Below are positions 1-64,000 of a DNA stretch of 64,000 nucleotides, one piece after another; position 1 is the first letter of the stretch; each line of letters opens with the position of its first letter. The notes under the pieces were generated by a model. The model did no database searches and was not told the DNA's origin. It worked only from the letters and a program-made list of their open reading frames with translations. This DNA is from Candidatus Obscuribacterales bacterium (GTDB taxonomy: Bacteria; Cyanobacteriota; Vampirovibrionia; Obscuribacterales; Obscuribacteraceae). The position numbers and the translations under genes were made by a program. Location: assembly GCA_021732025.1 (NCBI GenBank), contig JAKFVU010000080.1, forward strand, positions 162,656 to 226,655, read 5' to 3'.

Positions 1-178
1 ATACCCATTTACATCTTAAATCTTACAGGAGTCCTTTTCAGCCACCAAACCAGCGCTATGCCCTAGTTCAGTGCCTCGAAAAGTCTTCAACCAAGACCTT
101 GGGTGATCTCACTTTTATTAACCATGGCGACGCGTTTTAAAAGACACACGCAGTTGCCCGCTAACGTTTAGGAGCATC

Positions 179-1039
179 ATGAACAATAATCAAAACCCTC
201 TGGGCCTCCCAGAGATGGTCGATCACGTCAAAAAGATGCTGACCGACCCCGAAATTCTGCGACTGTACGACGAAGGTGACAAGCTTTCCAGCTCGCAGAC
301 CAAACACGACGTCGGCCACGCTTTCTCAGTTCTCAACACGGCTCGCTATCTCACCGATGAACTGACCAAGCGTTTTCCCGGTTGCCTCAGCGACGAAGCT
401 CGTCTGGTGGTCATCCCGGCCGGCGCCTTCTTGCACGATATCGGCCGCGCCATCAGCGTTGATGACCATGCCGAAGCTGGCAAGAAAGTGGCACAAGACT
501 ACCTCAGCGCCAAAGACTTCCCCACCAAGGTGGTCTCTCGCGTTGCTGCTGTGGTCGCCTGCCACCGCTCCGACAAATTCCTGGGCATCTCCATCGAAGC
601 GTTGAAGAAGTTCCCGGAATTGGCCATTGTCGTTATCGCTGACAAGTGTGTCGGCGACGAAGACCGTGTGCGCCCCAACCGTGCCTTTGCCCTGCGCGCC
701 CTGCGTATGGTCGGCCTCGCTCGTACCAACTTCTGGAACAACGCCGAGCACGACCGGGTCAACTTCGCCATCAAAGACGCCCAGCTTCTGGTCGACTCTG
801 ACGACGCCTGCACGCCAGAACACGCCGGAGCGATTGTGCTCAAGCTGGTTCTCGACGAGAAGGTGGCGCCGGCATCCGAGCTGCTCTCGCTCTACGGCAA
901 ACGCTTCCACTCTTGTGGTCGTGCCGCCAAGAGCCTCGGTTTCGTCTTCCGTATCGAGGTCAACTCGGTGCGTTTCATGTACGACGACGTCACCAACCAG
1001 TGGCGGCCGCTTGAGTGCTTCAGTGTGCAACTGCCCTAA
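179..1039 (+). CDS. HD-domain metal-dependent phosphohydrolase family protein
   Basis: 286-aa ORF. HD-superfamily residues are visible (HDVGHAF, AFLHDIGR, ACHRSD). AGGAG lies just upstream of the ATG. Codons in this frame are strongly C/G-ending, so antisense ORF 326..1117 is a shadow. Confidence 0.65.
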   Translation: MNNNQNPLGLPEMVDHVKKMLTDPEILRLYDEGDKLSSSQTKHDVGHAFSVLNTARYLTDELTKRFPGCLSDEARLVVIPAGAFLHDIGRAISVDDHAEAGKKVAQDYLSAKDFPTKVVSRVAAVVACHRSDKFLGISIEALKKFPELAIVVIADKCVGDEDRVRPNRAFALRALRMVGLARTNFWNNAEHDRVNFAIKDAQLLVDSDDACTPEHAGAIVLKLVLDEKVAPASELLSLYGKRFHSCGRAAKSLGFVFRIEVNSVRFMYDDVTNQWRPLECFSVQLP

Positions 1040-1076
1040 TAAGGCATAAGCGCTTGAGGTAAGCAGGAGAAGGAAA

Positions 1077-1106
1077 GTTTCTGGCTCAGGCCAGAGACTT
1101 TTTCTT
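1077..1106 (+). terminator. Rho-independent terminator candidate after the HD-domain gene
   Basis: Stem GTTTCTGGC/GCCAGAGAC with loop TCAG, followed by TTTTTCTTC. The hairpin can extend to about 20 bp (1066..1110). Confidence 0.55.
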
Positions 1107-1226
1107 CTCCTATTCACTACTAATGCATTTAGTAAGATAGTTGTAGCAATTTAGGGCAGTAAAGAGATAGCTAAAAGCTGCGGCCTAGTAGAATATATTT
1201 ATTGCCGAAGGAGCGACTCAAAAAGA

Positions 1227-1802
1227 GTGTCACTTGTAAACGACATCTGGAAAATCTATCGCGCCTCAGCCGAGTCGTGTGTTAAGGCTGGTCAATACAC
1301 CGATGCCGAGCGCCTTTGGCTAGCGGCCTTAGAAGTGGCAGAAGACTACGGTCCAGATAACGCGATGCTAACCACCTCTTTAGAGGGTTTAGCCGAAGTG
1401 TTTTGGTATCAAGGCAAACACGAATTCGCTGCTCCTATCTGTCGGCGCCTGCTGAGATTGTACGAACAAAAACTTGGGCATCATCATCCAGACGTCGGCA
1501 CCATGGCCTACAACTTGGCCTTGCTCTATCACTCGTGGGGCAAATACGTCGAAGCTGAGCCATTTTATAAACTGTCTATGTCAATCAAAACGCGCGTTCT
1601 CGGCGGTCGTCACCCTGAGGTTGTCAGTCTTCTAGGTAACTACGCCGACCTTCTACTGATGCTTGATCGGGTGGAAGAAGCCAGAGAACTCAAAGCACTT
1701 TCTGAAAAAGTCAAAGCTACCAGCTGGCGTAAAACCGGAAATTGGCAAGCCATGCCAGCTGCAGCAGAGTCAGAAACACTTTCCAACCCAAGTCCTACTT
1801 AA
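1227..1802 (+). CDS. TPR-repeat protein (kinesin-light-chain-like TPR)
   Basis: 191-aa ORF with a GTG start. Repeated helical-pair units, e.g. AYNLALLYHSWGKYVEAEPFYKLSMSI. Its TAA stop abuts the next ATG (TAAATG). Confidence 0.7.
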   Translation: MSLVNDIWKIYRASAESCVKAGQYTDAERLWLAALEVAEDYGPDNAMLTTSLEGLAEVFWYQGKHEFAAPICRRLLRLYEQKLGHHHPDVGTMAYNLALLYHSWGKYVEAEPFYKLSMSIKTRVLGGRHPEVVSLLGNYADLLLMLDRVEEARELKALSEKVKATSWRKTGNWQAMPAAAESETLSNPSPT

Positions 1803-3920
1803 ATGACTTTCGGATTAACGGGCTGGCTTAAGTCCCAGCATCGCAACATCGATTATGAAATACCGCTTTGGTATCCCAGCAAAGAGCACCCGGACAGCCG
1901 TGAATGGCTTAGTACAAACGGTCTGGGCGGATACTCTATGGGAACTGTTTCTGGCATGAACCGCAGGCGTTACCACGCCAGCCTAGTAGCCGCCCTCACT
2001 CCGCCGGTAGACAGAAAAGTTGTGCTGTCGCGCATTGAAGAATTGGTGACCATCAATGGCAAAGCTTATGACTTGGCCACCAATTCCTGGGCATCAGGGG
2101 TGGTATCACCGACCGGTTACAAAAAGCTTGAATGTTTCACAACCTTGCCGACACCAACTTGGGTCTATGAGCTTGACGGGCACTACCTAATCAAACGTCA
2201 GGCTCTAACTTACGGCAAAAATGAATTATTCTGCGGCTATACTTTTTTGCCCGAAAACGACAACGATACTCCTGAGGTCAAGCTCACAACCCGCTTTCTT
2301 GTTGGTTTTCGCGACTTTCATGCAGCAGTAAAAGGGTCGTCTGATGACCGCTTCCCTCAATTTGTATCGCCCAATCAAACCATGATCATTCTCAATGAAA
2401 GTGGCCACAGACTTTGCCTGACCTGGGCTAGTGGTCGCTATGAAACTGAAAAACAGTGGTGGTGGGATTACAACTGGCCAGATGAAACTGCCCGCGGTGA
2501 GCCCGATCGCGAAGATCTGTTTTTGGTTGGCACTGTCACTAGCACATTGACCAATGGTCAAGAATTTAGCGTCGGCGCCAGTTTTGAGCAAGTGATCCAA
2601 AACCCCAATTGTTTCAATGCCGTTGAACGACTGATTGAAAGGCAAAATAGACTGATCAATCGGGCCAGCTTGCCTCGCTCGCAAAAGACCGACATGTTGA
2701 TTCTGGCCTGCGATCAAATGATTGTTCCTGACGTTTTTGCCCCCGCAGCCAACACTGCCGGAAGTATCGGTGCCGATAGTGAAAGCGATCGCCTTTCGGT
2801 AATTGAAGGCTATCCCTGGTTTAATGATTCCGGTCGAGCGGCTTTACAGTCGCTTCCTGGCTTAGCTCTGACCACTCGTCGTTTCAGAGACAGCAAAGCA
2901 ATTCTAATGGCTTTTTCAGAGCGACGCCAAAATGGTCTAATTGCCAACCGCACACTCGACCCTGTCAAGAAAACTCGACTGGTTTTCGCCAGCGCAGACG
3001 TTAGCTTGTGGTATGCCTGGGCTCTTTATCACCACTATCGCATCACCAAAGACAAAGAACTTGTCACAGCTCTGATACCTGTTTTGCTTGATACCTTCAA
3101 TTGTTTTAGCGCCACTACTGGCGATATCAAAGTCGACGCTGACGGTCTGCTCAATACTGGTTCTGCCACCGAAGAGTATAGTTGGATGGACGCTAAGATT
3201 GGCGACTTACCAATCACACCAAGAGCCGGCAAAGCAGTCGAGCTAAACGCGCTCTGGTACAACTTCTTAGAAACCATTCTTTTTCTAGACAAAGAGGTCC
3301 AATTAGAGCTGCCAGAGCGTGAAAAGATCGCAGCCGCTTCCGAAAAAGCCAAACTTTCGATGACTAAATTTTGGAATGAAGACAAACAGTGTCTCTTTGA
3401 TGTTATTGAAGCTCGCACTCCGTCTGGACACAGTAATAAAGGGCATGATGATGCCATTCGCCCCAATCAGCTCTTAGCGGTCTCTCTGCCGTTTAGAGCC
3501 TTTACTAAACCGCAAGAACGGGCAATCCTGACGATCATAGAAACCGAGTTGCTCACGCCCACTGGTCTGCGTACATTGGCAGTTAACGACGCCCAGTATC
3601 AAGGAGTTTATGGCTGCGGTTTTCAGCACGCAGACCAGTACCATAGAGATCTTTCGTATCACCAAGGCACAGCTTGGACCTGGCTCATTGGCAGCTATTT
3701 CGAAGCCCTAACCAATGTCTTTGGCACCCAAGCCGAGAGTATTGGTCGTGTTAAAGTTTTGCTTCAACCGTTTCTTGCTCACCTCACCGAAGAAGCTTGT
3801 CTCGGCTCAATTTCTGAGATTTTCGACGGCAGCAGACCGCATCTGGCCAAAGGTTGCCCAGCGCACGCTGTTGCTATCGCCGAATGTATGCGCTGGCAGG
3901 CCTGGCAGCTTAAGCAATAG
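1803..3920 (+). CDS. glycogen debranching enzyme (amylo-alpha-1,6-glucosidase, bacterial/archaeal GDE type)
   Basis: 705 aa. N-terminal NGLGGYSMGTVSGMNRRRYHA and C-terminal YHQGTAWTWLIGSYFEA match the conserved motifs of this family as I recall them. Confidence 0.75.
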   Translation: MTFGLTGWLKSQHRNIDYEIPLWYPSKEHPDSREWLSTNGLGGYSMGTVSGMNRRRYHASLVAALTPPVDRKVVLSRIEELVTINGKAYDLATNSWASGVVSPTGYKKLECFTTLPTPTWVYELDGHYLIKRQALTYGKNELFCGYTFLPENDNDTPEVKLTTRFLVGFRDFHAAVKGSSDDRFPQFVSPNQTMIILNESGHRLCLTWASGRYETEKQWWWDYNWPDETARGEPDREDLFLVGTVTSTLTNGQEFSVGASFEQVIQNPNCFNAVERLIERQNRLINRASLPRSQKTDMLILACDQMIVPDVFAPAANTAGSIGADSESDRLSVIEGYPWFNDSGRAALQSLPGLALTTRRFRDSKAILMAFSERRQNGLIANRTLDPVKKTRLVFASADVSLWYAWALYHHYRITKDKELVTALIPVLLDTFNCFSATTGDIKVDADGLLNTGSATEEYSWMDAKIGDLPITPRAGKAVELNALWYNFLETILFLDKEVQLELPEREKIAAASEKAKLSMTKFWNEDKQCLFDVIEARTPSGHSNKGHDDAIRPNQLLAVSLPFRAFTKPQERAILTIIETELLTPTGLRTLAVNDAQYQGVYGCGFQHADQYHRDLSYHQGTAWTWLIGSYFEALTNVFGTQAESIGRVKVLLQPFLAHLTEEACLGSISEIFDGSRPHLAKGCPAHAVAIAECMRWQAWQLKQ

Positions 3921-3954
3921 GCATATTAAGAGACTGACAAATTAGTAGTGAAAA

Positions 3955-5715
3955 ATGAAGACCGGCGGGTATGAAAATATAGCCGTCCTTTCCTTACCAT
4001 TTTTCTGTTTTCTGGAGCGCATGTTCAAACCGAATTCGAATTCAGGACGAGGGCCTCAGGCAAGCACGCCTCAGACAGCCGCTCCCGGAAATAATAGTGC
4101 CCCCCAACGGCTGCCGCAATTATGGAATCCACCTACCTTTGAAGACATTGCCCAACTGCTCGGTCTGGCGCAAAAGCACAGCGGCAGAGCAGTTGAATTA
4201 CCCTTTTCTGTGCCTGGCAATGACACCCTTTATCAAATAAGAGTGGTTCAACCGGACAATAGTGATCCTGAATGGACATTTTTATCAGGAACATTATCTG
4301 GGCTCTCAACAGTTTGGAGCATTCCTTGCATCGACTTGCAGCTCGTTCATAGCTTGGTCGAATCAGAATCGACTGGGCGAGACTCGGTTGACCTCATTTC
4401 TTCTAATAGCTTTAACCGCTCTACTACCGGAAATATAGCCTTTCCCAGCGCTGAAGTTGTGGAACAGTCAACCAGCCAGACCATGAGTGGTGCCGCAAAT
4501 TTGATGCAATCAGTGGCTGCAAACAACAATCAAGAATCTACGGCCGCAAGAGAAGCGCCTGCGGTGCAAGTGCAGGGTCAGCAACAAGCATCTCTTGAAG
4601 GTGATCTAGAAAAGCTCAACTTACCCGCTGTTCTGCAATCGCTTTCACTGAGCAAAATGACAGGGCGTCTTGGCATTGCAAGTGTTTTTGGTGGTGCCGA
4701 CATCTTTTTAGTTGACGGCAATCCGGTTCACGCCACCACTGGTGAAACAAAAGGTGATCACGCCATAATTGAAACTCTGCTCTGGCCGAGCGGAAAATTC
4801 AAATTCTTTGAACAAGAAAAATGTGCTGATTACACACTAACTAAACGCTTAGAAACGCTGCTGATGGAAGGCTTTGCCTTACTTGATCAACACAACTATT
4901 TAAAGAATGCCGGTCTCAATATGGACACATATTTGAAGCAGGCTTATCGCAATTTATCAGAGATGCAATTCGAGCAGCTTGCCAGCCGGGGTGCACCGGT
5001 CAATATGACCATGCAAAAAGATTTCTATCTTGAAATTGACAGTCAAGTGACTCTCTACGAACTCTTACTGCGCATGCCACTAGCGAAGGCTGACTGGGTG
5101 CCTGTGGTTTACAACCTCGTTTCAGTTGGCTTAGTGCGCCTCTCAAACGAGGTGCAAAAAAAGGAAGTTGCTGAGCTTATCGACAAAGACTTAGATGAGC
5201 TGGCCATTGCTGCCGCCATCAAGCCACTGACACGATTAGAGACCGATGTCTTTACTTATCCTGTTTTTCAATATTTTCTCAAACAAGAAATAGCTCGCTA
5301 CAGTGTTGATGCCAAAGCATTTACTTTATTGGTATTCGACTTGCTCATCGACAAACCTAGTGGTCAAGAAAAAATGCCACTGACCGCCGCTAAAATTGCT
5401 CTCGAGAGAGTTAGAGGTGTAAAGCGGGAGGTCGACATACTTGGACATTTTGAAACTTTCGACTATGCCATTATTTTGCCTCAGACCGCAACTCGATCGG
5501 CTGCAATCGTGGCACAACGTATTTTAGAGAGAATAAACGGAGAAGCTATTTCAGCTCTTGGTGGAAGCAATGGACAAATAAACATTGCCTTTGGCTTAGC
5601 GGCCTTTCCCCAAGACGGCAAATCAGCAGGTGCCTTAATGGCAGCAGCAGCCGAAGCTAAGAAACACGCGCGTAAAACCAGTATCGCCATCGTGGAGTAC
5701 AAAGCCATGACTTAA
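3955..5715 (+). CDS. PATAN/DUF4388-domain protein with C-terminal degenerate GGDEF domain (RxxD I-site retained)
   Basis: DUF4388-like segment: GDLEKLNLPAVLQSLSLSKMTGRLGI...GNPVHATTGETKGDHAIIETLLWPSGKFKFFEQE. The C-terminal GGDEF fold (FTLLVFDL..., INIAFGLAAFPQDG, AAEAKKHARK) has ETFDY in place of GG(D/E)EF. REVD sits exactly 5 residues upstream of that position. The true start may be the ATG at 4021. Confidence 0.7.
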   Translation: MKTGGYENIAVLSLPFFCFLERMFKPNSNSGRGPQASTPQTAAPGNNSAPQRLPQLWNPPTFEDIAQLLGLAQKHSGRAVELPFSVPGNDTLYQIRVVQPDNSDPEWTFLSGTLSGLSTVWSIPCIDLQLVHSLVESESTGRDSVDLISSNSFNRSTTGNIAFPSAEVVEQSTSQTMSGAANLMQSVAANNNQESTAAREAPAVQVQGQQQASLEGDLEKLNLPAVLQSLSLSKMTGRLGIASVFGGADIFLVDGNPVHATTGETKGDHAIIETLLWPSGKFKFFEQEKCADYTLTKRLETLLMEGFALLDQHNYLKNAGLNMDTYLKQAYRNLSEMQFEQLASRGAPVNMTMQKDFYLEIDSQVTLYELLLRMPLAKADWVPVVYNLVSVGLVRLSNEVQKKEVAELIDKDLDELAIAAAIKPLTRLETDVFTYPVFQYFLKQEIARYSVDAKAFTLLVFDLLIDKPSGQEKMPLTAAKIALERVRGVKREVDILGHFETFDYAIILPQTATRSAAIVAQRILERINGEAISALGGSNGQINIAFGLAAFPQDGKSAGALMAAAAEAKKHARKTSIAIVEYKAMT

Positions 5716-5812
5716 AAACATATGGCCAACAGGCATGTAAAGTGATCTTTTGGCGTACTATTGCTGCCATTAGATATAATCCCCCTCCTCTCAGAGTGTA
5801 ATTTAGCCACAG

Positions 5813-6400
5813 ATGGCTCTAGTCAATTACGGCACCAAAGAAATAACATTCAAGCTCGTATATTACGGCACAGGTTTGGGCGGCAAAACCACCAATCTGA
5901 AAGTGATATACAGCCAGCTCTCGCCGCAAACGAGGGGTGAATTGGTTAGTCTCGCCACAGAGACAGAACGAACACTATTTTTTGACTTTATGCCACTGGA
6001 TCTCGGCTTGATCAATGGTTTCAAAGCTCGCATTTCAATGTACACAGTGCCTGGGCAAGAAGAATATAACAAGAGCCGCAAATTGATTTTGCGCGATGTC
6101 GATGGCATTGTCTTTGTTGCCGATTCAAGCATTGTGCGCTCGGAAGAAAACCAAGCTTCTTTGAAGAACATGATGGATAACTTGCAAGAGTACAAACTTA
6201 CACTGCAAGACATTCCTTGGGTTCTTCAATACAACAAGCGCGACATCAGCAATATGATGACCGTTGAGCGTATGGAAGCAGAACTGAACAAAATGGGCGT
6301 ACCTGCATTTGAAGCCGTTGCTTTAGAAGGTAAAGGAGTATTCGCTACTCTTAAGGCCATTACCAAAATGATGCTCAATCGCGCCAAAGGCGACGATTAG
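5813..6400 (+). CDS. mglA: MglA-family Ras-like small GTPase
   Basis: 195 aa, alignable along its whole length with Myxococcus MglA as I recall it. P-loop GTGLGGKTT, intrinsic Arg in TERTLFFDF, MglA-specific TVPGQ in place of DxxGQ, and NKRD (G4). Confidence 0.85.
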   Translation: MALVNYGTKEITFKLVYYGTGLGGKTTNLKVIYSQLSPQTRGELVSLATETERTLFFDFMPLDLGLINGFKARISMYTVPGQEEYNKSRKLILRDVDGIVFVADSSIVRSEENQASLKNMMDNLQEYKLTLQDIPWVLQYNKRDISNMMTVERMEAELNKMGVPAFEAVALEGKGVFATLKAITKMMLNRAKGDD

Positions 6401-6775
6401 CAAGCAGTGAAATCAACTGTAAAAAAGACGTGAAAGTTACAGCTCAAGCGACAAAGGCTTGAGAAATAAGCATTCAATAACGATGCAGATACGCTCAGCT
6501 TGCGCGATCTTGGCAACCGCGCCGGGCAGCGAGAGCTAGCACCTGTATGCCTTTGAAGATGCATTAAGGTCTGTAAGTTACATTCGTTAACACAATTGCG
6601 GCGAGATCGCCTTTAAGAAAGCAAATAGACTTAGGAGTCATTTTCTCTTTCCCAACCAATCAACTTCACGCTTCAAATACAGCAAGCATTACTGCCATTG
6701 CCAAAACAGCCAGCATCTCTCGCTGTCTCGATCTGACTGACTGTATATCTAGCAGTGATTTCTAGCGCTAGGGAG

Positions 6776-6802
6776 TTGACGAATGTGACGAATTTGACGA
6801 CG
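6776..6802. repeat. three tandem 9-bp direct repeats (TTGACGAAT GTGACGAAT TTGACGACG)
   Basis: Read directly from the sequence, about 50 nt upstream of the ATG at 6850. Immediately preceded by the palindrome CTAGCGCTAG (6762..6771). Confidence 0.9.
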
Positions 6803-6849
6803 GCTCTTAGAGCCTTCAGCCACTAGAAGAATATAACCATGAGGTCAAC

Positions 6850-7923
6850 ATGACCCGAACCACCATATGCGGTATCACCGCATTACTTTTCTGCACCATC
6901 ATCGCCCTTGTTTTGTACCTGCAACCTGGTTCTCACCAGCCTGATTTTGCTCCAGGAACCACAGTGCGAGTTTTCTTGCCCGTCGAAGGCAGCACAGAAA
7001 AAGTTCGCTACGAGCGCTACGCCAGCGATCGAGTGAGCCGCACAGTCACTGACATTGAGTACGTCGACGGCGGCAGCGAACAAATAACTTACTGGGGCGA
7101 CAACAATTTGCGGCGCACCTCGATCAAATACTTCAACAATCAGGTTAAGAGCAAAGCCACCTTTGACCACCAGACCGGTAAGTACTACACGAGCCATCAG
7201 GTCTACCGCCTAGACGGCACCCTGGAACGCGCCGGAGAGCTGCTTACCGACGGTCGCTATCAGACTAGCTATTATTGGAGCGACGGCAAAACCTTATCGC
7301 GCCAGCGCCTCTTCAATCCGAATCGAGTCTTTCTCTCCGAGAAGCTCTTTCGCGAAGACGGATCAATCTTAGCTGACGTGGTGCAGGCCCAATCTAATCA
7401 GAGAGAAATAGTGCTCTATTGGCCCAATGGCGCTCGCCAAGCCAACTACAGCACAAATCTGGTGAACGGCGCTCGCGGAGTTTTCTACGGCGAAGACGGA
7501 GTGACAATCGTCTGTGAGTTCTACCGCTCATATTGGCTCGCCGAAGAACTTTACCTCAACTCAGCAGGCAAGGTCTGGCAGCAGCGCCTCACTTACTCAG
7601 GCAACGGCTCTCAGACCATCAACCTCTATGCAGCTGACGGTTCACTGGCAGCGGTACAGATGTGGAAGTTGCGCCCAGCATCAAATGGCAAGCCCGCTTA
7701 CAAGCTCTTGTCGTCGATAGCGCTCTATCGCAACAGCGACAAACCCTATCGCATCATCACTGCCACCAACGGCAAGCTTGATGGTGTCAACGAGGCCGGC
7801 CAAGATGCAACAGGTCAGCAAATCGCAGACCCAGTCTTACTGGTTGAACCAGCTAGCAGCACCATTCCAGAACCAGGCTTGACTGAGCGTGGTGCACCTA
7901 AGCTTGTCTATGACTATGAGTAA
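6850..7923 (+). CDS. membrane-anchored repeat protein (possible MORN/YwqK-like beta-hairpin repeats)
   Basis: 357 aa. N-terminal hydrophobic helix (ICGITALLFCTIIALVLYL) followed by recurring Y/W-x-DG/NG units (YYWSDGKTL, LYWPNGARQ, FYGEDGVTI, LYAADGSLA). The family call is tentative. Confidence 0.5.
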   Translation: MTRTTICGITALLFCTIIALVLYLQPGSHQPDFAPGTTVRVFLPVEGSTEKVRYERYASDRVSRTVTDIEYVDGGSEQITYWGDNNLRRTSIKYFNNQVKSKATFDHQTGKYYTSHQVYRLDGTLERAGELLTDGRYQTSYYWSDGKTLSRQRLFNPNRVFLSEKLFREDGSILADVVQAQSNQREIVLYWPNGARQANYSTNLVNGARGVFYGEDGVTIVCEFYRSYWLAEELYLNSAGKVWQQRLTYSGNGSQTINLYAADGSLAAVQMWKLRPASNGKPAYKLLSSIALYRNSDKPYRIITATNGKLDGVNEAGQDATGQQIADPVLLVEPASSTIPEPGLTERGAPKLVYDYE

Positions 7924-7937
7924 ATAAATGAGCCTTG

Positions 7938-7967
7938 AGTCGGGTCCGCGTCAATGCGGATCCGACT
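7938..7967. terminator. hairpin between convergent genes (possible bidirectional terminator)
   Basis: 12-bp stem AGTCGGGTCCGC/GCGGATCCGACT (one G-U pair), loop GTCAAT. No clear U-tract. Confidence 0.4.
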
Positions 7968-8127
7968 TCACGGCCACTCAATTGAGCAGATATAAAAAAA
8001 GAGCGAGTATAACTATATCTTTTAGTATAAAGTCAAAAAAAGACAATGCGCAGGGTTGAGAAGCAAAACAATTCTATTGAATTGTTCGCCCCCAGCCCCT
8101 TGCACTGTCCCAAAAGCACTTAACTAA

Positions 8128-9930
8128 TTAAGGCATTTTGCTTGGTTCCACTTTCTTCACAGCTGCAGCTGGAGCGGAAACTTTCACCATCCAATCAACC
8201 AGAGCATCGCCGTCGGGGGCCCCCCAGCCGCTCGGATGGTCCCACTTCGGTCCCGCCTGATAGCCCGGATATCCAGCACCATGGCCGGCACCATTGTTGC
8301 CTTTGGTGACGTCATAAAAGTACTTGCCATAGTCAGCCGAGTTGCCGATGCGATAGACATACGGATTGGCAGAGCCAACACGTTTGCCCGCAGCTTCGAC
8401 AGTCAGCCCCCAGAGCGCAGCCCAAGAAGGCGCCGAGGCACTAGTGCCACCGATGCGCGACCAGTTGCCCTGGAAGTAGAACGAATAGCCGGTATTCGGA
8501 TCAGCGTTCATTGAGACGTCAGCACTGGCACGCTTGTCGCCACCAGGCAAACCGCTACCAACCTGCCAGCTCGGGCGCGACCAGTGGTCGGAAACACCGC
8601 CACCAGAACCAGTCCAGGCCGGTTCGGCTGTGCGCACGCCGTCCTGCTGGGTCATACTCGTGCCACCAACCGCGGTGAAGCGAGGATTTGACGCTGGATA
8701 GTCGACGGCCCACTTGGGCACTTCTTTGCCCTTGCTCTTGATCTTGCAATCGTAAGCACCGTCGTCTCCGCTGGAGACAAACAAGGCAATACCCTGAGCA
8801 GCCAGTTGTTTGAAGACCATGTTCTCGGTCTTCATCATCAGCCAACCAGTGCCCCTTTCACAAAGTCCCCAACTGACCGACATCACCGACGCTTCGTTAT
8901 CAATGGCGACCTGGTTAAAGGTCAGGGCAAAGTTGACGAAACTCGGATTGACAGCCATGTACATCAGCACATCGGCGTCAGGCACCTGTGAGCTGAGTAG
9001 CTGCAAATCGAGAGTAGTCTCTTCTTCGAATTTGCCACTCAAGCCGTTGATAGGGCGGTCAATCAATTGGCCACCACGAACGATGCCATGACGCTTCCAG
9101 TAAGCTTCGATGTCTTTGATGTCGTAACCGTAAGCCGTGGCAATGGCAATTTTCACGCCCTTGCCACTGTAGACCTTGGCCGGAACATTCTCATTGTTGC
9201 TGTTGGGAAAGTTGTAGACCGTGGCAATGTCTTGCGGTGTGTGCGCCTGAGACTGAGCACGCTTCGCCGGCGCTTTGCTGTGAGCAATGCGGCTTTCCAT
9301 CTGAGCATAAGTGTTGAGGCCAATGACAGACTCGACCACATCTTTGAGGTGAATCGGTACCACCGGGTCACGATCATTGCTCAAGTAGAACTTTGCCGCC
9401 GTTGAATCAGGAGCATTTGCTTGACCAATGGTCGATTGGTTGACTATGGTGTCGACCGAATACTCGTTGATGGTGACGTTGAAGGCTTTTTCCAACTGAG
9501 CAACAGTACCTTCAGCATGAATCATCAGGCGGTTCTTAGGCACTGACTTAATCTTCAGGCCCTGACTGGTAAGGTAGCGCACGGTCTCGTCCACGTCGTG
9601 AGTGGCTGGCGAGAAGTGAGCGATGAACTGGTCGGTGCTGAGAAACTGCTGATATTGCGGCGAATCAGGATTCTGCAAACTATCAAGCAGGGCGTCGAGA
9701 TCGGCCTCGTCACGAACTTTGAGGCCGACTAGAATTTCCAGGCGGCTCTCAGGATTGGCGTGCCTGACCAACTGCGACTCACCGAGAATTTCGGGAGTGT
9801 TACCAGAAAGAGTGACACCACCGGTGATGACAGAGAAAGTAGGACCGCGTTGCACAAGCCACACGGCGGTGACAGCCACAAATGTGAGTGCCAAGATGCG
9901 CAATAGCGCTTTGATTGAAACAAACTGCAT
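8128..9930 (-). CDS. secreted S53 (sedolisin/kumamolisin-like) serine peptidase with pro-domain
   Basis: 600 aa. N-terminal signal/anchor helix, a pro-kumamolisin-like N-terminal region, and the catalytic-serine motif GGTSASAPSWAALW. AGGAG lies upstream of the ATG. Confidence 0.8.
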   Translation of the reverse strand: MQFVSIKALLRILALTFVAVTAVWLVQRGPTFSVITGGVTLSGNTPEILGESQLVRHANPESRLEILVGLKVRDEADLDALLDSLQNPDSPQYQQFLSTDQFIAHFSPATHDVDETVRYLTSQGLKIKSVPKNRLMIHAEGTVAQLEKAFNVTINEYSVDTIVNQSTIGQANAPDSTAAKFYLSNDRDPVVPIHLKDVVESVIGLNTYAQMESRIAHSKAPAKRAQSQAHTPQDIATVYNFPNSNNENVPAKVYSGKGVKIAIATAYGYDIKDIEAYWKRHGIVRGGQLIDRPINGLSGKFEEETTLDLQLLSSQVPDADVLMYMAVNPSFVNFALTFNQVAIDNEASVMSVSWGLCERGTGWLMMKTENMVFKQLAAQGIALFVSSGDDGAYDCKIKSKGKEVPKWAVDYPASNPRFTAVGGTSMTQQDGVRTAEPAWTGSGGGVSDHWSRPSWQVGSGLPGGDKRASADVSMNADPNTGYSFYFQGNWSRIGGTSASAPSWAALWGLTVEAAGKRVGSANPYVYRIGNSADYGKYFYDVTKGNNGAGHGAGYPGYQAGPKWDHPSGWGAPDGDALVDWMVKVSAPAAAVKKVEPSKMP

Positions 9931-9997
9931 TGTAATCTCCTAGAAGTATAGGTATAGAGATTGTCGAAAGGCGAAGCTCGAAAGCTTCTCTAAGAAA

Positions 9998-11090
9998 TTA
10001 GACTTTGGGCAGAGCGCAAGCACTGCCGTTCATCGTTTCCAGCACGGCAACACGCTCAGAAACGGGCGGGTGAGTGAGCTGGAGGTAGCGCCAGAAAGCC
10101 TTGACCTTCTGCCAAACCGTGGTGGCCTGTACTTCGACACGCACGTCGAAAATCGGGTCGATGGTCATGATCGGACGTAGTGCTCGATAAAGCTCAGCTT
10201 CACGGCCATGCGGGCGGTTCTTCTCGACGTATGCGACCAGCTTGATCAGTGCCGAAGCAAGATCGCAAGGATGGCCAGTCATGAGAGAGCCAGTGGCATC
10301 AGCGGCAGATTCACGCGAACGCATGACAAACATCTGCACTACTTTGGTCAGCTGGCCAGTCACCTGAAAAATCAGGAACATGACGACGTATTCGAGGATG
10401 CCCCCGAAGAAGCCCTGGGGCTGCTTCTGACCGTTGACCTTAAGGCCAAAGCTGGGCTTGAAGATGCGAATGCCGGAGAGCAAAAGGCGCACGCCGGCAT
10501 CGGTGATCATGAAGAAAATCATCGAGAGCACAGACAGCATCGAGTTGATACCGACGTCGTAGTTCTTGACGTGGCCGAGTTCGTGAGCAAAGACTGCTTC
10601 GATTTCTGCATCGGTCATGCCGGTGAGAAAGAGGCCTTTGGTGGCAGCGACGACCGCTTTGCGGTGAATCGGACCAGTGGCAAAGGCGTTGGGAAGCGGA
10701 TTGTCAGAGACATAGACCGGAGGTTTGAACTTCAGACCACTTTTGGCGTAAACCCGATCAACAATGGCCAAGAGCCGCTGGTGCTCTGGGTTGTTCGGAT
10801 CAGCAGGAGTGGACTTGGTCATGGCGATAGCGATTTTGGCGCTGAACCACCAGCTCAGAACAGGAACCAAGAACCAGAGCAGGCCGAAGCCTAGCTGGAA
10901 ACGGTAGCTGTAGCCGAAGCAGGCCGAAGCCTAGCTGGAAACGGTAGCTGTAGCCGAAGCCGGCAAAAGCAGCGAAAATCAAAGCGCCCATGGCACCATA
11001 ACCAAGCAGGGTTTTGAGCCAAGTGACAAGTAAGCGGCGACGCATCTGAGAGTAATTCGGGTCGTCGGGCCCGATTGAGCGGTGAGACAT
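9998..11090 (-). pseudogene. htpX: htpX-like M48 zinc metalloprotease, reading frame broken by a 40-bp tandem duplication
   Basis: The N-terminal TM part (MSHRSIG...FAGFGYSYRFQLGFGL, with GGAG upstream of the ATG at 11090) and the catalytic part (HELGHVKNYD) lie in different frames. Deleting one 40-bp copy joins them as ...GFGLLWFLVPVLSWWFSAK... Confidence 0.75.
10881..10960. repeat. perfect 40-bp tandem duplication (2 copies)
   Basis: 10881..10920 is identical to 10921..10960 (AGGCCGAAGCCTAGCTGGAAACGGTAGCTGTAGCCGAAGC). Each unit starts and ends with GCCGAAGC microhomology. The length is not a multiple of 3. Confidence 0.97.
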
Positions 11091-11610
11091 AGAGATCTCC
11101 TTTTTGTTGTTATGAATGCTGTCAATCTCCCAGAGACGACAAACAGCAACCCGCCAACGACGCACACCATGCAATAAGCTGGAGTGTTACAGGCAGAAGG
11201 TTAGGGTTTGGCGTTGCGGAGAGTTAAAAGCCGTTTTGGGGTGGGGGTAGAAATAAAGTGACTGTAAAAATTTAGTTGGTAAGAGCAGGTAATATCAACG
11301 CAATTAGCTTTTGAGTCTCAAGAACAAACTTAGAGCTTAGTAAGTATCAGTACTTCTCAAATGACCTAGATGAGCCAAGCCTTACAACAAACACCATAAA
11401 ATCTGTGTTTAGAGAGAAGCACCGCCCTCTTGAAAACGGCATGCCAAGCGGCTTTGTCGTACTGTCTTTGCGTTAAGGAGATAGCGCAGCTATCAAGAGC
11501 AGCACATCTGCTCTATTCTACTAAACTGAACAGTATAACAATGGCTTTTTTTTACCGCCTAGTAAACCGAAAAAGACACTAGGTAAGGCTGGCGATTTTG
11601 CCGACAAATT

Positions 11611-11655
11611 GTTCAAAAGAAACAGAGAGAGGCAGGATAAAATCCTGCCTCTCTC
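11611..11655 (-). terminator. Rho-independent terminator of the 14449->11689 operon
   Basis: On the minus strand: 14-bp perfect stem GAGAGAGGCAGGAT/ATCCTGCCTCTCTC with a 3-nt loop, followed by TGTTTCTTTTG. It lies about 35 nt after the stop at 11689. Confidence 0.7.
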
Positions 11656-11688
11656 CAATTCCTATGACCTAGGCAATTCTGCTTTGCC

Positions 11689-11955
11689 CTAGCTGACCTG
11701 ATTGCGCCGGGCGAACTTGCGCGCGCCAGAGCCGAGGCCTAGCACACCGCAAGCAATCAAAACATAGCTGGCAGCGGCAAAGCCACCGGCCTGAGCAGCA
11801 GGAAGAAGCAAGGCGAAGACGCCGAAAGCGATCCACGACAAGCCACCAACCACACGACCAAGACCGCGAATTGACTCGGCTTTGGCCAAGAGCGAAAGAG
11901 CGTTCAGCACGGCCAAGGCCACGGCAATGAAGAACAAGAGAGTGAGTGTGTTCAT
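11689..11955 (-). CDS. small membrane protein (about 3 TM helices)
   Basis: 88 aa, almost entirely hydrophobic/Gly/Ala with a basic C-terminus. AAGGAA upstream of the ATG. C/G-ending codons. Confidence 0.6.
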   Translation of the reverse strand: MNTLTLLFFIAVALAVLNALSLLAKAESIRGLGRVVGGLSWIAFGVFALLLPAAQAGGFAAASYVLIACGVLGLGSGARKFARRNQVS

Positions 11956-11997
11956 ACGAGATTTCCTTACATGGTTTCCATACGTAGTTTCGTTTAG

Positions 11998-13446
11998 TTA
12001 GGCGCCGTGTTTCATCAGGTCGACAACCACCCGCAGATGGGGGAAGGCAGCCTGCATGTAACGACCAACGGCGAGCACGTCTTCGTCGCTGGGCTGATAA
12101 GTGCCAGAGTTACCGTTGATGTGAATGACGCCATCGGTGTCTTTCCAAACTTCACCAGCGAAGAGCACATCAGGATCGTAGCCAGAGGCAAGCACATGCT
12201 TACTCAAGATCCAATCGATGAGCTTGACACCAACAGTGGTGCGAGCAACGATGATCTTCTTGACCGTGATCACCAAGTTGTACTTGTTCGACTTCTTGAC
12301 ACTGTCGGTGCGCAACATGTCGTAGACATCACGCTCACTCTTGAGACCGAGGTCGGCGTAAGAAGGAGCCAATATCTTGTGAATGAGCTTGATGACAAAC
12401 TTCGAGAACAGCACTCGCTTCTTCAAGCGCGTCACCAGACCCGGGTTTTTCTGCGGGAATGGCTTGAGCCGCTCACTGAGATAGTCGAGCGGATTGACCC
12501 GTGTTTGCTCGCCGGTAAAGAGAGCATGAGCCCCCCAGAACTGCCGCAAAACTGCGCCCGTTGACGACGGCACAGAAAGCTTAACCGTGAAGTCACGATG
12601 ATACTCAGCAGTGGCAGGCAGTGCCGGAGCCACTTCACGAGAAATCACAGGGGCGGTCGCTTTGATGCCGACCAGACCGCCCACGGCGGCAACAAGCTTG
12701 AACGGCGAAGTAACAACAGCCCGAGCCGCTTTCCAAACCTTGCTCTTCTGCGCCTTGGCTTCGAGCATGCGCTCGCCATGACGACAGAAAGTCATAAGCT
12801 CAGCGGCAATGATCTGGCGAGCATAGCTCTCCATGTTGGCCTGGGTAGTGCGCACCACCTCAAGCTCGACTGCTTTGCCTTCGAACTCAAGACCATTGCT
12901 GAGCAGATAGCTGAGCAAGGCGTAGGGCATGTAGATGCTGCTCAGCTTGCGCTTACCCGAGGTGAAGCCGGCGTCTTCGAGAACACGCAGATTGGCGTTG
13001 ACGCAGGTCATGTATTTCTTGCCGTGATGCACACGCATCGCCGCACGAAGCTTCTCAGCCGCGTGGTCGGGCAAGCCGATAAAGCGCAGCATGATGCCCG
13101 ACTGCACGAAGTTGCGCGTATCTTCCACCACCGACGGTGCACGCTTGAGAGACTTGGCAGCGAACTTTTCGTAGCCGCCCTTGCCGTCAGGCACAGTCAG
13201 GTAGACATTGGGCAGGCCGAAGCCAAGAAAGATTTCGCTCTTGCCGGCGAAGAGATCAGAGATGCGGAAGACCCGCAAATCTTGAATGGTCCGCTCGCGG
13301 ATGCTCGAAGCGTCGACTACCTGATCGACGTGGGAGCCAAAGAGAAACTCGGGGCGCCGCTCGAAGTGCTGCGCAAAGCCCGCATCGGTGTTCAATGCAG
13401 AATTTTCCATATTTTTATATCCGGTTGGGCCAGTGAAAGGCTTCAC
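11998..13446 (-). CDS. hypothetical protein (no family recognised)
   Basis: 482-aa ORF (GTG at 13446, alternative ATG at 13410). Strong C-ending codon bias supports this frame. The antisense ORFs 12007..12564 and 12598..13449 are shadows. Confidence 0.6.
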   Translation of the reverse strand: MKPFTGPTGYKNMENSALNTDAGFAQHFERRPEFLFGSHVDQVVDASSIRERTIQDLRVFRISDLFAGKSEIFLGFGLPNVYLTVPDGKGGYEKFAAKSLKRAPSVVEDTRNFVQSGIMLRFIGLPDHAAEKLRAAMRVHHGKKYMTCVNANLRVLEDAGFTSGKRKLSSIYMPYALLSYLLSNGLEFEGKAVELEVVRTTQANMESYARQIIAAELMTFCRHGERMLEAKAQKSKVWKAARAVVTSPFKLVAAVGGLVGIKATAPVISREVAPALPATAEYHRDFTVKLSVPSSTGAVLRQFWGAHALFTGEQTRVNPLDYLSERLKPFPQKNPGLVTRLKKRVLFSKFVIKLIHKILAPSYADLGLKSERDVYDMLRTDSVKKSNKYNLVITVKKIIVARTTVGVKLIDWILSKHVLASGYDPDVLFAGEVWKDTDGVIHINGNSGTYQPSDEDVLAVGRYMQAAFPHLRVVVDLMKHGA

Positions 13447-13489
13447 TGACTGGTTAACGAAGAGTTAGTAAGAGGTTAGAGTTACTTGG

Positions 13490-14449
13490 TTAACGATGAA
13501 AGCGACCGTAGACACTGTCTTTGCGCTCAAAGAAGAGCGAAAGTTTACGGCAGAGGCTTTCAGCGGCGCGCAACAAGCGCACCAACAAGCGGGCAGGCGG
13601 AAGCACCTTACCAGTGCGCACGGCGGCCAGCAAAAGATCATAGTGGTCGAATGCCATTGAGCCAGCTTCAAGCAGGGCCATGGCAGAAACAAAGCGAGCA
13701 CTGCCAGCTTTGGCATCGTCGCCCGCCTGTACCGAGGCTTCAACAGAAGCTGCCAGATGCGCAGGAACCAGCCACATGTATCCGTGATCGACTACGTGCC
13801 CTCGTTGATCGCGCTCGGGGCGCGAACGCACATCGAGCAATTGCAGTTCGGCCTCGGGCACAGAGACGCTGGTTTCTTCGCTGCCCTCACGAGCACCGCA
13901 GCCAGGAAGGCTCTCGGTGTGGGGGTTGAGGAAGCCACCAGGGAATGATTCTTGGTCTTGGAAGGGATCGTGCAGGCGGGTGATGGTCAGAACTCGAGCT
14001 GAAGCTGTACCAGCGCCTACCACCACCAGAATAGTGGCAGTCGAATCGGCTTTGGCGAAGCGATAGAGCATGAGCCGAGAGCTGGTCACCAGACCTTTGA
14101 CCTGAGCCAATACCGTGGTTTGAATGCGACTCTCGGCCAGGTGCACCAAAGCATCAGTAAGCTGAGAACTTGAGCTTGGTGAAGTTAAAGCCTGAAGGGC
14201 ATCAACAACCAAAATCGGCACGGCACCGGCGTCTGCCAGTTCGTGAACAATTGACTTAAGCGACTCTGCACTGCACGAACCAGCAATGAGAATCACTTGC
14301 TGAGCCAAGTCTGCCGCCGGAAGAGCGCGCAGTTGGTCGAGAGCAGTGAGAGGAACATTGGCCATAGCACAGTGCGAACGCAGCTCATTGAGCTTGTTTC
14401 CGCTTGCACTTTCTGTGCCGAGCACCAGGAGATTGAATGATACTTTCAT
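13490..14449 (-). CDS. hypothetical protein (Rossmann-like alternating beta/alpha pattern at the N-terminus, family unknown)
   Basis: 319 aa from the ATG at 14449 (MKVSFNLLVLGT...). The ORF track extends to 14494. C/G-ending codon bias. Separated by 43 nt from the next gene downstream. Confidence 0.55.
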   Translation of the reverse strand: MKVSFNLLVLGTESASGNKLNELRSHCAMANVPLTALDQLRALPAADLAQQVILIAGSCSAESLKSIVHELADAGAVPILVVDALQALTSPSSSSQLTDALVHLAESRIQTTVLAQVKGLVTSSRLMLYRFAKADSTATILVVVGAGTASARVLTITRLHDPFQDQESFPGGFLNPHTESLPGCGAREGSEETSVSVPEAELQLLDVRSRPERDQRGHVVDHGYMWLVPAHLAASVEASVQAGDDAKAGSARFVSAMALLEAGSMAFDHYDLLLAAVRTGKVLPPARLLVRLLRAAESLCRKLSLFFERKDSVYGRFHR

Positions 14450-14730
14450 AGTAATTCCCGTTATGTTTGCCAGCAATGTGTTCGCAGTCAGCACTCGAAA
14501 GAGCGGGGCGAAAATTGCTTAGATAGTGTGGCTGATTGGCGTTAAGGTTTCAGGGATATTCACACTAGAGAAAGAGAAGAGTTATCTTTACAACTTACCC
14601 GCGTGCGGCAAGCTAGAACAAGAAACTAAATCTCATACTGCTTGGCTTCTCTCTAATTACACTTCATACTACTCATTTATGGCACAAACTTGGCCCAAGC
14701 CTCAGTTGCCAAGCGCTAGCGGCGGTCGCG

Positions 14731-15360
14731 CTACTTGTTAGTCATAGTTGTCTTGGTTGTCTTGCCTGTCTTATCTGCCTCAACCTGAGGAAATCTCAAC
14801 AAGCGAATATAGGGGTAGTAATCAAACATTTGATGGATTTCTACTTCGGTCCAAATGCCGTCGTTCCAATTATTGGTGAAAACCTGCGTACCCTTACCCA
14901 TGATGCCGCAATGGGCATTGGGACCGCCGTTGAGTTTATTGGGGCTTTCCATAAAAGCCATGAGAATGTCTCCAGGCTGACTGTTTTTCATCAAAAGTGC
15001 ATCATCAATAGCTTTATTGAAATCAGTACTTTTGCCACCACCATTGCGAATGACAATTTCATGGCAACAGTTTGGTGCGGCCAAAAGCTGGCGCCGCACC
15101 ACTGTCACCATGGCACTATGAACGGTATTGACACCCGTTTGCTTTAAGACATTGCAGAGGGCGGCGGCGCAGCCCAAAGTGCCTTTATTGAGGCCATAAC
15201 CGGGTTTCCACATCTCTTTGCCCAAACACTGCTTGCTTTTCAAAAAAAGCCGCTCGCTCACTGGGGCTGCTGAAAAGCTCTGGGCCTCAGCCATTGGTAT
15301 AGGCGAGAGAGCAAAGAACAGACAAACAAGGGCCGTCAAAACTATAGCAATTTCTCTCAT
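14731..15360 (-). CDS. secreted papain-fold (NlpC/P60- or CHAP-like) hydrolase candidate
   Basis: Starts at the ATG at 15360 with a signal peptide (MREIAIVLTALVCLFFALSPIPMAEA). Candidate catalytic Cys (GTLGCAAALCNV) and His (NAHCGIMG). The upstream part of ORF 14731..15633 overlaps the hldC-like gene and is rejected. Confidence 0.45.
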   Translation of the reverse strand: MREIAIVLTALVCLFFALSPIPMAEAQSFSAAPVSERLFLKSKQCLGKEMWKPGYGLNKGTLGCAAALCNVLKQTGVNTVHSAMVTVVRRQLLAAPNCCHEIVIRNGGGKSTDFNKAIDDALLMKNSQPGDILMAFMESPNKLNGGPNAHCGIMGKGTQVFTNNWNDGIWTEVEIHQMFDYYPYIRLLRFPQVEADKTGKTTKTTMTNK

Positions 15361-15463
15361 CGTTTCAGCATAACAGCACGGGTACAAGAATGGTTGTGCG
15401 CCTTCTGTTAGACTTAGCCTTGATAGACTTCCGAATATTCGATATTCACTTATTTGAGGAATT

Positions 15464-15931
15464 ATGGGTCGCATACTGAGCCAATCTGAACTAGCCGCGG
15501 TCGCTGCAGCAGAGAAGAAACAGGGTCGCCAGGTTGTCTCAACAAATGGTTGTTTTGACATATTGCACGTCGGCCATGCCCGCATCCTCAAACAAGCTCG
15601 CGACTTAGGTGACTGCCTCTTTGTCGGAGTCAATTCTGACGCCTCCGTAAGGCGCCTGAAGGGTCCAGAAAGACCAATTAATAGCGAGGCAGACCGAGCC
15701 GAACTTCTGGCCAGCCTAGGGGCTGTTGACTATGTTTATATCTTTGACGAAGACACACCGATAGAATTTCTCACCGAGGTTAAGCCCAATATCCATGTTA
15801 AGGGTGCCGACTACACCACTGGCCAGCTGGCCGAAACCCCGGTAGTCGAATCGTTTGGCGGAAGAGTAGAGTTGCTGGCCCTTGTGCCCCTGAAAAGCAC
15901 TACCGCACTAGTAGAAAAAATCAAAAATTAG
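15464..15931 (+). CDS. hldC: D-glycero-beta-D-manno-heptose-1-phosphate adenylyltransferase-like cytidylyltransferase (RfaE domain II type)
   Basis: 155 aa. GCFDILHVGHARIL ... VGVNSDASVRRLKGPERPIN ... VKGADY closely parallels E. coli HldE domain II. Confidence 0.75.
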   Translation: MGRILSQSELAAVAAAEKKQGRQVVSTNGCFDILHVGHARILKQARDLGDCLFVGVNSDASVRRLKGPERPINSEADRAELLASLGAVDYVYIFDEDTPIEFLTEVKPNIHVKGADYTTGQLAETPVVESFGGRVELLALVPLKSTTALVEKIKN

Positions 15932-16025
15932 TTTGCAACGGCACTGTAATTTTCGCTTTCTATCTTGGCATTGTGGAGATTGAATCAATCTTCCAACATC
16001 CCCCAGGAAATCGAGGATTGCACCA

Positions 16026-16748
16026 ATGGAACTGGCAAACACAAACTTGGCAAAAGCCGAACAAGCTAATGAAAAATCTCAAACAGAAAATTTCAGCCTT
16101 GCCCTCGCTCTAGATTTCGCCCCCACTGCCAGCAATCGAGCCAGCGCCCTGCAAGAGCTAAACACGCGCAGCGCTGACACAACCTTTTTACCGAGCTTGC
16201 AGCTAGATGGCGACAAGCCCGAGAGCCTGCTGGTTAAAGACGCAGTCAATACTTTTAAAGAAAGCGGTCCAACAGCCACTCTTCAATTGTTGAGAGCCGA
16301 TTTGGCTGCTTTTGAAAAAGATGCAAAATTGACGCTTAAGTTGCCCAGTGATAGAGGTGGAGCCGGCTTCGATGAAGAAACCGCCAACAAAATTGCTTCA
16401 GAAAAATCAGATGCGCGCTGGCAAGCTGTAAAAACTGCTTTGCTAGAACAAGATCCAAACGCCATCGAGAAGCTTAAGGTAGCTTACCTCGACAATACGC
16501 TGAACGCCATGAGCGCAGCCAGCAGCCGTTACGGCAACCTCGACCAATATGGAGTATCAGGCCAGGCTCATTTTGAAAGCCAAAAAAGCAATGGCTCTAG
16601 CGCCATGATTCGTGAATTCGCTAACAAAATAAGTAGCGAATACAACTCGATCGCCAATCCCCGCGGCACCGATATTGATGGCAAGCTAATAGATAAGCGC
16701 GAGCTTGAGAGCTACAAAGCCAAACAAGCTCTGAACTGGCACAAATGA
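16026..16748 (+). CDS. hypothetical protein
   Basis: 240-aa ORF with no signal peptide or motif recognised. Confidence 0.5.
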   Translation: MELANTNLAKAEQANEKSQTENFSLALALDFAPTASNRASALQELNTRSADTTFLPSLQLDGDKPESLLVKDAVNTFKESGPTATLQLLRADLAAFEKDAKLTLKLPSDRGGAGFDEETANKIASEKSDARWQAVKTALLEQDPNAIEKLKVAYLDNTLNAMSAASSRYGNLDQYGVSGQAHFESQKSNGSSAMIREFANKISSEYNSIANPRGTDIDGKLIDKRELESYKAKQALNWHK

Positions 16749-16766
16749 AGGCTCAGAGTTTGGGCT

Positions 16767-18548
16767 TTATTTCACTTTGCCAATCGAAGCCAACTTAAGG
16801 CGGGCATCGGCCGAATAGTCAGAGTTTTCAGAGATTTTCAAAGCTCTCTTAAACTGCTCTTTGGCCTCTTCCGCTTTATGCTTCTTCATCATGATCAAGC
16901 CCATGCGGTAGAAGGCCTCTCCTAGCCGCTGATCATTACGAGTGGCATTTTCATATGAAACCATAGCGCGATCGAGATCGCCCTGGCTTTCGTAAGCAGT
17001 GCCAAGATTGTAGTGGGCAACAGCTAATTTAGGGCTGAGCTTGACTGACGTTTCCCAATTTTTAATGGCACCAGGCACATCTTTCTGGGCTCGAAGTGCA
17101 GCACCTACGCCATTGTAGGTAATGGCATCAGAAGGATTAATGGCCAAAGCTTTGCGGAATTCGGAGAGTGCATTGGCATAATTATGTTGTTGATTGTATG
17201 CCAAACCTAAGTTACTGTGAGCATCTCCAAGTTCAGCGTCGATAGCCAAAGCAGCTTTATAGTCAGCAATTGCCTGAGCCACCTGCCCTGACAAATGCTC
17301 TTTTACAGCCTTGTTGAAGAATCGACGTGCTTGAATTTTGGGGTTGTTAACACCTTCATTAGTCTCGGCAGGGGCAGCTTGATCGGCGGCTGCGGTGGCT
17401 TCAGGTGCGGCAGTTTCCGTTTTCTCTTCAACGTTGTTTTGATTTGAAGCGGCCTGGGTTTCGCCCTGCGCCATTGCCACTTCATTCTCGGGCTGCTCAG
17501 CAGCTGCCTGCGCCACTGGCGCTGTTCTCTGGACGGGTGCATTTTTTTGAACTGGCGGCTCGACAGAGGCTTCCTTTTCTATTGCTTCTGCGGCCTCGGC
17601 AATTGAATTTGCCCCTGGTGAAGGAGCGGCCGCAGAAGTTATTTGTACATCCGGAGTAGTATCACGCAACTGTACTTCTGGTTTTGGGCCACGAGCTTGA
17701 GCAGTTTCACCAACAACATCTCCGCCACCGCCAACAGTATCAGCTGCTTGCGGTTTTTTTCCAACCGGCAAGGTGGCATTGAGGTCGGTTTGAATAGCAG
17801 GAGTTTGCAGGGCAGCCGCACTAATTAAGGGTTTGAAGCCTTTGACCACTCCTTTTAGCTCATCAGCGCTGCCTTTGCGAGGGCCCCACTCGCCTTTATC
17901 ATCCGGCTGTTCGGGTTTTTGTGCCTCCAAAGCTTTTTCATATTGGCTGTAGGCATCAGCTCCAGGGGCAGAGGCGACTTCTGGGGCGGCAGCAGCTACT
18001 GTAACCGGCTGAGTGTATTCGTCATTCAAGCCAAGCGAAACGGCACCATCCAAAATTCGCAGTGCTGCTTTGATTTTGGCTGGGATAGCCAAATCGAAAG
18101 CCACGCGTACAGTTGGAGTATCTTTTACAGGAGTGAGAAAACGCACTTTTCTAATTCCAGGAAATACCCGGTTAACCTCGACTGAGAGGTCATCGGCGCT
18201 AGGCATAGTGGCGGTGTCAACAACAGTACTAGGTAGATCAATAATCAGTCGGTGATCGGGCGACGGCATTTCGAACAACTGAGGAGCGGCTTTCACTCCA
18301 CCGCTCGAGTATTCGAAAACGATAAAGCGATTGGCGTCTACTGAGATTTTGCGCAGTGAGGCGGTTTCAGCAGTTTGAGCATGGGCTGTAGGGCATAGAC
18401 TGCCTGACAGACTGACTGTCATGGCTAGACTAAAGGCTAAGGCTGGCGTTAAGCGCAAGGTCAACTTGAGAACCTGTCTTTTGAGCCAGTCTCTATTTAG
18501 AACTTCACTTTTCCGACCTGATGCTGGTGAATATTTCTTCTCAGCCAT
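16767..18548 (-). CDS. AMIN-domain / TPR-repeat protein with Pro/Ala/Glu-rich linker
   Basis: 593 aa. Signal/anchor segment, then an AMIN-like beta-rich region (RFIVFEYS...HRLIIDLPSTVV...VRVAFDLAIPAK), a low-complexity linker, and at least 5 C-terminal TPR units (e.g. AHSNLGLAYNQQHNYANALSEFRKALAINP). Confidence 0.65.
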   Translation of the reverse strand: MAEKKYSPASGRKSEVLNRDWLKRQVLKLTLRLTPALAFSLAMTVSLSGSLCPTAHAQTAETASLRKISVDANRFIVFEYSSGGVKAAPQLFEMPSPDHRLIIDLPSTVVDTATMPSADDLSVEVNRVFPGIRKVRFLTPVKDTPTVRVAFDLAIPAKIKAALRILDGAVSLGLNDEYTQPVTVAAAAPEVASAPGADAYSQYEKALEAQKPEQPDDKGEWGPRKGSADELKGVVKGFKPLISAAALQTPAIQTDLNATLPVGKKPQAADTVGGGGDVVGETAQARGPKPEVQLRDTTPDVQITSAAAPSPGANSIAEAAEAIEKEASVEPPVQKNAPVQRTAPVAQAAAEQPENEVAMAQGETQAASNQNNVEEKTETAAPEATAAADQAAPAETNEGVNNPKIQARRFFNKAVKEHLSGQVAQAIADYKAALAIDAELGDAHSNLGLAYNQQHNYANALSEFRKALAINPSDAITYNGVGAALRAQKDVPGAIKNWETSVKLSPKLAVAHYNLGTAYESQGDLDRAMVSYENATRNDQRLGEAFYRMGLIMMKKHKAEEAKEQFKRALKISENSDYSADARLKLASIGKVK

Positions 18549-18727
18549 TTCGTCCCCACATTTTCTCGGCTCTACACTGGCAAAGTTTACCTAATAGGTG
18601 GCCCTCCGTTGCAGGCGATCTGCTTAACCAAGCGCTATTTTAAGTTAGGCCATATTTAAACTTGGCGACTATAGCCGTATCATGTAGCTGTTGGTTTAGC
18701 TCTCAGCTATCGGTCCAGGAAATTTCA

Positions 18728-19171
18728 ATGCAATCGCGCCGCCCATCTCGCTGCTCATTTAAATCGGCCCAGCTAACGCTTACCCTACTTAGCTTTGCCG
18801 CCTTACAAATGTCATGGGCACAGCCTAGCGAGGCGCGTCGAGATAACCTAGTTGAACCGCCCGCAGTTGAAGCACCCGTCGACATAATAGTTACTCCTCC
18901 TGGAGAAGAGGCCTATTTTCCAGTCCGACCTGATGGTCAGCCCTTTCTTGTCAACATCGATACTACTGTCAACCTCACCGACAAAATCAACGGCTTCTAT
19001 TATGATCCGAAATTTAGAGGCGAGGTTTGGGCTCCTTTCGACCAGGTGAGCTTGATTGAAAGAGCCACCCGAATGATGGCTACTTGGCCCGAATACGATC
19101 AATTTAGCATTTTGCGTAAGTTCAATGGCGTCCATAAATTCTTCGAAAAATATTCTGGTTTCGGCCCCTAA
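18728..19171 (+). CDS. secreted hypothetical protein
   Basis: ATG at 18728 preceded by AGGA. Signal-like N-terminus (LTLTLLSFAALQMSWAQPSEA). Confidence 0.5.
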   Translation: MQSRRPSRCSFKSAQLTLTLLSFAALQMSWAQPSEARRDNLVEPPAVEAPVDIIVTPPGEEAYFPVRPDGQPFLVNIDTTVNLTDKINGFYYDPKFRGEVWAPFDQVSLIERATRMMATWPEYDQFSILRKFNGVHKFFEKYSGFGP

Positions 19172-19187
19172 ACTAATAATTGAATAA

Positions 19188-19619
19188 ATGATGTCTACTG
19201 ACGACGACCAAACTGGCAAGAATACAAAACGCTTAGATCACATTGCCATTGCAGTGCATTCAATAGCAGAATCGTTGCCATTCTATGAAAGCTTGGGCTT
19301 AAAAAGACTTGAGATAGAAATAGTAGAAGAGCAGGGCGTAAAAGTTGCCAAGCTGGACATCGGAAACACCCATATCGAGCTATTAGAGCCACTTTCACCT
19401 GATACACCGGTGGGGAAATTCCTCGCCCAAAAAGGCCCAGGACTGCATCATATTTGTATCGGTGTAGCTGATATCGAAGCCGACTTGGCCAAGTTGAAAA
19501 GCAGCGGCACCAAGCTTATCAATGAGACAGCTAAAATTGGCGCTGGGGGCGCAAAAATCGCCTTTGTACACCCCAAGGCCACTGGCGGCGTGCTGCTCGA
19601 ACTGTCACAGCCGACCTGA
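19188..19619 (+). CDS. mce: methylmalonyl-CoA epimerase (VOC/glyoxalase fold)
   Basis: 143 aa. LDHIAIAV...FYE.LGL...GPGLHHICIGV.DIEA....L...G...I......GA.G..IAFVHPK...GVLLEL is the typical epimerase pattern. Confidence 0.75.
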   Translation: MMSTDDDQTGKNTKRLDHIAIAVHSIAESLPFYESLGLKRLEIEIVEEQGVKVAKLDIGNTHIELLEPLSPDTPVGKFLAQKGPGLHHICIGVADIEADLAKLKSSGTKLINETAKIGAGGAKIAFVHPKATGGVLLELSQPT

Positions 19620-19765
19620 CATTACAATAGGTATCAAAAACATTGATGTTTTTGTGCGTTTTCGCCGCTCTCTGGCCCCTCTCTGGTACATTTGGCCTTT
19701 GTAATCAAGCCGGGGCCTACTTGGCGTTGACGCTACAACCAATTGTTACCATTGGAGGCTAACTC

Positions 19766-20833
19766 ATGCCAACTATGACCGAACTATCAAAGATTGAAAA
19801 AGCCTTGGGCAAAGAGGCTTCTTACTTCCTCGAACACCAGAGCAAGGGTTTCCCCAAAGAGCACCTTCATCTACCTGGTCCTGACTTTGTGGACCGCATC
19901 GGCATGATTTCTGACCGCTCACCACGTGTGCTACAAAGCCTACAAACTCTTTTCAACACAGGCCGCCTAGCCAACACCGGCTATCTTTCAATCCTTCCTG
20001 TTGACCAAGGCATCGAGCACTCAGCTGGCGCATCTTTTGCCAAAAATCCAATCTATTTTGATGGCGAAAACATCATCAAGCTGGCAATTGAAGGCGGCTG
20101 CAACGCTGTTGCTTCAACATTCGGCGTGCTTGGTTCAGTTGCTCGCAAATATGCGCACAAAATTCCTTTCATCGTCAAACTTAACCACAACGAATTCTTG
20201 AGCTATCCAAATGGCTACGACCAAATTATGTTTGGTTCAGTCAAACAAGCCTGGGATATGGGTGCTGTGGCTGTTGGCGCAACAATCTATTTTGGTTCTG
20301 AAGAATCAACTAGACAAATTCAAGAAGTTTCTAAAGCCTTCAAAGAAGCTCACGATCTAGGCATGGCTACCATTTTGTGGTGCTATTTGCGCAACGGCGC
20401 ATTCAAAGTTGGTGATACCGATTATTCACTAGCTGCCGACCTTTCTGGACAAGCCAACCATCTTGGCGTCACTATCGAAGCTGACATCATCAAACAAAAA
20501 TTGCCTGAGAATAACGGCGGCTACAACGCTCTTAAATTCGGCAAAACTGATGCTCGCGTTTATAGCGAACTGACCACAGATCACCCAATCGACTTGACTC
20601 GCTATCAAGTAGCTAACTGCTACATGGGCAGACAAGGCCTGATCAACTCAGGTGGTGCCTCTGGTGCTAACGATTTAGAGCAAGCTATTATGACTGCTGT
20701 TGTGAACAAGAGAGCTGGCGGAACAGGCCTAATCTCTGGTCGTAAAGCATTCCAAAAACCAATGCAAGACGGTGTTGAATTGCTCAATGCTATTCAAGAT
20801 GTCTACCTCTGTGAGCAAGTAACTATCGCCTAA
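19766..20833 (+). CDS. fbaB: class I fructose-bisphosphate aldolase (FbaB/DhnA type)
   Basis: 355 aa, near-colinear with E. coli FbaB ([69 protein letters not shown]). Confidence 0.9.
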
Positions 20834-20881
20834 GGCATACTTCTCCTAGCTAGGCTAACTAACAGGTAGAAAAAATCAAAA

Positions 20882-20916
20882 GGGTCGTTCTCAATTTGCG
20901 AGCGACCCTTTTTTTT
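20882..20916 (+). terminator. Rho-independent terminator after fbaB
   Basis: GGGTCGTTC ... GAGCGACCC stem followed by an 8-nt T run. Confidence 0.85.
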
Positions 20917-21160
20917 GTGGACAATGGCTAGAACCTAATAGAATCAAGACACAGTCAAATTATTAGAGTAGTCAATTATTTAAATTCTCTGTTGTTTAGC
21001 AGAAATGATCGAGCCTTCTGATAAAGTGCTAAGTCGCAAGAACGCGCAGCATAATCTCTTCAAATGTAGAGCCAATTTGCCGATTTTCGGGTATCCCAAA
21101 CAAAGCTAAAAGTACCTTGCACGAATATTCTGCACGAGTACGCTTCTAAGAGGTCCGACA

Positions 21161-22951
21161 TTGTCTGTGAGCACATACATTTCTGATTTGCCTATTGGCG
21201 AAATTCTTATTCAAGCAGGTTTAGTATCGCAAGGGCAGCTAGACGAAGTTGTGCGCGATACTGGCACAAGGCCACGTTTACTGGGTAAGACACTAATTGC
21301 TCGCGGCTGGCTCAAACCTGAACAATTACGAGCTGCTCTTGAAGCCCAATCGCTTTTGCGCGATGGCATCGTCGATTCGTTTAGAGCTTTAAAAGCTTTA
21401 GGGATTGCCTGCAATTTAGATAAGTCATTTGAAGAAGCCTTGCAAGAAATCTCGGCTTCAGCGGCAAGTGGCTCAAATAAAGCAACTACCTGCAAGCTTG
21501 GTGAACTCTTAATAGATGCTGCAATTATTGACAAAGAAGAAATGCGAAAAGCGCATGAACGCAGCCTCGATCGCGGTGAGCCACTAGGGGTGGTGCTCGT
21601 CGCCGAGGGTCTCTTGACTGAGTCATATTTAGACGCGGCACTAGAGCTACAGGTGCGAGTGCGTGATGGCATGTTCTCTCGTGAACAAGCTATCGCTGCT
21701 CTCAAACAAGATCCTCGTCGTCTGCTCGACATGATTGCACCAAATATGAAAGCAGACGAAGGTCTAAAGCTAAAAACTAAAGCAGCCATTCGCCTCGGTG
21801 AACTGCTAATGCGCGCAGGGATAGTCTCTCAGAGTGATGTACTGCAAGCCTTAGAGTTGTCTCTGGCGCACGGTCACCCTATTGGCGAAATGTTTGTGGC
21901 TCGCGGCTTCGTCACACGAGCTTTGCTAGATGCTGCACTGTCTCTGCAGCAGATGATAACCGCTGCCCACCTCAGCATTGGCGAAGCCACAGCTTGCCTA
22001 GTTAAGGTCTTCAATAGCGACAAAGCTGTATCAGAATGTCTATTAGAGCTCAATTTTCTCAAATACCAACCGCCTAGCGAAGCCGTGGGTGGCAAAGTTC
22101 GCCCCGGTCGCAAGCCCACACAAAGTCAGCCAGACAACAGAGCTACAGTTACCGAGCTACCAGCCTTAAACTTCCCCAAAGCTGCTCCGCTTAAAAGTGA
22201 TGTAGAAGCAAAGCTCGCAGCCAAGCTAGAAGCAGAGCTTGAGGCTAAACTCGAAGCAGAAATCAAAGCTGAAATTCTCAATCTGGCGGATCGCACTGAC
22301 GAGCAAGAGCAAGAGCAAGTGCAAGAACAAGAGCAAGTGCAATTGCTAGTAGAAGTTTTGCCCAGCGAAGAAGAATATATTGCAGCCAATTTTGCGGCAA
22401 ACTACGCCTACGTGCAGGGCGATCGTCCCGAATTTTACGAGAGCCTGCGCGATGCCTATTCGCGACTTGGCCGAGTGATGATGAAACGCCAAGAGCTAAT
22501 CGACTCAGAAGATTTGCTCAAAGTTGCCTCTGACATTTCTACCACTGAAAAGCTACTAGAAAAACAGCCTGAAGACTTGATGTTCTTAGCTTGCCTCTAT
22601 CTCAAACAAGGCAAGAGTTGGCAGTCAGAAAAGCTTCTCAAGCGCTGCTTGAGCATTTTAGAAGCCTCACCCAATGTCAGCGATCGCCTAGTCGCCCTCT
22701 GCCACCATCGACTTGCCCTGGTCTATTGTCACTTGAGCTTACTTTTCAAAGCCGAAAAGCATTTCAAAAAAGCAAGCGAACTGATGAGTGCCAGCGATCA
22801 AGGCGCATTAAACCGCCTGACGCAAAGACGACTAGCAGCAATATTGAAAGACTATGCAGTCTTACTTAATCGCATGAGACGCGAATCTGAAGCTGACAAA
22901 TATTACGCTCAGGCGCGGAAAATTCTATCGTCTTCGATTCTCACTGGCTGA
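21161..22951 (+). CDS. protein with three MshEN/T2SSE_N-like repeat units, charged coiled-coil linker and C-terminal TPR region
   Basis: 596 aa with a TTG start. Three units each consist of a 24-aa motif, a 5-aa spacer and a second 24-aa motif. Example: RLGELLMRAGIVSQSDVLQALELS-LAHGH-PIGEMFVARGFVTRALLDAALSLQ. The linker contains an EAKLEAELEAKLEAEIKAEI / EQEQEQVQEQEQVQ tract. The C-terminus has TPR-like helices. Confidence 0.7.
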   Translation: MSVSTYISDLPIGEILIQAGLVSQGQLDEVVRDTGTRPRLLGKTLIARGWLKPEQLRAALEAQSLLRDGIVDSFRALKALGIACNLDKSFEEALQEISASAASGSNKATTCKLGELLIDAAIIDKEEMRKAHERSLDRGEPLGVVLVAEGLLTESYLDAALELQVRVRDGMFSREQAIAALKQDPRRLLDMIAPNMKADEGLKLKTKAAIRLGELLMRAGIVSQSDVLQALELSLAHGHPIGEMFVARGFVTRALLDAALSLQQMITAAHLSIGEATACLVKVFNSDKAVSECLLELNFLKYQPPSEAVGGKVRPGRKPTQSQPDNRATVTELPALNFPKAAPLKSDVEAKLAAKLEAELEAKLEAEIKAEILNLADRTDEQEQEQVQEQEQVQLLVEVLPSEEEYIAANFAANYAYVQGDRPEFYESLRDAYSRLGRVMMKRQELIDSEDLLKVASDISTTEKLLEKQPEDLMFLACLYLKQGKSWQSEKLLKRCLSILEASPNVSDRLVALCHHRLALVYCHLSLLFKAEKHFKKASELMSASDQGALNRLTQRRLAAILKDYAVLLNRMRRESEADKYYAQARKILSSSILTG

Positions 22952-23200
22952 AGTACGACTTGACGAGACTTACGATAGTTGTCCCAGGCACTACCTGAGC
23001 CAACCGGATTGAGCAGATTTAGTAAAGTGTCGAGCAGATTTGTTGCGGCTTCTGCAATTTTGTCAGTGATTCCATTCATAGTGCTTCCCCTTAGCTTCCT
23101 TTAAGAGAGCGGCCGTTTGGCCTTATTAACTATCTACCCAGCTAGCAGCACAACCTATCTCACGTGTCCGCTTGACAAGACTCGGGTTCAGGCCTTGTGA

Positions 23201-24241
23201 TTGCTATTTACGTCAGATTGCTCATACACTAGAATTGCCACTTTCCCTAAGAGCTATATCCCGACAGTGATTGCGCCGTTATTACTCGTGAGAATACTGT
23301 TCCCAGTGACTGTCTGGTTCATTGGCACATCAGTTAGTTTGCCCCTAGCTCACTCTAAGAACGATCAATATCAAGCAAAATTGCCGGACAAAGAGCAACC
23401 TAAGCAAGTTCAGAAGAAAAAATCAGACGACGACTATCATGTTCCCTTCAAGACCTTGAGCGAGCATGGCCTGCCGGTTGACGAACTAAGCTATCTTCTA
23501 GACAGGCGCAAGGCCAGTGATGTTCGCCGGCTACTTAACAGCACGCCCCTTCACCCGGGAGATGATTTAGAGCGCAAAATGTGGCTTGCTGCTTGCCTTT
23601 GCCGTGAACAACGTTTTGAAGAATCGATTGAACAGTTTGAGAAAATCAAATCGTTAAAGAATGCCCCAACGGCAGTGCTTCTCATGGCCGCTTTGGCCTA
23701 TTCAGAAGATCAGCAATACGAAAAAGCTCTGGGTATTCTCAATGGCATTATTGGCAAAGAAGCAAACTGGCACGCCTACGATCAAAGAGCTGGTTGCTGG
23801 GTGGGTCTAGGCAATCTAGAAGCAGCCAGTCGAGACTTCGAAAAATGTGCCACCTTAGAAAAATGCGCGACTGTGAGGTTTCTCACGAAGGCTGCGGCTA
23901 TGCTCAACAAAGCAGAAAAACCAGGGCAGGCTCTCCCTCTCATAGATAGGGCCATCAAGGCATTAAAAGGCAAAAGTAATCCCAATGTCTACTTGGTTCA
24001 GGCCGAAAGCTACAAGAAACTTGGCCGCTGGCAGGATGGTGTAATCAGCCTAACTGAAGCCATTAAGGTATCGAAAAACTATAGCGAAAATGCCAAACGC
24101 GGCGGCAATTTTCTATTGCCGATTTGCTACAAAGAACGCTCTGTTTGCTATGAGAAACTGGGTAATAGAACATTGGCCCAAGCCGATCTGAACGAGCTAG
24201 ATAAGCTCAGCCGAGCTATTTCTCAAGAAATTGGCGACTAA
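23201..24241 (+). CDS. membrane-anchored TPR-repeat protein
   Basis: 346 aa with a TTG start. N-terminal hydrophobic helices followed by several TPR-like units. Confidence 0.6.
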   Translation: MLFTSDCSYTRIATFPKSYIPTVIAPLLLVRILFPVTVWFIGTSVSLPLAHSKNDQYQAKLPDKEQPKQVQKKKSDDDYHVPFKTLSEHGLPVDELSYLLDRRKASDVRRLLNSTPLHPGDDLERKMWLAACLCREQRFEESIEQFEKIKSLKNAPTAVLLMAALAYSEDQQYEKALGILNGIIGKEANWHAYDQRAGCWVGLGNLEAASRDFEKCATLEKCATVRFLTKAAAMLNKAEKPGQALPLIDRAIKALKGKSNPNVYLVQAESYKKLGRWQDGVISLTEAIKVSKNYSENAKRGGNFLLPICYKERSVCYEKLGNRTLAQADLNELDKLSRAISQEIGD

Positions 24242-25042
24242 TTAAACAACAAGTTTAGCCAAAGCACCTCGTTCACGAGCACTATTCAGCATGGCACCGA
24301 AGAAAATACTGACGGCAATAAAGTAGAACACATTAAGGCCACTAGCAGTGACTAGATAATTGGTTATATCTCCATGACCAGAAAGTACCGCTCTCATCCC
24401 TTCAAAGACATAGGTGGCTGGCACCATATACGCCACCGGCTGCAACCATTCAGGCAGCACAGAAACGGGGTAAAAAACAGCCGAGATTGGCTGTATTAGG
24501 AAGGGCACAGCCCAGGCCAGAGCCTCAGCTTGGTGGCCGAAACGAAAAATCAACGATGTCGTAAACATACCTAGCGACCAGCCCATGAAGAGCAAGTTAA
24601 GAAAGAGGGGTATCAAAGCAAAGCTAATAGTGAGAATGTTAAAGGCATAGAGAGCAAAAGCAAGCCCTGACATAATTAGGCTGACAGCAAAAATTTGTGT
24701 TAGGCCGACGACAAAAGTTGAGGCGACAAATTCTGCCACCGTGATTGGTGCGACAAAGGCATTGAGCAAATTGCGCGACCAAAGATCTTCAAGAAAAGAA
24801 ACCGAGATAGATTGCTGAGCGCGGTTGAGGATGTTGAAGAAAATAATGGCGCCAATGAGAAAAGTGATGGCAGTAGGGTTAGCGCTATCTAGCCGCATGA
24901 AATATTTGGCCACAAAGCCCCAGACGATTAGGTCCATTACAGGCCAGAAAATGACATCTAATACTCTGAATCCACTGCGGGTATAGATGTAAAAATAACG
25001 ATGACAGAGCCCCAACACTCGCCCTGGACGCACTAGAATCAT
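24242..25042 (-). CDS. ABC-2 type transporter permease
   Basis: 266 aa with about 6 TM helices. A 4-nt overlap with the upstream ATPase gene suggests translational coupling. Confidence 0.75.
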   Translation of the reverse strand: MILVRPGRVLGLCHRYFYIYTRSGFRVLDVIFWPVMDLIVWGFVAKYFMRLDSANPTAITFLIGAIIFFNILNRAQQSISVSFLEDLWSRNLLNAFVAPITVAEFVASTFVVGLTQIFAVSLIMSGLAFALYAFNILTISFALIPLFLNLLFMGWSLGMFTTSLIFRFGHQAEALAWAVPFLIQPISAVFYPVSVLPEWLQPVAYMVPATYVFEGMRAVLSGHGDITNYLVTASGLNVFYFIAVSIFFGAMLNSARERGALAKLVV

Positions 25043-25833
25043 AAGCGCTCTCCACTGACAAAGCTTGTGGTTACTTGATTGCGAGCAATGGCAATAAATA
25101 CTTCTTCTAGGGTTTCTTGACCAAACTGAGCGAGAATAGCCTCAGAACTACCTTCAGCTATTATCTTGCCTTGATGCAAGAACAATACGCGTTGGCATAA
25201 CTCTTGTACATCGCGCATATTATGCGAAGTGTAGAGCACCGTCATGTGACGTTCAGCTTGCACTTGGGCCAATAGCTTACGAACTTTGTCGGCTATATCG
25301 GGGTCAAGACTTGCAGTTGGTTCATCTAGCAGGAGAAATTCGGGGTCGTTGAGCAAGGCTTTGCAGAGATTCACCCGGGTTGACTCACCTGATGAAAGGC
25401 CTCCAGTCATCTTCTGAGCCAAGTGTCCAACCTCAAATAGTTCTAGTAGGTCACTTATTTTCTTCTTGCGATTGCTCACGCCATAGAGCTGGGCAAAAAC
25501 GTCGAGATTTTCTACAACCTTGAGGTTATAAGGCAAGGCCACGTATGCCGATGAAAAATTGCAGCGTGCTAAAACAGCCACCCGCTCTTTCCAGGGGTCC
25601 ATGCCAAAAATTGAAACCTGGCCCGATGTCTGAGCAATTAGTCCAAGCAAGATTTGAATAGTAGTCGATTTACCGGCACCATTGGCACCAAGTAAGCCAA
25701 CTACTTCGCCACGCTTGATCTCGAAAGAAATTTCGTCAATGGCAACGGCCTTGCCGAAAGACTTATGCAACTTCGCAACCGCGACAATAGTTTCAGGTTC
25801 AAGTTCAGTTTTGCTTTTAATATCCGCTGCCAT
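25039..25833 (-). CDS. ABC transporter ATP-binding protein
   Basis: Walker A GANGAGKSTT, signature LSSGES, Walker B LLLDEPTASLD, H-loop SHNM. Confidence 0.9.
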   Translation of the reverse strand: MAADIKSKTELEPETIVAVAKLHKSFGKAVAIDEISFEIKRGEVVGLLGANGAGKSTTIQILLGLIAQTSGQVSIFGMDPWKERVAVLARCNFSSAYVALPYNLKVVENLDVFAQLYGVSNRKKKISDLLELFEVGHLAQKMTGGLSSGESTRVNLCKALLNDPEFLLLDEPTASLDPDIADKVRKLLAQVQAERHMTVLYTSHNMRDVQELCQRVLFLHQGKIIAEGSSEAILAQFGQETLEEVFIAIARNQVTTSFVSGERL

Positions 25834-26266
25834 GATTGGCTAAGTTTAGCAGTGCTCGCAATTAATTAGTGCCAGCAAGAGATTAAGACCTAGCGCTAGC
25901 TTAACTATCTTCTTTAGGTTAAACCACTTGAGATATACCTACGGGTGAGAATAAATCTCCCCGTTTAGTATGGCTTTTGAGTGTTTGCGAAATCTAGGGT
26001 GAAGGTTCTAACCCTCTTTCCTCAACTCAACATCTACAAGCCCCCTATCTAATACCCACACTCTTCATCTCTCTTGCGACAACCCCCACGGCTGTTGCGT
26101 ATTGAGTCACGTTTTTGCCACTCAGTTATGAGCGCGCATAAATCTAGAAGTGCAAAGTTTAGCTAGGTTGTTTGCTGACCTGTTTTTTTGACGAAGGAAT
26201 TTCTTGTAAATGGGCACCAGCGGTGCTCATCAACGTTTCAACAACGAAATTAAAACGGAGAACACT

Positions 26267-28237
26267 ATGAACACGAATCATGGCATCAAGCCCGCTTACA
26301 TGGACAAGAGCGTCAGTCCCGGCGTCGATTTCAACCGCTTTGCCAACGGCACCTGGATCGACAACACCGAAATCCCCGCCCAGTATCCTCGCTGGGGCGC
26401 CTTCCTCATGCTGCGCGACCTCACTCTCGAGCAGACCCGCGTCATCCTCGAAGAGCTGGCCACCCGCGCTGACACGTTCGCCCCTGGCAGCATCGAGCAG
26501 AAGGTCAACGACTTCTACACCTCGGGCATGGACGAAGCCGCCATCGAAGCCGCCGGCATCAGCCCCATCAAGGCCGAACTGGCACGCATCAACGGCATTC
26601 GCACCCTTCGTCGCCTGGGCGATGTCATCGCACACCTGCACACTGTGGGCGTCGGCGGTGCTTTCGCTTTCGGCGCTTCGCCGGACGCCGACGATTCCAG
26701 CCAGATGATCGGCCACGCTCTGCAGTCGGGGATCGGTCTGCCTGACCGCGATTACTACCTCGGCCGCGACAAGAAGAGCAAGGAGCTGCGCCAGGCGTAC
26801 GTCAACATGCTCGCTCGCATGTTCGAGCTGATCGGCGAAAAGCCCAAGCTTGCCCGTCGTCATGCCGAAAGCGTGCTCAAGCTCGAGACCGCCATGGCCA
26901 AGGCCTTCATGAGCAAGGAAGACCGCCGCGATCCGGACAAGACCAAGAACAAGATGACCATCGCTCAGTTCCAGGCCCTGGTGCCGAAGCTGGACGTGGC
27001 CCGCTACTTCAACAACATCGGCTGCCCGCCGATGGAGACGCTCAACGTCATGCAGCCGGCTTACTTCCAGGCGCTCAACAAGCTCTTGGGCAAGGTCTCG
27101 CTCAATGACTGGCGGGTCTATCTGCGTTGGCAGCTGATTCGCAGCTCCTCGTCGGCTCTGCCTGCGGCGTTCGGCGATGCTTCCTTCGAGTTCTACGGCA
27201 AGACCATGCAGGGCAGCAAGCAGCGCGAGCCGCGTTGGATGCGCATGATCTCGGCAACCAACGGCGCCCTCGGTGAAGCTCTCGGCCAGCTCTATGTGGC
27301 CAAGCACTTCAAGCCCGAGGCCAAGGCCAAGATGCTCGAGCTGATCGCGCTCCTCCAGGACGCTTTCCGCGACAGCATCAACGAGCGCACCTGGATGAGC
27401 GAGGAGACCCGCGTCAATGCGCTGGCCAAGCTCGACGCCTTCGTGCCCATGATCGGCTACCCCGACAAGTGGCGCGATTACTCCGAGCTGCACATCGACC
27501 GCACGTCGTTCGCCGCCAACTGCCTGCGCTCGGACGAGTTCGAGCACAAGGCTGACCTGGCCAAGATCGGCAAGCCGGTGGACCAGTCGGAATGGCACAT
27601 GACCCCGCAGACGGTCAATGCCTACTACTCGCCGCAATCCAACCGCATCGTCTTCCCTGCGGCGATTCTGCAAGACCCGTTCTTCGACCCGGAGGCCGAC
27701 TTCGCCTTCAACTGCGGCGGCATCTTGGTGGTCATCGGCCATGAAGAGTCGCACGGTTTCGACGACAAGGGTTGCCGCTACGACGGTCAGGGCAATCTGC
27801 GCAACTGGTTTGCGGAGGGCGACCTGGACAAGTTCATGGTGCTGATCAACCTGCTGAAGAAGCAGTTCGGTCAGTTCACTGTGGCGGGTGGCAAGAAGGT
27901 CAACCCCAACCTGGTTGCTGGCGAAGCTGCTGGTGACTTGGGCGGCATCAAGCTGGCTTTGCGGGTGCTGAAGAAGCACATCGCCAAGCACGGCATGACC
28001 ATCGACGCGAACGGCTACAACGACCTGCAGCGCTTCTTCATTGCCTTCGGGCAGATTTGGGCGTCCAAGGTCACTCCTCAGTACGAGGAACAGCAGGTGG
28101 CAACTGACCCGCACCCGCCGGCACAGTTCCGTGTCAACGGTACCCTCGCCCACTTGGCCGAGTTCGCCGAAGCATTCGGACTGCCCGACGATTGCCCGAT
28201 GATGCTGCCTCCGGCCGATCGCTGCGACCTCTGGTAA
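26267..28237 (+). CDS. M13-family zinc metallopeptidase (PepO/neprilysin-like)
   Basis: NAYYSPQSNRIVFPAAILQ, VIGHEESHGFDD (HExxH) and GEAAGDLGG. The ATG at 26267 is preceded by GGAGA. Codons are extremely C/G-ending, and antisense ORF 26159..28153 is a shadow. Confidence 0.85.
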   Translation: MNTNHGIKPAYMDKSVSPGVDFNRFANGTWIDNTEIPAQYPRWGAFLMLRDLTLEQTRVILEELATRADTFAPGSIEQKVNDFYTSGMDEAAIEAAGISPIKAELARINGIRTLRRLGDVIAHLHTVGVGGAFAFGASPDADDSSQMIGHALQSGIGLPDRDYYLGRDKKSKELRQAYVNMLARMFELIGEKPKLARRHAESVLKLETAMAKAFMSKEDRRDPDKTKNKMTIAQFQALVPKLDVARYFNNIGCPPMETLNVMQPAYFQALNKLLGKVSLNDWRVYLRWQLIRSSSSALPAAFGDASFEFYGKTMQGSKQREPRWMRMISATNGALGEALGQLYVAKHFKPEAKAKMLELIALLQDAFRDSINERTWMSEETRVNALAKLDAFVPMIGYPDKWRDYSELHIDRTSFAANCLRSDEFEHKADLAKIGKPVDQSEWHMTPQTVNAYYSPQSNRIVFPAAILQDPFFDPEADFAFNCGGILVVIGHEESHGFDDKGCRYDGQGNLRNWFAEGDLDKFMVLINLLKKQFGQFTVAGGKKVNPNLVAGEAAGDLGGIKLALRVLKKHIAKHGMTIDANGYNDLQRFFIAFGQIWASKVTPQYEEQQVATDPHPPAQFRVNGTLAHLAEFAEAFGLPDDCPMMLPPADRCDLW

Positions 28238-28290
28238 CAGCGAGCTCTAGTAACAGCAACTAGGGCAGGGGCTGGTCGGTAGTTCTAGAA

Positions 28291-28368
28291 GCTGTCACTG
28301 TTCCAGGCTGGAAGCTTATGCCCTCGTGGCGTAGGTTTTCAGTCTGGGCAGTGGCAGTTTCTTTTTTC
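28291..28368 (+). terminator. possible terminator after the M13 peptidase gene
   Basis: Imperfect long stem GCTGTCACTGTTCCAGGCTG / CAGTCTGGGCAGTGGCAG followed by TTTCTTTTTT. The loop is large, so confidence is limited. Confidence 0.4.
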
Positions 28369-28459
28369 TGATTTTTTACTACATTCTATAGTCTTACATG
28401 AGTTAGTTATAAGTAAGGGAAGAGTCAGTTACTAGTTAGTTGAAGGAATTCGAAGAAGC

Positions 28460-28534
28460 AATCGTTTTGAGAGAAATCGTTTTGAGAGAAATCGTATTGA
28501 GTGAAATCGTTTTGAGAGAAATCGCAGCGAGAGC
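28460..28534. repeat. 5 x 15-bp tandem repeat (AATCGTTTTGAGAGA consensus)
   Basis: Copies at 28460, 28475, 28490 (2 mismatches), 28505 and 28520 (degenerate). Intergenic, about 110 nt upstream of the ATG at 28642. Confidence 0.95.
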
Positions 28535-28641
28535 AGCCGTACAAATTGGGCCTAGAGACAGTTTAGCCAACGTTTGATTAGGCTGTAGCTTTGGTATAAC
28601 AACCTTGGAGTACTTGGTGTTGAATTTTAGTAGGCCGGAAA

Positions 28642-29478
28642 ATGAAATCCGAAGAAATTAATCGCCCTAGCCCGGCCAATCCCAGAGGCAAAAGAGCTCG
28701 AGCCCTGACACGTGCTATTGACATGGTCAGTGAAGAATTCATCGAGAATTTTGCCCAGACCGGTTTCGATGAAGAACCAGAAAAAAGGCCAGAGAAAGCC
28801 CCAGCAAACACTGGCTGTGATGGGCAATCTTGCCTAAATTCGGCTGCTGAACAAACACTGACAGCAAGAGAAATAAGAGAAGAGAGAGAAAAAAACGAAG
28901 CTCAAGATTTGGCGAAAGCCAAAACTGAGTTCTCCGGGTTTGCTTCATTACTCGACAAGGCCAAGAAAAGCAGCAAAGAATCTGTCTTTTCTCGCCTCCT
29001 TAACGACCAAGAAGATGAGTGCGAGTTGGACAATGATAAAGACAACAAGAACATTCCGTGTACGTCGGAACAGACTGGCAGAGCGGCTGGAGATGCCTTT
29101 AAACCAGGTACGGAAACTACACTGGATGGTTCAATTATCAGAGTAAAAGAGTTGGGTCAAAAGAAGCGTGGCCTCTACACATCCTGCATGCAAAAGCCCT
29201 CCGTTCCAGACGCGGCAAGTGTGGCAAAGACCACAGCCGAAGTAGGTATACGTAAACCCTCCGCTGCGCAAATCGAAGCGGCAGTTCTTCAAGCAGCTCA
29301 TGCCAATGAAGCAAGAGCTATTGCACGCGCGCAGGCGAATTTGGCCATGGAAGCGCAAGCAAAACTAGCCTTGGACGAACAACAAGGTACATCCTGCCCA
29401 ATTATGAAATATGGTTTGGCACCGATAACAGCGCTGTGGCGCAAGTTGACCAGTTGGATAAAGCCGAAAGGCAATTGA
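28642..29478 (+). CDS. hypothetical charged protein
   Basis: 278-aa ORF, Lys/Glu/Ala-rich, with no motif recognised. Confidence 0.5.
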   Translation: MKSEEINRPSPANPRGKRARALTRAIDMVSEEFIENFAQTGFDEEPEKRPEKAPANTGCDGQSCLNSAAEQTLTAREIREEREKNEAQDLAKAKTEFSGFASLLDKAKKSSKESVFSRLLNDQEDECELDNDKDNKNIPCTSEQTGRAAGDAFKPGTETTLDGSIIRVKELGQKKRGLYTSCMQKPSVPDAASVAKTTAEVGIRKPSAAQIEAAVLQAAHANEARAIARAQANLAMEAQAKLALDEQQGTSCPIMKYGLAPITALWRKLTSWIKPKGN

Positions 29479-29498
29479 CGAAGTCAGTAATGTTAAGG

Positions 29499-30059
29499 CT
29501 AGCCTAGTGCTTGGGCCAAGGCTGTATCAATAGCCGGGCCAAGGGCCAGGCACAGCCGTGAAATTTCAGCAGTCACCATTGCTTGAAACTGTTCTTCTTG
29601 CGAAGCGGTCGAGCCAGATCCTACTGTCATTTTAAGCGTAGTGCTGAACGACTGCGCGCCATAGCGTCCCACTCTAAAGCTGTACCCAGGCCAACTGGCC
29701 ACCATGTCATAAATGCCATCAACCAAGGGCTTCGTTACAGCTATACGCTTGATCTTAGTACCAGGTATGGTGGCAGAGTGAAAGACATGAAGCATCACTG
29801 GAACTTCGCACGCTAGCCACTGCTTGGCCCCGAATTGCGCTTCAAAGTGAATACCTTGGCCACTTTCGTTAAACCAATGAGGGCGAAACACATGCACTGT
29901 CACTGACTCTGCTTGTGGAAGCGGCGGAAAGAAATGGACATCTACTAACCAATTTTGGGCAAACCAGTCTTGCTGTTTTAGACGTATTGCTACTGCATCC
30001 ATCAAAGCTTTGGCGCTATGCAAATCTTGAGCTACTTGTTGGACAGTATCGCGCTTCAA
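29499..30059 (-). CDS. hypothetical protein
   Basis: 186-aa ORF with no motif recognised. Confidence 0.5.
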   Translation of the reverse strand: MKRDTVQQVAQDLHSAKALMDAVAIRLKQQDWFAQNWLVDVHFFPPLPQAESVTVHVFRPHWFNESGQGIHFEAQFGAKQWLACEVPVMLHVFHSATIPGTKIKRIAVTKPLVDGIYDMVASWPGYSFRVGRYGAQSFSTTLKMTVGSGSTASQEEQFQAMVTAEISRLCLALGPAIDTALAQALG

Positions 30060-30170
30060 CTTACCTTTCCTCTATTCTGATTGACTGCTTTTCGTGCAGC
30101 AAATTTCATCACTACTTTAGCATTGGCCAACCGTCAGCATGAGATTTTAGACTAGAGGCCGCTAGTGAAC

Positions 30171-30198
30171 AGAGATAGGTGATGAGAGATAGGTGATG
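30171..30198. repeat. 2 x 14-bp tandem repeat (AGAGATAGGTGATG)
   Basis: Exact duplication read from the sequence. Intergenic. Confidence 0.9.
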
Positions 30199-30301
30199 AG
30201 AAAGAAATTTGGGGTTTCGCTATAACGCGTAGTAGATCAACAGAAAAAGCAAAGTGCTAGTTCCGAAGAACTACTCACACTTTGCTAAAAACTAGTGACG
30301 C

Positions 30302-30868
30302 CTATAGAGGTTTTGGCATCACCGGTTTTCTTGCTCCAGACCTGGCAGCGGCTGGCTCTTTCACTTCAGGCGGCGGATACATTGCTGCATAAGCCTCGTC
30401 GATGAAAGTCTTCAATTGCGCTTCGCTCTTGGCACCAGATTCAGTGTCGTAGACCTGAAGCGGCGGCTTAACCATGTAGTACACGGGGTAAGCAACACCG
30501 CTCTGAAACTCCTCTTCGCTCGTTGTTACACGAACAAAGCGCACCTTGTCTTTGTAGGCCGCAGCCAAGGTGTTGACCACTTGGTGCTGGCCAGCACAAT
30601 CAGCGTCGCAGTGCTTGGGATCGTACTCCTCGACGAAAACTGGCAGTGCCGAATTGGCAACAACAGTCAACATCGCATCGTAACCAATCTCCTGCACATA
30701 TGCTGAAGACGGCGGCCTCACTCCGTCATCATTCTGACGCTCGTTCTGACGAATATTAGCGACGCTGCATGCCGTCAACGAGCTGAACGTCATGCTCAGG
30801 GCGACCAAGACAAAGGCCAATCGAAATAAACGCTTCAGCTGACTTATTGAATTCGGCAGAGTTGGCAT
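30302..30868 (-). CDS. lipoprotein with thioredoxin-like C-terminal region (tentative)
   Basis: ATG at 30868. Lipobox-like LTAC after a hydrophobic signal (FVLVALSMTFSSLTAC). The longer ORF 30302..31312 runs through the upstream gene in another frame and is rejected. Confidence 0.55.
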   Translation of the reverse strand: MPTLPNSISQLKRLFRLAFVLVALSMTFSSLTACSVANIRQNERQNDDGVRPPSSAYVQEIGYDAMLTVVANSALPVFVEEYDPKHCDADCAGQHQVVNTLAAAYKDKVRFVRVTTSEEEFQSGVAYPVYYMVKPPLQVYDTESGAKSEAQLKTFIDEAYAAMYPPPEVKEPAAARSGARKPVMPKPL

Positions 30869-30870
30869 GA

Positions 30871-31278
30871 TTACTTCTCGGGCGACCGATCCAGAAGACG
30901 GGTCGGAATGTTGGCGAGAAGCATGCCCACAGTGACGATCAGTCCACCCAAAATTGCAGAGAGCACACCGTGCACTGCATAGATGGTGGGTATGACCAGA
31001 CCGAGAGCCGCAATGAAGAGGACGATACCAGCAATGGTGCTGAGCACAACCCACTTCATCACGCCAGGCATTGGACAAGTGCCCTTTGCCACTCCCAACA
31101 GCGGGTTGACGACCTTCGTCCACAGGCTTTGGTAGCCGTGGAAGATGGAGCCAAGAACCACAGCCAAGAGCAGACCGCCGTTGTACTCGATTCCCGGCAG
31201 AAGCGCAGGAGCCAAGTAAGCCAAGGAGGCAATACTGAAGACCACTCGAATCAGTTCGAGAAAATATTTGTTGTTCAT
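30871..31278 (-). CDS. four-TM membrane protein (DUF360 / phage-holin-IV-like)
   Basis: 135 aa from the ATG at 31278 (MNNKYFLELIRVVFSIASLAY...), with four hydrophobic helices. The family call is from general resemblance only. Confidence 0.5.
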   Translation of the reverse strand: MNNKYFLELIRVVFSIASLAYLAPALLPGIEYNGGLLLAVVLGSIFHGYQSLWTKVVNPLLGVAKGTCPMPGVMKWVVLSTIAGIVLFIAALGLVIPTIYAVHGVLSAILGGLIVTVGMLLANIPTRLLDRSPEK

Positions 31279-31334
31279 GTTTGTAATCCCAAATTGGGGC
31301 ACGCCCTCGCAAAAATCACAAGGGCGTGCCCGAT

Positions 31335-31357
31335 GGAAAACTAGGCCAGGCCTAGTT
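31335..31357 (-). terminator. short hairpin + T-run after the large membrane-protein gene
   Basis: On the minus strand: AACTAGG-CCTGG-CCTAGTT followed by TTCC, 14 nt after the stop. The stem is weak (7 bp). Confidence 0.35.
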
Positions 31358-31370
31358 CAGACGTATGGCC

Positions 31371-33398
31371 TTACTTCTTGCCGCCGAACATGGCCGAGAT
31401 GCTCTGCCAGACGGAAGCGACTGCCCGCGAGATGGGGCCAAGCAAGGCAGCGATGGCGATCACGAGCGGAGCCACGAGCTTGTAGATGAAGCTCGCGATC
31501 GGCTTGACGATGGCGAGAACCAGGCGATAGACGCTGGCAAACTGACGCCAGAAGCCTTCGTACACCTTCCACATGAAGTCGAAAGTGTTGCTCAGCAGCG
31601 GAGCCAGCCAGCCGGTGATGACCAGGTTGGCGAGCGGGCGGATGGCCAGGTAGACGGCCGGCGCGACGAAACCAGCGATGATGCTGGCCGACGTGCAAGC
31701 GACAATCACGGTCGCGATGACGTTGCCGCCAGAGACACCGAAGGCCCAATGCGCGCTTGCGAGCAGAGCGACGAAACCGCCACCAGCTGCCAGCGCCTCA
31801 GCACCCCACTTGTAGAAGAGCTTGCCGAGCAGCATGAACAGGTTGATACCGACGAAGACGGCCAAGGCCGAGTTGAGCCAGAAGCCGAAGCTGAGGTAGC
31901 CCATCGCCAGAGGCAGAGCCTGCCAGATGGCGACGCCGATCACCGAGATGTTGAGCACGTGACCGAACATGCCCGAGTAGGGCGTGGTGTCGTCGAAAGC
32001 CGAACGCTGGATGTCGCGAATGGCCTTACGCAGCTTGAGGAAAGCAGTCACAGCCGAGCCGTGCACCGAATCAAGCAGAGCACCCACGGGAGCCGAAGCC
32101 CACGAAGTGAGAGCGCGCACGATCAGGTAGAAGAACGGGTAGGCGATCAGGCCAGTGGCGAAAGTGACAGCAACGCTGGCCGCAGCCAACCAACCACCAA
32201 CGATACCAACCAGACCCGGCAGCACGAACCACGAAGCGACGCCAGCGGCAACCGACAGCGTGACACCGATGATCGGGTTGCCAGCCGACTTGTTCACCAC
32301 TTCACGCAGCGCTTCCACGTAGCTGTAGAGCACCGAAGCGGCCACTGCAACCCACACCAACACCGGCGGCAGATGAATCAGACCAGCGACGTAGTAAGCC
32401 ACCGCACCGAAGAGCAGCGCCACAACGATGTTCATCAGGTTGTGATAGAACTTGCGGAAATCTGCGTTCTTCTCGTCGTCATAGACGGCTTCGAGCAGGT
32501 TCTTCCAACCGCGCAGAACGGCTTCGGCCAGACCGCCGGAGAGCAGAGCGATGATGCCCGGGATGACGTAGATGAAGCCGACCACAGCCACAGCAGCTGC
32601 CGCAGCATAGAGGCCGACACCAGCGAAACCAGCAAGCAGAGCCGTCTTGGTGACGATGGCCCAGGTGGCAGCGCCACTGAGGACCGCAATCAGATGACCT
32701 TCCTTGCCTTCGTCCTGCAGCTGGTACAGGGGTACCAGCACGAGGGTGGTGGCGGTGAGCGCAAGCAGGCCAGCGAGAGCCTGGTTGACGTGGTAGTCCC
32801 ACAGTACCGTCGGCACCAGGGCGATCAGGTAGGTGTAGCTCGTGTAGGCGACGAAAGCGCCCAGAGCAAGAGTGGCCACAGCAACAACGACAGTGAGCAC
32901 ACCGACGGCCCAGCGCTTGCGACGCTTGGCACCTTCAGCAGGCGGGGTGTCGAGGATGGTGTTCCAGAGCGCAGACGCACCCGGAAACTTGCAAGCCACG
33001 GAAACCAGACCCTTGAACATCGGCGCAGCCGCGTTCTTGGCGATCTTGCGAGTGAGGTCGAGGAACTTCTCACCCAGCTCCCAGAGGGGCTTGAAGACAC
33101 CGAGGTAGGCCAGGGGCCAGACGATGCCGCCGGTGAGCCAGAAACCGAGAATGGAACCGAGGCCCCACCAGATAAACGACACGCCGTGGGAAAGACCGAA
33201 ATCGGCAGCCGAGACTGCGGCGAGGCACGAGAGGCCGAAGCCGACGATGCAACTGACGATGATGCTCTGCCACTTGCCGCCGTACGCCTTCTTGGACAGG
33301 AACTTGGACGGTTCCCAGATCAGCATGAAGAGTGCGACGAAGGGGTAGAGAGCGAACTTGAGGGCCTTCATGAGGCCGCTTTCACTTGTAGTGTTCAT
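31371..33398 (-). CDS. large polytopic membrane protein, family unknown
   Basis: 675 aa from the ATG at 33398 (GGAGA upstream). It has many hydrophobic helices (my rough estimate is about 20) interspersed with short amphipathic/basic segments. Strong C-ending codon bias. The plus-strand ORF 31365..33422 is a shadow. Confidence 0.7.
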   Translation of the reverse strand: MNTTSESGLMKALKFALYPFVALFMLIWEPSKFLSKKAYGGKWQSIIVSCIVGFGLSCLAAVSAADFGLSHGVSFIWWGLGSILGFWLTGGIVWPLAYLGVFKPLWELGEKFLDLTRKIAKNAAAPMFKGLVSVACKFPGASALWNTILDTPPAEGAKRRKRWAVGVLTVVVAVATLALGAFVAYTSYTYLIALVPTVLWDYHVNQALAGLLALTATTLVLVPLYQLQDEGKEGHLIAVLSGAATWAIVTKTALLAGFAGVGLYAAAAAVAVVGFIYVIPGIIALLSGGLAEAVLRGWKNLLEAVYDDEKNADFRKFYHNLMNIVVALLFGAVAYYVAGLIHLPPVLVWVAVAASVLYSYVEALREVVNKSAGNPIIGVTLSVAAGVASWFVLPGLVGIVGGWLAAASVAVTFATGLIAYPFFYLIVRALTSWASAPVGALLDSVHGSAVTAFLKLRKAIRDIQRSAFDDTTPYSGMFGHVLNISVIGVAIWQALPLAMGYLSFGFWLNSALAVFVGINLFMLLGKLFYKWGAEALAAGGGFVALLASAHWAFGVSGGNVIATVIVACTSASIIAGFVAPAVYLAIRPLANLVITGWLAPLLSNTFDFMWKVYEGFWRQFASVYRLVLAIVKPIASFIYKLVAPLVIAIAALLGPISRAVASVWQSISAMFGGKK

Positions 33399-33981
33399 AG
33401 TTTCTCCAGAGTTTCTGCGTGAACAGAGTTGTTCTGTCCGTGCAGTGGTAAAGAGAAGCTTCAAACCAGGCACAAATAACAAACACACTCGCCGTCCGTA
33501 ACAAAGCAGTGACTACCCACATGCTTGTTGCATCAGTTACGGAGGTTGCTAGCGGTAAGGCTGTGGTGTTTGTCGTTGATGGCGGCTTAAAGTTTCTCGA
33601 GGAAATGGTTGATGGGTAGTTCCCAAGAGACTAGATAAAACTATGGGCGCAAAGCTAGTGAATACTAGGAAGTGAGCCATATCTTAGATCATGAGCTATC
33701 GCTAGCATTAGTGATATATCTACTGCATATCACGACAACAGAGGGCCTGATGCGTCTGCAAAACAGAGTAAACACTAGGCGACACCAATTCCAGAAGCGA
33801 TTAGCGATTAGCGAACAGATGACAGAGGCGATTAGCAGAAGCTAAGTCGAGGCTAACCTAGCGCGGCTAGGTGAAGTAGCAGAACTTAGTGCCGCAATCC
33901 AAAGACTGGTGGCAATATGAAAATCAGCTCAGCTAGGCGCTGAAGCTAAGTCTAGATTAGGCTGAAGCCTGGTTAGCAGTA

Positions 33982-34188
33982 CTAATCTGAACGTGAGCTG
34001 GCATTGATGCCAGGCTGCTCGGTCTGAGCAGTGATACTGCTTTGCGATGGCTTCCAAGCCACCTCGCATACGCCTTTGGCGCAACGGGAGTTCGATTGGA
34101 CCTGATGATTGTTAGCGGCAACGATATCGTTTGATCTTTCGGTCTTAGGTTGCCCGAAATAATAGTGTCCAAGGGATTCCGAGTTCAT
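33982..34188 (-). CDS. small hypothetical protein (68 aa)
   Basis: This is the only ORF in a roughly 1-kb gap that has a good SD (AGGAAGGAATCGCAG-ATG). No homology recognised. Confidence 0.35.
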   Translation of the reverse strand: MNSESLGHYYFGQPKTERSNDIVAANNHQVQSNSRCAKGVCEVAWKPSQSSITAQTEQPGINASSRSD

Positions 34189-34462
34189 CTGCGATTCCTT
34201 CCTACTAGCCTCGTAATGAGGATTTGGTTAACTTCATTGTCATGAACGCCATGACCCTGATCGATAACTGCTGGCATCTTACCAAGTGCCAATACGTATC
34301 GCATAGAATATTCACTTTTTATCAGACTTTTATGCAATAAATATATTTTGGTACCACCACAGTTGACAGCAAAAGCAGCAGAAATGGCAATTAACTGATA
34401 AGATCACAAAGTGTCAAGAACTAGGCTACTACTGCCTTTCAATCAATACAGACGGTCTCCAC

Positions 34463-34960
34463 TTGAAAAGCTGCCCGCAGTGCGCAAAATCTCTTAAACT
34501 AATTGATATTGGTGGCAAAGACCGACTGGCCTGTGTTGAACCGGCTTGCGACTTTGTGCACTGGGACAATCCAAAACCAGTAACGGCAACCTTGGTTACT
34601 ACAGAAGCTGGGCTGGTACTAGTTAAACGCAAATTCGAGCCTTTCGTCGATGACTGGTGCCTTCCTGGTGGCTTCATCGAAGCAACTGAACACCCCGCCG
34701 AATCGGCCGCTCGCGAAGTACTCGAAGAAACAGGCCTGCACGTAGAAGTACAAAAGTTAGTGGGTGCCTCTGCCCCCGGCCGTGGTATCAACGTCATTAT
34801 TCTTTTCTATTTAGCCAAGGCCATAAAAGGCGACTTGATCGCTGGAGACGACGCCAGCGATGTGGGTGCATTCCAGTTGCATCAACTGCCTAAGAATATT
34901 TGCTTTGAATTACACCGGCAAATGATCTCTCGATACTTTAGCGAAAATGGCAGTTTCTAA
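34463..34960 (+). CDS. NUDIX hydrolase with N-terminal zinc-ribbon
   Basis: CPQC...C...C ribbon. Nudix box GGFIEATEHPAESAAREVLEETGL. TTG start. Confidence 0.8.
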   Translation: MKSCPQCAKSLKLIDIGGKDRLACVEPACDFVHWDNPKPVTATLVTTEAGLVLVKRKFEPFVDDWCLPGGFIEATEHPAESAAREVLEETGLHVEVQKLVGASAPGRGINVIILFYLAKAIKGDLIAGDDASDVGAFQLHQLPKNICFELHRQMISRYFSENGSF

Positions 34961-34961
34961 G

Positions 34962-35966
34962 TTAAACACTTATGCGTGACTTTAGGGTAGCCTCTAGCTC
35001 ATCTGCAGAATCCATGCCGTTTCCCACAAGATAGCTACCGGCAGTAGTTTTGATCAATATTCCTTCTGGTAGCAGTGGATAAGGCTCGCTCACGGCTTTT
35101 ATATCAGCCCAGGCAAAGTTCTTCTCAAAAAACCAGGTGCGCACCACAAATTGCTCAGGTTTGATTTCTAGGCTGCAAGGCATTAAGGCGATGACATAAG
35201 CGCGCCAGAGCAGCACTGCAGAAATCACGATAGCAAAAGTGATGAGCAAACCGATATCGGCCGCCGTGTGTTGTCCTGATTGTTGCAGAGCCACAGTGAA
35301 GCACCAGACTACGCCTATGAAAATAAGGCTGAGAACAGCTTGGCCAATTTGAAAAACAAGTGAGACTGGATCTTGTTTAAAACTGCGGAAGGGATTAAGG
35401 CTGCTTGCACCTTTCGGCAAGTGTTCGCGAATGATTGCTACTAATTTCTCGCAGCGATCTAACCAGATCGGAAAGGAGATTTCGCCTCCTTCATACTCAG
35501 CGGTGTAGCGCACCACATTCCAATTTGACCTTCTAGTCAAACTCTTAAGAAGAGCAAAGCGACAAATGCGCTGCTTGAAGGCCGAATAGGTTGTTACAGC
35601 TTCTTTTTCGACTTTAACCTTGTAAGTAATAAGACCGTAGATTGGCAGGATAGAAACGGCCAGGAGGGCCAATGTGCAAAGAACAATTTTGCCAGTGATC
35701 GATATTGCCGCAAACTTTCCGAAAGCTACGAGAGCGAGAGGCAGCAAAATTAAGAGTAGAAGCACTGTGCATTCCGCTAAGACCCGCACAGCCACCATTG
35801 TCTTTAAGCGAAAATAGATTGGATATTTTACTTCCTCGACAGCATCGGCGCTGGCGCCCAACTTTTCGCCGGCAATATCAGCATGGCTGCGAGCGTGAAG
35901 GAAGTTGCTAAACACGCCTGACAACTTGTTTTTTATTTTGCTCTTGAAATCATCTTTGTCACTCAT
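34962..35966 (-). CDS. membrane protein with two soluble PH-like segments (tentative)
   Basis: 334 aa. Two clusters of TM helices, each followed by a roughly 70-aa soluble segment. Family not recognised. Confidence 0.5.
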   Translation of the reverse strand: MSDKDDFKSKIKNKLSGVFSNFLHARSHADIAGEKLGASADAVEEVKYPIYFRLKTMVAVRVLAECTVLLLLILLPLALVAFGKFAAISITGKIVLCTLALLAVSILPIYGLITYKVKVEKEAVTTYSAFKQRICRFALLKSLTRRSNWNVVRYTAEYEGGEISFPIWLDRCEKLVAIIREHLPKGASSLNPFRSFKQDPVSLVFQIGQAVLSLIFIGVVWCFTVALQQSGQHTAADIGLLITFAIVISAVLLWRAYVIALMPCSLEIKPEQFVVRTWFFEKNFAWADIKAVSEPYPLLPEGILIKTTAGSYLVGNGMDSADELEATLKSRISV

Positions 35967-36185
35967 ACCTGTGATTTTGCCAGAAGTTAGCGCACTTAGC
36001 GAGCTTTTATTGACGACGTCCTCGCAGCTAAAAAGTCTGAGCCTATTTAGCTTTACTTTTAATAACCTCGAAAGCGGCTTCTAGAGTTGAACCAGCCAGG
36101 TCAATGACACTAGGGTCTATGAGTCCTTTTTCTTCTCCTTTTAATTTCTCGAGCCTAACCTCAAAAACCTATCTAAGGGTCATAT

Positions 36186-37616
36186 ATGTCTAATAACACG
36201 AGCTCCACGCCGCAAACCATGCGCGTTGAACGAGACTCGATGGGAGAAATGTCGGTACCAACCAATGCCTATTGGGGTGCCAGCACTCAACGAGCCGTTC
36301 TCAACTTTCCTATCAGCAACCTGCGCTTTAGCCGTTCGATGATCAAAGCACTCGCTCTCATCAAAATGGCCGCAGCCCAGACCAATGCTGAAAATGGAGA
36401 CCTACCAAAAACTTTCGCCGATGCCATTGTCGTTGCCGCTCAAGAAGTAGCCGATGGTGCATTAGACGAACACTTCGTCGTCGATATCTTTCAAACTGGT
36501 TCAGGCACTTCGACCAATATGAACGCTAATGAGGTGATTGCTCGGCGTGCCGGTCAACATCTCAGCGTGGTCGAAAACAGTACTGCCAGCAAAATCCATC
36601 CCAACGATCACGTCAACATGGGTCAGTCGTCCAACGACGTCATTCCCACTGCCATCCATTTGGCTGCCCTCCTCGACATCAAAGAGCAGTTGCTGCCTGC
36701 TTTGCGAGAATTGTCGCGCTGTCTGGGCCGCAAGGCAAAGCAGTTCGACAAAGTAATCAAAACTGGTCGCACGCACCTGCAAGACGCAACGCCGATTACT
36801 CTCGGGCAAGAATTTCTCGGCTACAAAGGCCAAGTCGACAACGCCATCAAACGCTTGCGCTATGCCCAGAACAGGTTGTCGCAAGTTGCTCTCGGTGGCA
36901 CCGCCGTTGGTACTGGTATCAACACTAAAGCAGGCTTTGCCAAAGCAACTTTGAGTGCGCTTTCAACCTTGGCCGCAGTCAAGGTAAAGGAGACCAGCAA
37001 CCACTTTCAGGCGCAGAGCAGCATTGACGAAATTGTCGATTGCAGCGGCGTTCTCAAAACAATTGCCACCAGCCTCTACAAGATTGCCAACGATGTTCGC
37101 TGGATGGGTAGCGGGCCAAGGGCCGGTTTAGCCGAAGTTGTTTTGCCGGCGGTACAGCCTGGTAGCTCAATTATGCCTGGCAAAGTCAACCCGGTTATTT
37201 GCGAGTCGACCATGCAGGTCTGCTTCAAGGTAATTGGAAACGATGCCACTGTGACGTTGGCTAGCCAGGCCAGCTCATTTGAGCTCAACGTTGCCATGCC
37301 TGTTGCCGCCCATTGCCTGCTTGAATCGATCACGCTGCTTGCCGCAGCCAGTGCCAATTTCAGCAGCAATTGCCTGAAGGGACTTAAGGCAACGACCACT
37401 GGCCCTGATTTGGTCGAACGCGGTCTGGCTCTGTGCACGGCTCTGGCACCAGTGGTAGGCTACGATCTTGCCGCTGAGATTGCTAAAGAGGCAAGCAAAA
37501 CAGGCGAAACAATTTTGCTTGTGGCTCAGCGCAAGACCAGCCTTTCGCTGGAAGAACTGAGCCGTTTGCTTGACCCCTTTGCCATGACAAAGCCGGGGGC
37601 CAAAGGCTCTGACTGA
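36186..37616 (+). CDS. fumC: class II fumarate hydratase
   Basis: RVERDSMGEMSVP..YWGASTQRA, QTGSGTSTNMNANEV, HPNDHVNMGQSSNDV, GRTHLQDATPITLGQE, KIANDVRWMGSGPRAGL and GSSIMPGKVNP all parallel E. coli FumC more closely than AspA. Confidence 0.85.
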   Translation: MSNNTSSTPQTMRVERDSMGEMSVPTNAYWGASTQRAVLNFPISNLRFSRSMIKALALIKMAAAQTNAENGDLPKTFADAIVVAAQEVADGALDEHFVVDIFQTGSGTSTNMNANEVIARRAGQHLSVVENSTASKIHPNDHVNMGQSSNDVIPTAIHLAALLDIKEQLLPALRELSRCLGRKAKQFDKVIKTGRTHLQDATPITLGQEFLGYKGQVDNAIKRLRYAQNRLSQVALGGTAVGTGINTKAGFAKATLSALSTLAAVKVKETSNHFQAQSSIDEIVDCSGVLKTIATSLYKIANDVRWMGSGPRAGLAEVVLPAVQPGSSIMPGKVNPVICESTMQVCFKVIGNDATVTLASQASSFELNVAMPVAAHCLLESITLLAAASANFSSNCLKGLKATTTGPDLVERGLALCTALAPVVGYDLAAEIAKEASKTGETILLVAQRKTSLSLEELSRLLDPFAMTKPGAKGSD

Positions 37617-37630
37617 CAGCAATAACTTGA

Positions 37631-37668
37631 AAGAGGGAAGCAGCTAGTGCTGCTTCCCTCTTTTCTTT
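37631..37668 (+). terminator. Rho-independent terminator after fumC
   Basis: 14-bp perfect stem AAGAGGGAAGCAGC/GCTGCTTCCCTCTT, loop TAGT, followed by a T-rich tail. Confidence 0.9.
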
Positions 37669-37854
37669 GCTCGAAATAGATTTATGGTGTTTAGCGAAAA
37701 CCCGCAAAGCCATTGCCTTCGTGGCAATAATTCACTCTCACCCACCTTGAAATTTTTCATTTTCATCTTTCTACTACATTTTATGGTATAAAAGAAAAGC
37801 AGAATTGAAAAAAGCAGAATTGAGGCAGCCAGGACCAATTGTGCTTGCGGCCTA

Positions 37855-38349
37855 TCAAGCGCTGTTCTTGATTGCGCGCTGAAAACAGAGGTCGGCTTTG
37901 CGATAGTATCTCTTCTCGCTGTAAATCAAGGCCATGCGCTTAAACAGTGGCACTAGCTGTGGTGCCGATAATCCCGCTCTCTGCGAAACAATCTTCACTG
38001 CTTGTTTCAACAGAGGCAAGGCCCGCTCTGGAAAACTCTCCTGGCAATAACTATCCGCCAAACTACTGACACAGCTGACAAAGACTGCGCAGTCTAGATT
38101 ACTGCCTGTGGAATAAAGTCTAATGGCCTTGCGCAAAAGCTGCTGAGCTTCACCTCGCTGCCCTTGCTGTGGCAGCAGAGCAAGAGCCAGTCCGAAGGCG
38201 CTATTGGCCTCATGCAGGGGCTCCAAAGCTTGAGTGGATGCGACCGCCAAAGCCTCCCGAAACATGGTCTCAGCCGTGGCAGAATCGCCTGTACTTAGTG
38301 CCGTTTTTCCGACTTGAAAATAATTAGACCAGACAGCATTGGCAATCAT
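37855..38349 (-). CDS. small TPR-like protein
   Basis: 164 aa. Its helical-repeat pattern and N-terminus resemble those of ORF 1227..1802. Confidence 0.55.
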   Translation of the reverse strand: MIANAVWSNYFQVGKTALSTGDSATAETMFREALAVASTQALEPLHEANSAFGLALALLPQQGQRGEAQQLLRKAIRLYSTGSNLDCAVFVSCVSSLADSYCQESFPERALPLLKQAVKIVSQRAGLSAPQLVPLFKRMALIYSEKRYYRKADLCFQRAIKNSA

Positions 38350-38459
38350 CTCTATCTCCTTAACACTGTTCGAGTGTAAAAGGCACAGAAGAGAAAAGCC
38401 CTGTGCAATTGCACAGAGCTTTAGTAGTGCTGATTATCTCTGGCCAACCAGGGCGCTGC

Positions 38460-39122
38460 TTAGTAGTGCAGGTTACCCCAGACAGCTTCGAGCGAGGCCA
38501 TTTGCCGTGTCAAATATTGCTTTTCTCTTGAATTAGGTGAGCAATATGACTGCCAATACAAGCGCCAATAATTACCATAGGCTTTCTGTCTACCGGTGTT
38601 TGCTTCAATGTTCAAGACTTCTTCGCCCACAATAAAGGTGAAGGGCTTCATAGTGCAGACTCCACCCTCACATTCAGAGGTGCTTGAAAAATCCTCTCTA
38701 CGAGTACCGGGTCCACGTTCGACCCACACTTTGTCTAGCCTTGACCGAGTGAGGGGATGCAATTCATCTATACCAATAGTGAAGACGTCATCATCGCGGC
38801 GCAGGCCTTCTGGATGAAGCTCAAGAGTGCAGTCGTCGGGCAGAGCCTGCCTATGGCCAAGCACTTGGCCATCAGAGCCAGTCGCGACGATGTGTGCAGA
38901 GAAGGAAGTGAGCAAGCGGTCGAACAAGGCTTGGCGAATTTTCTTCCAGAGGCGCAGGGTCAAATCTAACTCGCCTGATTCAGCGGCATCCAGCGCATGG
39001 CACACTGTTTTTAAAGAATTTGCAACTTGGTGAAGGTCGTTGCTGCCTTCGCTCAAGGTCTGTCTATAAAACTCATAGGCTTGGTCTAGAGCTACTCGAT
39101 CTCTTCTATCTGCCTTTTCCAT
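38460..39122 (-). CDS. hypothetical protein
   Basis: 220 aa from the ATG at 39122 (MEKADRRDRV...). No motif recognised. Confidence 0.5.
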   Translation of the reverse strand: MEKADRRDRVALDQAYEFYRQTLSEGSNDLHQVANSLKTVCHALDAAESGELDLTLRLWKKIRQALFDRLLTSFSAHIVATGSDGQVLGHRQALPDDCTLELHPEGLRRDDDVFTIGIDELHPLTRSRLDKVWVERGPGTRREDFSSTSECEGGVCTMKPFTFIVGEEVLNIEANTGRQKAYGNYWRLYWQSYCSPNSREKQYLTRQMASLEAVWGNLHY

Positions 39123-39246
39123 AGCCACACCCCCGGTTCCCTTATGACTCCATTTGCATATATACCCGTTTCTAGCTATCTTCATCAGCAAAAATAATTT
39201 CGCCAGACTCTAGTGAAAATTCAAAGAAACCGGGTCAATTGGTCTC

Positions 39247-40143
39247 CTATTTTGCTCTCACATCAAGCATTTCCGACATATCATCAGCCAGTCCACGAAT
39301 TCCTCGGCTGAGAAATTGGCTATTAATCTCTCCTGCATCTTTGAGCTTTGCCGGAGGCTGAAAATAGCTGCTATCAGCGATCGTCTCTGGATGATTGGAT
39401 ATAGTTCTAATCGTCCAGGCCTGGTCCTCTCGCTGGTCCTCGCGCTTACCCACTCGCAACACACTGATCAATGAGATCGGCATGCCCTTAAGCACTGGTA
39501 AGTTCATGTAGCGTGAAACAATTGCACCAACAGGCGAAGAGTCAAAATAATCGCGCGCTGTGATGATGTAGCGCAACACATCACTCTTCTCTGTCCAGCC
39601 ACTCCAGCCGCTTGAAGTTAGCCCAGAGCCAGGGTAAAAATACTGATACTTTTTACCTTGAGCATCTGTTGTTACCACTGTTTTGCTAGGCAATTTAAAA
39701 TTTGCAGTGACTCCAGCCATGCGAAACGAAGGCATATAGAACTTTTTCCATTGGGCCAGACTCAAGTGAGCGACCTCTTTGGCATCAGCACGAACTGCAT
39801 AAACTTGCCAATCAGGTGCAGCGCTGAATAATTCGTATCCACCCTTAAAACTTTTCAGGCGCACACCCACAGCCGAAGCGACTACTTCAAACTTGCCGTC
39901 CACAGCCGATTCTTGAAGAAGCCGCACTGCCGCAATATTTTTTTGAGAAGGCTTAAGAGAAGTCTTTAGAGAAGTCTTCGCAGTCAAATTCGGCAATGGC
40001 TTTTGCTTTATTGTTCCTTCGGCAGAAACGCTAGAGGCTGTAACAAACTGGCTAACAACCAAACATCCTGACTGCAACAGAGCTGCCATCAAAAAAGGTT
40101 TCGGCTTAAGCAGTTGGGCAAAACTTGTCATCATACAAACCAA
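39247..40143 (-). CDS. secreted hypothetical protein, distant paralog of 53296..54069
   Basis: Signal-like N-terminus. It shares KF-V....G-R....L-S-APDW-V-A and later GxxxxRxxxxPxxxGxP blocks with ORF 53296..54069. Confidence 0.55.
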   Translation of the reverse strand: MVCMMTSFAQLLKPKPFLMAALLQSGCLVVSQFVTASSVSAEGTIKQKPLPNLTAKTSLKTSLKPSQKNIAAVRLLQESAVDGKFEVVASAVGVRLKSFKGGYELFSAAPDWQVYAVRADAKEVAHLSLAQWKKFYMPSFRMAGVTANFKLPSKTVVTTDAQGKKYQYFYPGSGLTSSGWSGWTEKSDVLRYIITARDYFDSSPVGAIVSRYMNLPVLKGMPISLISVLRVGKREDQREDQAWTIRTISNHPETIADSSYFQPPAKLKDAGEINSQFLSRGIRGLADDMSEMLDVRAK

Positions 40144-40315
40144 TGTGTGCCAATTACTTACCCTGAGCCACTTTCACTTTAACACTATATGCAGTAATAG
40201 TAAGAATAAGAAAGAAAACCATGAGAATCAGCTGTTAAGCCGATCCCCATGGTTCAAGTCAAATGACTAGTTTATGTTGTTGAGCTAGATCTCAGTCTAG
40301 TTCTTGTCTTAGACC

Positions 40316-41338
40316 TCAGTCGAGAAGACCGAGAGCCTGAGGCAGCGACACGCCGTCGACTTCGCCGAAGAAAGCGAAGCCAACAGCAAGGGCGATGCCA
40401 CCACCCCAGAGGATAGCCTTGAGCAGCGGATGCATCGGATTGTTCTTCCGATACTCACGCTCACGGCGCTTCACCGACTCAAAGAAGATCTGCTGCTCGC
40501 TCTTGCCGAAGTTGCGGGCAGCTTCTTCGTCCTTGACGGCCTGCTCAGCACGCTCGACTTCAGCGCGCTCAGCGGCACGGCGATGCAACTCAGCGATGAA
40601 GCTGTCGCAGCTCGCCGCAGCCTGAGCACTGATTTCATCCATGCGCGCATTGAACTCAGCGCCGGCCGCAGCATTGAACACCGCCATTTCCGAACGCAGC
40701 TGTTCGCGAGCAGCCTGACCGGCATCGCGGATCATGGCGCAGGCAGCCTGGAAGCGCGGATTGTCATCGATGAGACGATGGCACAGATGGTTCATGGCAT
40801 GGCCGCTGAGGTTCTCAGGAGTCATCTCAAACAGACTACGCTGCTTGAGAAAGTCGTAGAGCGAGTCCTCAGTCAGGCTGGCGATGATAGCCACCTGATC
40901 CTGGCGAGCCTCGACCAGCCGCTCACAGGTCGCCCGCACGATGAAGTCGGTCAACGCCTCAAAGTAAGGCTGCATCGCCAGACGCTCAGCGTCCACCGGC
41001 AGAGTGTGGTAGACGTAAGCAGCAGGGCGCGGAGCCTTGAGCTGGCGGATGAGGCGGCGGCGATAGACCACATCACCCAACTGAGCCGCATCAAAAGTGA
41101 TCTCCTTGGGCTTGAAAATCGACTTTTCACGCACGCTGAGAAGGTTGAACTTCTTCAGGTACTCGCGCAGCTTCGCCAGATAGCTCTCGTCCAGGCGAGC
41201 CTTGTTGAGCAAAGCGCCGTAGAGACGGTGGAAGACCGGAGCGAGGGCCTTCTCGATAGCAGCAATGGCAGTGACGTCGATCTCGTTGTTGCCGGAGTTG
41301 GTGTTGTTGGTGTTGGTGGCAGTGATGGTCGCGGTCAT
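40316..41338 (-). CDS. hypothetical protein with C-terminal TM anchor
   Basis: Starts at the ATG at 41338 (GAGGA 5 nt upstream); the ORF track extends to 41455. Asn/Thr-rich N-terminus, helical Ala/Arg/Glu-rich body, and a C-terminal hydrophobic helix (LLKAILWGGGIALAVGFAFF). C/G-ending codons. Confidence 0.55.
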   Translation of the reverse strand: MTATITATNTNNTNSGNNEIDVTAIAAIEKALAPVFHRLYGALLNKARLDESYLAKLREYLKKFNLLSVREKSIFKPKEITFDAAQLGDVVYRRRLIRQLKAPRPAAYVYHTLPVDAERLAMQPYFEALTDFIVRATCERLVEARQDQVAIIASLTEDSLYDFLKQRSLFEMTPENLSGHAMNHLCHRLIDDNPRFQAACAMIRDAGQAAREQLRSEMAVFNAAAGAEFNARMDEISAQAAASCDSFIAELHRRAAERAEVERAEQAVKDEEAARNFGKSEQQIFFESVKRREREYRKNNPMHPLLKAILWGGGIALAVGFAFFGEVDGVSLPQALGLLD

Positions 41339-41512
41339 GGGAATCCTCATGGGGTTCGCTGTTTCATTAGTTCTAGCCGTTCCAATGGCGGCTAGAGGAG
41401 AGGGCTGCAGTAAAGCAGTAGTGGTAGGAAATCCCGCAATGCACGAGGTAGGCACTGCGAGATTTAGTGGCGTGAGTAGTGTTGCGATTTACGAGAACTT
41501 GCCTGCCGGCAC

Positions 41513-42052
41513 TCAGTGCTCTTTGGGCCCTTGCTGGAAGGCATAGCGGTTGACCCAGGCAACAGCAACTGTCGAAACCACAATCACCAAGTGAACTGCT
41601 ATCAACTTGGCGAGATGGTCATAACTGGCATTGTCGGCCCGAACAAAAGCCTCAAGCAAGTGAATGCTTGAGACGCCCAACATCGACATGCTCATTTTGA
41701 CTTTCAGAGCACCTGGGTCGATGTGCCCCAGCCAAGCCAATTGTGGCAATCGACTCGGCTGATGCTGATCAGTATCACCGTCAGGCTTGCTGAAATCACC
41801 GATGAACAAGACATAGCCGCCAATCATGATCATGACGATCAAATGACTGACCATGACTATGTCGAGTAGGTGTAGCACGGAGATCAGAACCTCGGTGTTA
41901 CTGTATGAAACCGAGTGCCAAGCAAGCTCAGCTGTCTGCACGATGAAACGTACAGAATAGACGAGCAGAGCTATGCTCAGGCCTAGGTACATTGGCAGCA
42001 GCAGAAATCTGCCGCCAAAGACGATTTGTTCGAGAATTCGGTTTGCTTTCAT
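41513..42052 (-). CDS. yqhA: UPF0114/YqhA-family membrane protein
   Basis: Colinear with E. coli YqhA (RFLLLPMYLGLSIAL, LISVLHLLDIVMVSHLIVMIMIGGY, LKVKMSMSMLGVSSIHLL). The ATG at 42052 is preceded by AAGGGG. Confidence 0.75.
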   Translation of the reverse strand: MKANRILEQIVFGGRFLLLPMYLGLSIALLVYSVRFIVQTAELAWHSVSYSNTEVLISVLHLLDIVMVSHLIVMIMIGGYVLFIGDFSKPDGDTDQHQPSRLPQLAWLGHIDPGALKVKMSMSMLGVSSIHLLEAFVRADNASYDHLAKLIAVHLVIVVSTVAVAWVNRYAFQQGPKEH

Positions 42053-42063
42053 CCATTGCCCCT

Positions 42064-42540
42064 TTAGTGACAACCGATTGAATCGATAGCCTCTTCGATC
42101 TTCAACCAGGTGTCACGGTTAGCTTCTTTTATCGCCTCGTGCAAGACGAAATCAACGACCACCGGAGCAGTCAGTTCGTTGACCCAGAGCGTGCTGATAC
42201 ACCAGTAGATGTGATCAACAGTAAGCGTCTTCAAGACAACCTCATGGCTATCTTTGAAGTCACGACGCATCAGGCAGTAGAGGTTGTCTGATACGACGTC
42301 CACCACTTGCTGACGCAGGTTGTCGTCGGCAAGCAAGAGTGTGCGATCCAGTGACAAGGCCGTGCGCACATATGGAAACTTACTCCAAAGCACAGGCGTC
42401 ACCAAAGTGGCCAAGTCGAGCCGGCGCAGGTGCTTACTAAGACTTTCGAACGCTTCTGGGTGAGAAAGTCTCAAATCAAATAATTGAGTCACCAATTCTT
42501 TTACAGCAGAAGGAAATTTATGAGTGGCAAATTCGTTCAT
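42064..42540 (-). CDS. hypothetical protein
   Basis: 158-aa ORF whose stop lies 11 nt before the yqhA-like start. No motif recognised. Confidence 0.5.
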   Translation of the reverse strand: MNEFATHKFPSAVKELVTQLFDLRLSHPEAFESLSKHLRRLDLATLVTPVLWSKFPYVRTALSLDRTLLLADDNLRQQVVDVVSDNLYCLMRRDFKDSHEVVLKTLTVDHIYWCISTLWVNELTAPVVVDFVLHEAIKEANRDTWLKIEEAIDSIGCH

Positions 42541-42563
42541 TATTTAGGTCTCGAAAAATGAGG

Positions 42564-43598
42564 TTAGCGAGAGCAGCGCTTGGCTTGAATACGCTTGACG
42601 CGCTGCTCCAGATGGAATGCCACTGTGCAGTCAGCACCAGTAGCACGCTCTTTGAGCCAATCGGCAACATATGCCAAATCGTGCTCGATGCCGGGATAGT
42701 CAGGACCGCCAAAGCGACCTAAAAGCTCAAGAGCCCGGGCCCTCTTGCGCAGCTCATAAGCAAACTCGGGCCGACCGAACTTGCCATAGAAGTCTGCCAG
42801 AGCAGAGAGATCTCGCGACAAGAATGGGCTATCTGCACCCAGACCTTCTCGACCAATCACCACTGCCAGAACAAGTTGCGCGTGTCGCTGATGACGCTCT
42901 GCTGCGACTTGATTGCCCGCAAGCTTGGCGACAGATACGAGTTTCCCCAATGCGGTATAGAGCTCATCACTAGCGCTAGCACTGGCAATGAGGCTGAGAG
43001 TTGCACTGGCAGCCGAAGCCAGCGAAGAATCTAGCAGCAGTGCCAAGCGTTTCTCCAAGCTTGCAAGACTTTCTTCGTAGCGATGTTGCGACTCAAGAAT
43101 GGCAGCCTGACGTGCAAGGAGAGCAAGCCGCAGCTCTAATGTACCGCTATCTTTTTCGAGGATCTCAAGCGCTCGGCTCAAGCTATCAAGAGCTTGAACG
43201 GCTTTGCCGCTCTTATATTGAAGGTCGACCAGACTGATAAGCACATCAGCGTAGCGACGATCTTGCTCAGAAAAATTGTGCTTGGTCAAACGCAAGGCGT
43301 AGCTGTACCACTGCTCGGCCTCTGTATAGCGCATCTGTTTGGTCAACAGTTCGGCGAGGCCGACAACGTTGTGCACGCGGTAAAAAGAATCAGCACCATA
43401 GAGGTCACGATCTTTCTTTATAAATGAACGGAAGAAAAACTCGCGCCTCTCTTCGTCGCCCATATTTTTTGGATCTTTATAGGAGAAGGCCGACTTAAAA
43501 ACCGTGAAGACAACCGAGTCAGTCGGCTCATACCACGGATCACGCCACTTTTTATATAGTTCGATAACCACAAGAATTGCAATGCCATAAGAAGACAT
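42564..43598 (-). CDS. TPR-repeat protein with N-terminal hydrophobic helix
   Basis: ATG at 43598 (GGAG upstream). MSSYGIAILVVIELY is followed by several TPR-like helical pairs. Confidence 0.6.
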   Translation of the reverse strand: MSSYGIAILVVIELYKKWRDPWYEPTDSVVFTVFKSAFSYKDPKNMGDEERREFFFRSFIKKDRDLYGADSFYRVHNVVGLAELLTKQMRYTEAEQWYSYALRLTKHNFSEQDRRYADVLISLVDLQYKSGKAVQALDSLSRALEILEKDSGTLELRLALLARQAAILESQHRYEESLASLEKRLALLLDSSLASAASATLSLIASASASDELYTALGKLVSVAKLAGNQVAAERHQRHAQLVLAVVIGREGLGADSPFLSRDLSALADFYGKFGRPEFAYELRKRARALELLGRFGGPDYPGIEHDLAYVADWLKERATGADCTVAFHLEQRVKRIQAKRCSR

Positions 43599-45012
43599 AC
43601 AATTGGCTCCAAAAGAACGTCGATTAAAACGTAAGGTTGATGAAAGACTTAAGCTAGCTATCAAACGATATTATTTGAAAGACTAGCGAAAGATTGGCAG
43701 ACAGCACAGGTTTCCAGGCGCAAAGCCAGGAATTTAAAACACTAGAGATAAACCGTATTTGGTACTAAAAGAATTTTTGCCTCCGAGGAGATGCGAGAAA
43801 GAAAACGAATATGTTTTAGTTCTACGCCTATCAATAGAGCGCAGTCAAATTGATTAAAAAGCAGTCTCTACCCCATTTATCAACTTGATTAAAGCCAACT
43901 ACCGAAGCTGCAAACTGCCGTGCAAAGAGCATCGACGAAAGACAAGCGCTGCTGATTTCGCCCCCAAATGCGGTGGCAACTTTTACCTCCCAATTTCCAA
44001 GAGCAAAAATTGACGAAAAATTGATCTGGCGCACCCTGCGCTCACACTTTCACCAAACCGTCAAAAGACGTACCAGTCAGCATATACAGACACGAACATG
44101 CATATAGCTGCGCCACATCGACAGCCTAGTGAAAGATTTAGCGCTACCATATACGCCACCACAAGTGCTATCGCATACGCCACCACAGCAGCATGCAAAG
44201 AGCACTGTTCCCAAAATTTGCCAATGATACTATCCACGTTTTCTAAGAAAACGCGGCAATGCAGTAGCCACTACCAGTAGTACCAGATAAAAAACGTACT
44301 AATCATAGACGCAAGCAGTCAGACAGCCAGAGCAGCGCGGAGGGCCTTTAATAGCCCTTGCAACAGTTCATAAGACATTTCCCTAGAAGGGGTCTTCATG
44401 CTTTAGCCAGCGATAACATCACTGCCTTGATTCATTTTTTTTGTAGAACAAGAAACTGGTGCATTCTGCTTCTTGTTCAGGTGCTGCGACAGGCAGGCCC
44501 TTTGTATGGGAATCCGGACTAAAGGGTAGATTGCCTCATGTCGTCATGCATGAAGTAGATTAGACCCATTTTCCTTCAGCGAGCTTTCTAGTCACGAACA
44601 GTTGCTCAAGGCATGCCAGACATACATTCACAGCGTGTACTGCTCCTAGCTAGCGCTACCACTCGACAAGCCCAAAACCCCATGATTAGCCTATTTAGCG
44701 TTATTTTGCACGGACATACCAACGTGACAGATAGGCCATTGTCTTTGTAACAAGCTCTACATTAACCACTCTTCAAGACTAAGAATGACATATTCCGCCT
44801 GAAGCCTTGAACTCGAGACATGTATTTAATAGGGTCATGTATTCTTTCTTCTCTCTTTCATCACAGCAGTTTTCCAGCCAAAAATCCTCGCCAGTAACCA
44901 GCATCAGCCTCTTACTTCCCCAAATGCGGAAGTAGATATAGCTGAAGCTTAGGTGAACACTTGGTGAAGCCTAAACTACCCCAAAACTATCATCATTACC
45001 GAAGGAACCCAT

Positions 45013-45402
45013 ATGTTCTGGATCATCGCAATTGTGCTTTTCGCCATCTTCGTCTCGCCCCTGCTCCTCGACCCCCGCCGCGCTCAACGTCGCAACGCCA
45101 ACACCGCCGACGACTTGATCGCCCAAGCCGGTTCCGAATACCTGCGTGGTATGAACGATCAGGCATTCATGCACTACCGTCAGGCCCGCGACATCGCTGG
45201 CGCCAACGGCGCCTATCTGCTCGAAGCGGAAGGCAACTACGGCATGGCTCAGGTTTACGAACGCCGCCAAGACTACAACTCGGCTGCGGCATGTCTGCGC
45301 GCCTGCCTGGCCAATCGTGCTCACTGGCAAGACTACAAGCCTAACTATGCTTCGCTCATCGAGAGACATCTCGCCGAAGTCGAAGCGAAACTCAAGCCCT
45401 AA
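45013..45402 (+). CDS. small membrane-anchored TPR-like protein
   Basis: 129 aa with AAGGA upstream. N-terminal TM (FWIIAIVLFAIFVSPLLL) followed by two TPR-like units. C-ending codons identify this frame over 44961..45344 and 44971..45369. Confidence 0.55.
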   Translation: MFWIIAIVLFAIFVSPLLLDPRRAQRRNANTADDLIAQAGSEYLRGMNDQAFMHYRQARDIAGANGAYLLEAEGNYGMAQVYERRQDYNSAAACLRACLANRAHWQDYKPNYASLIERHLAEVEAKLKP

Positions 45403-45438
45403 ACAATTCCAATCATCAATCCTGAAAGGGTAACAAGC

Positions 45439-45666
45439 ATGGAAGCATTATTTGCTGCCGGTGCTCTTGCAGCACTGCTCTACATCGTTCTCGTGGTGGT
45501 CCTTCTGGCCGCCTGGATTCACGGACTGGTGTTGGCCTTCCGCGCCAACATCTTCCTCGGCATTCTCTGCCTGCTGGTGCAGGTTCCGTTGGTGCTGATC
45601 GGCATCATCTACTGGATCTTCGGATTCGATATCCCCGCGGCCTTGGTGCGCGCCCTGCGCAACTAA
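45439..45666 (+). CDS. small membrane protein (2-3 TM)
   Basis: 75 aa, almost entirely hydrophobic. Lies 36 nt after the previous gene and shows the same codon bias. Confidence 0.5.
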   Translation: MEALFAAGALAALLYIVLVVVLLAAWIHGLVLAFRANIFLGILCLLVQVPLVLIGIIYWIFGFDIPAALVRALRN

Positions 45667-45829
45667 CGCTGATCATTCGTCTCGGTTAAACGTCTCAAAC
45701 TAGAACACTAACGATGCACTCCTGCAAGAGCTTTCGAGCCCTTGCAGGAGGCACTTCTCTTGCAAAAAACCTCTCCTCTACTTCTTTTGATAGTAAAAAG
45801 AATTGAAAACACACCAAATATGGTGATAC

Positions 45830-46468
45830 TTAAGTCCAAGTGTGCCGATTATCGAAATAGGTTGCTTGGCGAGTCGGATACTTTTCTCTAAATTCAGCAT
45901 AGCGCTTGCGCAACTGCTCGTAGCGTCTATCTGAAGAAATAATTTTCTTGTGCGGATAATCTACAAGAAAATTCTCCACCTTCGACATTTTTGTTTTTGC
46001 AAATCGCCAATCATAGCGGCCAAGATCTGTTAGGTCAGCAACCGCGTACCCGGTGATGCGACCAGTAAAGTCTACATACGGGTCAAAATAACTAAGCGCT
46101 AAATCACGGGCGCTGCGAAAAATCGGCTTGCGGCCATGTAAGCCAGCATCGCGAGAGCGCGCGACTGAGCCCCAACCACTGGCGCTTTTATATACAAAAA
46201 TGACATGGTCAAGATGGTCTGCCGATTCAAGACTCATAAGCCAAGGTGGATAACCATGTTGCTCGAGAATGACAGCTGCCACCAATGAAGTCTCAAGACA
46301 GTGACCTTTCTTGCGCCGTACTACCTGACGAAAAGACAGAACCGTTTCGCCCTCTTCTTCAAAATTGTAAGAAATGGTGCGCAAGTATTGCTGTACCTGA
46401 CGCGGTGTTCGATGATTCTGAATTACAGTCCATTCGCCTTTAGTAAACTGATCCCGGTCTGGCTTCAT
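45830..46468 (-). CDS. transglutaminase-like cysteine-peptidase-fold protein (tentative)
   Basis: 212 aa with a candidate Cys/His/Asp arrangement: KGHCLETSLVAAVILEQHG ... LDHVIFVY ... GWGSVARSRD. Confidence 0.45.
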   Translation of the reverse strand: MKPDRDQFTKGEWTVIQNHRTPRQVQQYLRTISYNFEEEGETVLSFRQVVRRKKGHCLETSLVAAVILEQHGYPPWLMSLESADHLDHVIFVYKSASGWGSVARSRDAGLHGRKPIFRSARDLALSYFDPYVDFTGRITGYAVADLTDLGRYDWRFAKTKMSKVENFLVDYPHKKIISSDRRYEQLRKRYAEFREKYPTRQATYFDNRHTWT

Positions 46469-46648
46469 TTATTGGTTCCAATAGCAATGATGTAGCAATG
46501 AATTGCTGCTGCATACTATATCGTAGCTGCTTGCCGCTAGACAACAGATGCTGCAGCGCTCTTTTGCGAAGGCAACGACAAAAAAATATCTGCTCAGCAT
46601 AGAGACGCTCTGAGCAGATACTTTCGCAGCTAATACTGGCGCTTGAGA

Positions 46649-46909
46649 CTAACCCATAAGGCCTTGCATTTTACGCTCTCTCTCTCGTTCTCGATCGTTG
46701 CGGCGTTTACGCGAGCGCTTCAATTCTTCAACGGGCAAGCCCATCTGAATCGACATTGCTTCTAAAATGACGTTCTGAGAACGAGCTTGTGAGCCAGCCC
46801 CGGCCAAGGCATCAGCCCATGCGTAACGCACTTTCACGCGGTGGGTTGAGCAGTGATTGAGTGATTGTTCTAGATCATCGATTTGAAGAAGCACTGGTTC
46901 AGCCGCCAA
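46649..46909 (-). CDS. small hypothetical protein with basic C-terminus
   Basis: 86-aa ORF with a KRSRKRRNDRERERERK tail. Confidence 0.4.
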   Translation of the reverse strand: MAAEPVLLQIDDLEQSLNHCSTHRVKVRYAWADALAGAGSQARSQNVILEAMSIQMGLPVEELKRSRKRRNDRERERERKMQGLMG

Positions 46910-46969
46910 GACAGCCTCTCTATGCGATTTAATAGCTTCAATTAGCTGCGGGTAGTCATGCAGTTTCTC

Positions 46970-47446
46970 TTAAATTTTCACTTGCTCATCATGCAAAACA
47001 GTTGGCTCTACATAACGTTTGCAAAGCGGAATAGAACTGACAACTTCACTGGAACTAGCCAGCGCAGCATTCTCTATTTCTTCTAAAAGAGTCTCTACTG
47101 CTCGTTCAGCCTTTCTTGCTTCGATCAAACGCCTAGACAAAATCGTTTGCAAATTTGTCATTTCTTCTTGCACAATTTGCGTAACTTGCTCATGCTCGGC
47201 ATCAACAGCGGCAATCAATTTCTCATAGGCTGGTTTTAGTTCGTTTAAAACACTCCTTTTATTTTCAGCAGCAGCGAAACGCTCCACTAAATCTTGCAAA
47301 CGCCCGATTGCAGCCACAGAACTGACTGCCAGACTCTCTTGCAGAGAAACAGTTTGTTGTTCTGCGGTTGCTACCATATTCACTGTATTCACTGTGTCCG
47401 CGTTAATCATCTTGCGCCATCCGTGGGTTACTTGCCATGGCAACAA
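46970..47446 (-). CDS. hypothetical coiled-coil protein
   Basis: 158-aa ORF with an alternative ATG at 47410. Heptad-like Glu/Leu/Ala-rich sequence. Confidence 0.45.
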   Translation of the reverse strand: MLPWQVTHGWRKMINADTVNTVNMVATAEQQTVSLQESLAVSSVAAIGRLQDLVERFAAAENKRSVLNELKPAYEKLIAAVDAEHEQVTQIVQEEMTNLQTILSRRLIEARKAERAVETLLEEIENAALASSSEVVSSIPLCKRYVEPTVLHDEQVKI

Positions 47447-47963
47447 GCATCGCGGCGATCATGTGAAAAACCCGTGATAAAACAGCCTTGACAACCACGT
47501 AAGGCTACTAAGAAAGGCGTAATAATTGAGAAAAATCATGGTGCTTTTCCCACTGTCATCAAAATTACTTCAATACTAAAGGTGAAATGCGATTTAGTTG
47601 CGAGCTTTTTTGCGGCGCCTCAAATCAACTTTCCAATTAGCAGATTCGTCGCATAATAACTACCGCGAAAGCATGACTAGTAACATCTCTCTACGGTTGA
47701 CATAGCTTGTACAGCAGTAACACAGAAGATTAGACACTCTCTAATTTAGAAGGCTTCATGAAAGCTGAATCACCACACCTAGCTTAATAGTGTTACTAGG
47801 TCTTTCTTTCATCCCCTCTCCCTCGCTAAATACTTCCAAAACCAAAGCCCTTGAACTTTCACCCCGAATTTTTTTCACAGATTGTGATCGGGATGTTTAC
47901 GGTTTTGTCATGGCGGTAAAGGACAACGCGAGGGCTCATCGACGTCTATTCACGGAGCATGCA

Positions 47964-50831
47964 ATGCATCTGACCCCGAATAAAGCAACACACAACACCA
48001 TAACTCCCGCCATCTTCAACCCTGCCGGCGCAGTGTTTCTCTTCCCCGAAGCATACGCGGCATTCGCTACTCACGATAACGCCAGCCTCACCAGCAAACA
48101 GCGCGAAGAAATGCGCGCACTTCTCGGCGGTAAGGGCGCCGGTCTTGCCGAAATGACTGCCAGTGGCGTCAGCGTTCCTCCCGGTCTGACTATCACCACA
48201 GCTTCGTGCTTGGCTTACTATGCTGGCGGTTCAAAATTGCCCGAGGGCCTCTTCGAGCAAGTTCTGAGCAAGTTGACCGAAGTTGAAGCCGCCCTTGACC
48301 GCCGCCTTGGCGACGTTAAGAAGCCGCTTCTGCTCTCAGTGCGTTCTGGTGCCAAGTTTTCTATGCCTGGCATGATGGACACCATTCTCAACCTCGGCCT
48401 CAATGACGCCACCGTCAAAGCCTTGGCCAAAGCCACCGACAATCCGCGTTTCGCCTGGGACAGCTATCGGCGCTTCATCCAGATGTACGGCAATGTCGTG
48501 CTCGATATCTCCAAAGAGAGCTTCGAGCATTTGCTGCACGACCTGAAGACCACCAGCGGCGTGACGCAAGACAACGAGCTTACCGCAACCAACCTGAAAG
48601 AACTGGTGCGGCGCTACAAAGAACTGGTGTTGAAGGAGACGGGCACGCCCTTCCCCACTGACACCAGCGAACAGCTCTACGGCGCCGTTGAAGCGGTGTT
48701 TCGCTCGTGGAATAACCCACGCGCCATCTACTACCGCAACCTCAACAAGATTGACCACAATCTGGGCACCGCGGTAACTGTGCAATCGATGGTCTTCGGC
48801 AACCTCGACGACCAGTCGGCCACAGGGGTTTGCTTTACTCGCAACCCCAGCACCGGCGAGAAAACCCTCTACGGCGAATATCTGGTGCGTGCCCAAGGCG
48901 AAGACGTCGTCGCTGGCATCCGCACCCCCAAGAAAATTGCCGACATGGCAGTCGAACTACCCGCGGTTTACGCTGAGCTGGTGGCAACTGTGGCACGGCT
49001 GGAAGACCACTATAGCGACATGCAAGACATCGAGTTCACCGTCGAAAGCGGCAAGCTCTACATTTTGCAGACCCGCACCGGCAAGCGCACGGCTGAAGCC
49101 GCTGTTCGCGTCGCCATCGAACTGGCTGAAGAAGGCATCCTCAGCCGCAGCGCTGCTCTGATGCGCGTCGACCCGATTCAGCTCAATCAGCTGCTCTTGC
49201 CCAGCTTCCATGACCAAGAGAAAGACGCCGCCAAGAAAGATGGTCGTCTGCTCGCTACCGGTCTCAATGCCTCGCCTGGTGCAGCGATTGGCGAAATCGT
49301 CTTCGACCCCAACGAAGCCGAAAAGCGCGGCAGTGCCGGCGAAAAGGTCATTCTGGTGCGGGTTGAAACTTGCCCTGATGACATTCACGGCATCGTGCCC
49401 GCTCAAGGCATTATCACCAGCCGCGGTGGCATGACCAGTCACGCTGCAGTGGTTGCTCGTGGCATGGGCAAGCCTTGCGTCGCCGGTTGCGAATCGTTCC
49501 GCATCGACCTCGACAAAGAGCTTGTGCAGGTGGCTGGCCAGACCCTGAAGAAGGGCGACATCATTTCTATCGATGGTTCGACTGGCGAAATCTTCATCGG
49601 CGCCATTGCCACTCGCCAGGTTGGTCTATCTGAGCAGTTCCAAAAACTGCTTGCATGGGCCGATCTGGAGCGCCAGCTCGATGTGCGCGCCAATGCCGAT
49701 ACCCCGCAAGATGCTCGTGTGGCTCGTCAGTTCGGTGCTCAAGGCATCGGCTTGTGCCGCACCGAGCACATGTTCATGAGCCAAGATCGTCTTCCCGTCG
49801 TGCAAGAGATGATTCTGGCCACGAGCCTGGCTGATCGCCAAGCAGCCCTGGACAGACTGTTGCCCATGCAGCGCGAAGACTTCGCTGGTTTGTTCACCGC
49901 CATGAATGGCCTGCCAGTGACCATTCGCCTGCTCGATCCGCCTCTTCACGAGTTTCTTCCCAAGCTGGAAGAATTGGTGGCAGAAGTGGCAACCCTCAAG
50001 GCCAATGCCAAGAATCGGGCACAGACAGCTCGATTCAAGGTGACAAAGGTGCGGGAAGCAAAGGCGCTGGCCACCCAAGAAAACCTCTTGGCCAAAGTGC
50101 ATGAGCTGCACGAGACCAACCCCATGATGGGTTTGCGTGGCTGCCGCCTGGGCCTGGTCTACCCTGAAATCAACGTCATGCAGGTGCGAGCCATTTTCGA
50201 AGCGGCGATTGCGGTGAAGGCACAAGGAGTGATTGTCGAGCCCGAAATCATGATTCCGCTGATTGGTCACGTGGAAGAGCTCAAGGCCGCCCGTGAAGTG
50301 CTGGAAAAGGTCGCTCGCGAGGTCATGGATGCTGCTGAAGTCACTATCGACTACAAGTTCGGCACCATGATTGAGATTCCGCGGGCGGCCCTCACAGCTG
50401 ACGAGATCGCACAGTACGCAGAGTTCTTCAGCTTCGGCACCAACGACCTGACGCAGATGACTTTCGGCTACAGCCGCGACGACGCTGAAGGAAAGTTCTT
50501 GCAGCACTATCTCGGTGGCGTCGAAGTGAACGGCGAGAAGCGCAAGATTCTCGAGGACAATCCCTTTGCCATACTCGACCGCAAGGGCGTCGGCAAATTG
50601 ATGCGCATGGCTGTCGAAGATGGTCGGGCGCAACGTCCCAACATCAAGCTTGGTATCTGCGGCGAACATGGCGGCGACCCGAGCTCGATTGCGTTTGCTC
50701 ACAAGCTTGGCCTGACCTATGTCAGCTGCTCGCCATATCGCGTTCCTGTAGCCCGCTTGGCTGCGGCTCAGGCGACCATTATCGAGCGGGCCGAGAAAGC
50801 GGGCGCAACCACCTCACAGCGCGACAAATAA
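47964..50831 (+). CDS. ppdK: pyruvate, phosphate dikinase
   Basis: LLGGKGAGLAEM, the phospho-His motif GGMTSHAAVVARGMGKPCV, CRTEHMF and ICGEHGGDP. The ATG at 47964 has GGAG upstream. The ORF-track extension back to 47790 is rejected. Confidence 0.92.
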   Translation: MHLTPNKATHNTITPAIFNPAGAVFLFPEAYAAFATHDNASLTSKQREEMRALLGGKGAGLAEMTASGVSVPPGLTITTASCLAYYAGGSKLPEGLFEQVLSKLTEVEAALDRRLGDVKKPLLLSVRSGAKFSMPGMMDTILNLGLNDATVKALAKATDNPRFAWDSYRRFIQMYGNVVLDISKESFEHLLHDLKTTSGVTQDNELTATNLKELVRRYKELVLKETGTPFPTDTSEQLYGAVEAVFRSWNNPRAIYYRNLNKIDHNLGTAVTVQSMVFGNLDDQSATGVCFTRNPSTGEKTLYGEYLVRAQGEDVVAGIRTPKKIADMAVELPAVYAELVATVARLEDHYSDMQDIEFTVESGKLYILQTRTGKRTAEAAVRVAIELAEEGILSRSAALMRVDPIQLNQLLLPSFHDQEKDAAKKDGRLLATGLNASPGAAIGEIVFDPNEAEKRGSAGEKVILVRVETCPDDIHGIVPAQGIITSRGGMTSHAAVVARGMGKPCVAGCESFRIDLDKELVQVAGQTLKKGDIISIDGSTGEIFIGAIATRQVGLSEQFQKLLAWADLERQLDVRANADTPQDARVARQFGAQGIGLCRTEHMFMSQDRLPVVQEMILATSLADRQAALDRLLPMQREDFAGLFTAMNGLPVTIRLLDPPLHEFLPKLEELVAEVATLKANAKNRAQTARFKVTKVREAKALATQENLLAKVHELHETNPMMGLRGCRLGLVYPEINVMQVRAIFEAAIAVKAQGVIVEPEIMIPLIGHVEELKAAREVLEKVAREVMDAAEVTIDYKFGTMIEIPRAALTADEIAQYAEFFSFGTNDLTQMTFGYSRDDAEGKFLQHYLGGVEVNGEKRKILEDNPFAILDRKGVGKLMRMAVEDGRAQRPNIKLGICGEHGGDPSSIAFAHKLGLTYVSCSPYRVPVARLAAAQATIIERAEKAGATTSQRDK

Positions 50832-50840
50832 GCTTCCTCT

Positions 50841-50892
50841 AGAAGAAGAAGAAGAAGAAGAAGAAGAAGAACAAAAACAAGAAGAAGAAGAG
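50841..50892. repeat. (AAG)n trinucleotide microsatellite, about 10 units + CAAAAAC + about 4 units
   Basis: AGAAGAAGAAGAAGAAGAAGAAGAAGAAGAA CAAAAAC AAGAAGAAGAAGAG, starting 10 nt after the ppdK stop. Confidence 0.97.
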
Positions 50893-50920
50893 CGCTGCCA
50901 ACTTGTTAGTTAACTTGGAT

Positions 50921-50969
50921 GGCCTGAAATCACGTGAAACTTCACAATGATTTCAGGCCATTTCTTTTT
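50921..50969 (+). terminator. Rho-independent terminator after ppdK
   Basis: 12-bp perfect stem GGCCTGAAATCA/TGATTTCAGGCC followed by ATTTCTTTTT. Confidence 0.85.
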
Positions 50970-51245
50970 CAGATGTAATACCACTCGTAATATCACTTTT
51001 GCCGCTGGCAAAACCACAAATGCTATCTAGTCATACGTACCCAGCCCTGGCTGATTTTTAAAAGAACAAATATACTACTTTTAATAGTAAATAATTTTTG
51101 TCAATCAGGGCTATATTACGCATAGCTCAACAGAATCGACTGTGGAACAATGAAACTGGCCGATCCGTAATTTGAACCATAAAACTACTTCGTTGCAACT
51201 TTTCAGCCATGAAAAATTCAAAGGTACAAAGGTACAAAGCTACGA

Positions 51246-52682
51246 ATGCAAAACCATCAACACGCAGAAAACCTAGCACCTGCAGTTGAGCTGCTGCCAG
51301 ACATTTTGTGGATAGTAGAATCAACCAGCCAGATAAGTTATAGCAACAGACACTGGCTAGACTTTGCTGGTATCTCAGAGCAAAATCCCACAAGCAAACT
51401 GACCTTTCCACCGATGTCAGCTACCCACGTGTCCGATTACAACCTAGTGCTCAGCCTCTGGAAAGATGCACTTCAAACTAAACAACCTTTCAATGCCGAA
51501 GTAAGACTGTTAAAAAACGACGGCAATTACGTCTGGCATTTAATGCGCGCCTGTCCCAATCTTAAATCAGGAAATTGGCTCGTCATCTGTACTGAAATAC
51601 ACTCATTGAAGACCGTCCAATCGATGTTTCAATTGGTGCTAGATAACATTCCAATTTCGATTTTCTGGAAAGACCGAGACTCAAAATATTTAGGCTGCAA
51701 CCAACTTTTCGCTAATGACATGGGTTCTAAGACAACCACAGCATTGCTCGGAAAGAGCGACTACGACACCGCCTCAAGTAAAGAGCAGTGTGAATTCTTC
51801 ATCGCCTGCGATCAAAAGGTTATGGAGTCAGGAGCTGCCGAATACCACATCATCGAACCGCAGACCAGGGCCAACGGCAAACAAGCCTGGCTCGACACCA
51901 GCAAAATTCCACTGCACGATGCCGGGGGTAAAGTTGTTGGACTACTTGGAGTCTATGAAGACATCACAGAGCGTGTCACAGTTGATCACCAGCGTGATGA
52001 TTTTATTGCTACTCTAACTCACGATTTAAAGAACCCTCTACTTGGCACCAACAGGGTTCTAGACTTGTTTCTAGACGGACAATTGGGTCAATGCGATGAC
52101 AACCAGCAGAAAATAATTTCGCAGATTAAAGACAGTAATGATGCTCTCATTGGCATGATTGAAAATCTGCTGCTTGTATACAAAGGTGAATCGCAAGCTT
52201 TGCTAATGGGAAGCGAAAAAATCGATCTGTGTGAAATGCTCGAACGCATGATTAAGCGCAACGAAATCAATGCCAAACAAAAGGAAAGCAATCTTACGCT
52301 AAGCAAGCTCACTGACCAAGCTCTGATAGATGGCAAAAATCACTCAATCGAGAGAGTAGTGCAAAATTTGCTCGACAATGCCTTCAAGTTTACGGGCCGA
52401 AATGGCAACATCAGTGTAACTCTAGAACGCGTTGGCGATAACTATCAAATAACTGTTGCCGACGACGGTCCAGGAATCAAACAGGAAGATCAAGAGAAAC
52501 TTTTCAATCGCTTCTGGCAGGGCACCCCCGGTAAGAAGTATACCCACGGAACAGGACTAGGCCTCTATCTCTGCAAACAAATTGTGGAAGCACATCAGGG
52601 CAAAATTACTTGTCAGAGCGAGCCAGCAAACGGTACCAAGTTCATAGTTACACTGCCGCAAAGATCGCAAAGTGAGACCTAA
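51246..52682 (+). CDS. soluble PAS-domain sensor histidine kinase
   Basis: 478 aa with no TM segment. Two PAS-like regions, H-box FIATLTHDLKNPL, N-box LLDNAFKF, and G-boxes DDGPGI / GTGLGL. Confidence 0.85.
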   Translation: MQNHQHAENLAPAVELLPDILWIVESTSQISYSNRHWLDFAGISEQNPTSKLTFPPMSATHVSDYNLVLSLWKDALQTKQPFNAEVRLLKNDGNYVWHLMRACPNLKSGNWLVICTEIHSLKTVQSMFQLVLDNIPISIFWKDRDSKYLGCNQLFANDMGSKTTTALLGKSDYDTASSKEQCEFFIACDQKVMESGAAEYHIIEPQTRANGKQAWLDTSKIPLHDAGGKVVGLLGVYEDITERVTVDHQRDDFIATLTHDLKNPLLGTNRVLDLFLDGQLGQCDDNQQKIISQIKDSNDALIGMIENLLLVYKGESQALLMGSEKIDLCEMLERMIKRNEINAKQKESNLTLSKLTDQALIDGKNHSIERVVQNLLDNAFKFTGRNGNISVTLERVGDNYQITVADDGPGIKQEDQEKLFNRFWQGTPGKKYTHGTGLGLYLCKQIVEAHQGKITCQSEPANGTKFIVTLPQRSQSET

Positions 52683-53315
52683 ATGAGTACTGAGTCGATC
52701 AAGGTATTGATTGTTGAAGACCATTTGCTAACACGCTTAGGACTGACAATGGTACTCAATGCTTGGCCTACAATTACAGTTGTCGGTGAAGCCGATAATG
52801 GCATCACCGCCTTAGATTTAATCAACGAAATCAAACCTGATGTTGCTGTTGTCGACATTGGTTTGCCACAAATGGATGGTATCGAATGCACTACCATTGT
52901 CAAATCTAGTAAGTCCAATTCACGAATTCTACTTCGCAGCTCGCATCAAGAAGATGATGCCATTCTCGCAGTTATTGGCTCTGGAGCCGATGGCTACTGC
53001 TTAAAAGACTCAAGCGATGCCGTTTTAATTAGCGCCATCGAAACGGTTGCCAGTGGCTACGCTTGGCTCGATTCTCGGGCCGCACGTCAAATACTTTCTA
53101 TGCTCTCAACTGCCAAAGAAAATCGTCAAGGCGAAACAAGTAAGGTCAATCGGCATCAAAACTTAGCTCATGCAGTTAATCTCAATCAGGATGAGCAATT
53201 AATACTAGAAACGATTTGTAGGCAAGAATTCAAAGCGAGCAAGCCAGATCAGCTTCGCCAGTTACTAAACAAAATAGCTTCAGCTCTATCAAGCATCAAT
53301 GGAGAAAGGAATTAA
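52683..53315 (+). CDS. response regulator (NarL-like receiver) with atypical/degenerate C-terminal output region
   Basis: The receiver domain is clear (VLIVEDH...DVAVVDIGLPQMDG...). The C-terminal roughly 70 aa lacks a recognisable LuxR helix-turn-helix. TAAATG junction with the kinase gene. Confidence 0.8.
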   Translation: MSTESIKVLIVEDHLLTRLGLTMVLNAWPTITVVGEADNGITALDLINEIKPDVAVVDIGLPQMDGIECTTIVKSSKSNSRILLRSSHQEDDAILAVIGSGADGYCLKDSSDAVLISAIETVASGYAWLDSRAARQILSMLSTAKENRQGETSKVNRHQNLAHAVNLNQDEQLILETICRQEFKASKPDQLRQLLNKIASALSSINGERN

Positions 53316-54069
53316 AAAGCTCTTTGGCATTCTCATTTTGTGCTTTTGAGATAAAGAAGCTTTCGCCAAACTGTACCTTCTTATAGCCTTGTGGTGCATC
53401 AAAAATAGATAGTGGAATCGCTCGACCGTGTATATCATTTGTCTTTAAGGTACTTTCAGTCGTGCCGGTCGCTCTAATTCGTTTGACCACTAGGGGCACA
53501 CCTGGCACTGCCGGCATGCCAAAGAAACGGGCAAAAACAGAACCACTGCTTTTTCCGGAGGGGCAATCAAGACACATTACGATGGCCTGGTTCTTATCAT
53601 CGACATTGTCTTTATTGCCCTTCTTGCCAATCGCTGACTGCATGTAGAGGCCGACTACTTCAGTTGCTGGAAAGACACAGCGGAGGGCTGGAACATCCTT
53701 GAACCAATCTTTCTCGATAGTGACTGGGGTGGTCAACTCGGCAGCCCAATGCATTTTGTTCATATGATACTTGTGGCACCAATCGTTGTTGCTAATACTC
53801 ATAATAGTACGGTCGCCACTTTTCCAAGCAACGACGTTCCAGTCAGGCGCTCGACTAACCAGGGTACATTTGGCATTGAGTAAATCAACCCGTATTCCTG
53901 ATTTAGTTACTTGTACCTTGAATTTCTCGGGTCGGTTAGAAGCTAAATCAAGGATATAACCTTGCTCTGATTGAATGCCCTTGGCGGTCACTGGAGTAGA
54001 AAAAGTTATAGCTGCTACAGTAAATAGATTAGCAACAACGAAGCTGGCAAATAGACTGCGCGAATTCAA
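53296..54069 (-). CDS. secreted hypothetical protein, distant paralog of 39247..40143
   Basis: Signal peptide (LFASFVVANLFTVAAITFSTPVTAKG). Shares the APDW block. Its 3' end overlaps the convergent response-regulator gene by 20 nt. Confidence 0.55.
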   Translation of the reverse strand: MNSRSLFASFVVANLFTVAAITFSTPVTAKGIQSEQGYILDLASNRPEKFKVQVTKSGIRVDLLNAKCTLVSRAPDWNVVAWKSGDRTIMSISNNDWCHKYHMNKMHWAAELTTPVTIEKDWFKDVPALRCVFPATEVVGLYMQSAIGKKGNKDNVDDKNQAIVMCLDCPSGKSSGSVFARFFGMPAVPGVPLVVKRIRATGTTESTLKTNDIHGRAIPLSIFDAPQGYKKVQFGESFFISKAQNENAKELFNSFLH

Positions 54070-54113
54070 ACAGATGCTCCCTTAAGATCTCAAATAACAT
54101 TTTACCCTCAATA

Positions 54114-56489
54114 TCACGGGAAACCTCGCCAGTAGCGCCGGTCAAACACAGGCTCAAACTCGCAGCCAGGAATAGCTCTTCTAAAACGCTGTTTTTCGCC
54201 ATCAGTCCAATTTCTATCGAGCATTAACTTCCTCAACTTAGGCATGCGCTGAAAATAGCTCAAAGAAGCTGGAGTAAGCTGACAACGAGTGATTCGCAGA
54301 GACTTGAGATTCTTCATGCGCGTTAGTGGCTCAAGATCTTTGTCTTTCAAATCAACAGACAAGAGCCACACTTCTTCAATATTGTCAAAACCGGGCAAGG
54401 CACGCAATAGCGAGTAAACATCACTAATGCGTTTTACTTTGATGCTCTTCAATTTCTTCAAGAGAGGCTGGTTGACAATGGCGCTACCACTAACATCATG
54501 GCCACACAGGCCCAAAGAGCGCAGACCATCAAACGAATTTAAAACGGGCAAGAAGCTGTCAGAGACCAGCGATTCTTCGTATCTGCCTTCATATCGAGGC
54601 AAAGCTTTAATCAGAGAATTGAAAAAACACAGGTCTTTCAAGCGGTGCCAGCGCCGCACAATCTCAACAACTTTCATGGGATAGTCAGTTTTAAGACTAA
54701 GGCCTGTAAGATCATCTGGACCAAAACCCTTGAGTAGTTGGGGGTCTTTTTCAGTATGTCCATTGACATAGAAGTGAACGTCTTTTTGCCGTCCACCGGC
54801 CTTGGCTTCGCCAACTACAATCTTGCCCACAGCAAACTGAATCGGTCCGTTATCAATTTGAATAGCTCCTAAATAAATGTCTTTAGGAAAATAGAACGCC
54901 CCTTGTACTTTAGTAATTGGTGGCGGTGCACCCGGTCTTGCAGACTTCTCTATTAGCGCCGCCAGGCGTTTCTTGTAGGTGTTTTCAATCGAGATTTGAT
55001 TGTCCCAGGAGAAGGTTTGGAAAAGCTTTTTCTCAGCTTGGCTGGCACCAACTCTGTCCAGGTCGGCCGGAGAGGCGATGTTATGATTCATAGCCAATTT
55101 AGCTATGTCTATGTCTATGTCTTCCACTTTAAGAGCACTGAGATCTTGGATATTGGAAATATCCTCGTCATTTGCTTTGGGGCCGACCTTGGAGCTTGGT
55201 TTAGGGCTAGCCTTAGAACTTACTTTAGAGTCTTCTTTCGAGACCGCTTTAGAGTTGCCCTTAGACATTGCTTGCACCTTGAGTGGCTGGTCCGAAGCCA
55301 CACTCTTCACGCTATCAGGAGCTTTACTTGCTGATGGCTTCCAAAGCAACGCAACAAAAAGGCCAATAATTACTAGCGAAAAAGTTACCGCTAAACCCAT
55401 CCAAATCTTTGGGTTGGATAGCAGGGAGACCTTTTCTAATTCTGGGTCTTGCTCTCCTTCAACTCCAATCTCAGAGGTGCGCAGCCCTTTCGTTGAAACA
55501 TCCTTACCTTGCTTGACCCGCTCTAAATCATGCTTCAGTTGTTGCATTGATTGATAACGATCACTGGCATTTTTCTGCAAAGTCTTAGCAATCACAGCTT
55601 CTAAACTATCGGGAAAACCTTCTGCATTACTTGATTCAGCACGGCGACTTTCCAGAGTAGGAGCGGCGTCTGCTTGGTGCATCATGAAAGTCTGAAAAGC
55701 GTTATTTCCCTTGAACGGCGGCTCGCCAGTAAGAGATTCAAACAGGGTGCAGCCCAGCGAATAAATATCGGCACGCTGGTCTACTCGCTCGCCGCGGCAC
55801 TGCTCAGGGCTCATATAATACGGTGTGCCAAAGACTAACCCAGTAGCGGTCTGACTCTGATTTCCATGCCCGCTGCGGTTAACTCTTGCTATACCAAAAT
55901 CGACAACTTTTATTTGAGTGACAAAACCATTTTGATCACGCAGTAACATCAAATTAGTGGGCTTGATGTCGCGATGAATTACTCCTTGCACATGCGCCGA
56001 ATGCAGTGCATCAGCCACTTGAATAAAATAATCGAGAGCCTGAGAAACAGTAAGCGGACCAGACTTTGTCAACAAATCATCGAGATTCTCACCGGAAAGC
56101 AAATCCATTACATAATAAGGAGTGTCGCCGCTGGCATTTTCACCAACCGTGCTGCCATGATGAACACCCATGTTGTGAATGCCGACAATGCCCCTATGGT
56201 TGAGCTTTGCCAGAGCCTTTGCTTCAATCTGAAAGCGATTCCAGGCCTCGCTACTGAGCTCATTAGCAAGCAAAAATTTGAGGGCATAATTCTTCTGCAA
56301 AACTAAATGGGTGCAAGAATAAACCACCCCCATGGCCCCTTGGCCAATTACTTTATTGAGGCGATAGCTCTGATCAATGACCATTCCGGGGCGAAAGCTT
56401 GAACCAATTTCACTTTTATGCGCGCCAGTAGAAACGGTTCTATCAGCGTCACGGAAATTGTCAGATGGACCATCTGTTGGAGCGGCCAC
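54114..56489 (-). CDS. Ser/Thr protein kinase - TM - LRR-like C-terminal domain
   Basis: GQGAMGVVY, YALKFL (Lys), HRDIKPTNLM, DFGIAR and SPEQ. One TM helix (IWMGLAVTFSLVIIGLFVALLW). C-terminal leucine-rich repeats (LKNLKSLRITRCQLTPASLSYFQRMPKLRKLMLD). Confidence 0.85.
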   Translation of the reverse strand: MAAPTDGPSDNFRDADRTVSTGAHKSEIGSSFRPGMVIDQSYRLNKVIGQGAMGVVYSCTHLVLQKNYALKFLLANELSSEAWNRFQIEAKALAKLNHRGIVGIHNMGVHHGSTVGENASGDTPYYVMDLLSGENLDDLLTKSGPLTVSQALDYFIQVADALHSAHVQGVIHRDIKPTNLMLLRDQNGFVTQIKVVDFGIARVNRSGHGNQSQTATGLVFGTPYYMSPEQCRGERVDQRADIYSLGCTLFESLTGEPPFKGNNAFQTFMMHQADAAPTLESRRAESSNAEGFPDSLEAVIAKTLQKNASDRYQSMQQLKHDLERVKQGKDVSTKGLRTSEIGVEGEQDPELEKVSLLSNPKIWMGLAVTFSLVIIGLFVALLWKPSASKAPDSVKSVASDQPLKVQAMSKGNSKAVSKEDSKVSSKASPKPSSKVGPKANDEDISNIQDLSALKVEDIDIDIAKLAMNHNIASPADLDRVGASQAEKKLFQTFSWDNQISIENTYKKRLAALIEKSARPGAPPPITKVQGAFYFPKDIYLGAIQIDNGPIQFAVGKIVVGEAKAGGRQKDVHFYVNGHTEKDPQLLKGFGPDDLTGLSLKTDYPMKVVEIVRRWHRLKDLCFFNSLIKALPRYEGRYEESLVSDSFLPVLNSFDGLRSLGLCGHDVSGSAIVNQPLLKKLKSIKVKRISDVYSLLRALPGFDNIEEVWLLSVDLKDKDLEPLTRMKNLKSLRITRCQLTPASLSYFQRMPKLRKLMLDRNWTDGEKQRFRRAIPGCEFEPVFDRRYWRGFP

Positions 56490-56577
56490 AAGCTACCTTT
56501 TCAAATTGCGCCTTCATTTTAACAGTCGGGTGTGGCAGTTCTGTGGAATCGAGCAGAAATCGCCAACCCAGCAAGTA

Positions 56578-58824
56578 TTAAGGTTCTGAAGGCGCCTTCT
56601 CAGGGCCAAGCTTCCAGAAACGGAAATCGAAGACAGATTCAAATTCATAACCGGGTAGAGCTTGTTTAAATCGCTCAATGTCTTCTTTTGACCAGCTCCT
56701 ATCGAGTTTTAACTTGACCAGAGATGGCATACGCTTGAAGTATTCGATTGACGCAGGTGTAAGTTGACTGCGAGTAATGCGCAGACTCTTAAGATTTTTC
56801 ATGCGCGTCAACGGCTCTAAATCACGGTCTTCTAAAGCCAGTGACATGAGCCACAGCTCCTCAATATTATCAAAACGTGGCAGAGTCTCAAGCAAGGGCT
56901 GGACATTCTTGATGCCCTTAACCTTCAATGTTTGCAATTTGCTCAGCAGGGGCATCTTGGCCACCGCAGGGCCACTGACATGAGCGCCGGCCACCCCCAG
57001 AGAACGCAAATTCGTGAACCCGGCAAGACTAGGCAACATAGCATCGGTCAAAGGAGAGTCTTCAATGCGATTTTCATAGGTGGGCAAACACTTGGTGATG
57101 CCGTTAAAGAACGAAAGATCTTTTAGCCGTCGCCATTTTTTCAATTCGGCAATTGCCTTGGGAACATCGTTCACCTTAAGATCAATTCCGGTTAAGTCAT
57201 CTGCAGTAAAACGATCTAGAATCTGCACATAGTCTTGCGATAGCACACTAGTGTAGTAATGCACTTCATGCTCGTTTGCTTGCTCTTGACCGTACGGCAA
57301 GGGCATAAAACCTGTTGCATACTTGATCGGCCCATTATCAAACTGAATTGCCCCCAAGTAAAACTCTGAGGGAAACTGATAGCCTGTCGGCTTCTTGTAT
57401 CGAATCTGCTTAACACCGGGCAGAGATGTTGCCACCATGTAAGACTCAACTTTCTTGCGACAAGACGATTCGTACTCTCCTTCAGCAGGCCAATCAAACT
57501 TGCTAAAAAATGCGGCTTCTGCAGGGCTAGTGCCGATTTGCTTCATCAATGCCGGTGGTGTGAGCTTAACATGTTCGTACTCGGCAAATACGTCAGCCAT
57601 TTCACTATTGGCCTTAATATGGGCTGTAGGCGGCTTCCAGAAAGTCACCGCGAGAAGTGCGATAAGACCCCCGGCAGCGAGAAGCGAAGCAGCAAGCAGC
57701 AAGCGGGATGGCAATAAGCTTTTCTCGTCACCAAAATCGTCTTCATCATAGTCTTCACTATCATCGTAAGACTCTCTATCTCGAGGTTGCAAGCGGCTCG
57801 TATCAAAAAGCTCAACATCAGTTACCGTGGTGCGCCGCATTCCTCTGCGCGTCACTTCCTTTCCTTGTATCACCCGCTCTAAGTCATGCAAAAGCTGAGA
57901 CATTGATTGATAGCGCTCAGCTACATTCTTTTGCAAAGCCTTCTCGACCAAAGCTTCTAAGCCAGCAGAAAACTCTTCACTGCTAGCCTGCTCGTTTCTC
58001 TTACTCGTCAAAGTTGGTGCCGTATCAGTTTGATGCATCATGAAAGTTTGAAAAGCATTGCCCCCTCTAAAAGGAGGTTCACCCGTGAGCGCTTCAAAAA
58101 GCGTGCATCCAAAAGAATAAATGTCTGATCGTTCGTCCACCCGTTCACCGCGACACTGCTCAGGACTCATGTAAAAAGGAGTTCCGATAATCACTCCAGT
58201 AGCAGTCTGACTTTGTGCACCATGGCCACTCTGATTGACTCGGGCAATGCCAAAATCGACAATTTTCAACTGTGCCACCCGGTTAGATTGATCACGCACC
58301 AGCATCAAATTAGAAGGTTTAATATCTCTGTGTACAACACCTTGTGCGTGTGCCGATTGCAGGGCATTAGCTACTTGCATGAAGTAGCTAAGGGCATCAC
58401 TGACAGGGAGGGGGCCAGATTTTCTAATCAAGTCGTTGAGGTTTTCACCAGAAAGCAGATCCATCACATAATATGGCGTCTTGTCGTCAAGGCCATGATG
58501 TATTCCCATATTGTGAATGCCAACGATGCCAGGGTGATTTAGTTTAGCCAAGACTTTGGCTTCAATTTGAAATCGACCCCAGGCTTCACTACTTAGCTCG
58601 TTGGCCAGCAAAAGCTTGAGAGCATAGTCTTTCTGCAAGACCAGGTGAGTGCAGGAAAAGACAACACCCATGGCCCCTTGGCCAATTTCATCAATCAGTT
58701 GGTAAGTCTGATCGACAATCAGACCAGGTTTAAAAACGGTGACAGTTCGGCCCCTCGCACCGATAGAAGAGATAGTTCTATCGGCCCCATTGGTGGTGTC
58801 AAATTGTTCATTAGACGGAGGCAC
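56578..58824 (-). CDS. Ser/Thr protein kinase - TM - LRR-like C-terminal domain (tandem paralog)
   Basis: Same architecture and long identical stretches with 54114..56489 (HRDIKPSNLM, DFGIAR, LEPLTRMKNLKSLRITRSQLTPAS). Confidence 0.85.
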   Translation of the reverse strand: MPPSNEQFDTTNGADRTISSIGARGRTVTVFKPGLIVDQTYQLIDEIGQGAMGVVFSCTHLVLQKDYALKLLLANELSSEAWGRFQIEAKVLAKLNHPGIVGIHNMGIHHGLDDKTPYYVMDLLSGENLNDLIRKSGPLPVSDALSYFMQVANALQSAHAQGVVHRDIKPSNLMLVRDQSNRVAQLKIVDFGIARVNQSGHGAQSQTATGVIIGTPFYMSPEQCRGERVDERSDIYSFGCTLFEALTGEPPFRGGNAFQTFMMHQTDTAPTLTSKRNEQASSEEFSAGLEALVEKALQKNVAERYQSMSQLLHDLERVIQGKEVTRRGMRRTTVTDVELFDTSRLQPRDRESYDDSEDYDEDDFGDEKSLLPSRLLLAASLLAAGGLIALLAVTFWKPPTAHIKANSEMADVFAEYEHVKLTPPALMKQIGTSPAEAAFFSKFDWPAEGEYESSCRKKVESYMVATSLPGVKQIRYKKPTGYQFPSEFYLGAIQFDNGPIKYATGFMPLPYGQEQANEHEVHYYTSVLSQDYVQILDRFTADDLTGIDLKVNDVPKAIAELKKWRRLKDLSFFNGITKCLPTYENRIEDSPLTDAMLPSLAGFTNLRSLGVAGAHVSGPAVAKMPLLSKLQTLKVKGIKNVQPLLETLPRFDNIEELWLMSLALEDRDLEPLTRMKNLKSLRITRSQLTPASIEYFKRMPSLVKLKLDRSWSKEDIERFKQALPGYEFESVFDFRFWKLGPEKAPSEP

Positions 58825-58901
58825 AAATTACCTGATTTAACGTGAACCAATTGTACCAATCTGGTGTGGAAGATTCTGGGCACAGGCAAATAACAGAACC
58901 A

Positions 58902-59507
58902 TTACTTTGGCTGCTCTACCAAGTAAACCGCTATCACTCGATAGGGTCCGGGCTCACGAACATGAAACTCCTCCGCTTCCAAGGCAGCCTTCGCCTCCTC
59001 AAGGGTCTTAAACAAGCAGTGCGAGTTAATATCAAACATCTGAGTGAGATCGGTGCATGCCAGCAGCGAGCATTCAGGAGCGTTACCCACGGTATACTCG
59101 ACCACATCATAACCATGCAGAATTTTCGCCGTCGGTATAATCACATTTGTGTAAAAATTAGGACAGGCCTCAAACTCGCTCCAAGTTGGCTCATCGGTCG
59201 TCTGATCAAAATCAAACTCTTTCTCATAAGCTTCGTAATAGAACAAAGTCATTTTTGAAAGGTCAATCTCATGCTCTGCAGCAAAAGATTGCAACTCCTC
59301 TGGCGTATTAAATAGCCAAAAACCATTGTGCTTCCAAAATGGAATGTAATCATAAAAGTCAGAAGTTGAATTACCGGGACAATCGCCCAGGGTGTGAATG
59401 TCTTCAACCTGCTCAGCCAAAAGGCTATTTCGCTTCGGCCACTGAATTTTGTACATATATCCAATCGGAATCACTGACTCTTCCTCAAACCATAGATATT
59501 GCTTCAA
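58902..59507 (-). CDS. hypothetical acidic protein
   Basis: 201-aa ORF with no motif recognised. Confidence 0.5.
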   Translation of the reverse strand: MKQYLWFEEESVIPIGYMYKIQWPKRNSLLAEQVEDIHTLGDCPGNSTSDFYDYIPFWKHNGFWLFNTPEELQSFAAEHEIDLSKMTLFYYEAYEKEFDFDQTTDEPTWSEFEACPNFYTNVIIPTAKILHGYDVVEYTVGNAPECSLLACTDLTQMFDINSHCLFKTLEEAKAALEAEEFHVREPGPYRVIAVYLVEQPK

Positions 59508-59879
59508 ATCAGAGCGCCGTGTAAAGTGCTTCGCGCGAGGATTGCCAACTTTTGATGCCGCCCATCGTGCAATGTTTTGGCAGCCTTAAAGACCAGGGGA
59601 AACCACCACTATAGCGGTCTAGGCTTAGAGACTGCAATGGCGAGCAAAATCATTACTTGGCCGCCCCACGGCCTCTCAGGTCTAGTTGGCACAATTCAAT
59701 GCGCCGCCCAAACACCCGTAGGTATTTGCATGGCTTATCTCATGGAACCTAGACTTCAATTATCTATTTCAATTTTAAATCTCATAAGGACCTTTCCCAC
59801 AGCAAGAACTATATGCACCTTCACTCTTAACTCGCACCACTTTTCTAACGGATTGTTGTGTACACACGTATTTGAAAAC

Positions 59880-60905
59880 ATGAAAACCCCACATGCACCA
59901 AAGCAAGAAAACCAACGCCCTAATAATCTGAGCCCCCGCGAAAATCAACTCTTCAACGAGGCGCAGACCTGGCAGTCGGCAGCAACAACCATGTTCGTCG
60001 GCGGCGACCTCGCCACGGCACTGACATTTTTTCGCAACGCCTTAGGCAAATTACAATCTCTCGGAGCAACCGAGCTGGAAGCTGAACTACACATCAACAT
60101 CGGCTGTGTACTCGACAAAGGCGGAGACAAAGCAGCAGCCAAAGCCGAATTCGCCTCCGCAGTTCTTATCCTCGAGCGTATCTTGGGCAGCTCCGGCGAT
60201 CAAAACTTGATTGTCTTTGCCCGCTTCAACCTCGAGGATACGCAACGCCGCATTCATAGGGACAAGGCTTGCACCCTCATGCAAGAAGCACATGTATTTT
60301 TGCAAAATGGCGATCTGAAGGCTGCCCGTGCCCTCATCGAAAAAGGCATTCCCCTTGCTCAGCACGGCGCTCGCGATGTCATTCTCCACGCGCAGTTGCT
60401 TAATCAGCTAGCATGGACTTTCGGCAAAGAACGCAACTACAAGCAAGGCATCACTCACCTCCAACAAGCCTGCCAACTGCTTATCGGCAAAGGCGGCGCG
60501 ACCTACAAGAAACTCTTTCTCTCGCTTAAGGACAACATTCGCCATTTTCGTGAGGTGAAGAAAGAAGCTCCCGTTCTGGTTTTGCTGGAAGAAGCGACAG
60601 AAGTTATTGACGACAATTTGTTTGAGCAAGGAGAAGCGATTGCTACAAAAGCAGCAGCAAGCTGCCGTCGCATTCTGGGCGCTGATCATCCCCACATGCC
60701 CTTTGCTCTACACAAATTAGGCTTTTGCCAACTGATGCTAGGAGACTACAACAGCGCGCGCCGCAACTTACTTGCAGCTAAAGCCATCATCAGCAAATGG
60801 CCGAAACTTGCAGAAGAAGCCTTTTCTATCGACTTCACATTAGCTTGGGTCGAGCACGATCAACATGGCGATGACTTCGGCTTCGATGTCTATCGTCCAC
60901 GCTAG
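59880..60905 (+). CDS. TPR-repeat protein
   Basis: ATG at 59880 (MKTPHAPKQ...). The ORF-track N-terminal extension from 59577 looks non-coding. Several TPR-like helical pairs. Confidence 0.6.
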   Translation: MKTPHAPKQENQRPNNLSPRENQLFNEAQTWQSAATTMFVGGDLATALTFFRNALGKLQSLGATELEAELHINIGCVLDKGGDKAAAKAEFASAVLILERILGSSGDQNLIVFARFNLEDTQRRIHRDKACTLMQEAHVFLQNGDLKAARALIEKGIPLAQHGARDVILHAQLLNQLAWTFGKERNYKQGITHLQQACQLLIGKGGATYKKLFLSLKDNIRHFREVKKEAPVLVLLEEATEVIDDNLFEQGEAIATKAAASCRRILGADHPHMPFALHKLGFCQLMLGDYNSARRNLLAAKAIISKWPKLAEEAFSIDFTLAWVEHDQHGDDFGFDVYRPR

Positions 60906-60952
60906 TAAACAAAACAAATAAACCTAGTAAGTATCTATCTCTCTGACCAACT

Positions 60953-61552
60953 ATGAATACACCTACTACTGCTAACGTCATCGGCTCACTGCTCCTTCTT
61001 CTTGCCATCGGCAATATGGCAATGTTTATCCGCTTCGCCATTTCCACCAAGCGAGTCGCCACCTACTTCAGCAGAACATATTGCCTGCTGGCCAGTGCCC
61101 TTGTGCTGGTCTTTTCGGAGCGTCTTCACCTTGAAAATCTCGCGCTCTGTCTGCTCGGCATCTGCGCCTTGCTCACACCGCTATCGCTCTATAGCTTCTT
61201 CCATCGGCGCTCATTGCAGGCTGCAGTTGCCATGGCGCCACAGCTGAGTCAGTGGCTCTTGAAGAACTTTGCAGCACTCGATGGTGACGGCGACGGCATC
61301 ATCAGCAGTGGCGACTTGATGTCGTATTGCCAGAACGCTGAAGGCAATCCAACATTCGATGCCGCCGACTTACGCATGGCCCGCAATGCCCAATTCGAGC
61401 TTTGCGAAATTGGACACGTGGTCGATACTGTCGTCAGCTCTAATCCAGCTGTCGGTCTTGTTGTGGTTAATCTCTACGCCATCAGCGCGGCGGATGCCAA
61501 AAGCTATCCCGAGCGTATCGCCAGAGCTAAGGCGCTGGAATACGGTTCCTAA
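60953..61552 (+). CDS. membrane protein with C-terminal EF-hand-like calcium-binding loop
   Basis: Three N-terminal hydrophobic helices followed by LDGDGDGIISSGDL, a canonical DxDxDGxIxxxE/D-type loop. Confidence 0.6.
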   Translation: MNTPTTANVIGSLLLLLAIGNMAMFIRFAISTKRVATYFSRTYCLLASALVLVFSERLHLENLALCLLGICALLTPLSLYSFFHRRSLQAAVAMAPQLSQWLLKNFAALDGDGDGIISSGDLMSYCQNAEGNPTFDAADLRMARNAQFELCEIGHVVDTVVSSNPAVGLVVVNLYAISAADAKSYPERIARAKALEYGS

Positions 61553-61576
61553 TCTAAATTTAAAACCTAGAAAACG

Positions 61577-61978
61577 ATGAATCAAGAACTCTATCTCGTC
61601 ATCGCCTTACTAGCATCCTGCTGCTTGTCCATGGCCACCTACTTGTTGGCCACGCGCAGACGCCGGGCCCTTACCAACCGCGTCAACGCCCTCATCAACA
61701 GCGTCTGGCAGGTCGAAGCCTCCCTGCGTACTCGTGATTGGGAAGCCGATCACATGAGCCATTTGCATAGCACCAACGCTCGCGCCATCACCTTCGACCT
61801 GATGCACGAGCTCACTGCTCTTGCTGAAGAATGTGTGCAACATCGCGATGTGGCCAGAGCCTGGCTTCTCATCGGTCGCCTTGGCTACTGCACGGTTGAG
61901 TCGCGTTGCGACTTAGCTTTAGTGACTGTGGCCAAATTTAACCGCAAACTGCGTCAGTATGACGCTCGCCTAACCTGA
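61577..61978 (+). CDS. hypothetical protein with N-terminal TM helix
   Basis: 133-aa ORF lying 24 nt after the previous gene. Confidence 0.45.
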   Translation: MNQELYLVIALLASCCLSMATYLLATRRRRALTNRVNALINSVWQVEASLRTRDWEADHMSHLHSTNARAITFDLMHELTALAEECVQHRDVARAWLLIGRLGYCTVESRCDLALVTVAKFNRKLRQYDARLT

Positions 61979-61985
61979 ACTTACT

Positions 61986-62336
61986 ATGAATACTACTCTC
62001 TTGAAGCGCATACGCATTCCCCCGGGGCACGTGTTGCGGGTCCCACATGGCGGCAAACCTGAGTTGCGTGCTCTTACCTCAATACCGCAGGTCAGAGAAG
62101 ATGCAGCGAAGCTGGCCAAACGCCGCACCTTGATGGCGAAAGCCGAACAGCTCGGTATGAAAGACGCCCTTGCCAATGGTCACTCATGGTCTCTTGAGCG
62201 GCTGGAAGGGGCTGTTTTCGATCGCTTCTGCCTCTGGGTCGATGCCAAACGCTCTGGTGTGCGCGGCACTAGCCGCCGTTGGAGTGACGCAGCGCTCTAC
62301 CGAGCTATGCTAATACTCAAGCGCCAGGGTCGTTGA
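61986..62336 (+). CDS. hypothetical basic protein
   Basis: 116-aa ORF lying 7 nt after the previous gene. Confidence 0.45.
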   Translation: MNTTLLKRIRIPPGHVLRVPHGGKPELRALTSIPQVREDAAKLAKRRTLMAKAEQLGMKDALANGHSWSLERLEGAVFDRFCLWVDAKRSGVRGTSRRWSDAALYRAMLILKRQGR

Positions 62337-62368
62337 CTGGCTTTCTCAGCTGGAAGCAATGACGCACA

Positions 62369-62408
62369 GCGGTGAGCCACAATCGGGTGGCTCACCGCAT
62401 AATTTTAA
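62369..62408 (+). terminator. Rho-independent terminator ending the 59880->62336 gene string
   Basis: 12-bp perfect stem GCGGTGAGCCAC/GTGGCTCACCGC followed by ATAATTTT. Confidence 0.8.
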
Positions 62409-62444
62409 AAAGTGACCTAATCCTATCTTGTATAGTTGAACTCT

Positions 62445-62482
62445 TGTTTTTAAAACTTCCGAGTGGCCCCATGGCCACTCGG
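62445..62482 (-). terminator. terminator candidate for the minus-strand gene 62528..62845
   Basis: 10-bp perfect stem CCGAGTGGCC/GGCCACTCGG. On the minus strand it is followed by AAGTTTTAAAA. Confidence 0.6.
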
Positions 62483-62527
62483 AATTACCTAATTTAGACT
62501 GTCTCAACTAATGTCGGAAATTGCACT

Positions 62528-62845
62528 TTAGTGAAACAGTGAATGGTAAAGATTGACCTGACTTAAGTCCACGTGATTTCCGATTACTCCATGAGCCGGG
62601 CAGCTCTGGTAGTAGGCGTAGGCCGCAAAATGTTCAGCTTCGCTCCTGAGATCCAATGGCCTATCGGCAATTCGAATCTCCAGATGGCCATTGCTGTCGG
62701 CGATAACTTTGCCGAGTTGAATGCTATCGCTTCCAATAACTGCGGCGGTGCTGTTGAGAATTCGCATGACTTGATCCTTCCATGATCTTTGTTTGATATC
62801 TGTGGTTGACTGAGATTCAGGGTGTAAGTTTTGAATGTGCAGCAA
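62528..62845 (-). CDS. hypothetical protein
   Basis: 105-aa ORF. The likelier start is the internal MRILNSTAAVIGSD... Confidence 0.4.
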   Translation of the reverse strand: MLHIQNLHPESQSTTDIKQRSWKDQVMRILNSTAAVIGSDSIQLGKVIADSNGHLEIRIADRPLDLRSEAEHFAAYAYYQSCPAHGVIGNHVDLSQVNLYHSLFH

Positions 62846-62942
62846 AGCAAGCTATGCTGCATGCGAAAAATAGAGCCGAACATTGCTGCCAGCTGTATGT
62901 TTAGCATGCAGGTAATTTTCAATATCTAACTAGTGCGTTCAT

Positions 62943-63194
62943 TCAGAGCAGGCGTGAGGGGCGACGGCCAGCGTAAATCGGAGTAGCGCGTGTGTCGATG
63001 CCGAAGCCGGAGATGACGACGCCAATTTGTTCAGGCTGCCTCCGTGACATGTATGAGCTGAAGCTTTCCTGAGGCGGTGGCGAAGGTCGCTCGAACTGAA
63101 GCTCCGGGTATTTGTATTCGCGAGTTTCGAGGGCAGTCGAGCGGTCGGAGAAATCGGTTTCGACTTCTTCGCCGAGGCGAATGGTATTGCTCAT
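62943..63194 (-). CDS. hypothetical small protein (83 aa)
   Basis: ATG at 63194 (MSNTIRLGEEVETDF...). The longer ORF reaching 63344 looks non-coding. Confidence 0.4.
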   Translation of the reverse strand: MSNTIRLGEEVETDFSDRSTALETREYKYPELQFERPSPPPQESFSSYMSRRQPEQIGVVISGFGIDTRATPIYAGRRPSRLL

Positions 63195-63446
63195 GGTCTG
63201 TCCTATTCTTTGAGTTATGAGTGAGAAGCTGATTCGGCAGTATAGGCACAACCTTAGTTGCACAAGAAAGTTGACGATAGTGTGGTTCTGCCGAATTAAG
63301 GGTGAAACTTCCAAAAGAAAGAAGTGAATGAAGTAGACTTTCATAGTGGCATCAAGAAGTCACAGATCACAACAATCATTTCGTAAGAGCCGCAATGAAA
63401 ACGTTGCAAATAGCCGACTTAAGCAGCTTCAACAAAACACAGAGCC

Positions 63447-63779
63447 TCGCTAACTCGCGCTAGACATAATGAATTGCGATACTAAATACGATACCAGTAC
63501 GAAGCGGAGAACTCGGTTTTAAAACCCGAGTTCTCCGCTAATGCAGAATAATTTGATGCGTTGAAGTGCTACCTAGTTCGTACCATAACTGAGAGTGCGT
63601 AAAATAGTCGTAAACTGATCAATTTCTTTCTACGTGGCACATGATTTACAAATCCATTACCTGCAAGCCCTTAAGCTGTCGCTATTGAGGAAAAAAACTT
63701 TCGCCTGATAACATTTTGTTATCGGGCCATTACTATTCTACGCCACCACATACGATACCAGGCCTAGCGCGACTAGCGA
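63447..63779. other. ORF-free element of about 330 bp bounded by imperfect 16-17-bp inverted repeats
   Basis: TCGCTAACTCGCGCTAG (63447..63463) pairs with CTAGCGCGACTAGCGA (63764..63779). Inside are direct 12-mers ATACGATACCAG at 63486 and 63750, plus two internal hairpins. Confidence 0.5.
63503..63539. other. 14-bp perfect hairpin (AGCGGAGAACTCGG / CCGAGTTCTCCGCT)
   Basis: Read directly from the sequence. The loop region is TTTTAAAAC. No flanking U-tract on either strand. Confidence 0.9.
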
Positions 63780-64000
63780 AACCTAATTTGGCATTAAAAG
63801 TGCGTTAATACATCATTTGGGCCTGGGAAGCAGAGTAAATATCATTGCTACTAGATGATAAACATGGGCAAGATGGAGTTCTTCTTTTCCACTTCTTTCT
63901 CACCGGTATTAATCAGCGCTCGTCTAAAAAACATTCTTCTAACTCTCAACCTTCATGCGACACCGTCGCGGGTTTAAGACTTGGAAGAATGATTTGCCTG

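Follow-up and report, generated by a model that had tools for sequence, protein, structure and literature searches.

A class of GC3-rich genes near the replication origin of Candidatus Obscuribacter

The sections of the survey PMC11879095 considered here report elevated recombination near Ori in 66 of 102 species, recombination landscapes kept between related species and a positive correlation of r/m with GC in 82% of species; in these sections, selection is preferred over GC-biased gene conversion (gBGC). The stretch of DNA analysed here, 64,000 nucleotides long (the window), is located in the origin-proximal zone of the chromosome of Candidatus Obscuribacter, a non-photosynthetic member of the Cyanobacteriota/Melainabacteria, and contains GC3-rich genes interleaved with genes of bulk composition. 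We read the former as a class passed on by vertical descent, with active maintenance of its G/C-ending codons, at a probability of about one half.

GC3 distribution in the genome and the window

Genes were called from ORFs with longest-ORF starts, without a trained gene finder (3778 genes, whole genome). Among the 3627 genes of at least 100 aa, GC3 has a median of 0.460 and a robust SD of 0.042, and 76 genes exceed 0.630 (median plus four robust SD), where a normal distribution predicts 0.12; seven genes lie equally far below the median. GC3 of at least 0.60 is found in 96 of the 3627, so that the class makes up about 3% of the genes, and in 13 of the 52 genes of the window (hypergeometric p=3.7e-10). 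The gene-by-gene codon mosaic described in an earlier note on this DNA is therefore real. Its two classes are backed by a mixture fit in which two components outperform one (BIC -11397 vs -10177), but two clean modes were not seen: the shape on these calls is a narrow mode at 0.46 with a heavy right tail reaching 0.86. The genes concerned, with a bulk comparator, are:

179..1039, plus strand: HD-domain protein (Pfam HD), GC3-rich, 0.74/0.76/0.76/0.73/0.70 in the window genome (G000), G003, G012, G004 and G002, respectively; synonymous p to G003 0.23
6850..7923, plus strand: 357-aa protein without Pfam match, moderately GC3-rich (0.61); differences pos3>pos1>pos2 against G003 and G002
8128..9930, minus strand: sedolisin-type (S53) peptidase (Pfam Pro-kumamolisin activation domain and Peptidase_S8), GC3 0.61 (0.61-0.67 across five species), opening the GC3-rich block 8128-14494
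9998..10870, minus strand: HtpX-like M48 membrane zinc protease (Pfam Peptidase_M48; NCBIfam HtpX models match below their cut-offs), GC3 0.66; paralogues GC3-rich on contig C3 and bulk on C10
11689..11955, minus strand: 88-aa ORF, GC3 0.65, third codon position the most variable
11998..13446, minus strand: 482-aa protein, no match in Pfam or NCBIfam, GC3 0.68 (0.62-0.73 in five species), frame backed by pos3>pos1>pos2
13490..14494, minus strand: NUDIX-domain protein (Pfam NUDIX), borderline GC3 0.55 (0.52-0.59 in five species)
19766..20833, plus strand: DeoC/LacD-family (fbaB-like) aldolase (Pfam DeoC), GC3 0.44, the bulk-class comparator; lowered synonymous p to G003 (0.28) at 99% amino-acid identity
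26210..28237, plus strand: M13 (PepO-like) endopeptidase (Pfam M13_N and M13), GC3 0.84, the most extreme of the window
30871..31302, minus strand: 143-aa ORF, GC3 0.65
31371..33488, minus strand: 705-aa protein, no match in Pfam, NCBIfam or Atlas, GC3 0.76 (0.73-0.77 in five species), source of the 685-aa antisense shadow ORF 31365-33422; differences by codon position of 0.139/0.070/0.264 support the minus strand
36186..37616, plus strand: class II fumarase (Pfam Lyase_1 and FumaraseC_C), intermediate GC3 0.58 (0.55-0.61 in five species)
40316..41455, minus strand: 379-aa protein without family match, GC3 0.70
41513..42540, minus strand: UPF0114 (TIGR00645-like) membrane protein (Pfam UPF0114; NCBIfam TIGR00645 133.2 bits, under the 144.4-bit cut-off; paralogue with GC3 0.76 at C4:138135-138647) and 158-aa ORF, intermediate GC3 (0.59 and 0.57)
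45013..45402, plus strand: 129-aa ORF, GC3 0.71
47964..50831, plus strand: H-type pyruvate, phosphate dikinase, ppdK (NCBIfam TIGR01828, 1320 bits, above cut-off), GC3 0.66-0.68
60953..63344, no strand assigned: small-ORF group, GC3 0.59-0.65, running on past the window with a metallo-beta-lactamase-fold gene (GC3 0.61) and an RpoD/RpoS-like sigma factor (0.70; assigned from Pfam and NCBIfam); the syntenic stretches retrieved for G003 and G002 contain nothing equivalent

Most genes that the earlier note had listed as rich in C/G-ending codons show GC3 of 0.61-0.84, with the exception of the borderline 13490-14494; the list had missed 6850-7923, 30871-31302, 41513-42540, the fumarase and the group at 60953-63344, which lies past the note's end. 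Neighbours described there as using A/T-ending codons (1227-5715, the fbaB-like gene, 51246-53315 and 54114-58824) have GC3 of 0.38-0.49, and all six antisense shadow ORFs that it quoted are present, codon-aligned, in the mechanical ORF list. A sense gene avoiding TTA, CTA and TCA leaves an antisense frame free of stops, hence a codon-aligned shadow ORF. Across the 2767 genes of at least 200 aa, the longest such run covers a median of 96% of the gene at GC3 of at least 0.70 (n=29) vs 18% at GC3 below 0.50 (n=2315). For the GC3-rich genes without Pfam match, the strand is backed by differences from G003 in the order pos3>pos1>pos2 in 7 of 7; against G002, 11689-11955 alone deviates, with pos3 on top but pos2 slightly ahead of pos1.

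Boundaries, synteny and chromosomal location

The GC steps fall at the CDS ends, as the earlier note had said of the codon switch. According to 100-nt bins, GC around M13 is 0.40-0.44 upstream, 0.57-0.67 within, and 0.43 then 0.35 past the stop; for ppdK it is 0.38-0.42, 0.52-0.62, and 0.35 then 0.34. AT-rich spacers are present even within the 8128-14494 block. An unusual mutational or repair regime, proposed earlier, finds no support as a regional bias, since interleaved bulk genes are normal in GC3 and divergence and the step coincides with the CDS ends. The signal extends beyond codons: where a spacer separates two GC3-rich genes, GC averages 0.49 (n=28) vs 0.41 between bulk genes (n=1780), a rise of 0.08 that accompanies one of 0.057 in GC1. 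Some GC-favouring force acting on the GC3-rich genes is indicated. The value of 0.49 is about that of a genome with GC3 of 0.65-0.7.

As a draft assembled from a metagenome (84% complete, 0.92% contamination), the genome would leave room for a contig joining two organisms, an artefact whose probability we consider negligible. The junctions are bridged at even depth by contigs from runs of two other studies (X6 record 22 at 25787-27627 and record 23 at 28245-36466; X8 record 29 at 24935-26524 and record 31 at 27599-37118), so that the mis-assembly to be checked by coverage was not found; furthermore, the closed 6.69-Mb chromosome of G003 and contigs of three further species (G002, G004 and G012) are colinear with the window and show the same mosaic. 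GC3 is kept gene by gene in these five syntenic species, M13 having 0.84/0.85/0.83/0.82/0.83. In nine species M13 ranges between 0.78 and 0.85 and its flanking genes between 0.41 and 0.55.

In G003, GC skew changes sign at 2.43-2.61 Mb and 5.78-5.96 Mb, and dnaA is located at 2.58 Mb. In the 43 sampled stretches of 20 kb, 75 of the 77 genes with GC3 of at least 0.62 fall at 1.64-3.09 Mb, a zone that runs from -0.94 to +0.51 Mb around the dnaA/GC-skew switch; the 28 stretches outside it contain two in 434 genes. The corresponding contig segments of G000 hold 78 GC3-rich genes among 319, vs 18 among 3308 elsewhere. The class is thus concentrated near the origin, where it accounts for about one gene in four.

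Additional copies of enzymes for catabolism and housekeeping make up most of the class: peptidases (families M13, M17, M1, M48, S15, S41, S53 and M28), genes of lipid catabolism of the FadB/FadD type, a NAD kinase, a sigma factor and a pyruvate, phosphate dikinase present as a second copy, besides many proteins of no recognised family. An in-genome paralogue exists for 28 of the 96 genes, and bulk-type sequences account for 37 of the 56 paralogue hits. Membrane and secreted proteins are not enriched among the GC3-rich genes, nor is any upstream k-mer common to them. Lysine content is 0.058 in both classes and therefore native-like; the 14 other loci examined have 0.028-0.054 (0.028-0.047 in all but one).

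Trees were built for two GC3-rich genes. M13, which has a bulk paralogue on C71 (GC3 0.46), joins melainabacterial orthologues, including those of G031 (GC3 0.85) and G032 (0.66), in an H-type clade. PPDK has a bulk-type copy on C10 (GC3 0.47, 69% identical); its H clade comprises the window ppdK, L129 and a second copy in G032, another genus-level genome (support 100/99), whose H-type copy has GC3 0.75 vs 0.65 in the B-type one. On these trees, both genes are members of old melainabacterial paralogue lineages. Repeated acquisition from a GC-rich donor, suggested in the earlier note, finds no support as a recent process, given this clade membership and the position and GC3 kept in five species.

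Codon choice relative to ribosomal proteins and tRNA genes

The ribosomal-protein genes (18) and EF-Tu show GC3 of 0.32-0.54 and a codon profile opposite to that of the GC3-rich class in seven amino acids (Gln, Lys, Pro, Leu, Val, Ala and Thr), where the earlier note had allowed for a shared one. They favour CAA, GAA, CCA, GCT and GTT, whereas the class favours CAG, AAG, CTG, CCG/CCC, GCC and GTC; CAA reaches 0.73/0.85 of Gln in ribosomal proteins/EF-Tu vs CAG at 0.76 in the class, and CCA 0.44/0.79 of Pro vs 0.07. In the closed relative, most UNN tRNAs have two gene copies and GNN/CNN tRNAs single ones, and genes for Gln-CUG, Glu-CUC and Pro-CGG tRNAs are absent from its tRNA set; codon use in the class thus does not follow the copy numbers of tRNA genes. 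A predicted tRNA-Gln(CUG) was rejected because it is absent from these genes.

It is thus very improbable that the GC3-rich class is nothing more than the set of genes with the highest expression, using the optimal codons of the organism, although both gene sets prefer NNC over NNT in two-fold boxes and shun ATA, CTA, CGA and GGA, and lowered synonymous divergence would also fit. The translational selection offered in the earlier note, as one of three options among which it did not choose, is not supported in its ordinary form on codon profile and tRNA dosage, and the note was right to warn that expression might be insufficient as an explanation; the idea behind it, constraint on synonymous sites, is nevertheless supported in the genes of highest GC3.

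Synonymous divergence and the age of the class

Divergence was compared in about 72 genes of one region. Synonymous p between G000 and G003 falls with GC3 (Spearman -0.64, p=3e-8), while amino-acid divergence is uncorrelated with it (rho -0.12). M13 shows 0.14, vs 0.44-0.46 in adjoining genes and 0.45 in bulk genes; pooled ribosomal proteins and EF-Tu show 0.139. Per-site rates of polarised S>W change are 0.168 in the very-high class vs 0.426 in bulk, and of W>S change 0.382 vs 0.452, parsimony counts being biased by bulk sites near saturation.

The class is off compositional equilibrium. On the terminal branches of five species, S>W:W>S is 155:71 (very high) and 220:107 (high), implying equilibrium GC3 of 0.69 and 0.58 where the scored sites now have 0.83 and 0.74; the G003 lineage is balanced (69 vs 65, and 184 vs 192). 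Between the closely related G003 and G012, genes with GC3 of 0.60-0.72 differ by 0.158 vs 0.167 in bulk, with S>W 117 vs W>S 58, and look like neutrally decaying sequence. Such decay would be expected had the genus ancestor acquired the class from within its order, from a relative of higher GC, either gene by gene or through the integration near the origin of a GC-rich replicon that rearrangements then split, with slow loss of GC since entry and part of the low divergence due to subsequent exchange between species. The GC-richer spacers, the second copies of enzymes with bulk-type counterparts, relatives in the same group with GC3 of 0.6-0.84, the presence of GC3-rich M13 in nine out of 14 further genomes from the genus (a fragment in one of them), the block at 58.9-66.3 kb without counterpart in the G003 syntenic stretches and the intragenic mosaic of M13 between species are also consistent with it. 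Even so, we consider an ancient, still ameliorating acquisition unlikely. S<->W differences at bulk 4-fold sites (0.43) are near the 0.5 plateau between species that share per-gene GC3, so that decay at the bulk rate would have erased the signal or requires, by calculation, that genes with a present GC3 of 0.74 or more started out above 1. Moreover, isolated GC3-rich genes have fully AT-rich immediate flanks, the encoded proteins have native-like contents of lysine and arginine, a second genus repeats the higher GC3 of H-type PPDK relative to its paralogue, and newly gained DNA usually builds up far from the origin. The ratio of M13 to fbaB-like divergence also stays at about 0.5-0.66 across nodes of all depths, tracking a vertically inherited gene with the exception of one pair (L021 vs clade A, about 0.23).

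The M13 tree places L021 beside clade A (support 78), where bulk genes give L021+L022 (100); gene flow accounts for part of the low divergence. This conflict, the M13 mosaic and the clustering centred on the origin and kept between species suit a further alternative, in which recombination hot spots raise GC3 by gBGC, or by better selection through reduced linkage, and gene flow lowers divergence. C- and G-ending codons are both up by similar factors, GC1 and in-block spacers are raised, and the survey passages cited above on Ori, conserved landscapes and r/m point the same way. Synonymous divergence is uneven along the gene in 2 of 11, 4 of 10 and 4 of 7 GC3-rich genes vs 17-20% of bulk genes, a comparison weakened by bulk saturation. 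We nevertheless hold this explanation to be doubtful: conversion tracts are not expected to respect CDS ends, yet the GC steps match them and genes 100-400 nt away are untouched; GGG (0.04), AGG (0.03) and GAG (0.43) do not rise, A-ending codons are lost far more than T-ending ones, divergence is even along most GC3-rich genes, and the survey itself, in the sections considered, sides with selection.

Under active maintenance in a vertically inherited class, the GC3-rich genes would be long-standing residents of the lineage, with a force on the coding sequence holding their third positions GC-rich while the remaining genome stays near 0.46, including ribosomal-protein genes with their own strong and different preference. 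This force would be selection on synonymous sites, probably acting on the choice of G/C vs A/T, above all against A, at the transcript or translation level, and presumably unconcerned with speed set by tRNA abundance; in some lineages it may be too weak to stop slow erosion. Slow GC loss and some recombination were observed as well.

GC3-rich genes in the source genome and their conservation in place

The source genome (G000), from a non-photosynthetic member of the Cyanobacteriota (Melainabacteria), is a draft of 4.61 Mb in 85 contigs with 47.4% GC, 84% completeness and 0.92% contamination. The window spans C4:162656-226655 of this draft, and near-identical genes occur in records named as Candidatus Obscuribacter or Obscuribacterales MAGs. 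Open reading frames and an iteratively trained codon model gave 3778 genes covering 89% of the draft; since the longest-ORF starts were used, their 5' ends are possibly too long. The distribution of GC3 across the draft peaks narrowly (median 0.460, robust SD 0.042) and has a heavy tail on its right side, up to 0.86. More than four SD above the median are 76 of the 3627 genes of at least 100 aa, where a normal distribution expects 0.12, and only seven genes are equally far below it. The composition of this GC3-rich class is therefore atypical for its host (0.60-0.86 vs 0.46). The genes that the earlier note had listed as using C/G-ending codons all lie in the tail, except the NUDIX gene 13490-14494 (0.55), and the neighbours that it named as different lie outside (0.38-0.49). 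Its six quoted antisense ORFs are present in a mechanical ORF list; they are a mechanical consequence of the avoidance of TTA, CTA and TCA by the sense genes, and in genes with GC3 of at least 0.70, the codon-aligned antisense frame runs without a stop for a median of 96% of the length. The switch at gene boundaries was also borne out, as the GC step coincides with CDS ends within one 100-nt bin. For GC3-rich genes without Pfam match, the assigned strand is backed by between-species differences, which are highest at codon position 3, then 1, then 2 in seven of seven genes compared with G003, the closed chromosome of another species. When 11689-11955 is compared with G002, a further syntenic species, position 2 is slightly above position 1, position 3 being highest nonetheless.

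A chimeric assembly could produce such a mosaic, and the earlier note had called for a check of coverage continuity. Contigs of even depth from two other studies span the junctions, at 25787-27627 and 28245-36466 in sequencing run X6 and at 24935-26524 and 27599-37118 in run X8, and the same mosaic recurs in four other genomes (G003, G012, G004 and G002), which contradicts this explanation. Among the matches listed, the 10-kb stretch 24001-34000 was found in 20 runs from nine studies, three of them possibly the source.

The window is colinear with the G003 chromosome (6.69 Mb) at 1.66-1.73 Mb and with contigs of G002, G004 and G012. Per-gene GC3 is retained in all five genomes (0.84/0.85/0.83/0.82/0.83 in the M13 peptidase gene and 0.76/0.77/0.73/0.74/0.73 in the gene of a 705-aa protein, with bulk genes at 0.41-0.57) and, in the neighbourhood of M13, in nine species. 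The genes covered show the same order and GC3 in G003, G012, G004 and G002, and are neither absent nor displaced as those of an island would be. There are two exceptions: the GC3-rich M13 was not found with the query used in five of 14 genomes of the genus, and nothing in the syntenic stretch of G003 corresponds to the block 58.9-66.3 kb.

This last block, of about 8 kb, looks accessory and extends from window position 58902 to 64000 and on to position 228974 of contig C4 (L008:611-2975). Its genes include small ORFs (GC3 0.59-0.68), one gene of the metallo-beta-lactamase fold and one for an RpoD/RpoS-like sigma factor of 281 aa (0.70); gene 59577-60905 is the one found in G002.

Chromosomal position and gene content of the class

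In the draft, 78 of the 96 GC3-rich genes are located on contigs C4 past 103 kb, C3 before 101 kb, C18, C21 and C75 (319 genes in total), and the remaining 18 are spread among 3308 genes. In G003, markers from the contigs just named hit 1.66-1.73, 1.95, 2.49 and 3.08 Mb, with dnaA at 2.58 Mb. The GC skew changes sign at 2.43-2.61 and 5.78-5.96 Mb, so the origin is placed near dnaA and the terminus at about 5.9 Mb. G003 was sampled over 13% of its length, in 43 windows of 20 kb. Nine of these were placed off the grid: six side by side around the syntenic region, two where markers hit and one over the ribosomal operon. Of the sampled genes with GC3 of at least 0.62, 75 of 77 lie between 1.64 and 3.09 Mb. 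By our own counts on grid windows only, 21 of 111 genes are GC3-rich in this zone vs one of 417 in the 27 such windows elsewhere; adding the window of the ribosomal operon raises the latter count to two of 434. The zone is patchy, as three grid windows have no GC3-rich gene and the window adjoining the origin has nine of nine, and bulk genes inside it show normal GC3. The ribosomal operon and EF-Tu of G003 are found at 5.19 Mb (L230), where the inferred terminus is about 0.7 Mb away and the origin 2.6 Mb, and the zone contains a single tRNA gene (Asp, 2.60 Mb); thus, translation genes are not origin-proximal here. Judged by eye, nine GC3-rich genes of the window are co-directional with the inferred fork movement and five head-on, with no clear bias.

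The family scan covered 54 proteins of the window and, outside it, 74 GC3-rich ones. Among the products of the class are peptidases (M13, M17, M1, two M48, S15, S41, S53 and M28), FadB- and FadD-type enzymes, patatin, PLD, DAG kinase, acyltransferases, GH1, GH25 and glucoamylase-like enzymes, membrane proteins (TerC, MgtC, MscS and UPF0114), NAD kinase, an RpoD/RpoS-like sigma factor, pyruvate phosphate dikinase (PPDK) and many proteins without family. One IstB-like gene was seen among the 74. The interleaved bulk genes encode chiefly Ser/Thr kinases, TPR proteins, ABC transporters, toxin-antitoxin proteins and regulators. Peptidase families are modestly enriched (10 of 88 GC3-rich vs three of 98 interleaved bulk proteins, own count; Fisher p=0.04). 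NCBIfam gave no match for 14 of the 25 proteins scanned, and the 705-aa protein had no usable match in Atlas. A paralogue in the genome is found for 28 of the 96 GC3-rich genes, and 37 of the 56 paralogue hits are bulk-type; the PPDK pair (GC3 0.66 vs 0.47) is 69% identical, the M13 pair shows GC3 of 0.84 vs 0.46, and further cases are M17, M1, FadB, NAD kinase and sigma.

Upstream sequences of 59 GC3-rich and 1938 bulk genes, each up to 200 nt long, yielded no convincing shared promoter motif: among k-mers of 6-8 nt, only GC-rich or CT-rich hexamers surfaced (top 11/59 vs 63/1938). By crude hydropathy there is no bias to membrane or secreted proteins: 40 of 80 GC3-rich vs 1570 of 3439 proteins have at least one TM-like segment, and signal- or anchor-like segments are alike (16/80 vs 690/3439).

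The genome maximum of GC3 (0.83-0.86) is found in four copies of a 254-aa protein, at C4:143879-146776 (L006:10880-13777), 16-19 kb upstream of the window, and C18:2020-2784 (L009:2020-2784). Three are in tandem, two of these being 100% identical and the others 86-95% identical. The protein has no Pfam match, and its sole NCBIfam match is a weak one to a FlgL model (E 1.7e-4), far under the cut-off. The orthologue of a GC3-rich 654-aa protein of C18, at G003:C1:1945260-1947227, reads through one TGA and one TAA and may be a pseudogene or reflect a sequencing error. Among bulk-GC3 genes, window positions 3955-6400 encode a DUF4388 protein followed by a small Ras/Arf-like GTPase, and 54114-58824 and neighbouring loci several eukaryote-like Ser/Thr kinases with TPR or LRR tails.

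Codon choices, tRNA genes and silent divergence

The ribosomal reference set was the S10-spc operon on contig C20, where the 18 genes scanned all encode ribosomal proteins and the adjoining 394-aa gene encodes EF-Tu. These genes, with GC3 of 0.32-0.54, prefer NNC in two-fold Y boxes, but CAA (0.73; 0.85 in EF-Tu), GAA, CCA, GCT, GTT, CGT and TTG. The GC3-rich class has the NNC preference in common with them and shows CAG 0.76, AAG 0.78, CTG/CTC 0.73 summed and CCG/CCC 0.71, with GTC/GTG and GCC favoured and CCA at 0.07. The preferred codon is opposite in the two sets for Gln, Lys, Pro, Leu, Val, Ala and Thr, and the match to the ribosomal profile by which the earlier note would have recognized an ordinary high-expression class is not seen. 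In G003, 58 tRNA genes were detected by an Rfam search that scored 150 of 251 candidates, so that a few may be missed; UNN species mostly have two copies and GNN/CNN species one, and Gln-CUG, Glu-CUC and Pro-CGG are not among the 58. The tRNA set of the draft gives a like picture. This set indicates that the GC3-rich class is not adapted to tRNA gene dosage. Ordinary translational selection, one of the options of the earlier note, is therefore contradicted by both the ribosomal codon profile and the tRNA genes, although the reduced silent divergence expected of it is seen (synonymous p, the proportion of silent differences, 0.14 in M13 vs 0.45 in bulk genes).

G- and C-ending codons rise by similar factors in the class, and A-ending codons are depleted far more than T-ending ones. 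GGG (0.04), AGG (0.03) and GAG (0.43) show no rise, exceptions to the expectation from GC-biased gene conversion (gBGC) that all changes from A/T (W) to G/C (S) are favoured whatever the codon. Glu usage was dropped as a discriminator: GAG ranges between 0.29 and 0.88 in 14 other loci (GC3 0.47-0.94), so GAA at 0.57 is undiagnostic. In a metatranscriptome (X20), short contigs cover parts of 19885-20585, 27749-28288, 28685-29336, 32923-33166 and 36395-36606, at depths that cannot rank genes and from a library that may contain DNA.

Ribosomal genes are strongly constrained between G000 and G003 (pooled synonymous p 0.139; EF-Tu 0.05); thus, one genome holds two slowly evolving sets with opposite codon choices. 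Bulk 4-fold sites differ at 0.58 between the two species, with S<->W differences of 0.43, near the plateau of 0.5. GC3 is negatively correlated with synonymous p (Spearman -0.64, p=3e-8) but not with amino-acid divergence (rho -0.12, p=0.34). Across nine species, the ratio of M13 to fbaB-like divergence is about 0.5-0.66 at all depths, except for L021 vs clade A (about 0.23), and this steadiness favours vertical descent, with silent change constantly slower in M13. Between G003 and G012, which are close, genes at GC3 0.60-0.72 diverge like bulk genes (0.158 and 0.167), and only those of at least 0.72 are slower (0.083). The classes have equal rates of C<->G transversion in three deep pairs (0.08-0.135 per S site), and in the shallow pair G003-G012 the very-high class shows a threefold reduction (0.014 vs 0.040); the use of these transversions as a neutral clock was abandoned since bulk sites are saturated in the deep pairs.

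The direction of change was estimated by parsimony on terminal branches of five species, with counts that are biased by saturated outgroups. GC-lowering changes (S>W) per site were 0.168, 0.340 and 0.426 in genes with GC3 of at least 0.72, genes at 0.60-0.72 and bulk genes, respectively, and GC-raising changes (W>S) 0.382, 0.467 and 0.452. S>W is thus 2.5 times lower than bulk in the very-high class, and GC-lowering changes are suppressed in the most extreme genes. The class is off equilibrium, with S>W:W>S of 155:71 (very high) and 220:107 (0.60-0.72) and implied GC3 equilibria of 0.69 and 0.58, values that repeated substitution at fast W sites depresses. In the G003 lineage, the two directions balance (69:65; 184:192), and G000 and G002 are eroding.

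Ancestry and proposed maintenance of the GC3-rich class

Two genes were placed on trees. Outside the genus, the closest relatives of PPDK are Melainabacteria (68-70% identity); the bulk copy clusters with melainabacterial relatives, and a sister clade (100/99) unites the GC3-rich copy with a second PPDK found in the relative G032; this second PPDK is itself GC3-richer than the B-type (bulk-lineage) copy of G032 (0.75 vs 0.65, background about 0.6). The GC3-rich (H-type) M13 groups (100/99) with genes of the relatives G031 (0.85) and G032 (0.66) and of one Planktothrix-labelled MAG, in a clade that is sister to another melainabacterial M13 clade, the bulk paralogue being elsewhere in the tree. 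The nearest relatives of both genes are thus not foreign, and both are old residents of the lineage and not imports from GC-rich phyla. Acquisition from a GC-rich donor, a further option of the earlier note, is contradicted for recent events by these trees and by the conserved position and GC3. The Planktothrix-labelled sequence (L030, DATNPN010000040.1; 56% identity, GC3 0.77) comes from a contig that may be mis-binned or carry a transferred M13 gene.

Background GC3 in the relatives is higher (about 0.7-0.84 in G031, 0.6-0.65 in G032, 0.61-0.67 in G033 and 0.53-0.68 in G016; ribosomal genes 0.71 in G031 and 0.60 in G032), which makes Obscuribacter the AT-rich end of its group, and the class lies at about the level of the GC-rich relatives. 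The proteins have a native-like composition, Lys making up 0.058 in both the GC3-rich and the bulk class vs 0.028-0.054 in 14 other loci.

With ordinary translational selection, assembly error and recent import from a foreign GC-rich donor each contradicted, the observations leave a force that favours GC in an old gene set close to the origin. An ancient acquisition followed by slow decay is a live alternative, consistent with the S>W excess and with the GC-richer spacers between GC3-rich genes: genome-wide, spacer GC is 0.49 between two GC3-rich genes (n=28), 0.44 in mixed pairs (n=39) and 0.41 between bulk genes (n=1780), the first being about the value in relatives with GC3 0.62-0.71 (0.45-0.53). 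By our own calculation from the S<->W saturation of bulk sites, each lineage would have undergone decay by a factor of about 0.38 after G000 and G003 separated, so neutral decay would need an ancestral GC3 above 1 for genes now at 0.74 or more; it is too fast for the extreme genes.

Recombination hot spots are also alive as an explanation; gBGC in bacteria is the reported subject of a study by Lassalle et al. (bioRxiv 10.1101/011023). The M13 gene (26210-28237; L021-L028) is a between-species mosaic, with distances between the window copy and L021 from 0.123 to 0.023 in 300-nt windows (0.12 at nt 151-450, 0.023 at nt 1051-1500) and a tree in conflict with the bulk tree at one node. Silent divergence is uneven along two of 11, four of 10 and four of seven GC3-rich genes vs 17-20% of bulk genes, a comparison confounded by saturation. 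The GC-richer internal spacers point the same way, and so does the position of the zone: according to a published survey (PMC11879095), most species have their recombination maximum near Ori, recombination and GC are correlated, and related species have conserved landscapes. The same survey links recombination positively to G/C-ending codon bias, weakly (average rho about 0.05). The present zone resembles that landscape in lying near the origin, in its conservation between related species and in its G/C-ending codons; unlike the correlations reported there, the effect here is very large, gene-delimited and confined to about 3% of genes, with recombination shown for one gene. Isolated GC3-rich genes have flanks at bulk level (GC 0.35-0.44), and spacers within the block 8128-14494 drop to 0.38-0.39.

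Selection on silent sites is the favoured reading on four grounds: the GC steps end with the CDS, certain codons are exempt from the rise, the amino-acid composition is native, and G032 shows a parallel. The force that maintains the class would be selection on silent sites of old, origin-proximal genes. Atypical composition is usually taken as a sign of foreign DNA or high expression, and the GC3-rich class fits neither: it is in place across species, both tested genes are of own-lineage ancestry, and its silent evolution is slow in a direction opposite to that of ribosomal genes. If selection is the true cause, the role of silent G/C beyond tRNA matching could be studied in Obscuribacter as a natural system; the organism is present in many genomes and environmental samples. 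Island finders and binning tools that rely on composition will assign these genes wrongly, gene finders will meet full-length antisense shadow ORFs, and codon-adaptation indices trained on ribosomal proteins will rate the class as poorly adapted. In the literature searched, nothing relevant by title and abstract joined Obscuribacter with codon usage, and nothing joined Melainabacteria, Obscuribacterales, GC content and horizontal gene transfer; within this literature, the pattern is apparently not in print.

Within-genome codon classes (bulk, highly expressed and horizontally transferred) are described for E. coli and B. subtilis. As there, a minority codon usage stands apart from bulk and ribosomal genes mainly in third-position composition; unlike their atypical class, the present one is GC-richer and not AT-richer than its host, conserved in place, concentrated at the origin, of melainabacterial ancestry in both tested genes and reduced, not elevated, in silent divergence. 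Daubin and Perriere (2003) reportedly described a structuring of G+C3 along prokaryotic chromosomes, a smooth regional gradient of a few percent over all genes. Third-position GC is here likewise tied systematically to origin and terminus, but interleaved neighbours differ by 0.3-0.4 in GC3 and bulk genes in the zone are unaffected. Selection for genic G+C was reportedly also the theme of a PNAS study of 2012. In PMC4478552, a later work on the same theme, experiments with synonymous variants indicate selection for higher genic G+C independent of translation. A silent-site benefit of G/C unexplained by tRNA matching would be common to both; unlike the weak genome-wide force argued for there, the one here would have to be strong on a defined gene set, with hardly any effect on the rest.

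A more specific proposal, which we consider unlikely, is that two antagonistic codon dialects stand under similar purifying selection, with the G/C-ending dialect of about 100 origin-proximal genes acting as a codon-level partition of the proteome. The ribosomal dialect would combine NNC with A/T-ending codons read by the duplicated UNN tRNAs, and the G/C-ending one would serve a separate programme, perhaps a scavenging or feast-famine state in which its mRNAs would be translated, or survive, and bulk mRNAs would not. Many class genes are duplicate isoenzymes of peptide, lipid and pyruvate catabolism, and the dialect would therefore work as such a partition; the partition would be older than the genus, since the H-type paralogues of other genera are the GC3-richer ones as well. 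Elf et al. (2003) are said to have described starvation-robust codons through selective charging of tRNA isoacceptors, with a modest effect in E. coli. The likeness lies in two codon dialects tied to physiological state, in classes that diverge chiefly in multi-isoacceptor boxes and agree in one-tRNA Y-ending two-fold boxes, and in Glu, with one tRNA, being nearly unshifted. Unlike in that scheme, Gln has only a UUG tRNA in G003, yet CAG is 0.76, and there is no Pro CGG tRNA, yet CCG is 0.37. The prediction made beforehand for G003 was that tRNA-Gln(CUG) and tRNA-Pro(CGG or GGG) would be present and tRNA-Glu(CUC) absent. Glu-CUC is absent as predicted, Pro is represented by GGG and not CGG, and the prediction for Gln-CUG failed, so the isoacceptor idea is unsupported as it stands.

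Among the tRNA genes themselves, an array of about 10 within 2 kb is common to both species (C84:1958-3924 in the draft; C1:4525010-4527080, L301, in G003). It comprises Tyr, Ser, Asp, Cys, Ile, Met, Asn or Leu, Arg, Ala and Gly, which duplicate tRNAs elsewhere in the genome. A tRNA-Sec is predicted by ARAGORN at C30:3081-3176 of the draft.

Follow-up and report, generated by a model that had tools for sequence, protein, structure and literature searches.

Does the locus that begins at nucleotide 3955 of this DNA connect the second messenger c-di-GMP to a small GTPase of the MglA family, and does it do so in place of MglB-type regulation? Work on MglA polarity modules has come almost entirely from Myxococcus, Thermus, and Bdellovibrio; in the last of these, the proposed route from c-di-GMP to MglA is an indirect one, by way of CdgA and a TPR protein. 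The stretch analyzed (64,000 nucleotides, hereafter designated the window) comes from a member of the Obscuribacterales, non-photosynthetic Melainabacteria/Vampirovibrionia of soil or freshwater that are related to cyanobacteria. A preliminary description of the window had proposed that a PATAN-GGDEF fusion protein and the adjacent MglA constitute a c-di-GMP-to-MglA switch replacing MglB; the domains, the I-site, and the conserved pairing with mglA held up in the present analysis, whereas the replacement of MglB did not.

The mechanical open reading frame on the plus strand opens at 3955; every homologue starts at MFKPNSN, so that the true start is ATG 4021 (M23 of ORF 3955..5715), which is preceded by GGAG at 4013–4016. 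The PATAN-degenerate GGDEF gene (4021..5715, plus strand) encodes 564 residues, for which the ORF numbering is used here, and its product is a cytoplasmic signaling adaptor in which an N-terminal domain is followed by a low-complexity linker, PATAN, and GGDEF (mean pLDDT of the AlphaFold2 model, 70.9). The PATAN/DUF4388 core (PF14332; 4597..4893, plus strand; aa 215–313) was matched in Pfam over model positions 1–121 of 122 at E = 1.2e-14 (54.9 bits; the curated cut-off is 25), and its conserved helical part runs to about nt 5150, with 14 invariant columns in aa 211–400 among 40 full-length relatives; moreover, all homologues carry a precomputed PatA_N annotation. The degenerate GGDEF domain (5245..5679, plus strand; aa 431–575 by TIGR00254) was matched marginally by Pfam (PF00990, 24.3 bits versus a cut-off of 23.8) and scored 34.3 bits with TIGR00254, under its cut-off of 37.4. 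The AlphaFold2 model of the C-terminal part shows a GGDEF fold, with TM scores of 0.83 to 3ign (Foldseek E = 3.7e-9) and 0.80 to 4iob. Thus, the joining of PATAN/DUF4388 and a C-terminal GGDEF domain that had been read in ORF 3955..5715 was borne out, with Pfam matches above both cut-offs, a clear one for DUF4388 and a marginal one, backed by the fold, for GGDEF.

Located 97 nt 3' of this gene on the same strand is mglA-1 (5813..6400, plus strand), which encodes an MglA-type Ras-like GTPase of 195 residues. MglA-1 aligned over its full length with the solved MglA structures from T. thermophilus (E = 1.2e-67) and M. xanthus (E = 4.7e-67), being 55–58% identical to the two proteins, and shares the motifs GTGLGGKTT (P-loop GxxxxGKT), TERTLFFDF, YTVPGQ, and NKRD, including residues G21, K25, R53, T78, and Q82. 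By the group-1 criteria of Wuichet & Søgaard-Andersen (2014), that is, the P-loop GxxxxGKT, the Arg finger R53, TxxGQ replacing DxxGQ (T78 and Q82), and NKxD, MglA-1 is on its sequence a bona fide group-1 MglA, in agreement with the canonical MglA of the preliminary description. Its designation as an orphan was half right: no mglB is adjacent, but the same genomes hold a second, more canonical copy, mglA-2, which adjoins recG and whose product is 62–64% identical to the MglAs of M. xanthus and T. thermophilus. Group-1 MglA, which the survey of 2014 does not record for Cyanobacteria, is present in their sister lineage as two paralogues. The arrangement recalls the MglA/MglB/RomR-RomX system of Myxococcus xanthus, with a group-1 MglA having an intrinsic arginine finger and TxxGQ, and with a second, specialized MglA-family paralogue for a dedicated task, namely SofG. 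In contrast to SofG with its long extensions, MglA-1 is a plain GTPase, and, unlike in the M. xanthus mglBA operon, neither Obscuribacterales mglA paralogue adjoins a Roadblock gene.

The pairing noted in the window survived a survey of synteny. The PATAN-GGDEF gene is followed by mglA-1 on the same strand, at a spacing of 73–175 nt, in 16/16 Obscuribacterales genome loci, a count that partly reflects shared ancestry because the wider neighborhood of the core clade is also syntenic; kumamolisin-like and M48 peptidase genes recur downstream within this clade. The pair also recurs with unrelated flanks in a distant lineage (L019/L020), which shares none of the other neighbors; identity there is 34% for the PATAN protein and 67% for the MglA. 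The MglA of L019 has the MglA-1 signature residues EIT[FY]KLV, FDFMP, and PGQEEY. MglA-1 was seen only beside the PATAN-GGDEF gene, in the 16 loci and in L019/L020; by these comparisons, it is a lineage-specific, diverged second paralogue dedicated to that gene. Two genomes, SZAS LIN-3 (L012) and REEB67 (L017), have an inserted gene for a canonical GGDEF cyclase immediately 5' of the PATAN-GGDEF gene and in its orientation (144 and 135 bits, respectively, with the GGDEF motif and RxxD), and the insertions leave the junction between the PATAN gene and mglA-1 intact.

Between the two genes lies a conserved motif, ATGTAAAGTGATCTTTTGGCGTACTAT (5735..5761, plus strand), whose 3' end carries TAnnAT, similar to a -10 box. 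The motif is single in the window, with 0 chance matches expected, and occurs once per locus at a constant intergenic position in 11 related loci, whose flanking intergenic DNA has diverged. It may be a promoter or operator of mglA-1, and separate transcription of mglA-1 is possible because this promoter-like motif is conserved between both genes. Scans of positions 1–8200 for promoters and terminators gave counts no higher than those of shuffled controls, with no terminator between both genes.

The fusion of PATAN to a dead GGDEF domain is itself common. The architecture forms a large family of several subfamilies, with 389 representative clusters at E ≤ 1e-30, some members being encoded in tandem with another PATAN protein and others beside acyltransferase or polysaccharide genes. 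The preliminary description had called both the fusion and the pairing uncharacterized; among the papers of the library that was searched, none connects MglA with Melainabacteria/Vampirovibrio or combines 'degenerate GGDEF', 'I-site', and MglA, but the fusion is not unique. Among the other subfamilies sampled, no mglA neighbor was found, five distant members being without mglA nearby, so that the mglA link is a trait of one subfamily rather than of the architecture. A rough neighbor-joining tree, built without support values, united both lineages that have a linked mglA in a single superclade and separated them from the subfamilies lacking mglA.

These contexts bear on whether the two neighbors work together at all. 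The PATAN-GGDEF protein might be one copy of a general c-di-GMP adaptor that acts independently of MglA-1, the gene order being merely inherited synteny in a narrow lineage. The size of the family with its varied gene contexts, its distant members without mglA, the core-clade synteny that reaches beyond the pair, and the possible separate promoter of mglA-1 would all be in keeping with such an adjacency without functional coupling. Nevertheless, the pair outlives the turnover of every other neighbor in L019/L020, MglA-1 is a dedicated paralogue, and the cyclase insertions into the block spare the junction; moreover, PATAN genes have been found repeatedly next to MglA/MglB genes across phyla (PMC4316618). 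We consider the absence of coupling somewhat unlikely.

The proposed input is binding of c-di-GMP by the dead GGDEF domain. The motif RxxD (R491-E-V-D494; 5425..5436, plus strand), that is, the primary inhibitory and c-di-GMP-binding I-site motif, aligned with R359–D362 of PleD, and ETFDY (residues 500–504; 5452..5466, plus strand) replaces GG(D/E)EF, aligning with GGEEF at the canonical five-residue spacer. R522 (5518..5520, plus strand) is the equivalent of PleD R390, the second I-site arginine. Three independent alignments (phmmer against PDB, a MAFFT alignment that included PleD together with four canonical GGDEF proteins, and the Pfam envelope) concurred on this register of REVD and ETFDY, as the preliminary description had read it, the phmmer and MAFFT alignments also placing R522. 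In the MAFFT alignment, a 4-residue deletion takes out the equivalents of the guanine-binding PleD residues N335 and D344. Because GG is changed to ET, four residues are deleted, and the N335/D344 equivalents are gone, the domain is almost certainly unable, to judge from its sequence, to make c-di-GMP; GG[DE]EF occurs in 0 of the 136 alignable family representatives. Among 40 full-length relatives (30–96% identity), R491 and D494 are two of just nine invariant columns in the 156 columns of the GGDEF domain, and the R522 position is Arg in 92.5%. RxxD was retained in 44 of 45 aligned family sequences, the exception being the distant protein of L018 (NDVD), and in 114 of the 136 alignable cluster representatives, 16% having lost it. 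By this pattern, RxxD is under strong purifying selection. The I-site, comprising RxxD and the R390-equivalent arginine, is complete, which makes the protein a probable c-di-GMP sensor. As receptors of c-di-GMP, degenerate GGDEF domains with a retained I-site are well established, PopA, PelD, and CdgA being examples. Like PopA of Caulobacter and PelD of Pseudomonas, the present protein has lost GG(D/E)EF and kept RxxD, with a predicted role as a receptor rather than an enzyme. The partner domains differ, being REC-REC in PopA and transmembrane plus GAF in PelD, as do the outputs (a proteolysis adaptor and Pel synthesis, respectively), and neither protein has PATAN or a GTPase partner.

A different role of the dead GGDEF domain is nonetheless conceivable, namely as a dimerization or scaffold module, or as a binder of another nucleotide, with RxxD kept for structural reasons. 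The replacement motif HFETFD[YF] is itself strongly conserved among the 40 relatives (H498 in 100%, E500 and D503 each in 97.5%), as if the old catalytic site had acquired a new role, and the loss of RxxD in a minority of representatives and in the L018 protein, together with the marginal GGDEF HMM scores, also favors a function other than c-di-GMP sensing. The I-site arginines and aspartate are, however, conserved far above the domain background, an active-type cyclase gene has been inserted adjacent to the pair in two genomes, and domains of this kind serve as receptors elsewhere. We therefore regard a function other than c-di-GMP sensing as unlikely.

Whether MglB is replaced was examined by searching for it. 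Pfam scans of 20 small ORFs in the window gave no match to Roadblock/LC7 down to E = 0.1, and Roadblock was absent among the matches listed (25 of 52 families) for 49 window ORFs, which adds little. With M. xanthus MglB as the query (sequence verified against 6h5b), phmmer gave a best E of 1.3 when every six-frame ORF from the window and from 28 loci was searched, and phmmer --max found no MglB in 460 kb and a further 100 kb (best E, 0.6–1.3), together about 0.56 Mb of Obscuribacterales sequence, the genomes being about 6.7–7 Mb in size. In the precomputed Pfam annotation of the complete genome L001 and of L019, no called gene closer than about 10 kb to mglA-1 was assigned to Roadblock/MglB, and no mglB lies within 10 kb of mglA-2 in five loci. 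An mglB hidden in the 450–650 nt gap 5' of mglA-2 was also considered and was rejected, the six-frame ORFs there being short, unconserved, and without MglB similarity. Thus, both the Pfam scans and phmmer sustained the earlier statement that the window holds no Roadblock/LC7 ORF, and the other mglA copy has no canonical mglB beside it in the five loci. This sets the locus apart from coupled MglA/MglB systems, in which a Roadblock/LC7 mglB lies no more than four genes from mglA.

The N-terminal domain of the adaptor (4102..4404, plus strand; about aa 50–150) has an alpha-beta4-alpha2 topology and family-wide conservation, with W57, P60, W107, G112, W121, and D127 among the residues conserved in the homologue alignment. 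Modeled separately, it reached pLDDT 84–94 (about 90 in the core), and Foldseek against PDB returned no match at E ≤ 0.001, the top matches being unrelated; a hidden Roadblock/MglB-like module in this domain was thereby ruled out.

MglA-1 presumably still depends on a partner for its hydrolysis-competent state because R53, Q82, and G21 are kept. Together with the lack of Roadblock/MglB in the window and near mglA-1 and mglA-2, this would accord with a PATAN-dead-GGDEF protein that stands in for MglB as a c-di-GMP-gated GAP or other off-switch of a Roadblock-less MglA. However, such substitution is very unlikely, since nothing in the protein looks like a known GAP and its N-terminal domain is not Roadblock, since G21 goes with the presence of MglB, the set of G21, R53, and Q82 being typical of MglB-coupled MglAs and the MglB-less Bdellovibrio MglA having S21 (PMC3983030), since the other subfamilies sampled lack an mglA partner, and since an unlinked mglB may lie beyond the fraction of the genomes searched or have escaped detection through divergence (the MglB of B. 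marinus shares 22% identity with that of M. xanthus).

The reading that we prefer, and to which we give about an even chance, is that the locus encodes a c-di-GMP-sensing, PatA-like adaptor working with a dedicated MglA paralogue. The dead GGDEF domain would serve as the input, binding c-di-GMP at its I-site as in PopA, PelD, or CdgA, and the PATAN domain as the output; in cyanobacterial PatA-type regulators, experiments have identified PATAN as the output, through which PilB1/PilC, the motor of type IV pili, is bound (bioRxiv 10.1101/2021.06.11.447907). MglA-1 would be the partner switch, the adaptor recruiting, localizing, or being controlled by MglA-1-GTP, so that the level of c-di-GMP would be coupled to a polar or surface-associated machine, for which type IV pili are a candidate. 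In effect, the protein would be a PatA-type regulator in which the phosphorylation-sensing REC is swapped for a c-di-GMP-sensing domain and which is dedicated to its own MglA copy. In a more specific version, the PATAN-GGDEF protein would bind MglA-1 directly and, depending on c-di-GMP, govern which nucleotide MglA-1 carries or how much of it is available, by acting as a GEF, as a GAP of non-Roadblock type, or by sequestration. With the TPR protein described below, it would form an MglB-independent, second-messenger-gated polarity switch of non-photosynthetic cyanobacterial relatives, for which the second MglA paralogue would be reserved; this version appears to us quite doubtful.

With the PATAN-GGDEF/mglA-1 pair, a known kind of motility and polarity wiring occurs in a variant form that is conserved and so far unstudied. 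The protein resembles the cyanobacterial PATAN-REC regulators PatA, PixG, PixE, LsiR, and TaxP in that PATAN is followed by a C-terminal signal-receiving domain, and its host lineage is the sister of the Cyanobacteria; the large, unstudied PATAN-dead-GGDEF family of this lineage parallels the PATAN-REC regulators of photosynthetic cyanobacteria. Unlike these, it has an extra N-terminal domain and no REC, a Response_reg (receiver) domain being absent down to E = 0.1 in Pfam, and, with a dead GGDEF domain and its I-site as the input, it would respond to c-di-GMP rather than to phosphorylation. In contrast to the Tax/Pix operons, moreover, its gene is paired with mglA. The same design logic, with PATAN fused to a cyclic-dinucleotide receptor domain (here a predicted one), is seen in the PATAN-ComFB fusions of cyanobacteria, ComFB being a c-di-GMP/c-di-AMP receptor (PMC12448109), although the receptor fold is ComFB instead of a GGDEF I-site and MglA association is unreported for those fusions.

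Similar in its components is the prey-invasion hub of Bdellovibrio bacteriovorus, which comprises MglA (Bd3734), the TPR protein Bd2492/SgmX1, and CdgA (Bd3125) (Milner et al. 2014, PMC3983030; Remy et al. 2024, PMC11025332), CdgA being a degenerate GGDEF c-di-GMP receptor (PMC3983030). The two systems have in common an mglA with no mglB beside it, a GGDEF protein that has degenerated and is taken for a c-di-GMP receptor (by prediction here), and a TPR protein, which here is encoded by a TPR_12 gene of the co-oriented block and is known by co-location and conservation. Unlike the three dispersed genes of Bdellovibrio with a CdgA devoid of PATAN, the presumed receptor is fused here to PATAN, a domain tied to pilus-motor control, and its gene abuts mglA and is genetically locked to its own MglA paralogue; furthermore, Bdellovibrio has one MglA, with S21, whereas the Obscuribacterales genomes have two, MglA-1 having G21. 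The locus thus offers a compact two- or three-protein system for in vitro tests of a connection from c-di-GMP to a small GTPase.

The TPR_12 protein (1227..1802, plus strand; 191 aa; Pfam TPR_12, 1.3e-34) may be the third component, its membership being uncertain. It is hyper-conserved, being 98–100% identical where neighboring genes are 81–91% identical, and 90–94% where the PATAN protein is about 50%; no close homologue of it was found in L019. TPR genes close to distant members of the family in L018, L026, L027, and L019 were not used as evidence for a three-part module: TPR adjacency is expected by chance because the genomes are TPR-rich, with TPR families matched by as many as 6 of 49 other ORFs in the window. 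Neither the Rfam nor the tRNA scan returned a match in the window. The same co-oriented block contains, by Pfam/NCBIfam, genes for an HD-domain protein (179–1039, plus strand) and an archaeal-type glycogen debranching enzyme (1803–3920, plus strand). Assignment of the former as an HD-GYP phosphodiesterase found no support, as it gave only a generic HD match and a weak match to an NTP-transferase family. The order of the two genes is kept in loci with flanks long enough and they are absent from L019; they (block 179..3920) are probably syntenic passengers.

The two reading frames of the preliminary description, ORF 3955..5715 (+) and the 195-aa ORF 5813..6400 (+), were both found as noted. Every homologue of the product of the former (hereafter designated the PATAN–dGGDEF protein, dGGDEF being a degenerate GGDEF domain) begins with MFKPNSN, which starts at M23 of the mechanical ORF, that is, at ATG 4021, with GGAG at 4013-4016 ahead of this codon; the gene thus spans 4021..5715 (564 aa), and residue numbers given here are those of the mechanical ORF. 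Both domains read from the sequence alone were recovered above the Pfam cut-offs, DUF4388/PATAN at aa 215-313 (54.9 bits; cut-off, 25) and GGDEF at aa 489-574 (24.3 bits; cut-off, 23.8), and TIGR00254 covered aa 431-575 with a score of 34.3, below its cut-off of 37.4. An AlphaFold2 model based on an alignment of 24 homologues (mean pLDDT, 70.9) contained a disordered, low-complexity linker between three folded parts: at the N terminus an alpha-beta4-alpha2 domain, then the PATAN region, which continues as helices, and at the C terminus a domain superposable on solved GGDEF structures (Foldseek E=3.7e-9, TM 0.83 to 3ign). A separate model of the N-terminal domain (core pLDDT, about 90) had no significant match in the PDB; a Roadblock fold was rejected for this domain, as the structure comparison with the PDB gave no such match.

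The register of the I-site (the RxxD-type c-di-GMP-binding site of GGDEF domains) was supported concordantly by phmmer against PDB chains and by a MAFFT alignment that included PleD together with four canonical GGDEF proteins. Thus, R491-E-V-D494 corresponds to the primary I-site of PleD (R359-A-I-D362), R522 to its second I-site arginine (R390), E500-T-F-D-Y504 to the active-site motif (G368-G-E-E-F372), and H498 to R366 just before that motif. Moreover, the PleD segment with the guanine-binding N335 and D344 is gone through a four-residue deletion, and the dGGDEF domain almost certainly lacks cyclase activity. RxxD is present in 44 of 45 aligned family sequences, and among 40 full-length relatives (30-96% identity) only 9 of the 156 GGDEF-domain columns are invariant, two of which are R491 and D494; in the same set, the position of R522 is occupied by Arg in 92.5%, and the replacement motif H-F-E-T-F-D is strongly conserved too. 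The sole loss of RxxD among the 45 occurs in a distant relative (locus L018, 9977-11998; 673 aa including a long insert rich in Pro and Ala, 29% identity), which has NDVD, without the I-site arginine, and GERGY at the motif position. At this locus, a TPR_12 gene lies divergently upstream and there is no mglA within 10 kb.

The downstream GTPase (MglA-1; gene, 5813..6400), noted earlier as a canonical MglA, matches the crystallised T. thermophilus and M. xanthus MglA over the full length (E about 1e-67) and retains every group-1 hallmark: G21 within GTGLGGKTT, R53 (the intrinsic arginine) within TERTLFFDF, T78 and Q82 within TVPGQ, and NKRD. Searching with this protein returned PATAN-linked orthologues at 84-98% identity, followed by a large group of 192-aa proteins at 72-74%, many of which bear the names Obscuribacterales or Melainabacteria. 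This second paralogue, MglA-2, is encoded between rpmB and recG, is 94-97% conserved within the order, and is 62-64% identical to the M. xanthus and T. thermophilus MglA; the corresponding values for the 195-aa MglA-1 are 84-98% and 55-58%. Both copies are carried by SZAS LIN-3 (L012 and L033, both JAFEAV01 contigs), by a 7,020,619-bp contig (L015 and P0108), and by REEB67 (P0056 and P0104). Since the same genomes hold both copies and MglA-2 is the more canonical, MglA-1 represents a lineage-specific, diverged duplicate.

Scanning one genome per GTDB species yielded 17 matching loci, whose sources were without exception Obscuribacterales/Melainabacteria MAGs or mislabelled bins, among them Ca. 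Obscuribacter phosphatis and a chromosome of 6.69 Mb; homologue names include 'Cyanobacteria bacterium REEB67' and 'Candidatus Obscuribacterales bacterium'. In all 16 Obscuribacterales loci (16/16), mglA follows the PATAN–dGGDEF gene on the same strand. HD, TPR, and glycogen-debranching genes precede the pair on the same strand in every locus reaching far enough, and downstream kumamolisin-like and M48 peptidase genes are often syntenic as well. The 16/16 conservation is in part simple shared ancestry, and the informative cases for the pairing are the rearranged loci. In L012 and L017, an extra gene lies between the debranching enzyme gene and the PATAN gene, leaving the PATAN-to-mglA junction undisturbed; in L019 and L020, loci of a distant lineage, the pair is kept with every other neighbour different (PATAN protein, 33-34% identical; MglA, 67%), and the L019 MglA has the MglA-1 signature residues. 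The extra gene encodes a canonical GGDEF diguanylate cyclase in both SZAS LIN-3 (L012, 2512-3819; 435 aa, 144 bits, GRSGGDEF) and REEB67 (L017, 8644-9981; 445 aa, 135 bits, GRVGGDEF), with RxxD upstream of the GGDEF motif and a 270-aa N-terminal region without assignment. In two genomes, the gene of a probable c-di-GMP receptor is therefore immediately preceded by that of a probable c-di-GMP synthase, which provides independent, circumstantial support for the c-di-GMP reading. Downstream of mglA in the window, a gene at 6850-7923 (+) encodes a 357-aa protein with an N-terminal hydrophobic segment and repeated YxxDG-like units that matches nothing in Pfam or NCBIfam; its conservation among close relatives is no more than 46-71%, and more distant loci lack it.

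The upstream TPR_12 protein (1227-1802, +; 191 aa) is more conserved than even MglA, with 98-100% identity between genomes whose flanking genes share 81-91%, and still 90-94% when the value for the PATAN protein has fallen to about 50%. Its gene runs directly into that of the glycogen debranching enzyme, the stop codon ending at 1802 and the next gene starting at 1803. By analogy with Bd2492/SgmX, this TPR_12 protein is a candidate binding partner within the module. Between the PATAN gene and mglA lies a conserved motif, ATGTAAAGTGATCTTTTGGCGTACTAT (5735-5761, +); the window holds no second copy (0 chance matches expected), and each of 11 related loci has a single copy at the matching place, the spacer around it having diverged. 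As its 3' end resembles a -10 box, this motif may be a promoter or operator for mglA-1.

The absence of a Roadblock/LC7 ORF from the window, remarked on earlier, held in our searches: no such domain was detected by Pfam in 20 small window ORFs down to E=0.1, and Roadblock was not among the 25 of 52 matched families listed for 49 further window ORFs, a weakly supporting result. With M. xanthus MglB as the query (100% identical to PDB 6h5b_B), phmmer --max against all six-frame ORFs of the window and 28 related loci (460 kb) gave a best E of 1.3. In a complete relative genome, the genes up to 10 kb on either side likewise included no Roadblock gene according to precomputed Pfam annotation, and none was found within 10 kb of mglA-2, where the 450-650-nt gap upstream of the gene (10001-10579 in L029-L033) is non-coding. 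According to a survey quoted by Milner et al. (PMC3983030), G21 accompanies the presence of MglB, and the MglB-less Bdellovibrio has S21; G21 is kept in both MglA-1 and MglA-2. For the further proposal that the PATAN–dGGDEF protein replaces MglB, we found no evidence.

An exhaustive profile search of 1.84 billion cluster representatives identified 389 family proteins at E<=1e-30, most of which match from the N-terminal domain through the GGDEF domain. Among the alignable top representatives, RxxD is kept in 114 of 136 and GG[DE]EF in none (0/136). Organism-named members all belong to Obscuribacterales or Melainabacteria, save one labelled only '[bacterium]'. The sampled members of other subfamilies have neighbourhoods unrelated to this one, with a second PATAN gene in tandem or with acyltransferase or polysaccharide genes alongside, and mglA is missing from the vicinity of five distant members; the link to MglA thus belongs to one subfamily and not to the architecture. 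In a rough neighbour-joining tree without support values, the two MglA-linked lineages fall in one superclade, apart from the MglA-less groups. Tandem PATAN-family genes in L034 (120-1697 and 1811-3334; 525 and 507 aa) show local duplication within the family. In three MglA-less members, the gene downstream of the PATAN–dGGDEF gene (L021, 11816-12382; L024, 2661-3341; L027, 4170-4925) encodes an unannotated 188-251-aa protein with a common N-terminal '(L/G)SWF' motif and no Pfam match, and these proteins may be an alternative partner family.

Collectively, the locus encodes a PATAN–GGDEF architecture with a dead active site and a selected I-site, in conserved, specific pairing with a dedicated MglA paralogue and with no adjacent mglB. 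The dGGDEF domain is predicted to bind c-di-GMP, and the output would be PATAN, as in PatA-type regulators, in which this domain by itself bound PilB1/PilC and reversed phototaxis (bioRxiv 10.1101/2021.06.11.447907). Together, the PATAN–dGGDEF protein and MglA-1 would couple c-di-GMP to a polar or surface machine. PATAN–REC proteins are parallel in design, the input domain being exchanged in the PATAN–dGGDEF protein, as are PATAN–ComFB proteins (PMC12448109), in which ComFB is a different c-di-NMP receptor fold. Every component is of a known kind, and PATAN genes adjoining MglA/MglB genes are an already documented theme (PMC4316618). In the papers searched, MglA was nowhere linked with Melainabacteria or Vampirovibrio, nor did 'degenerate GGDEF', 'I-site', and MglA occur in combination. 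No description appears to exist of the fusion, of its gene being paired with that of a dedicated MglA paralogue, or of how large the family is.

Elsewhere in the window, 1.3 kb at 43664-44971 is free of Rfam and tRNA matches and, on both strands, of ORFs of >=70 aa. Against a background of about 0.46-0.50, local G+C rises to 0.57-0.60 at 26001-28000, 32001-34000, and 48001-50000, where an M13 peptidase gene, a 705-aa ORF without a Pfam match, and a pyruvate phosphate dikinase gene are located.
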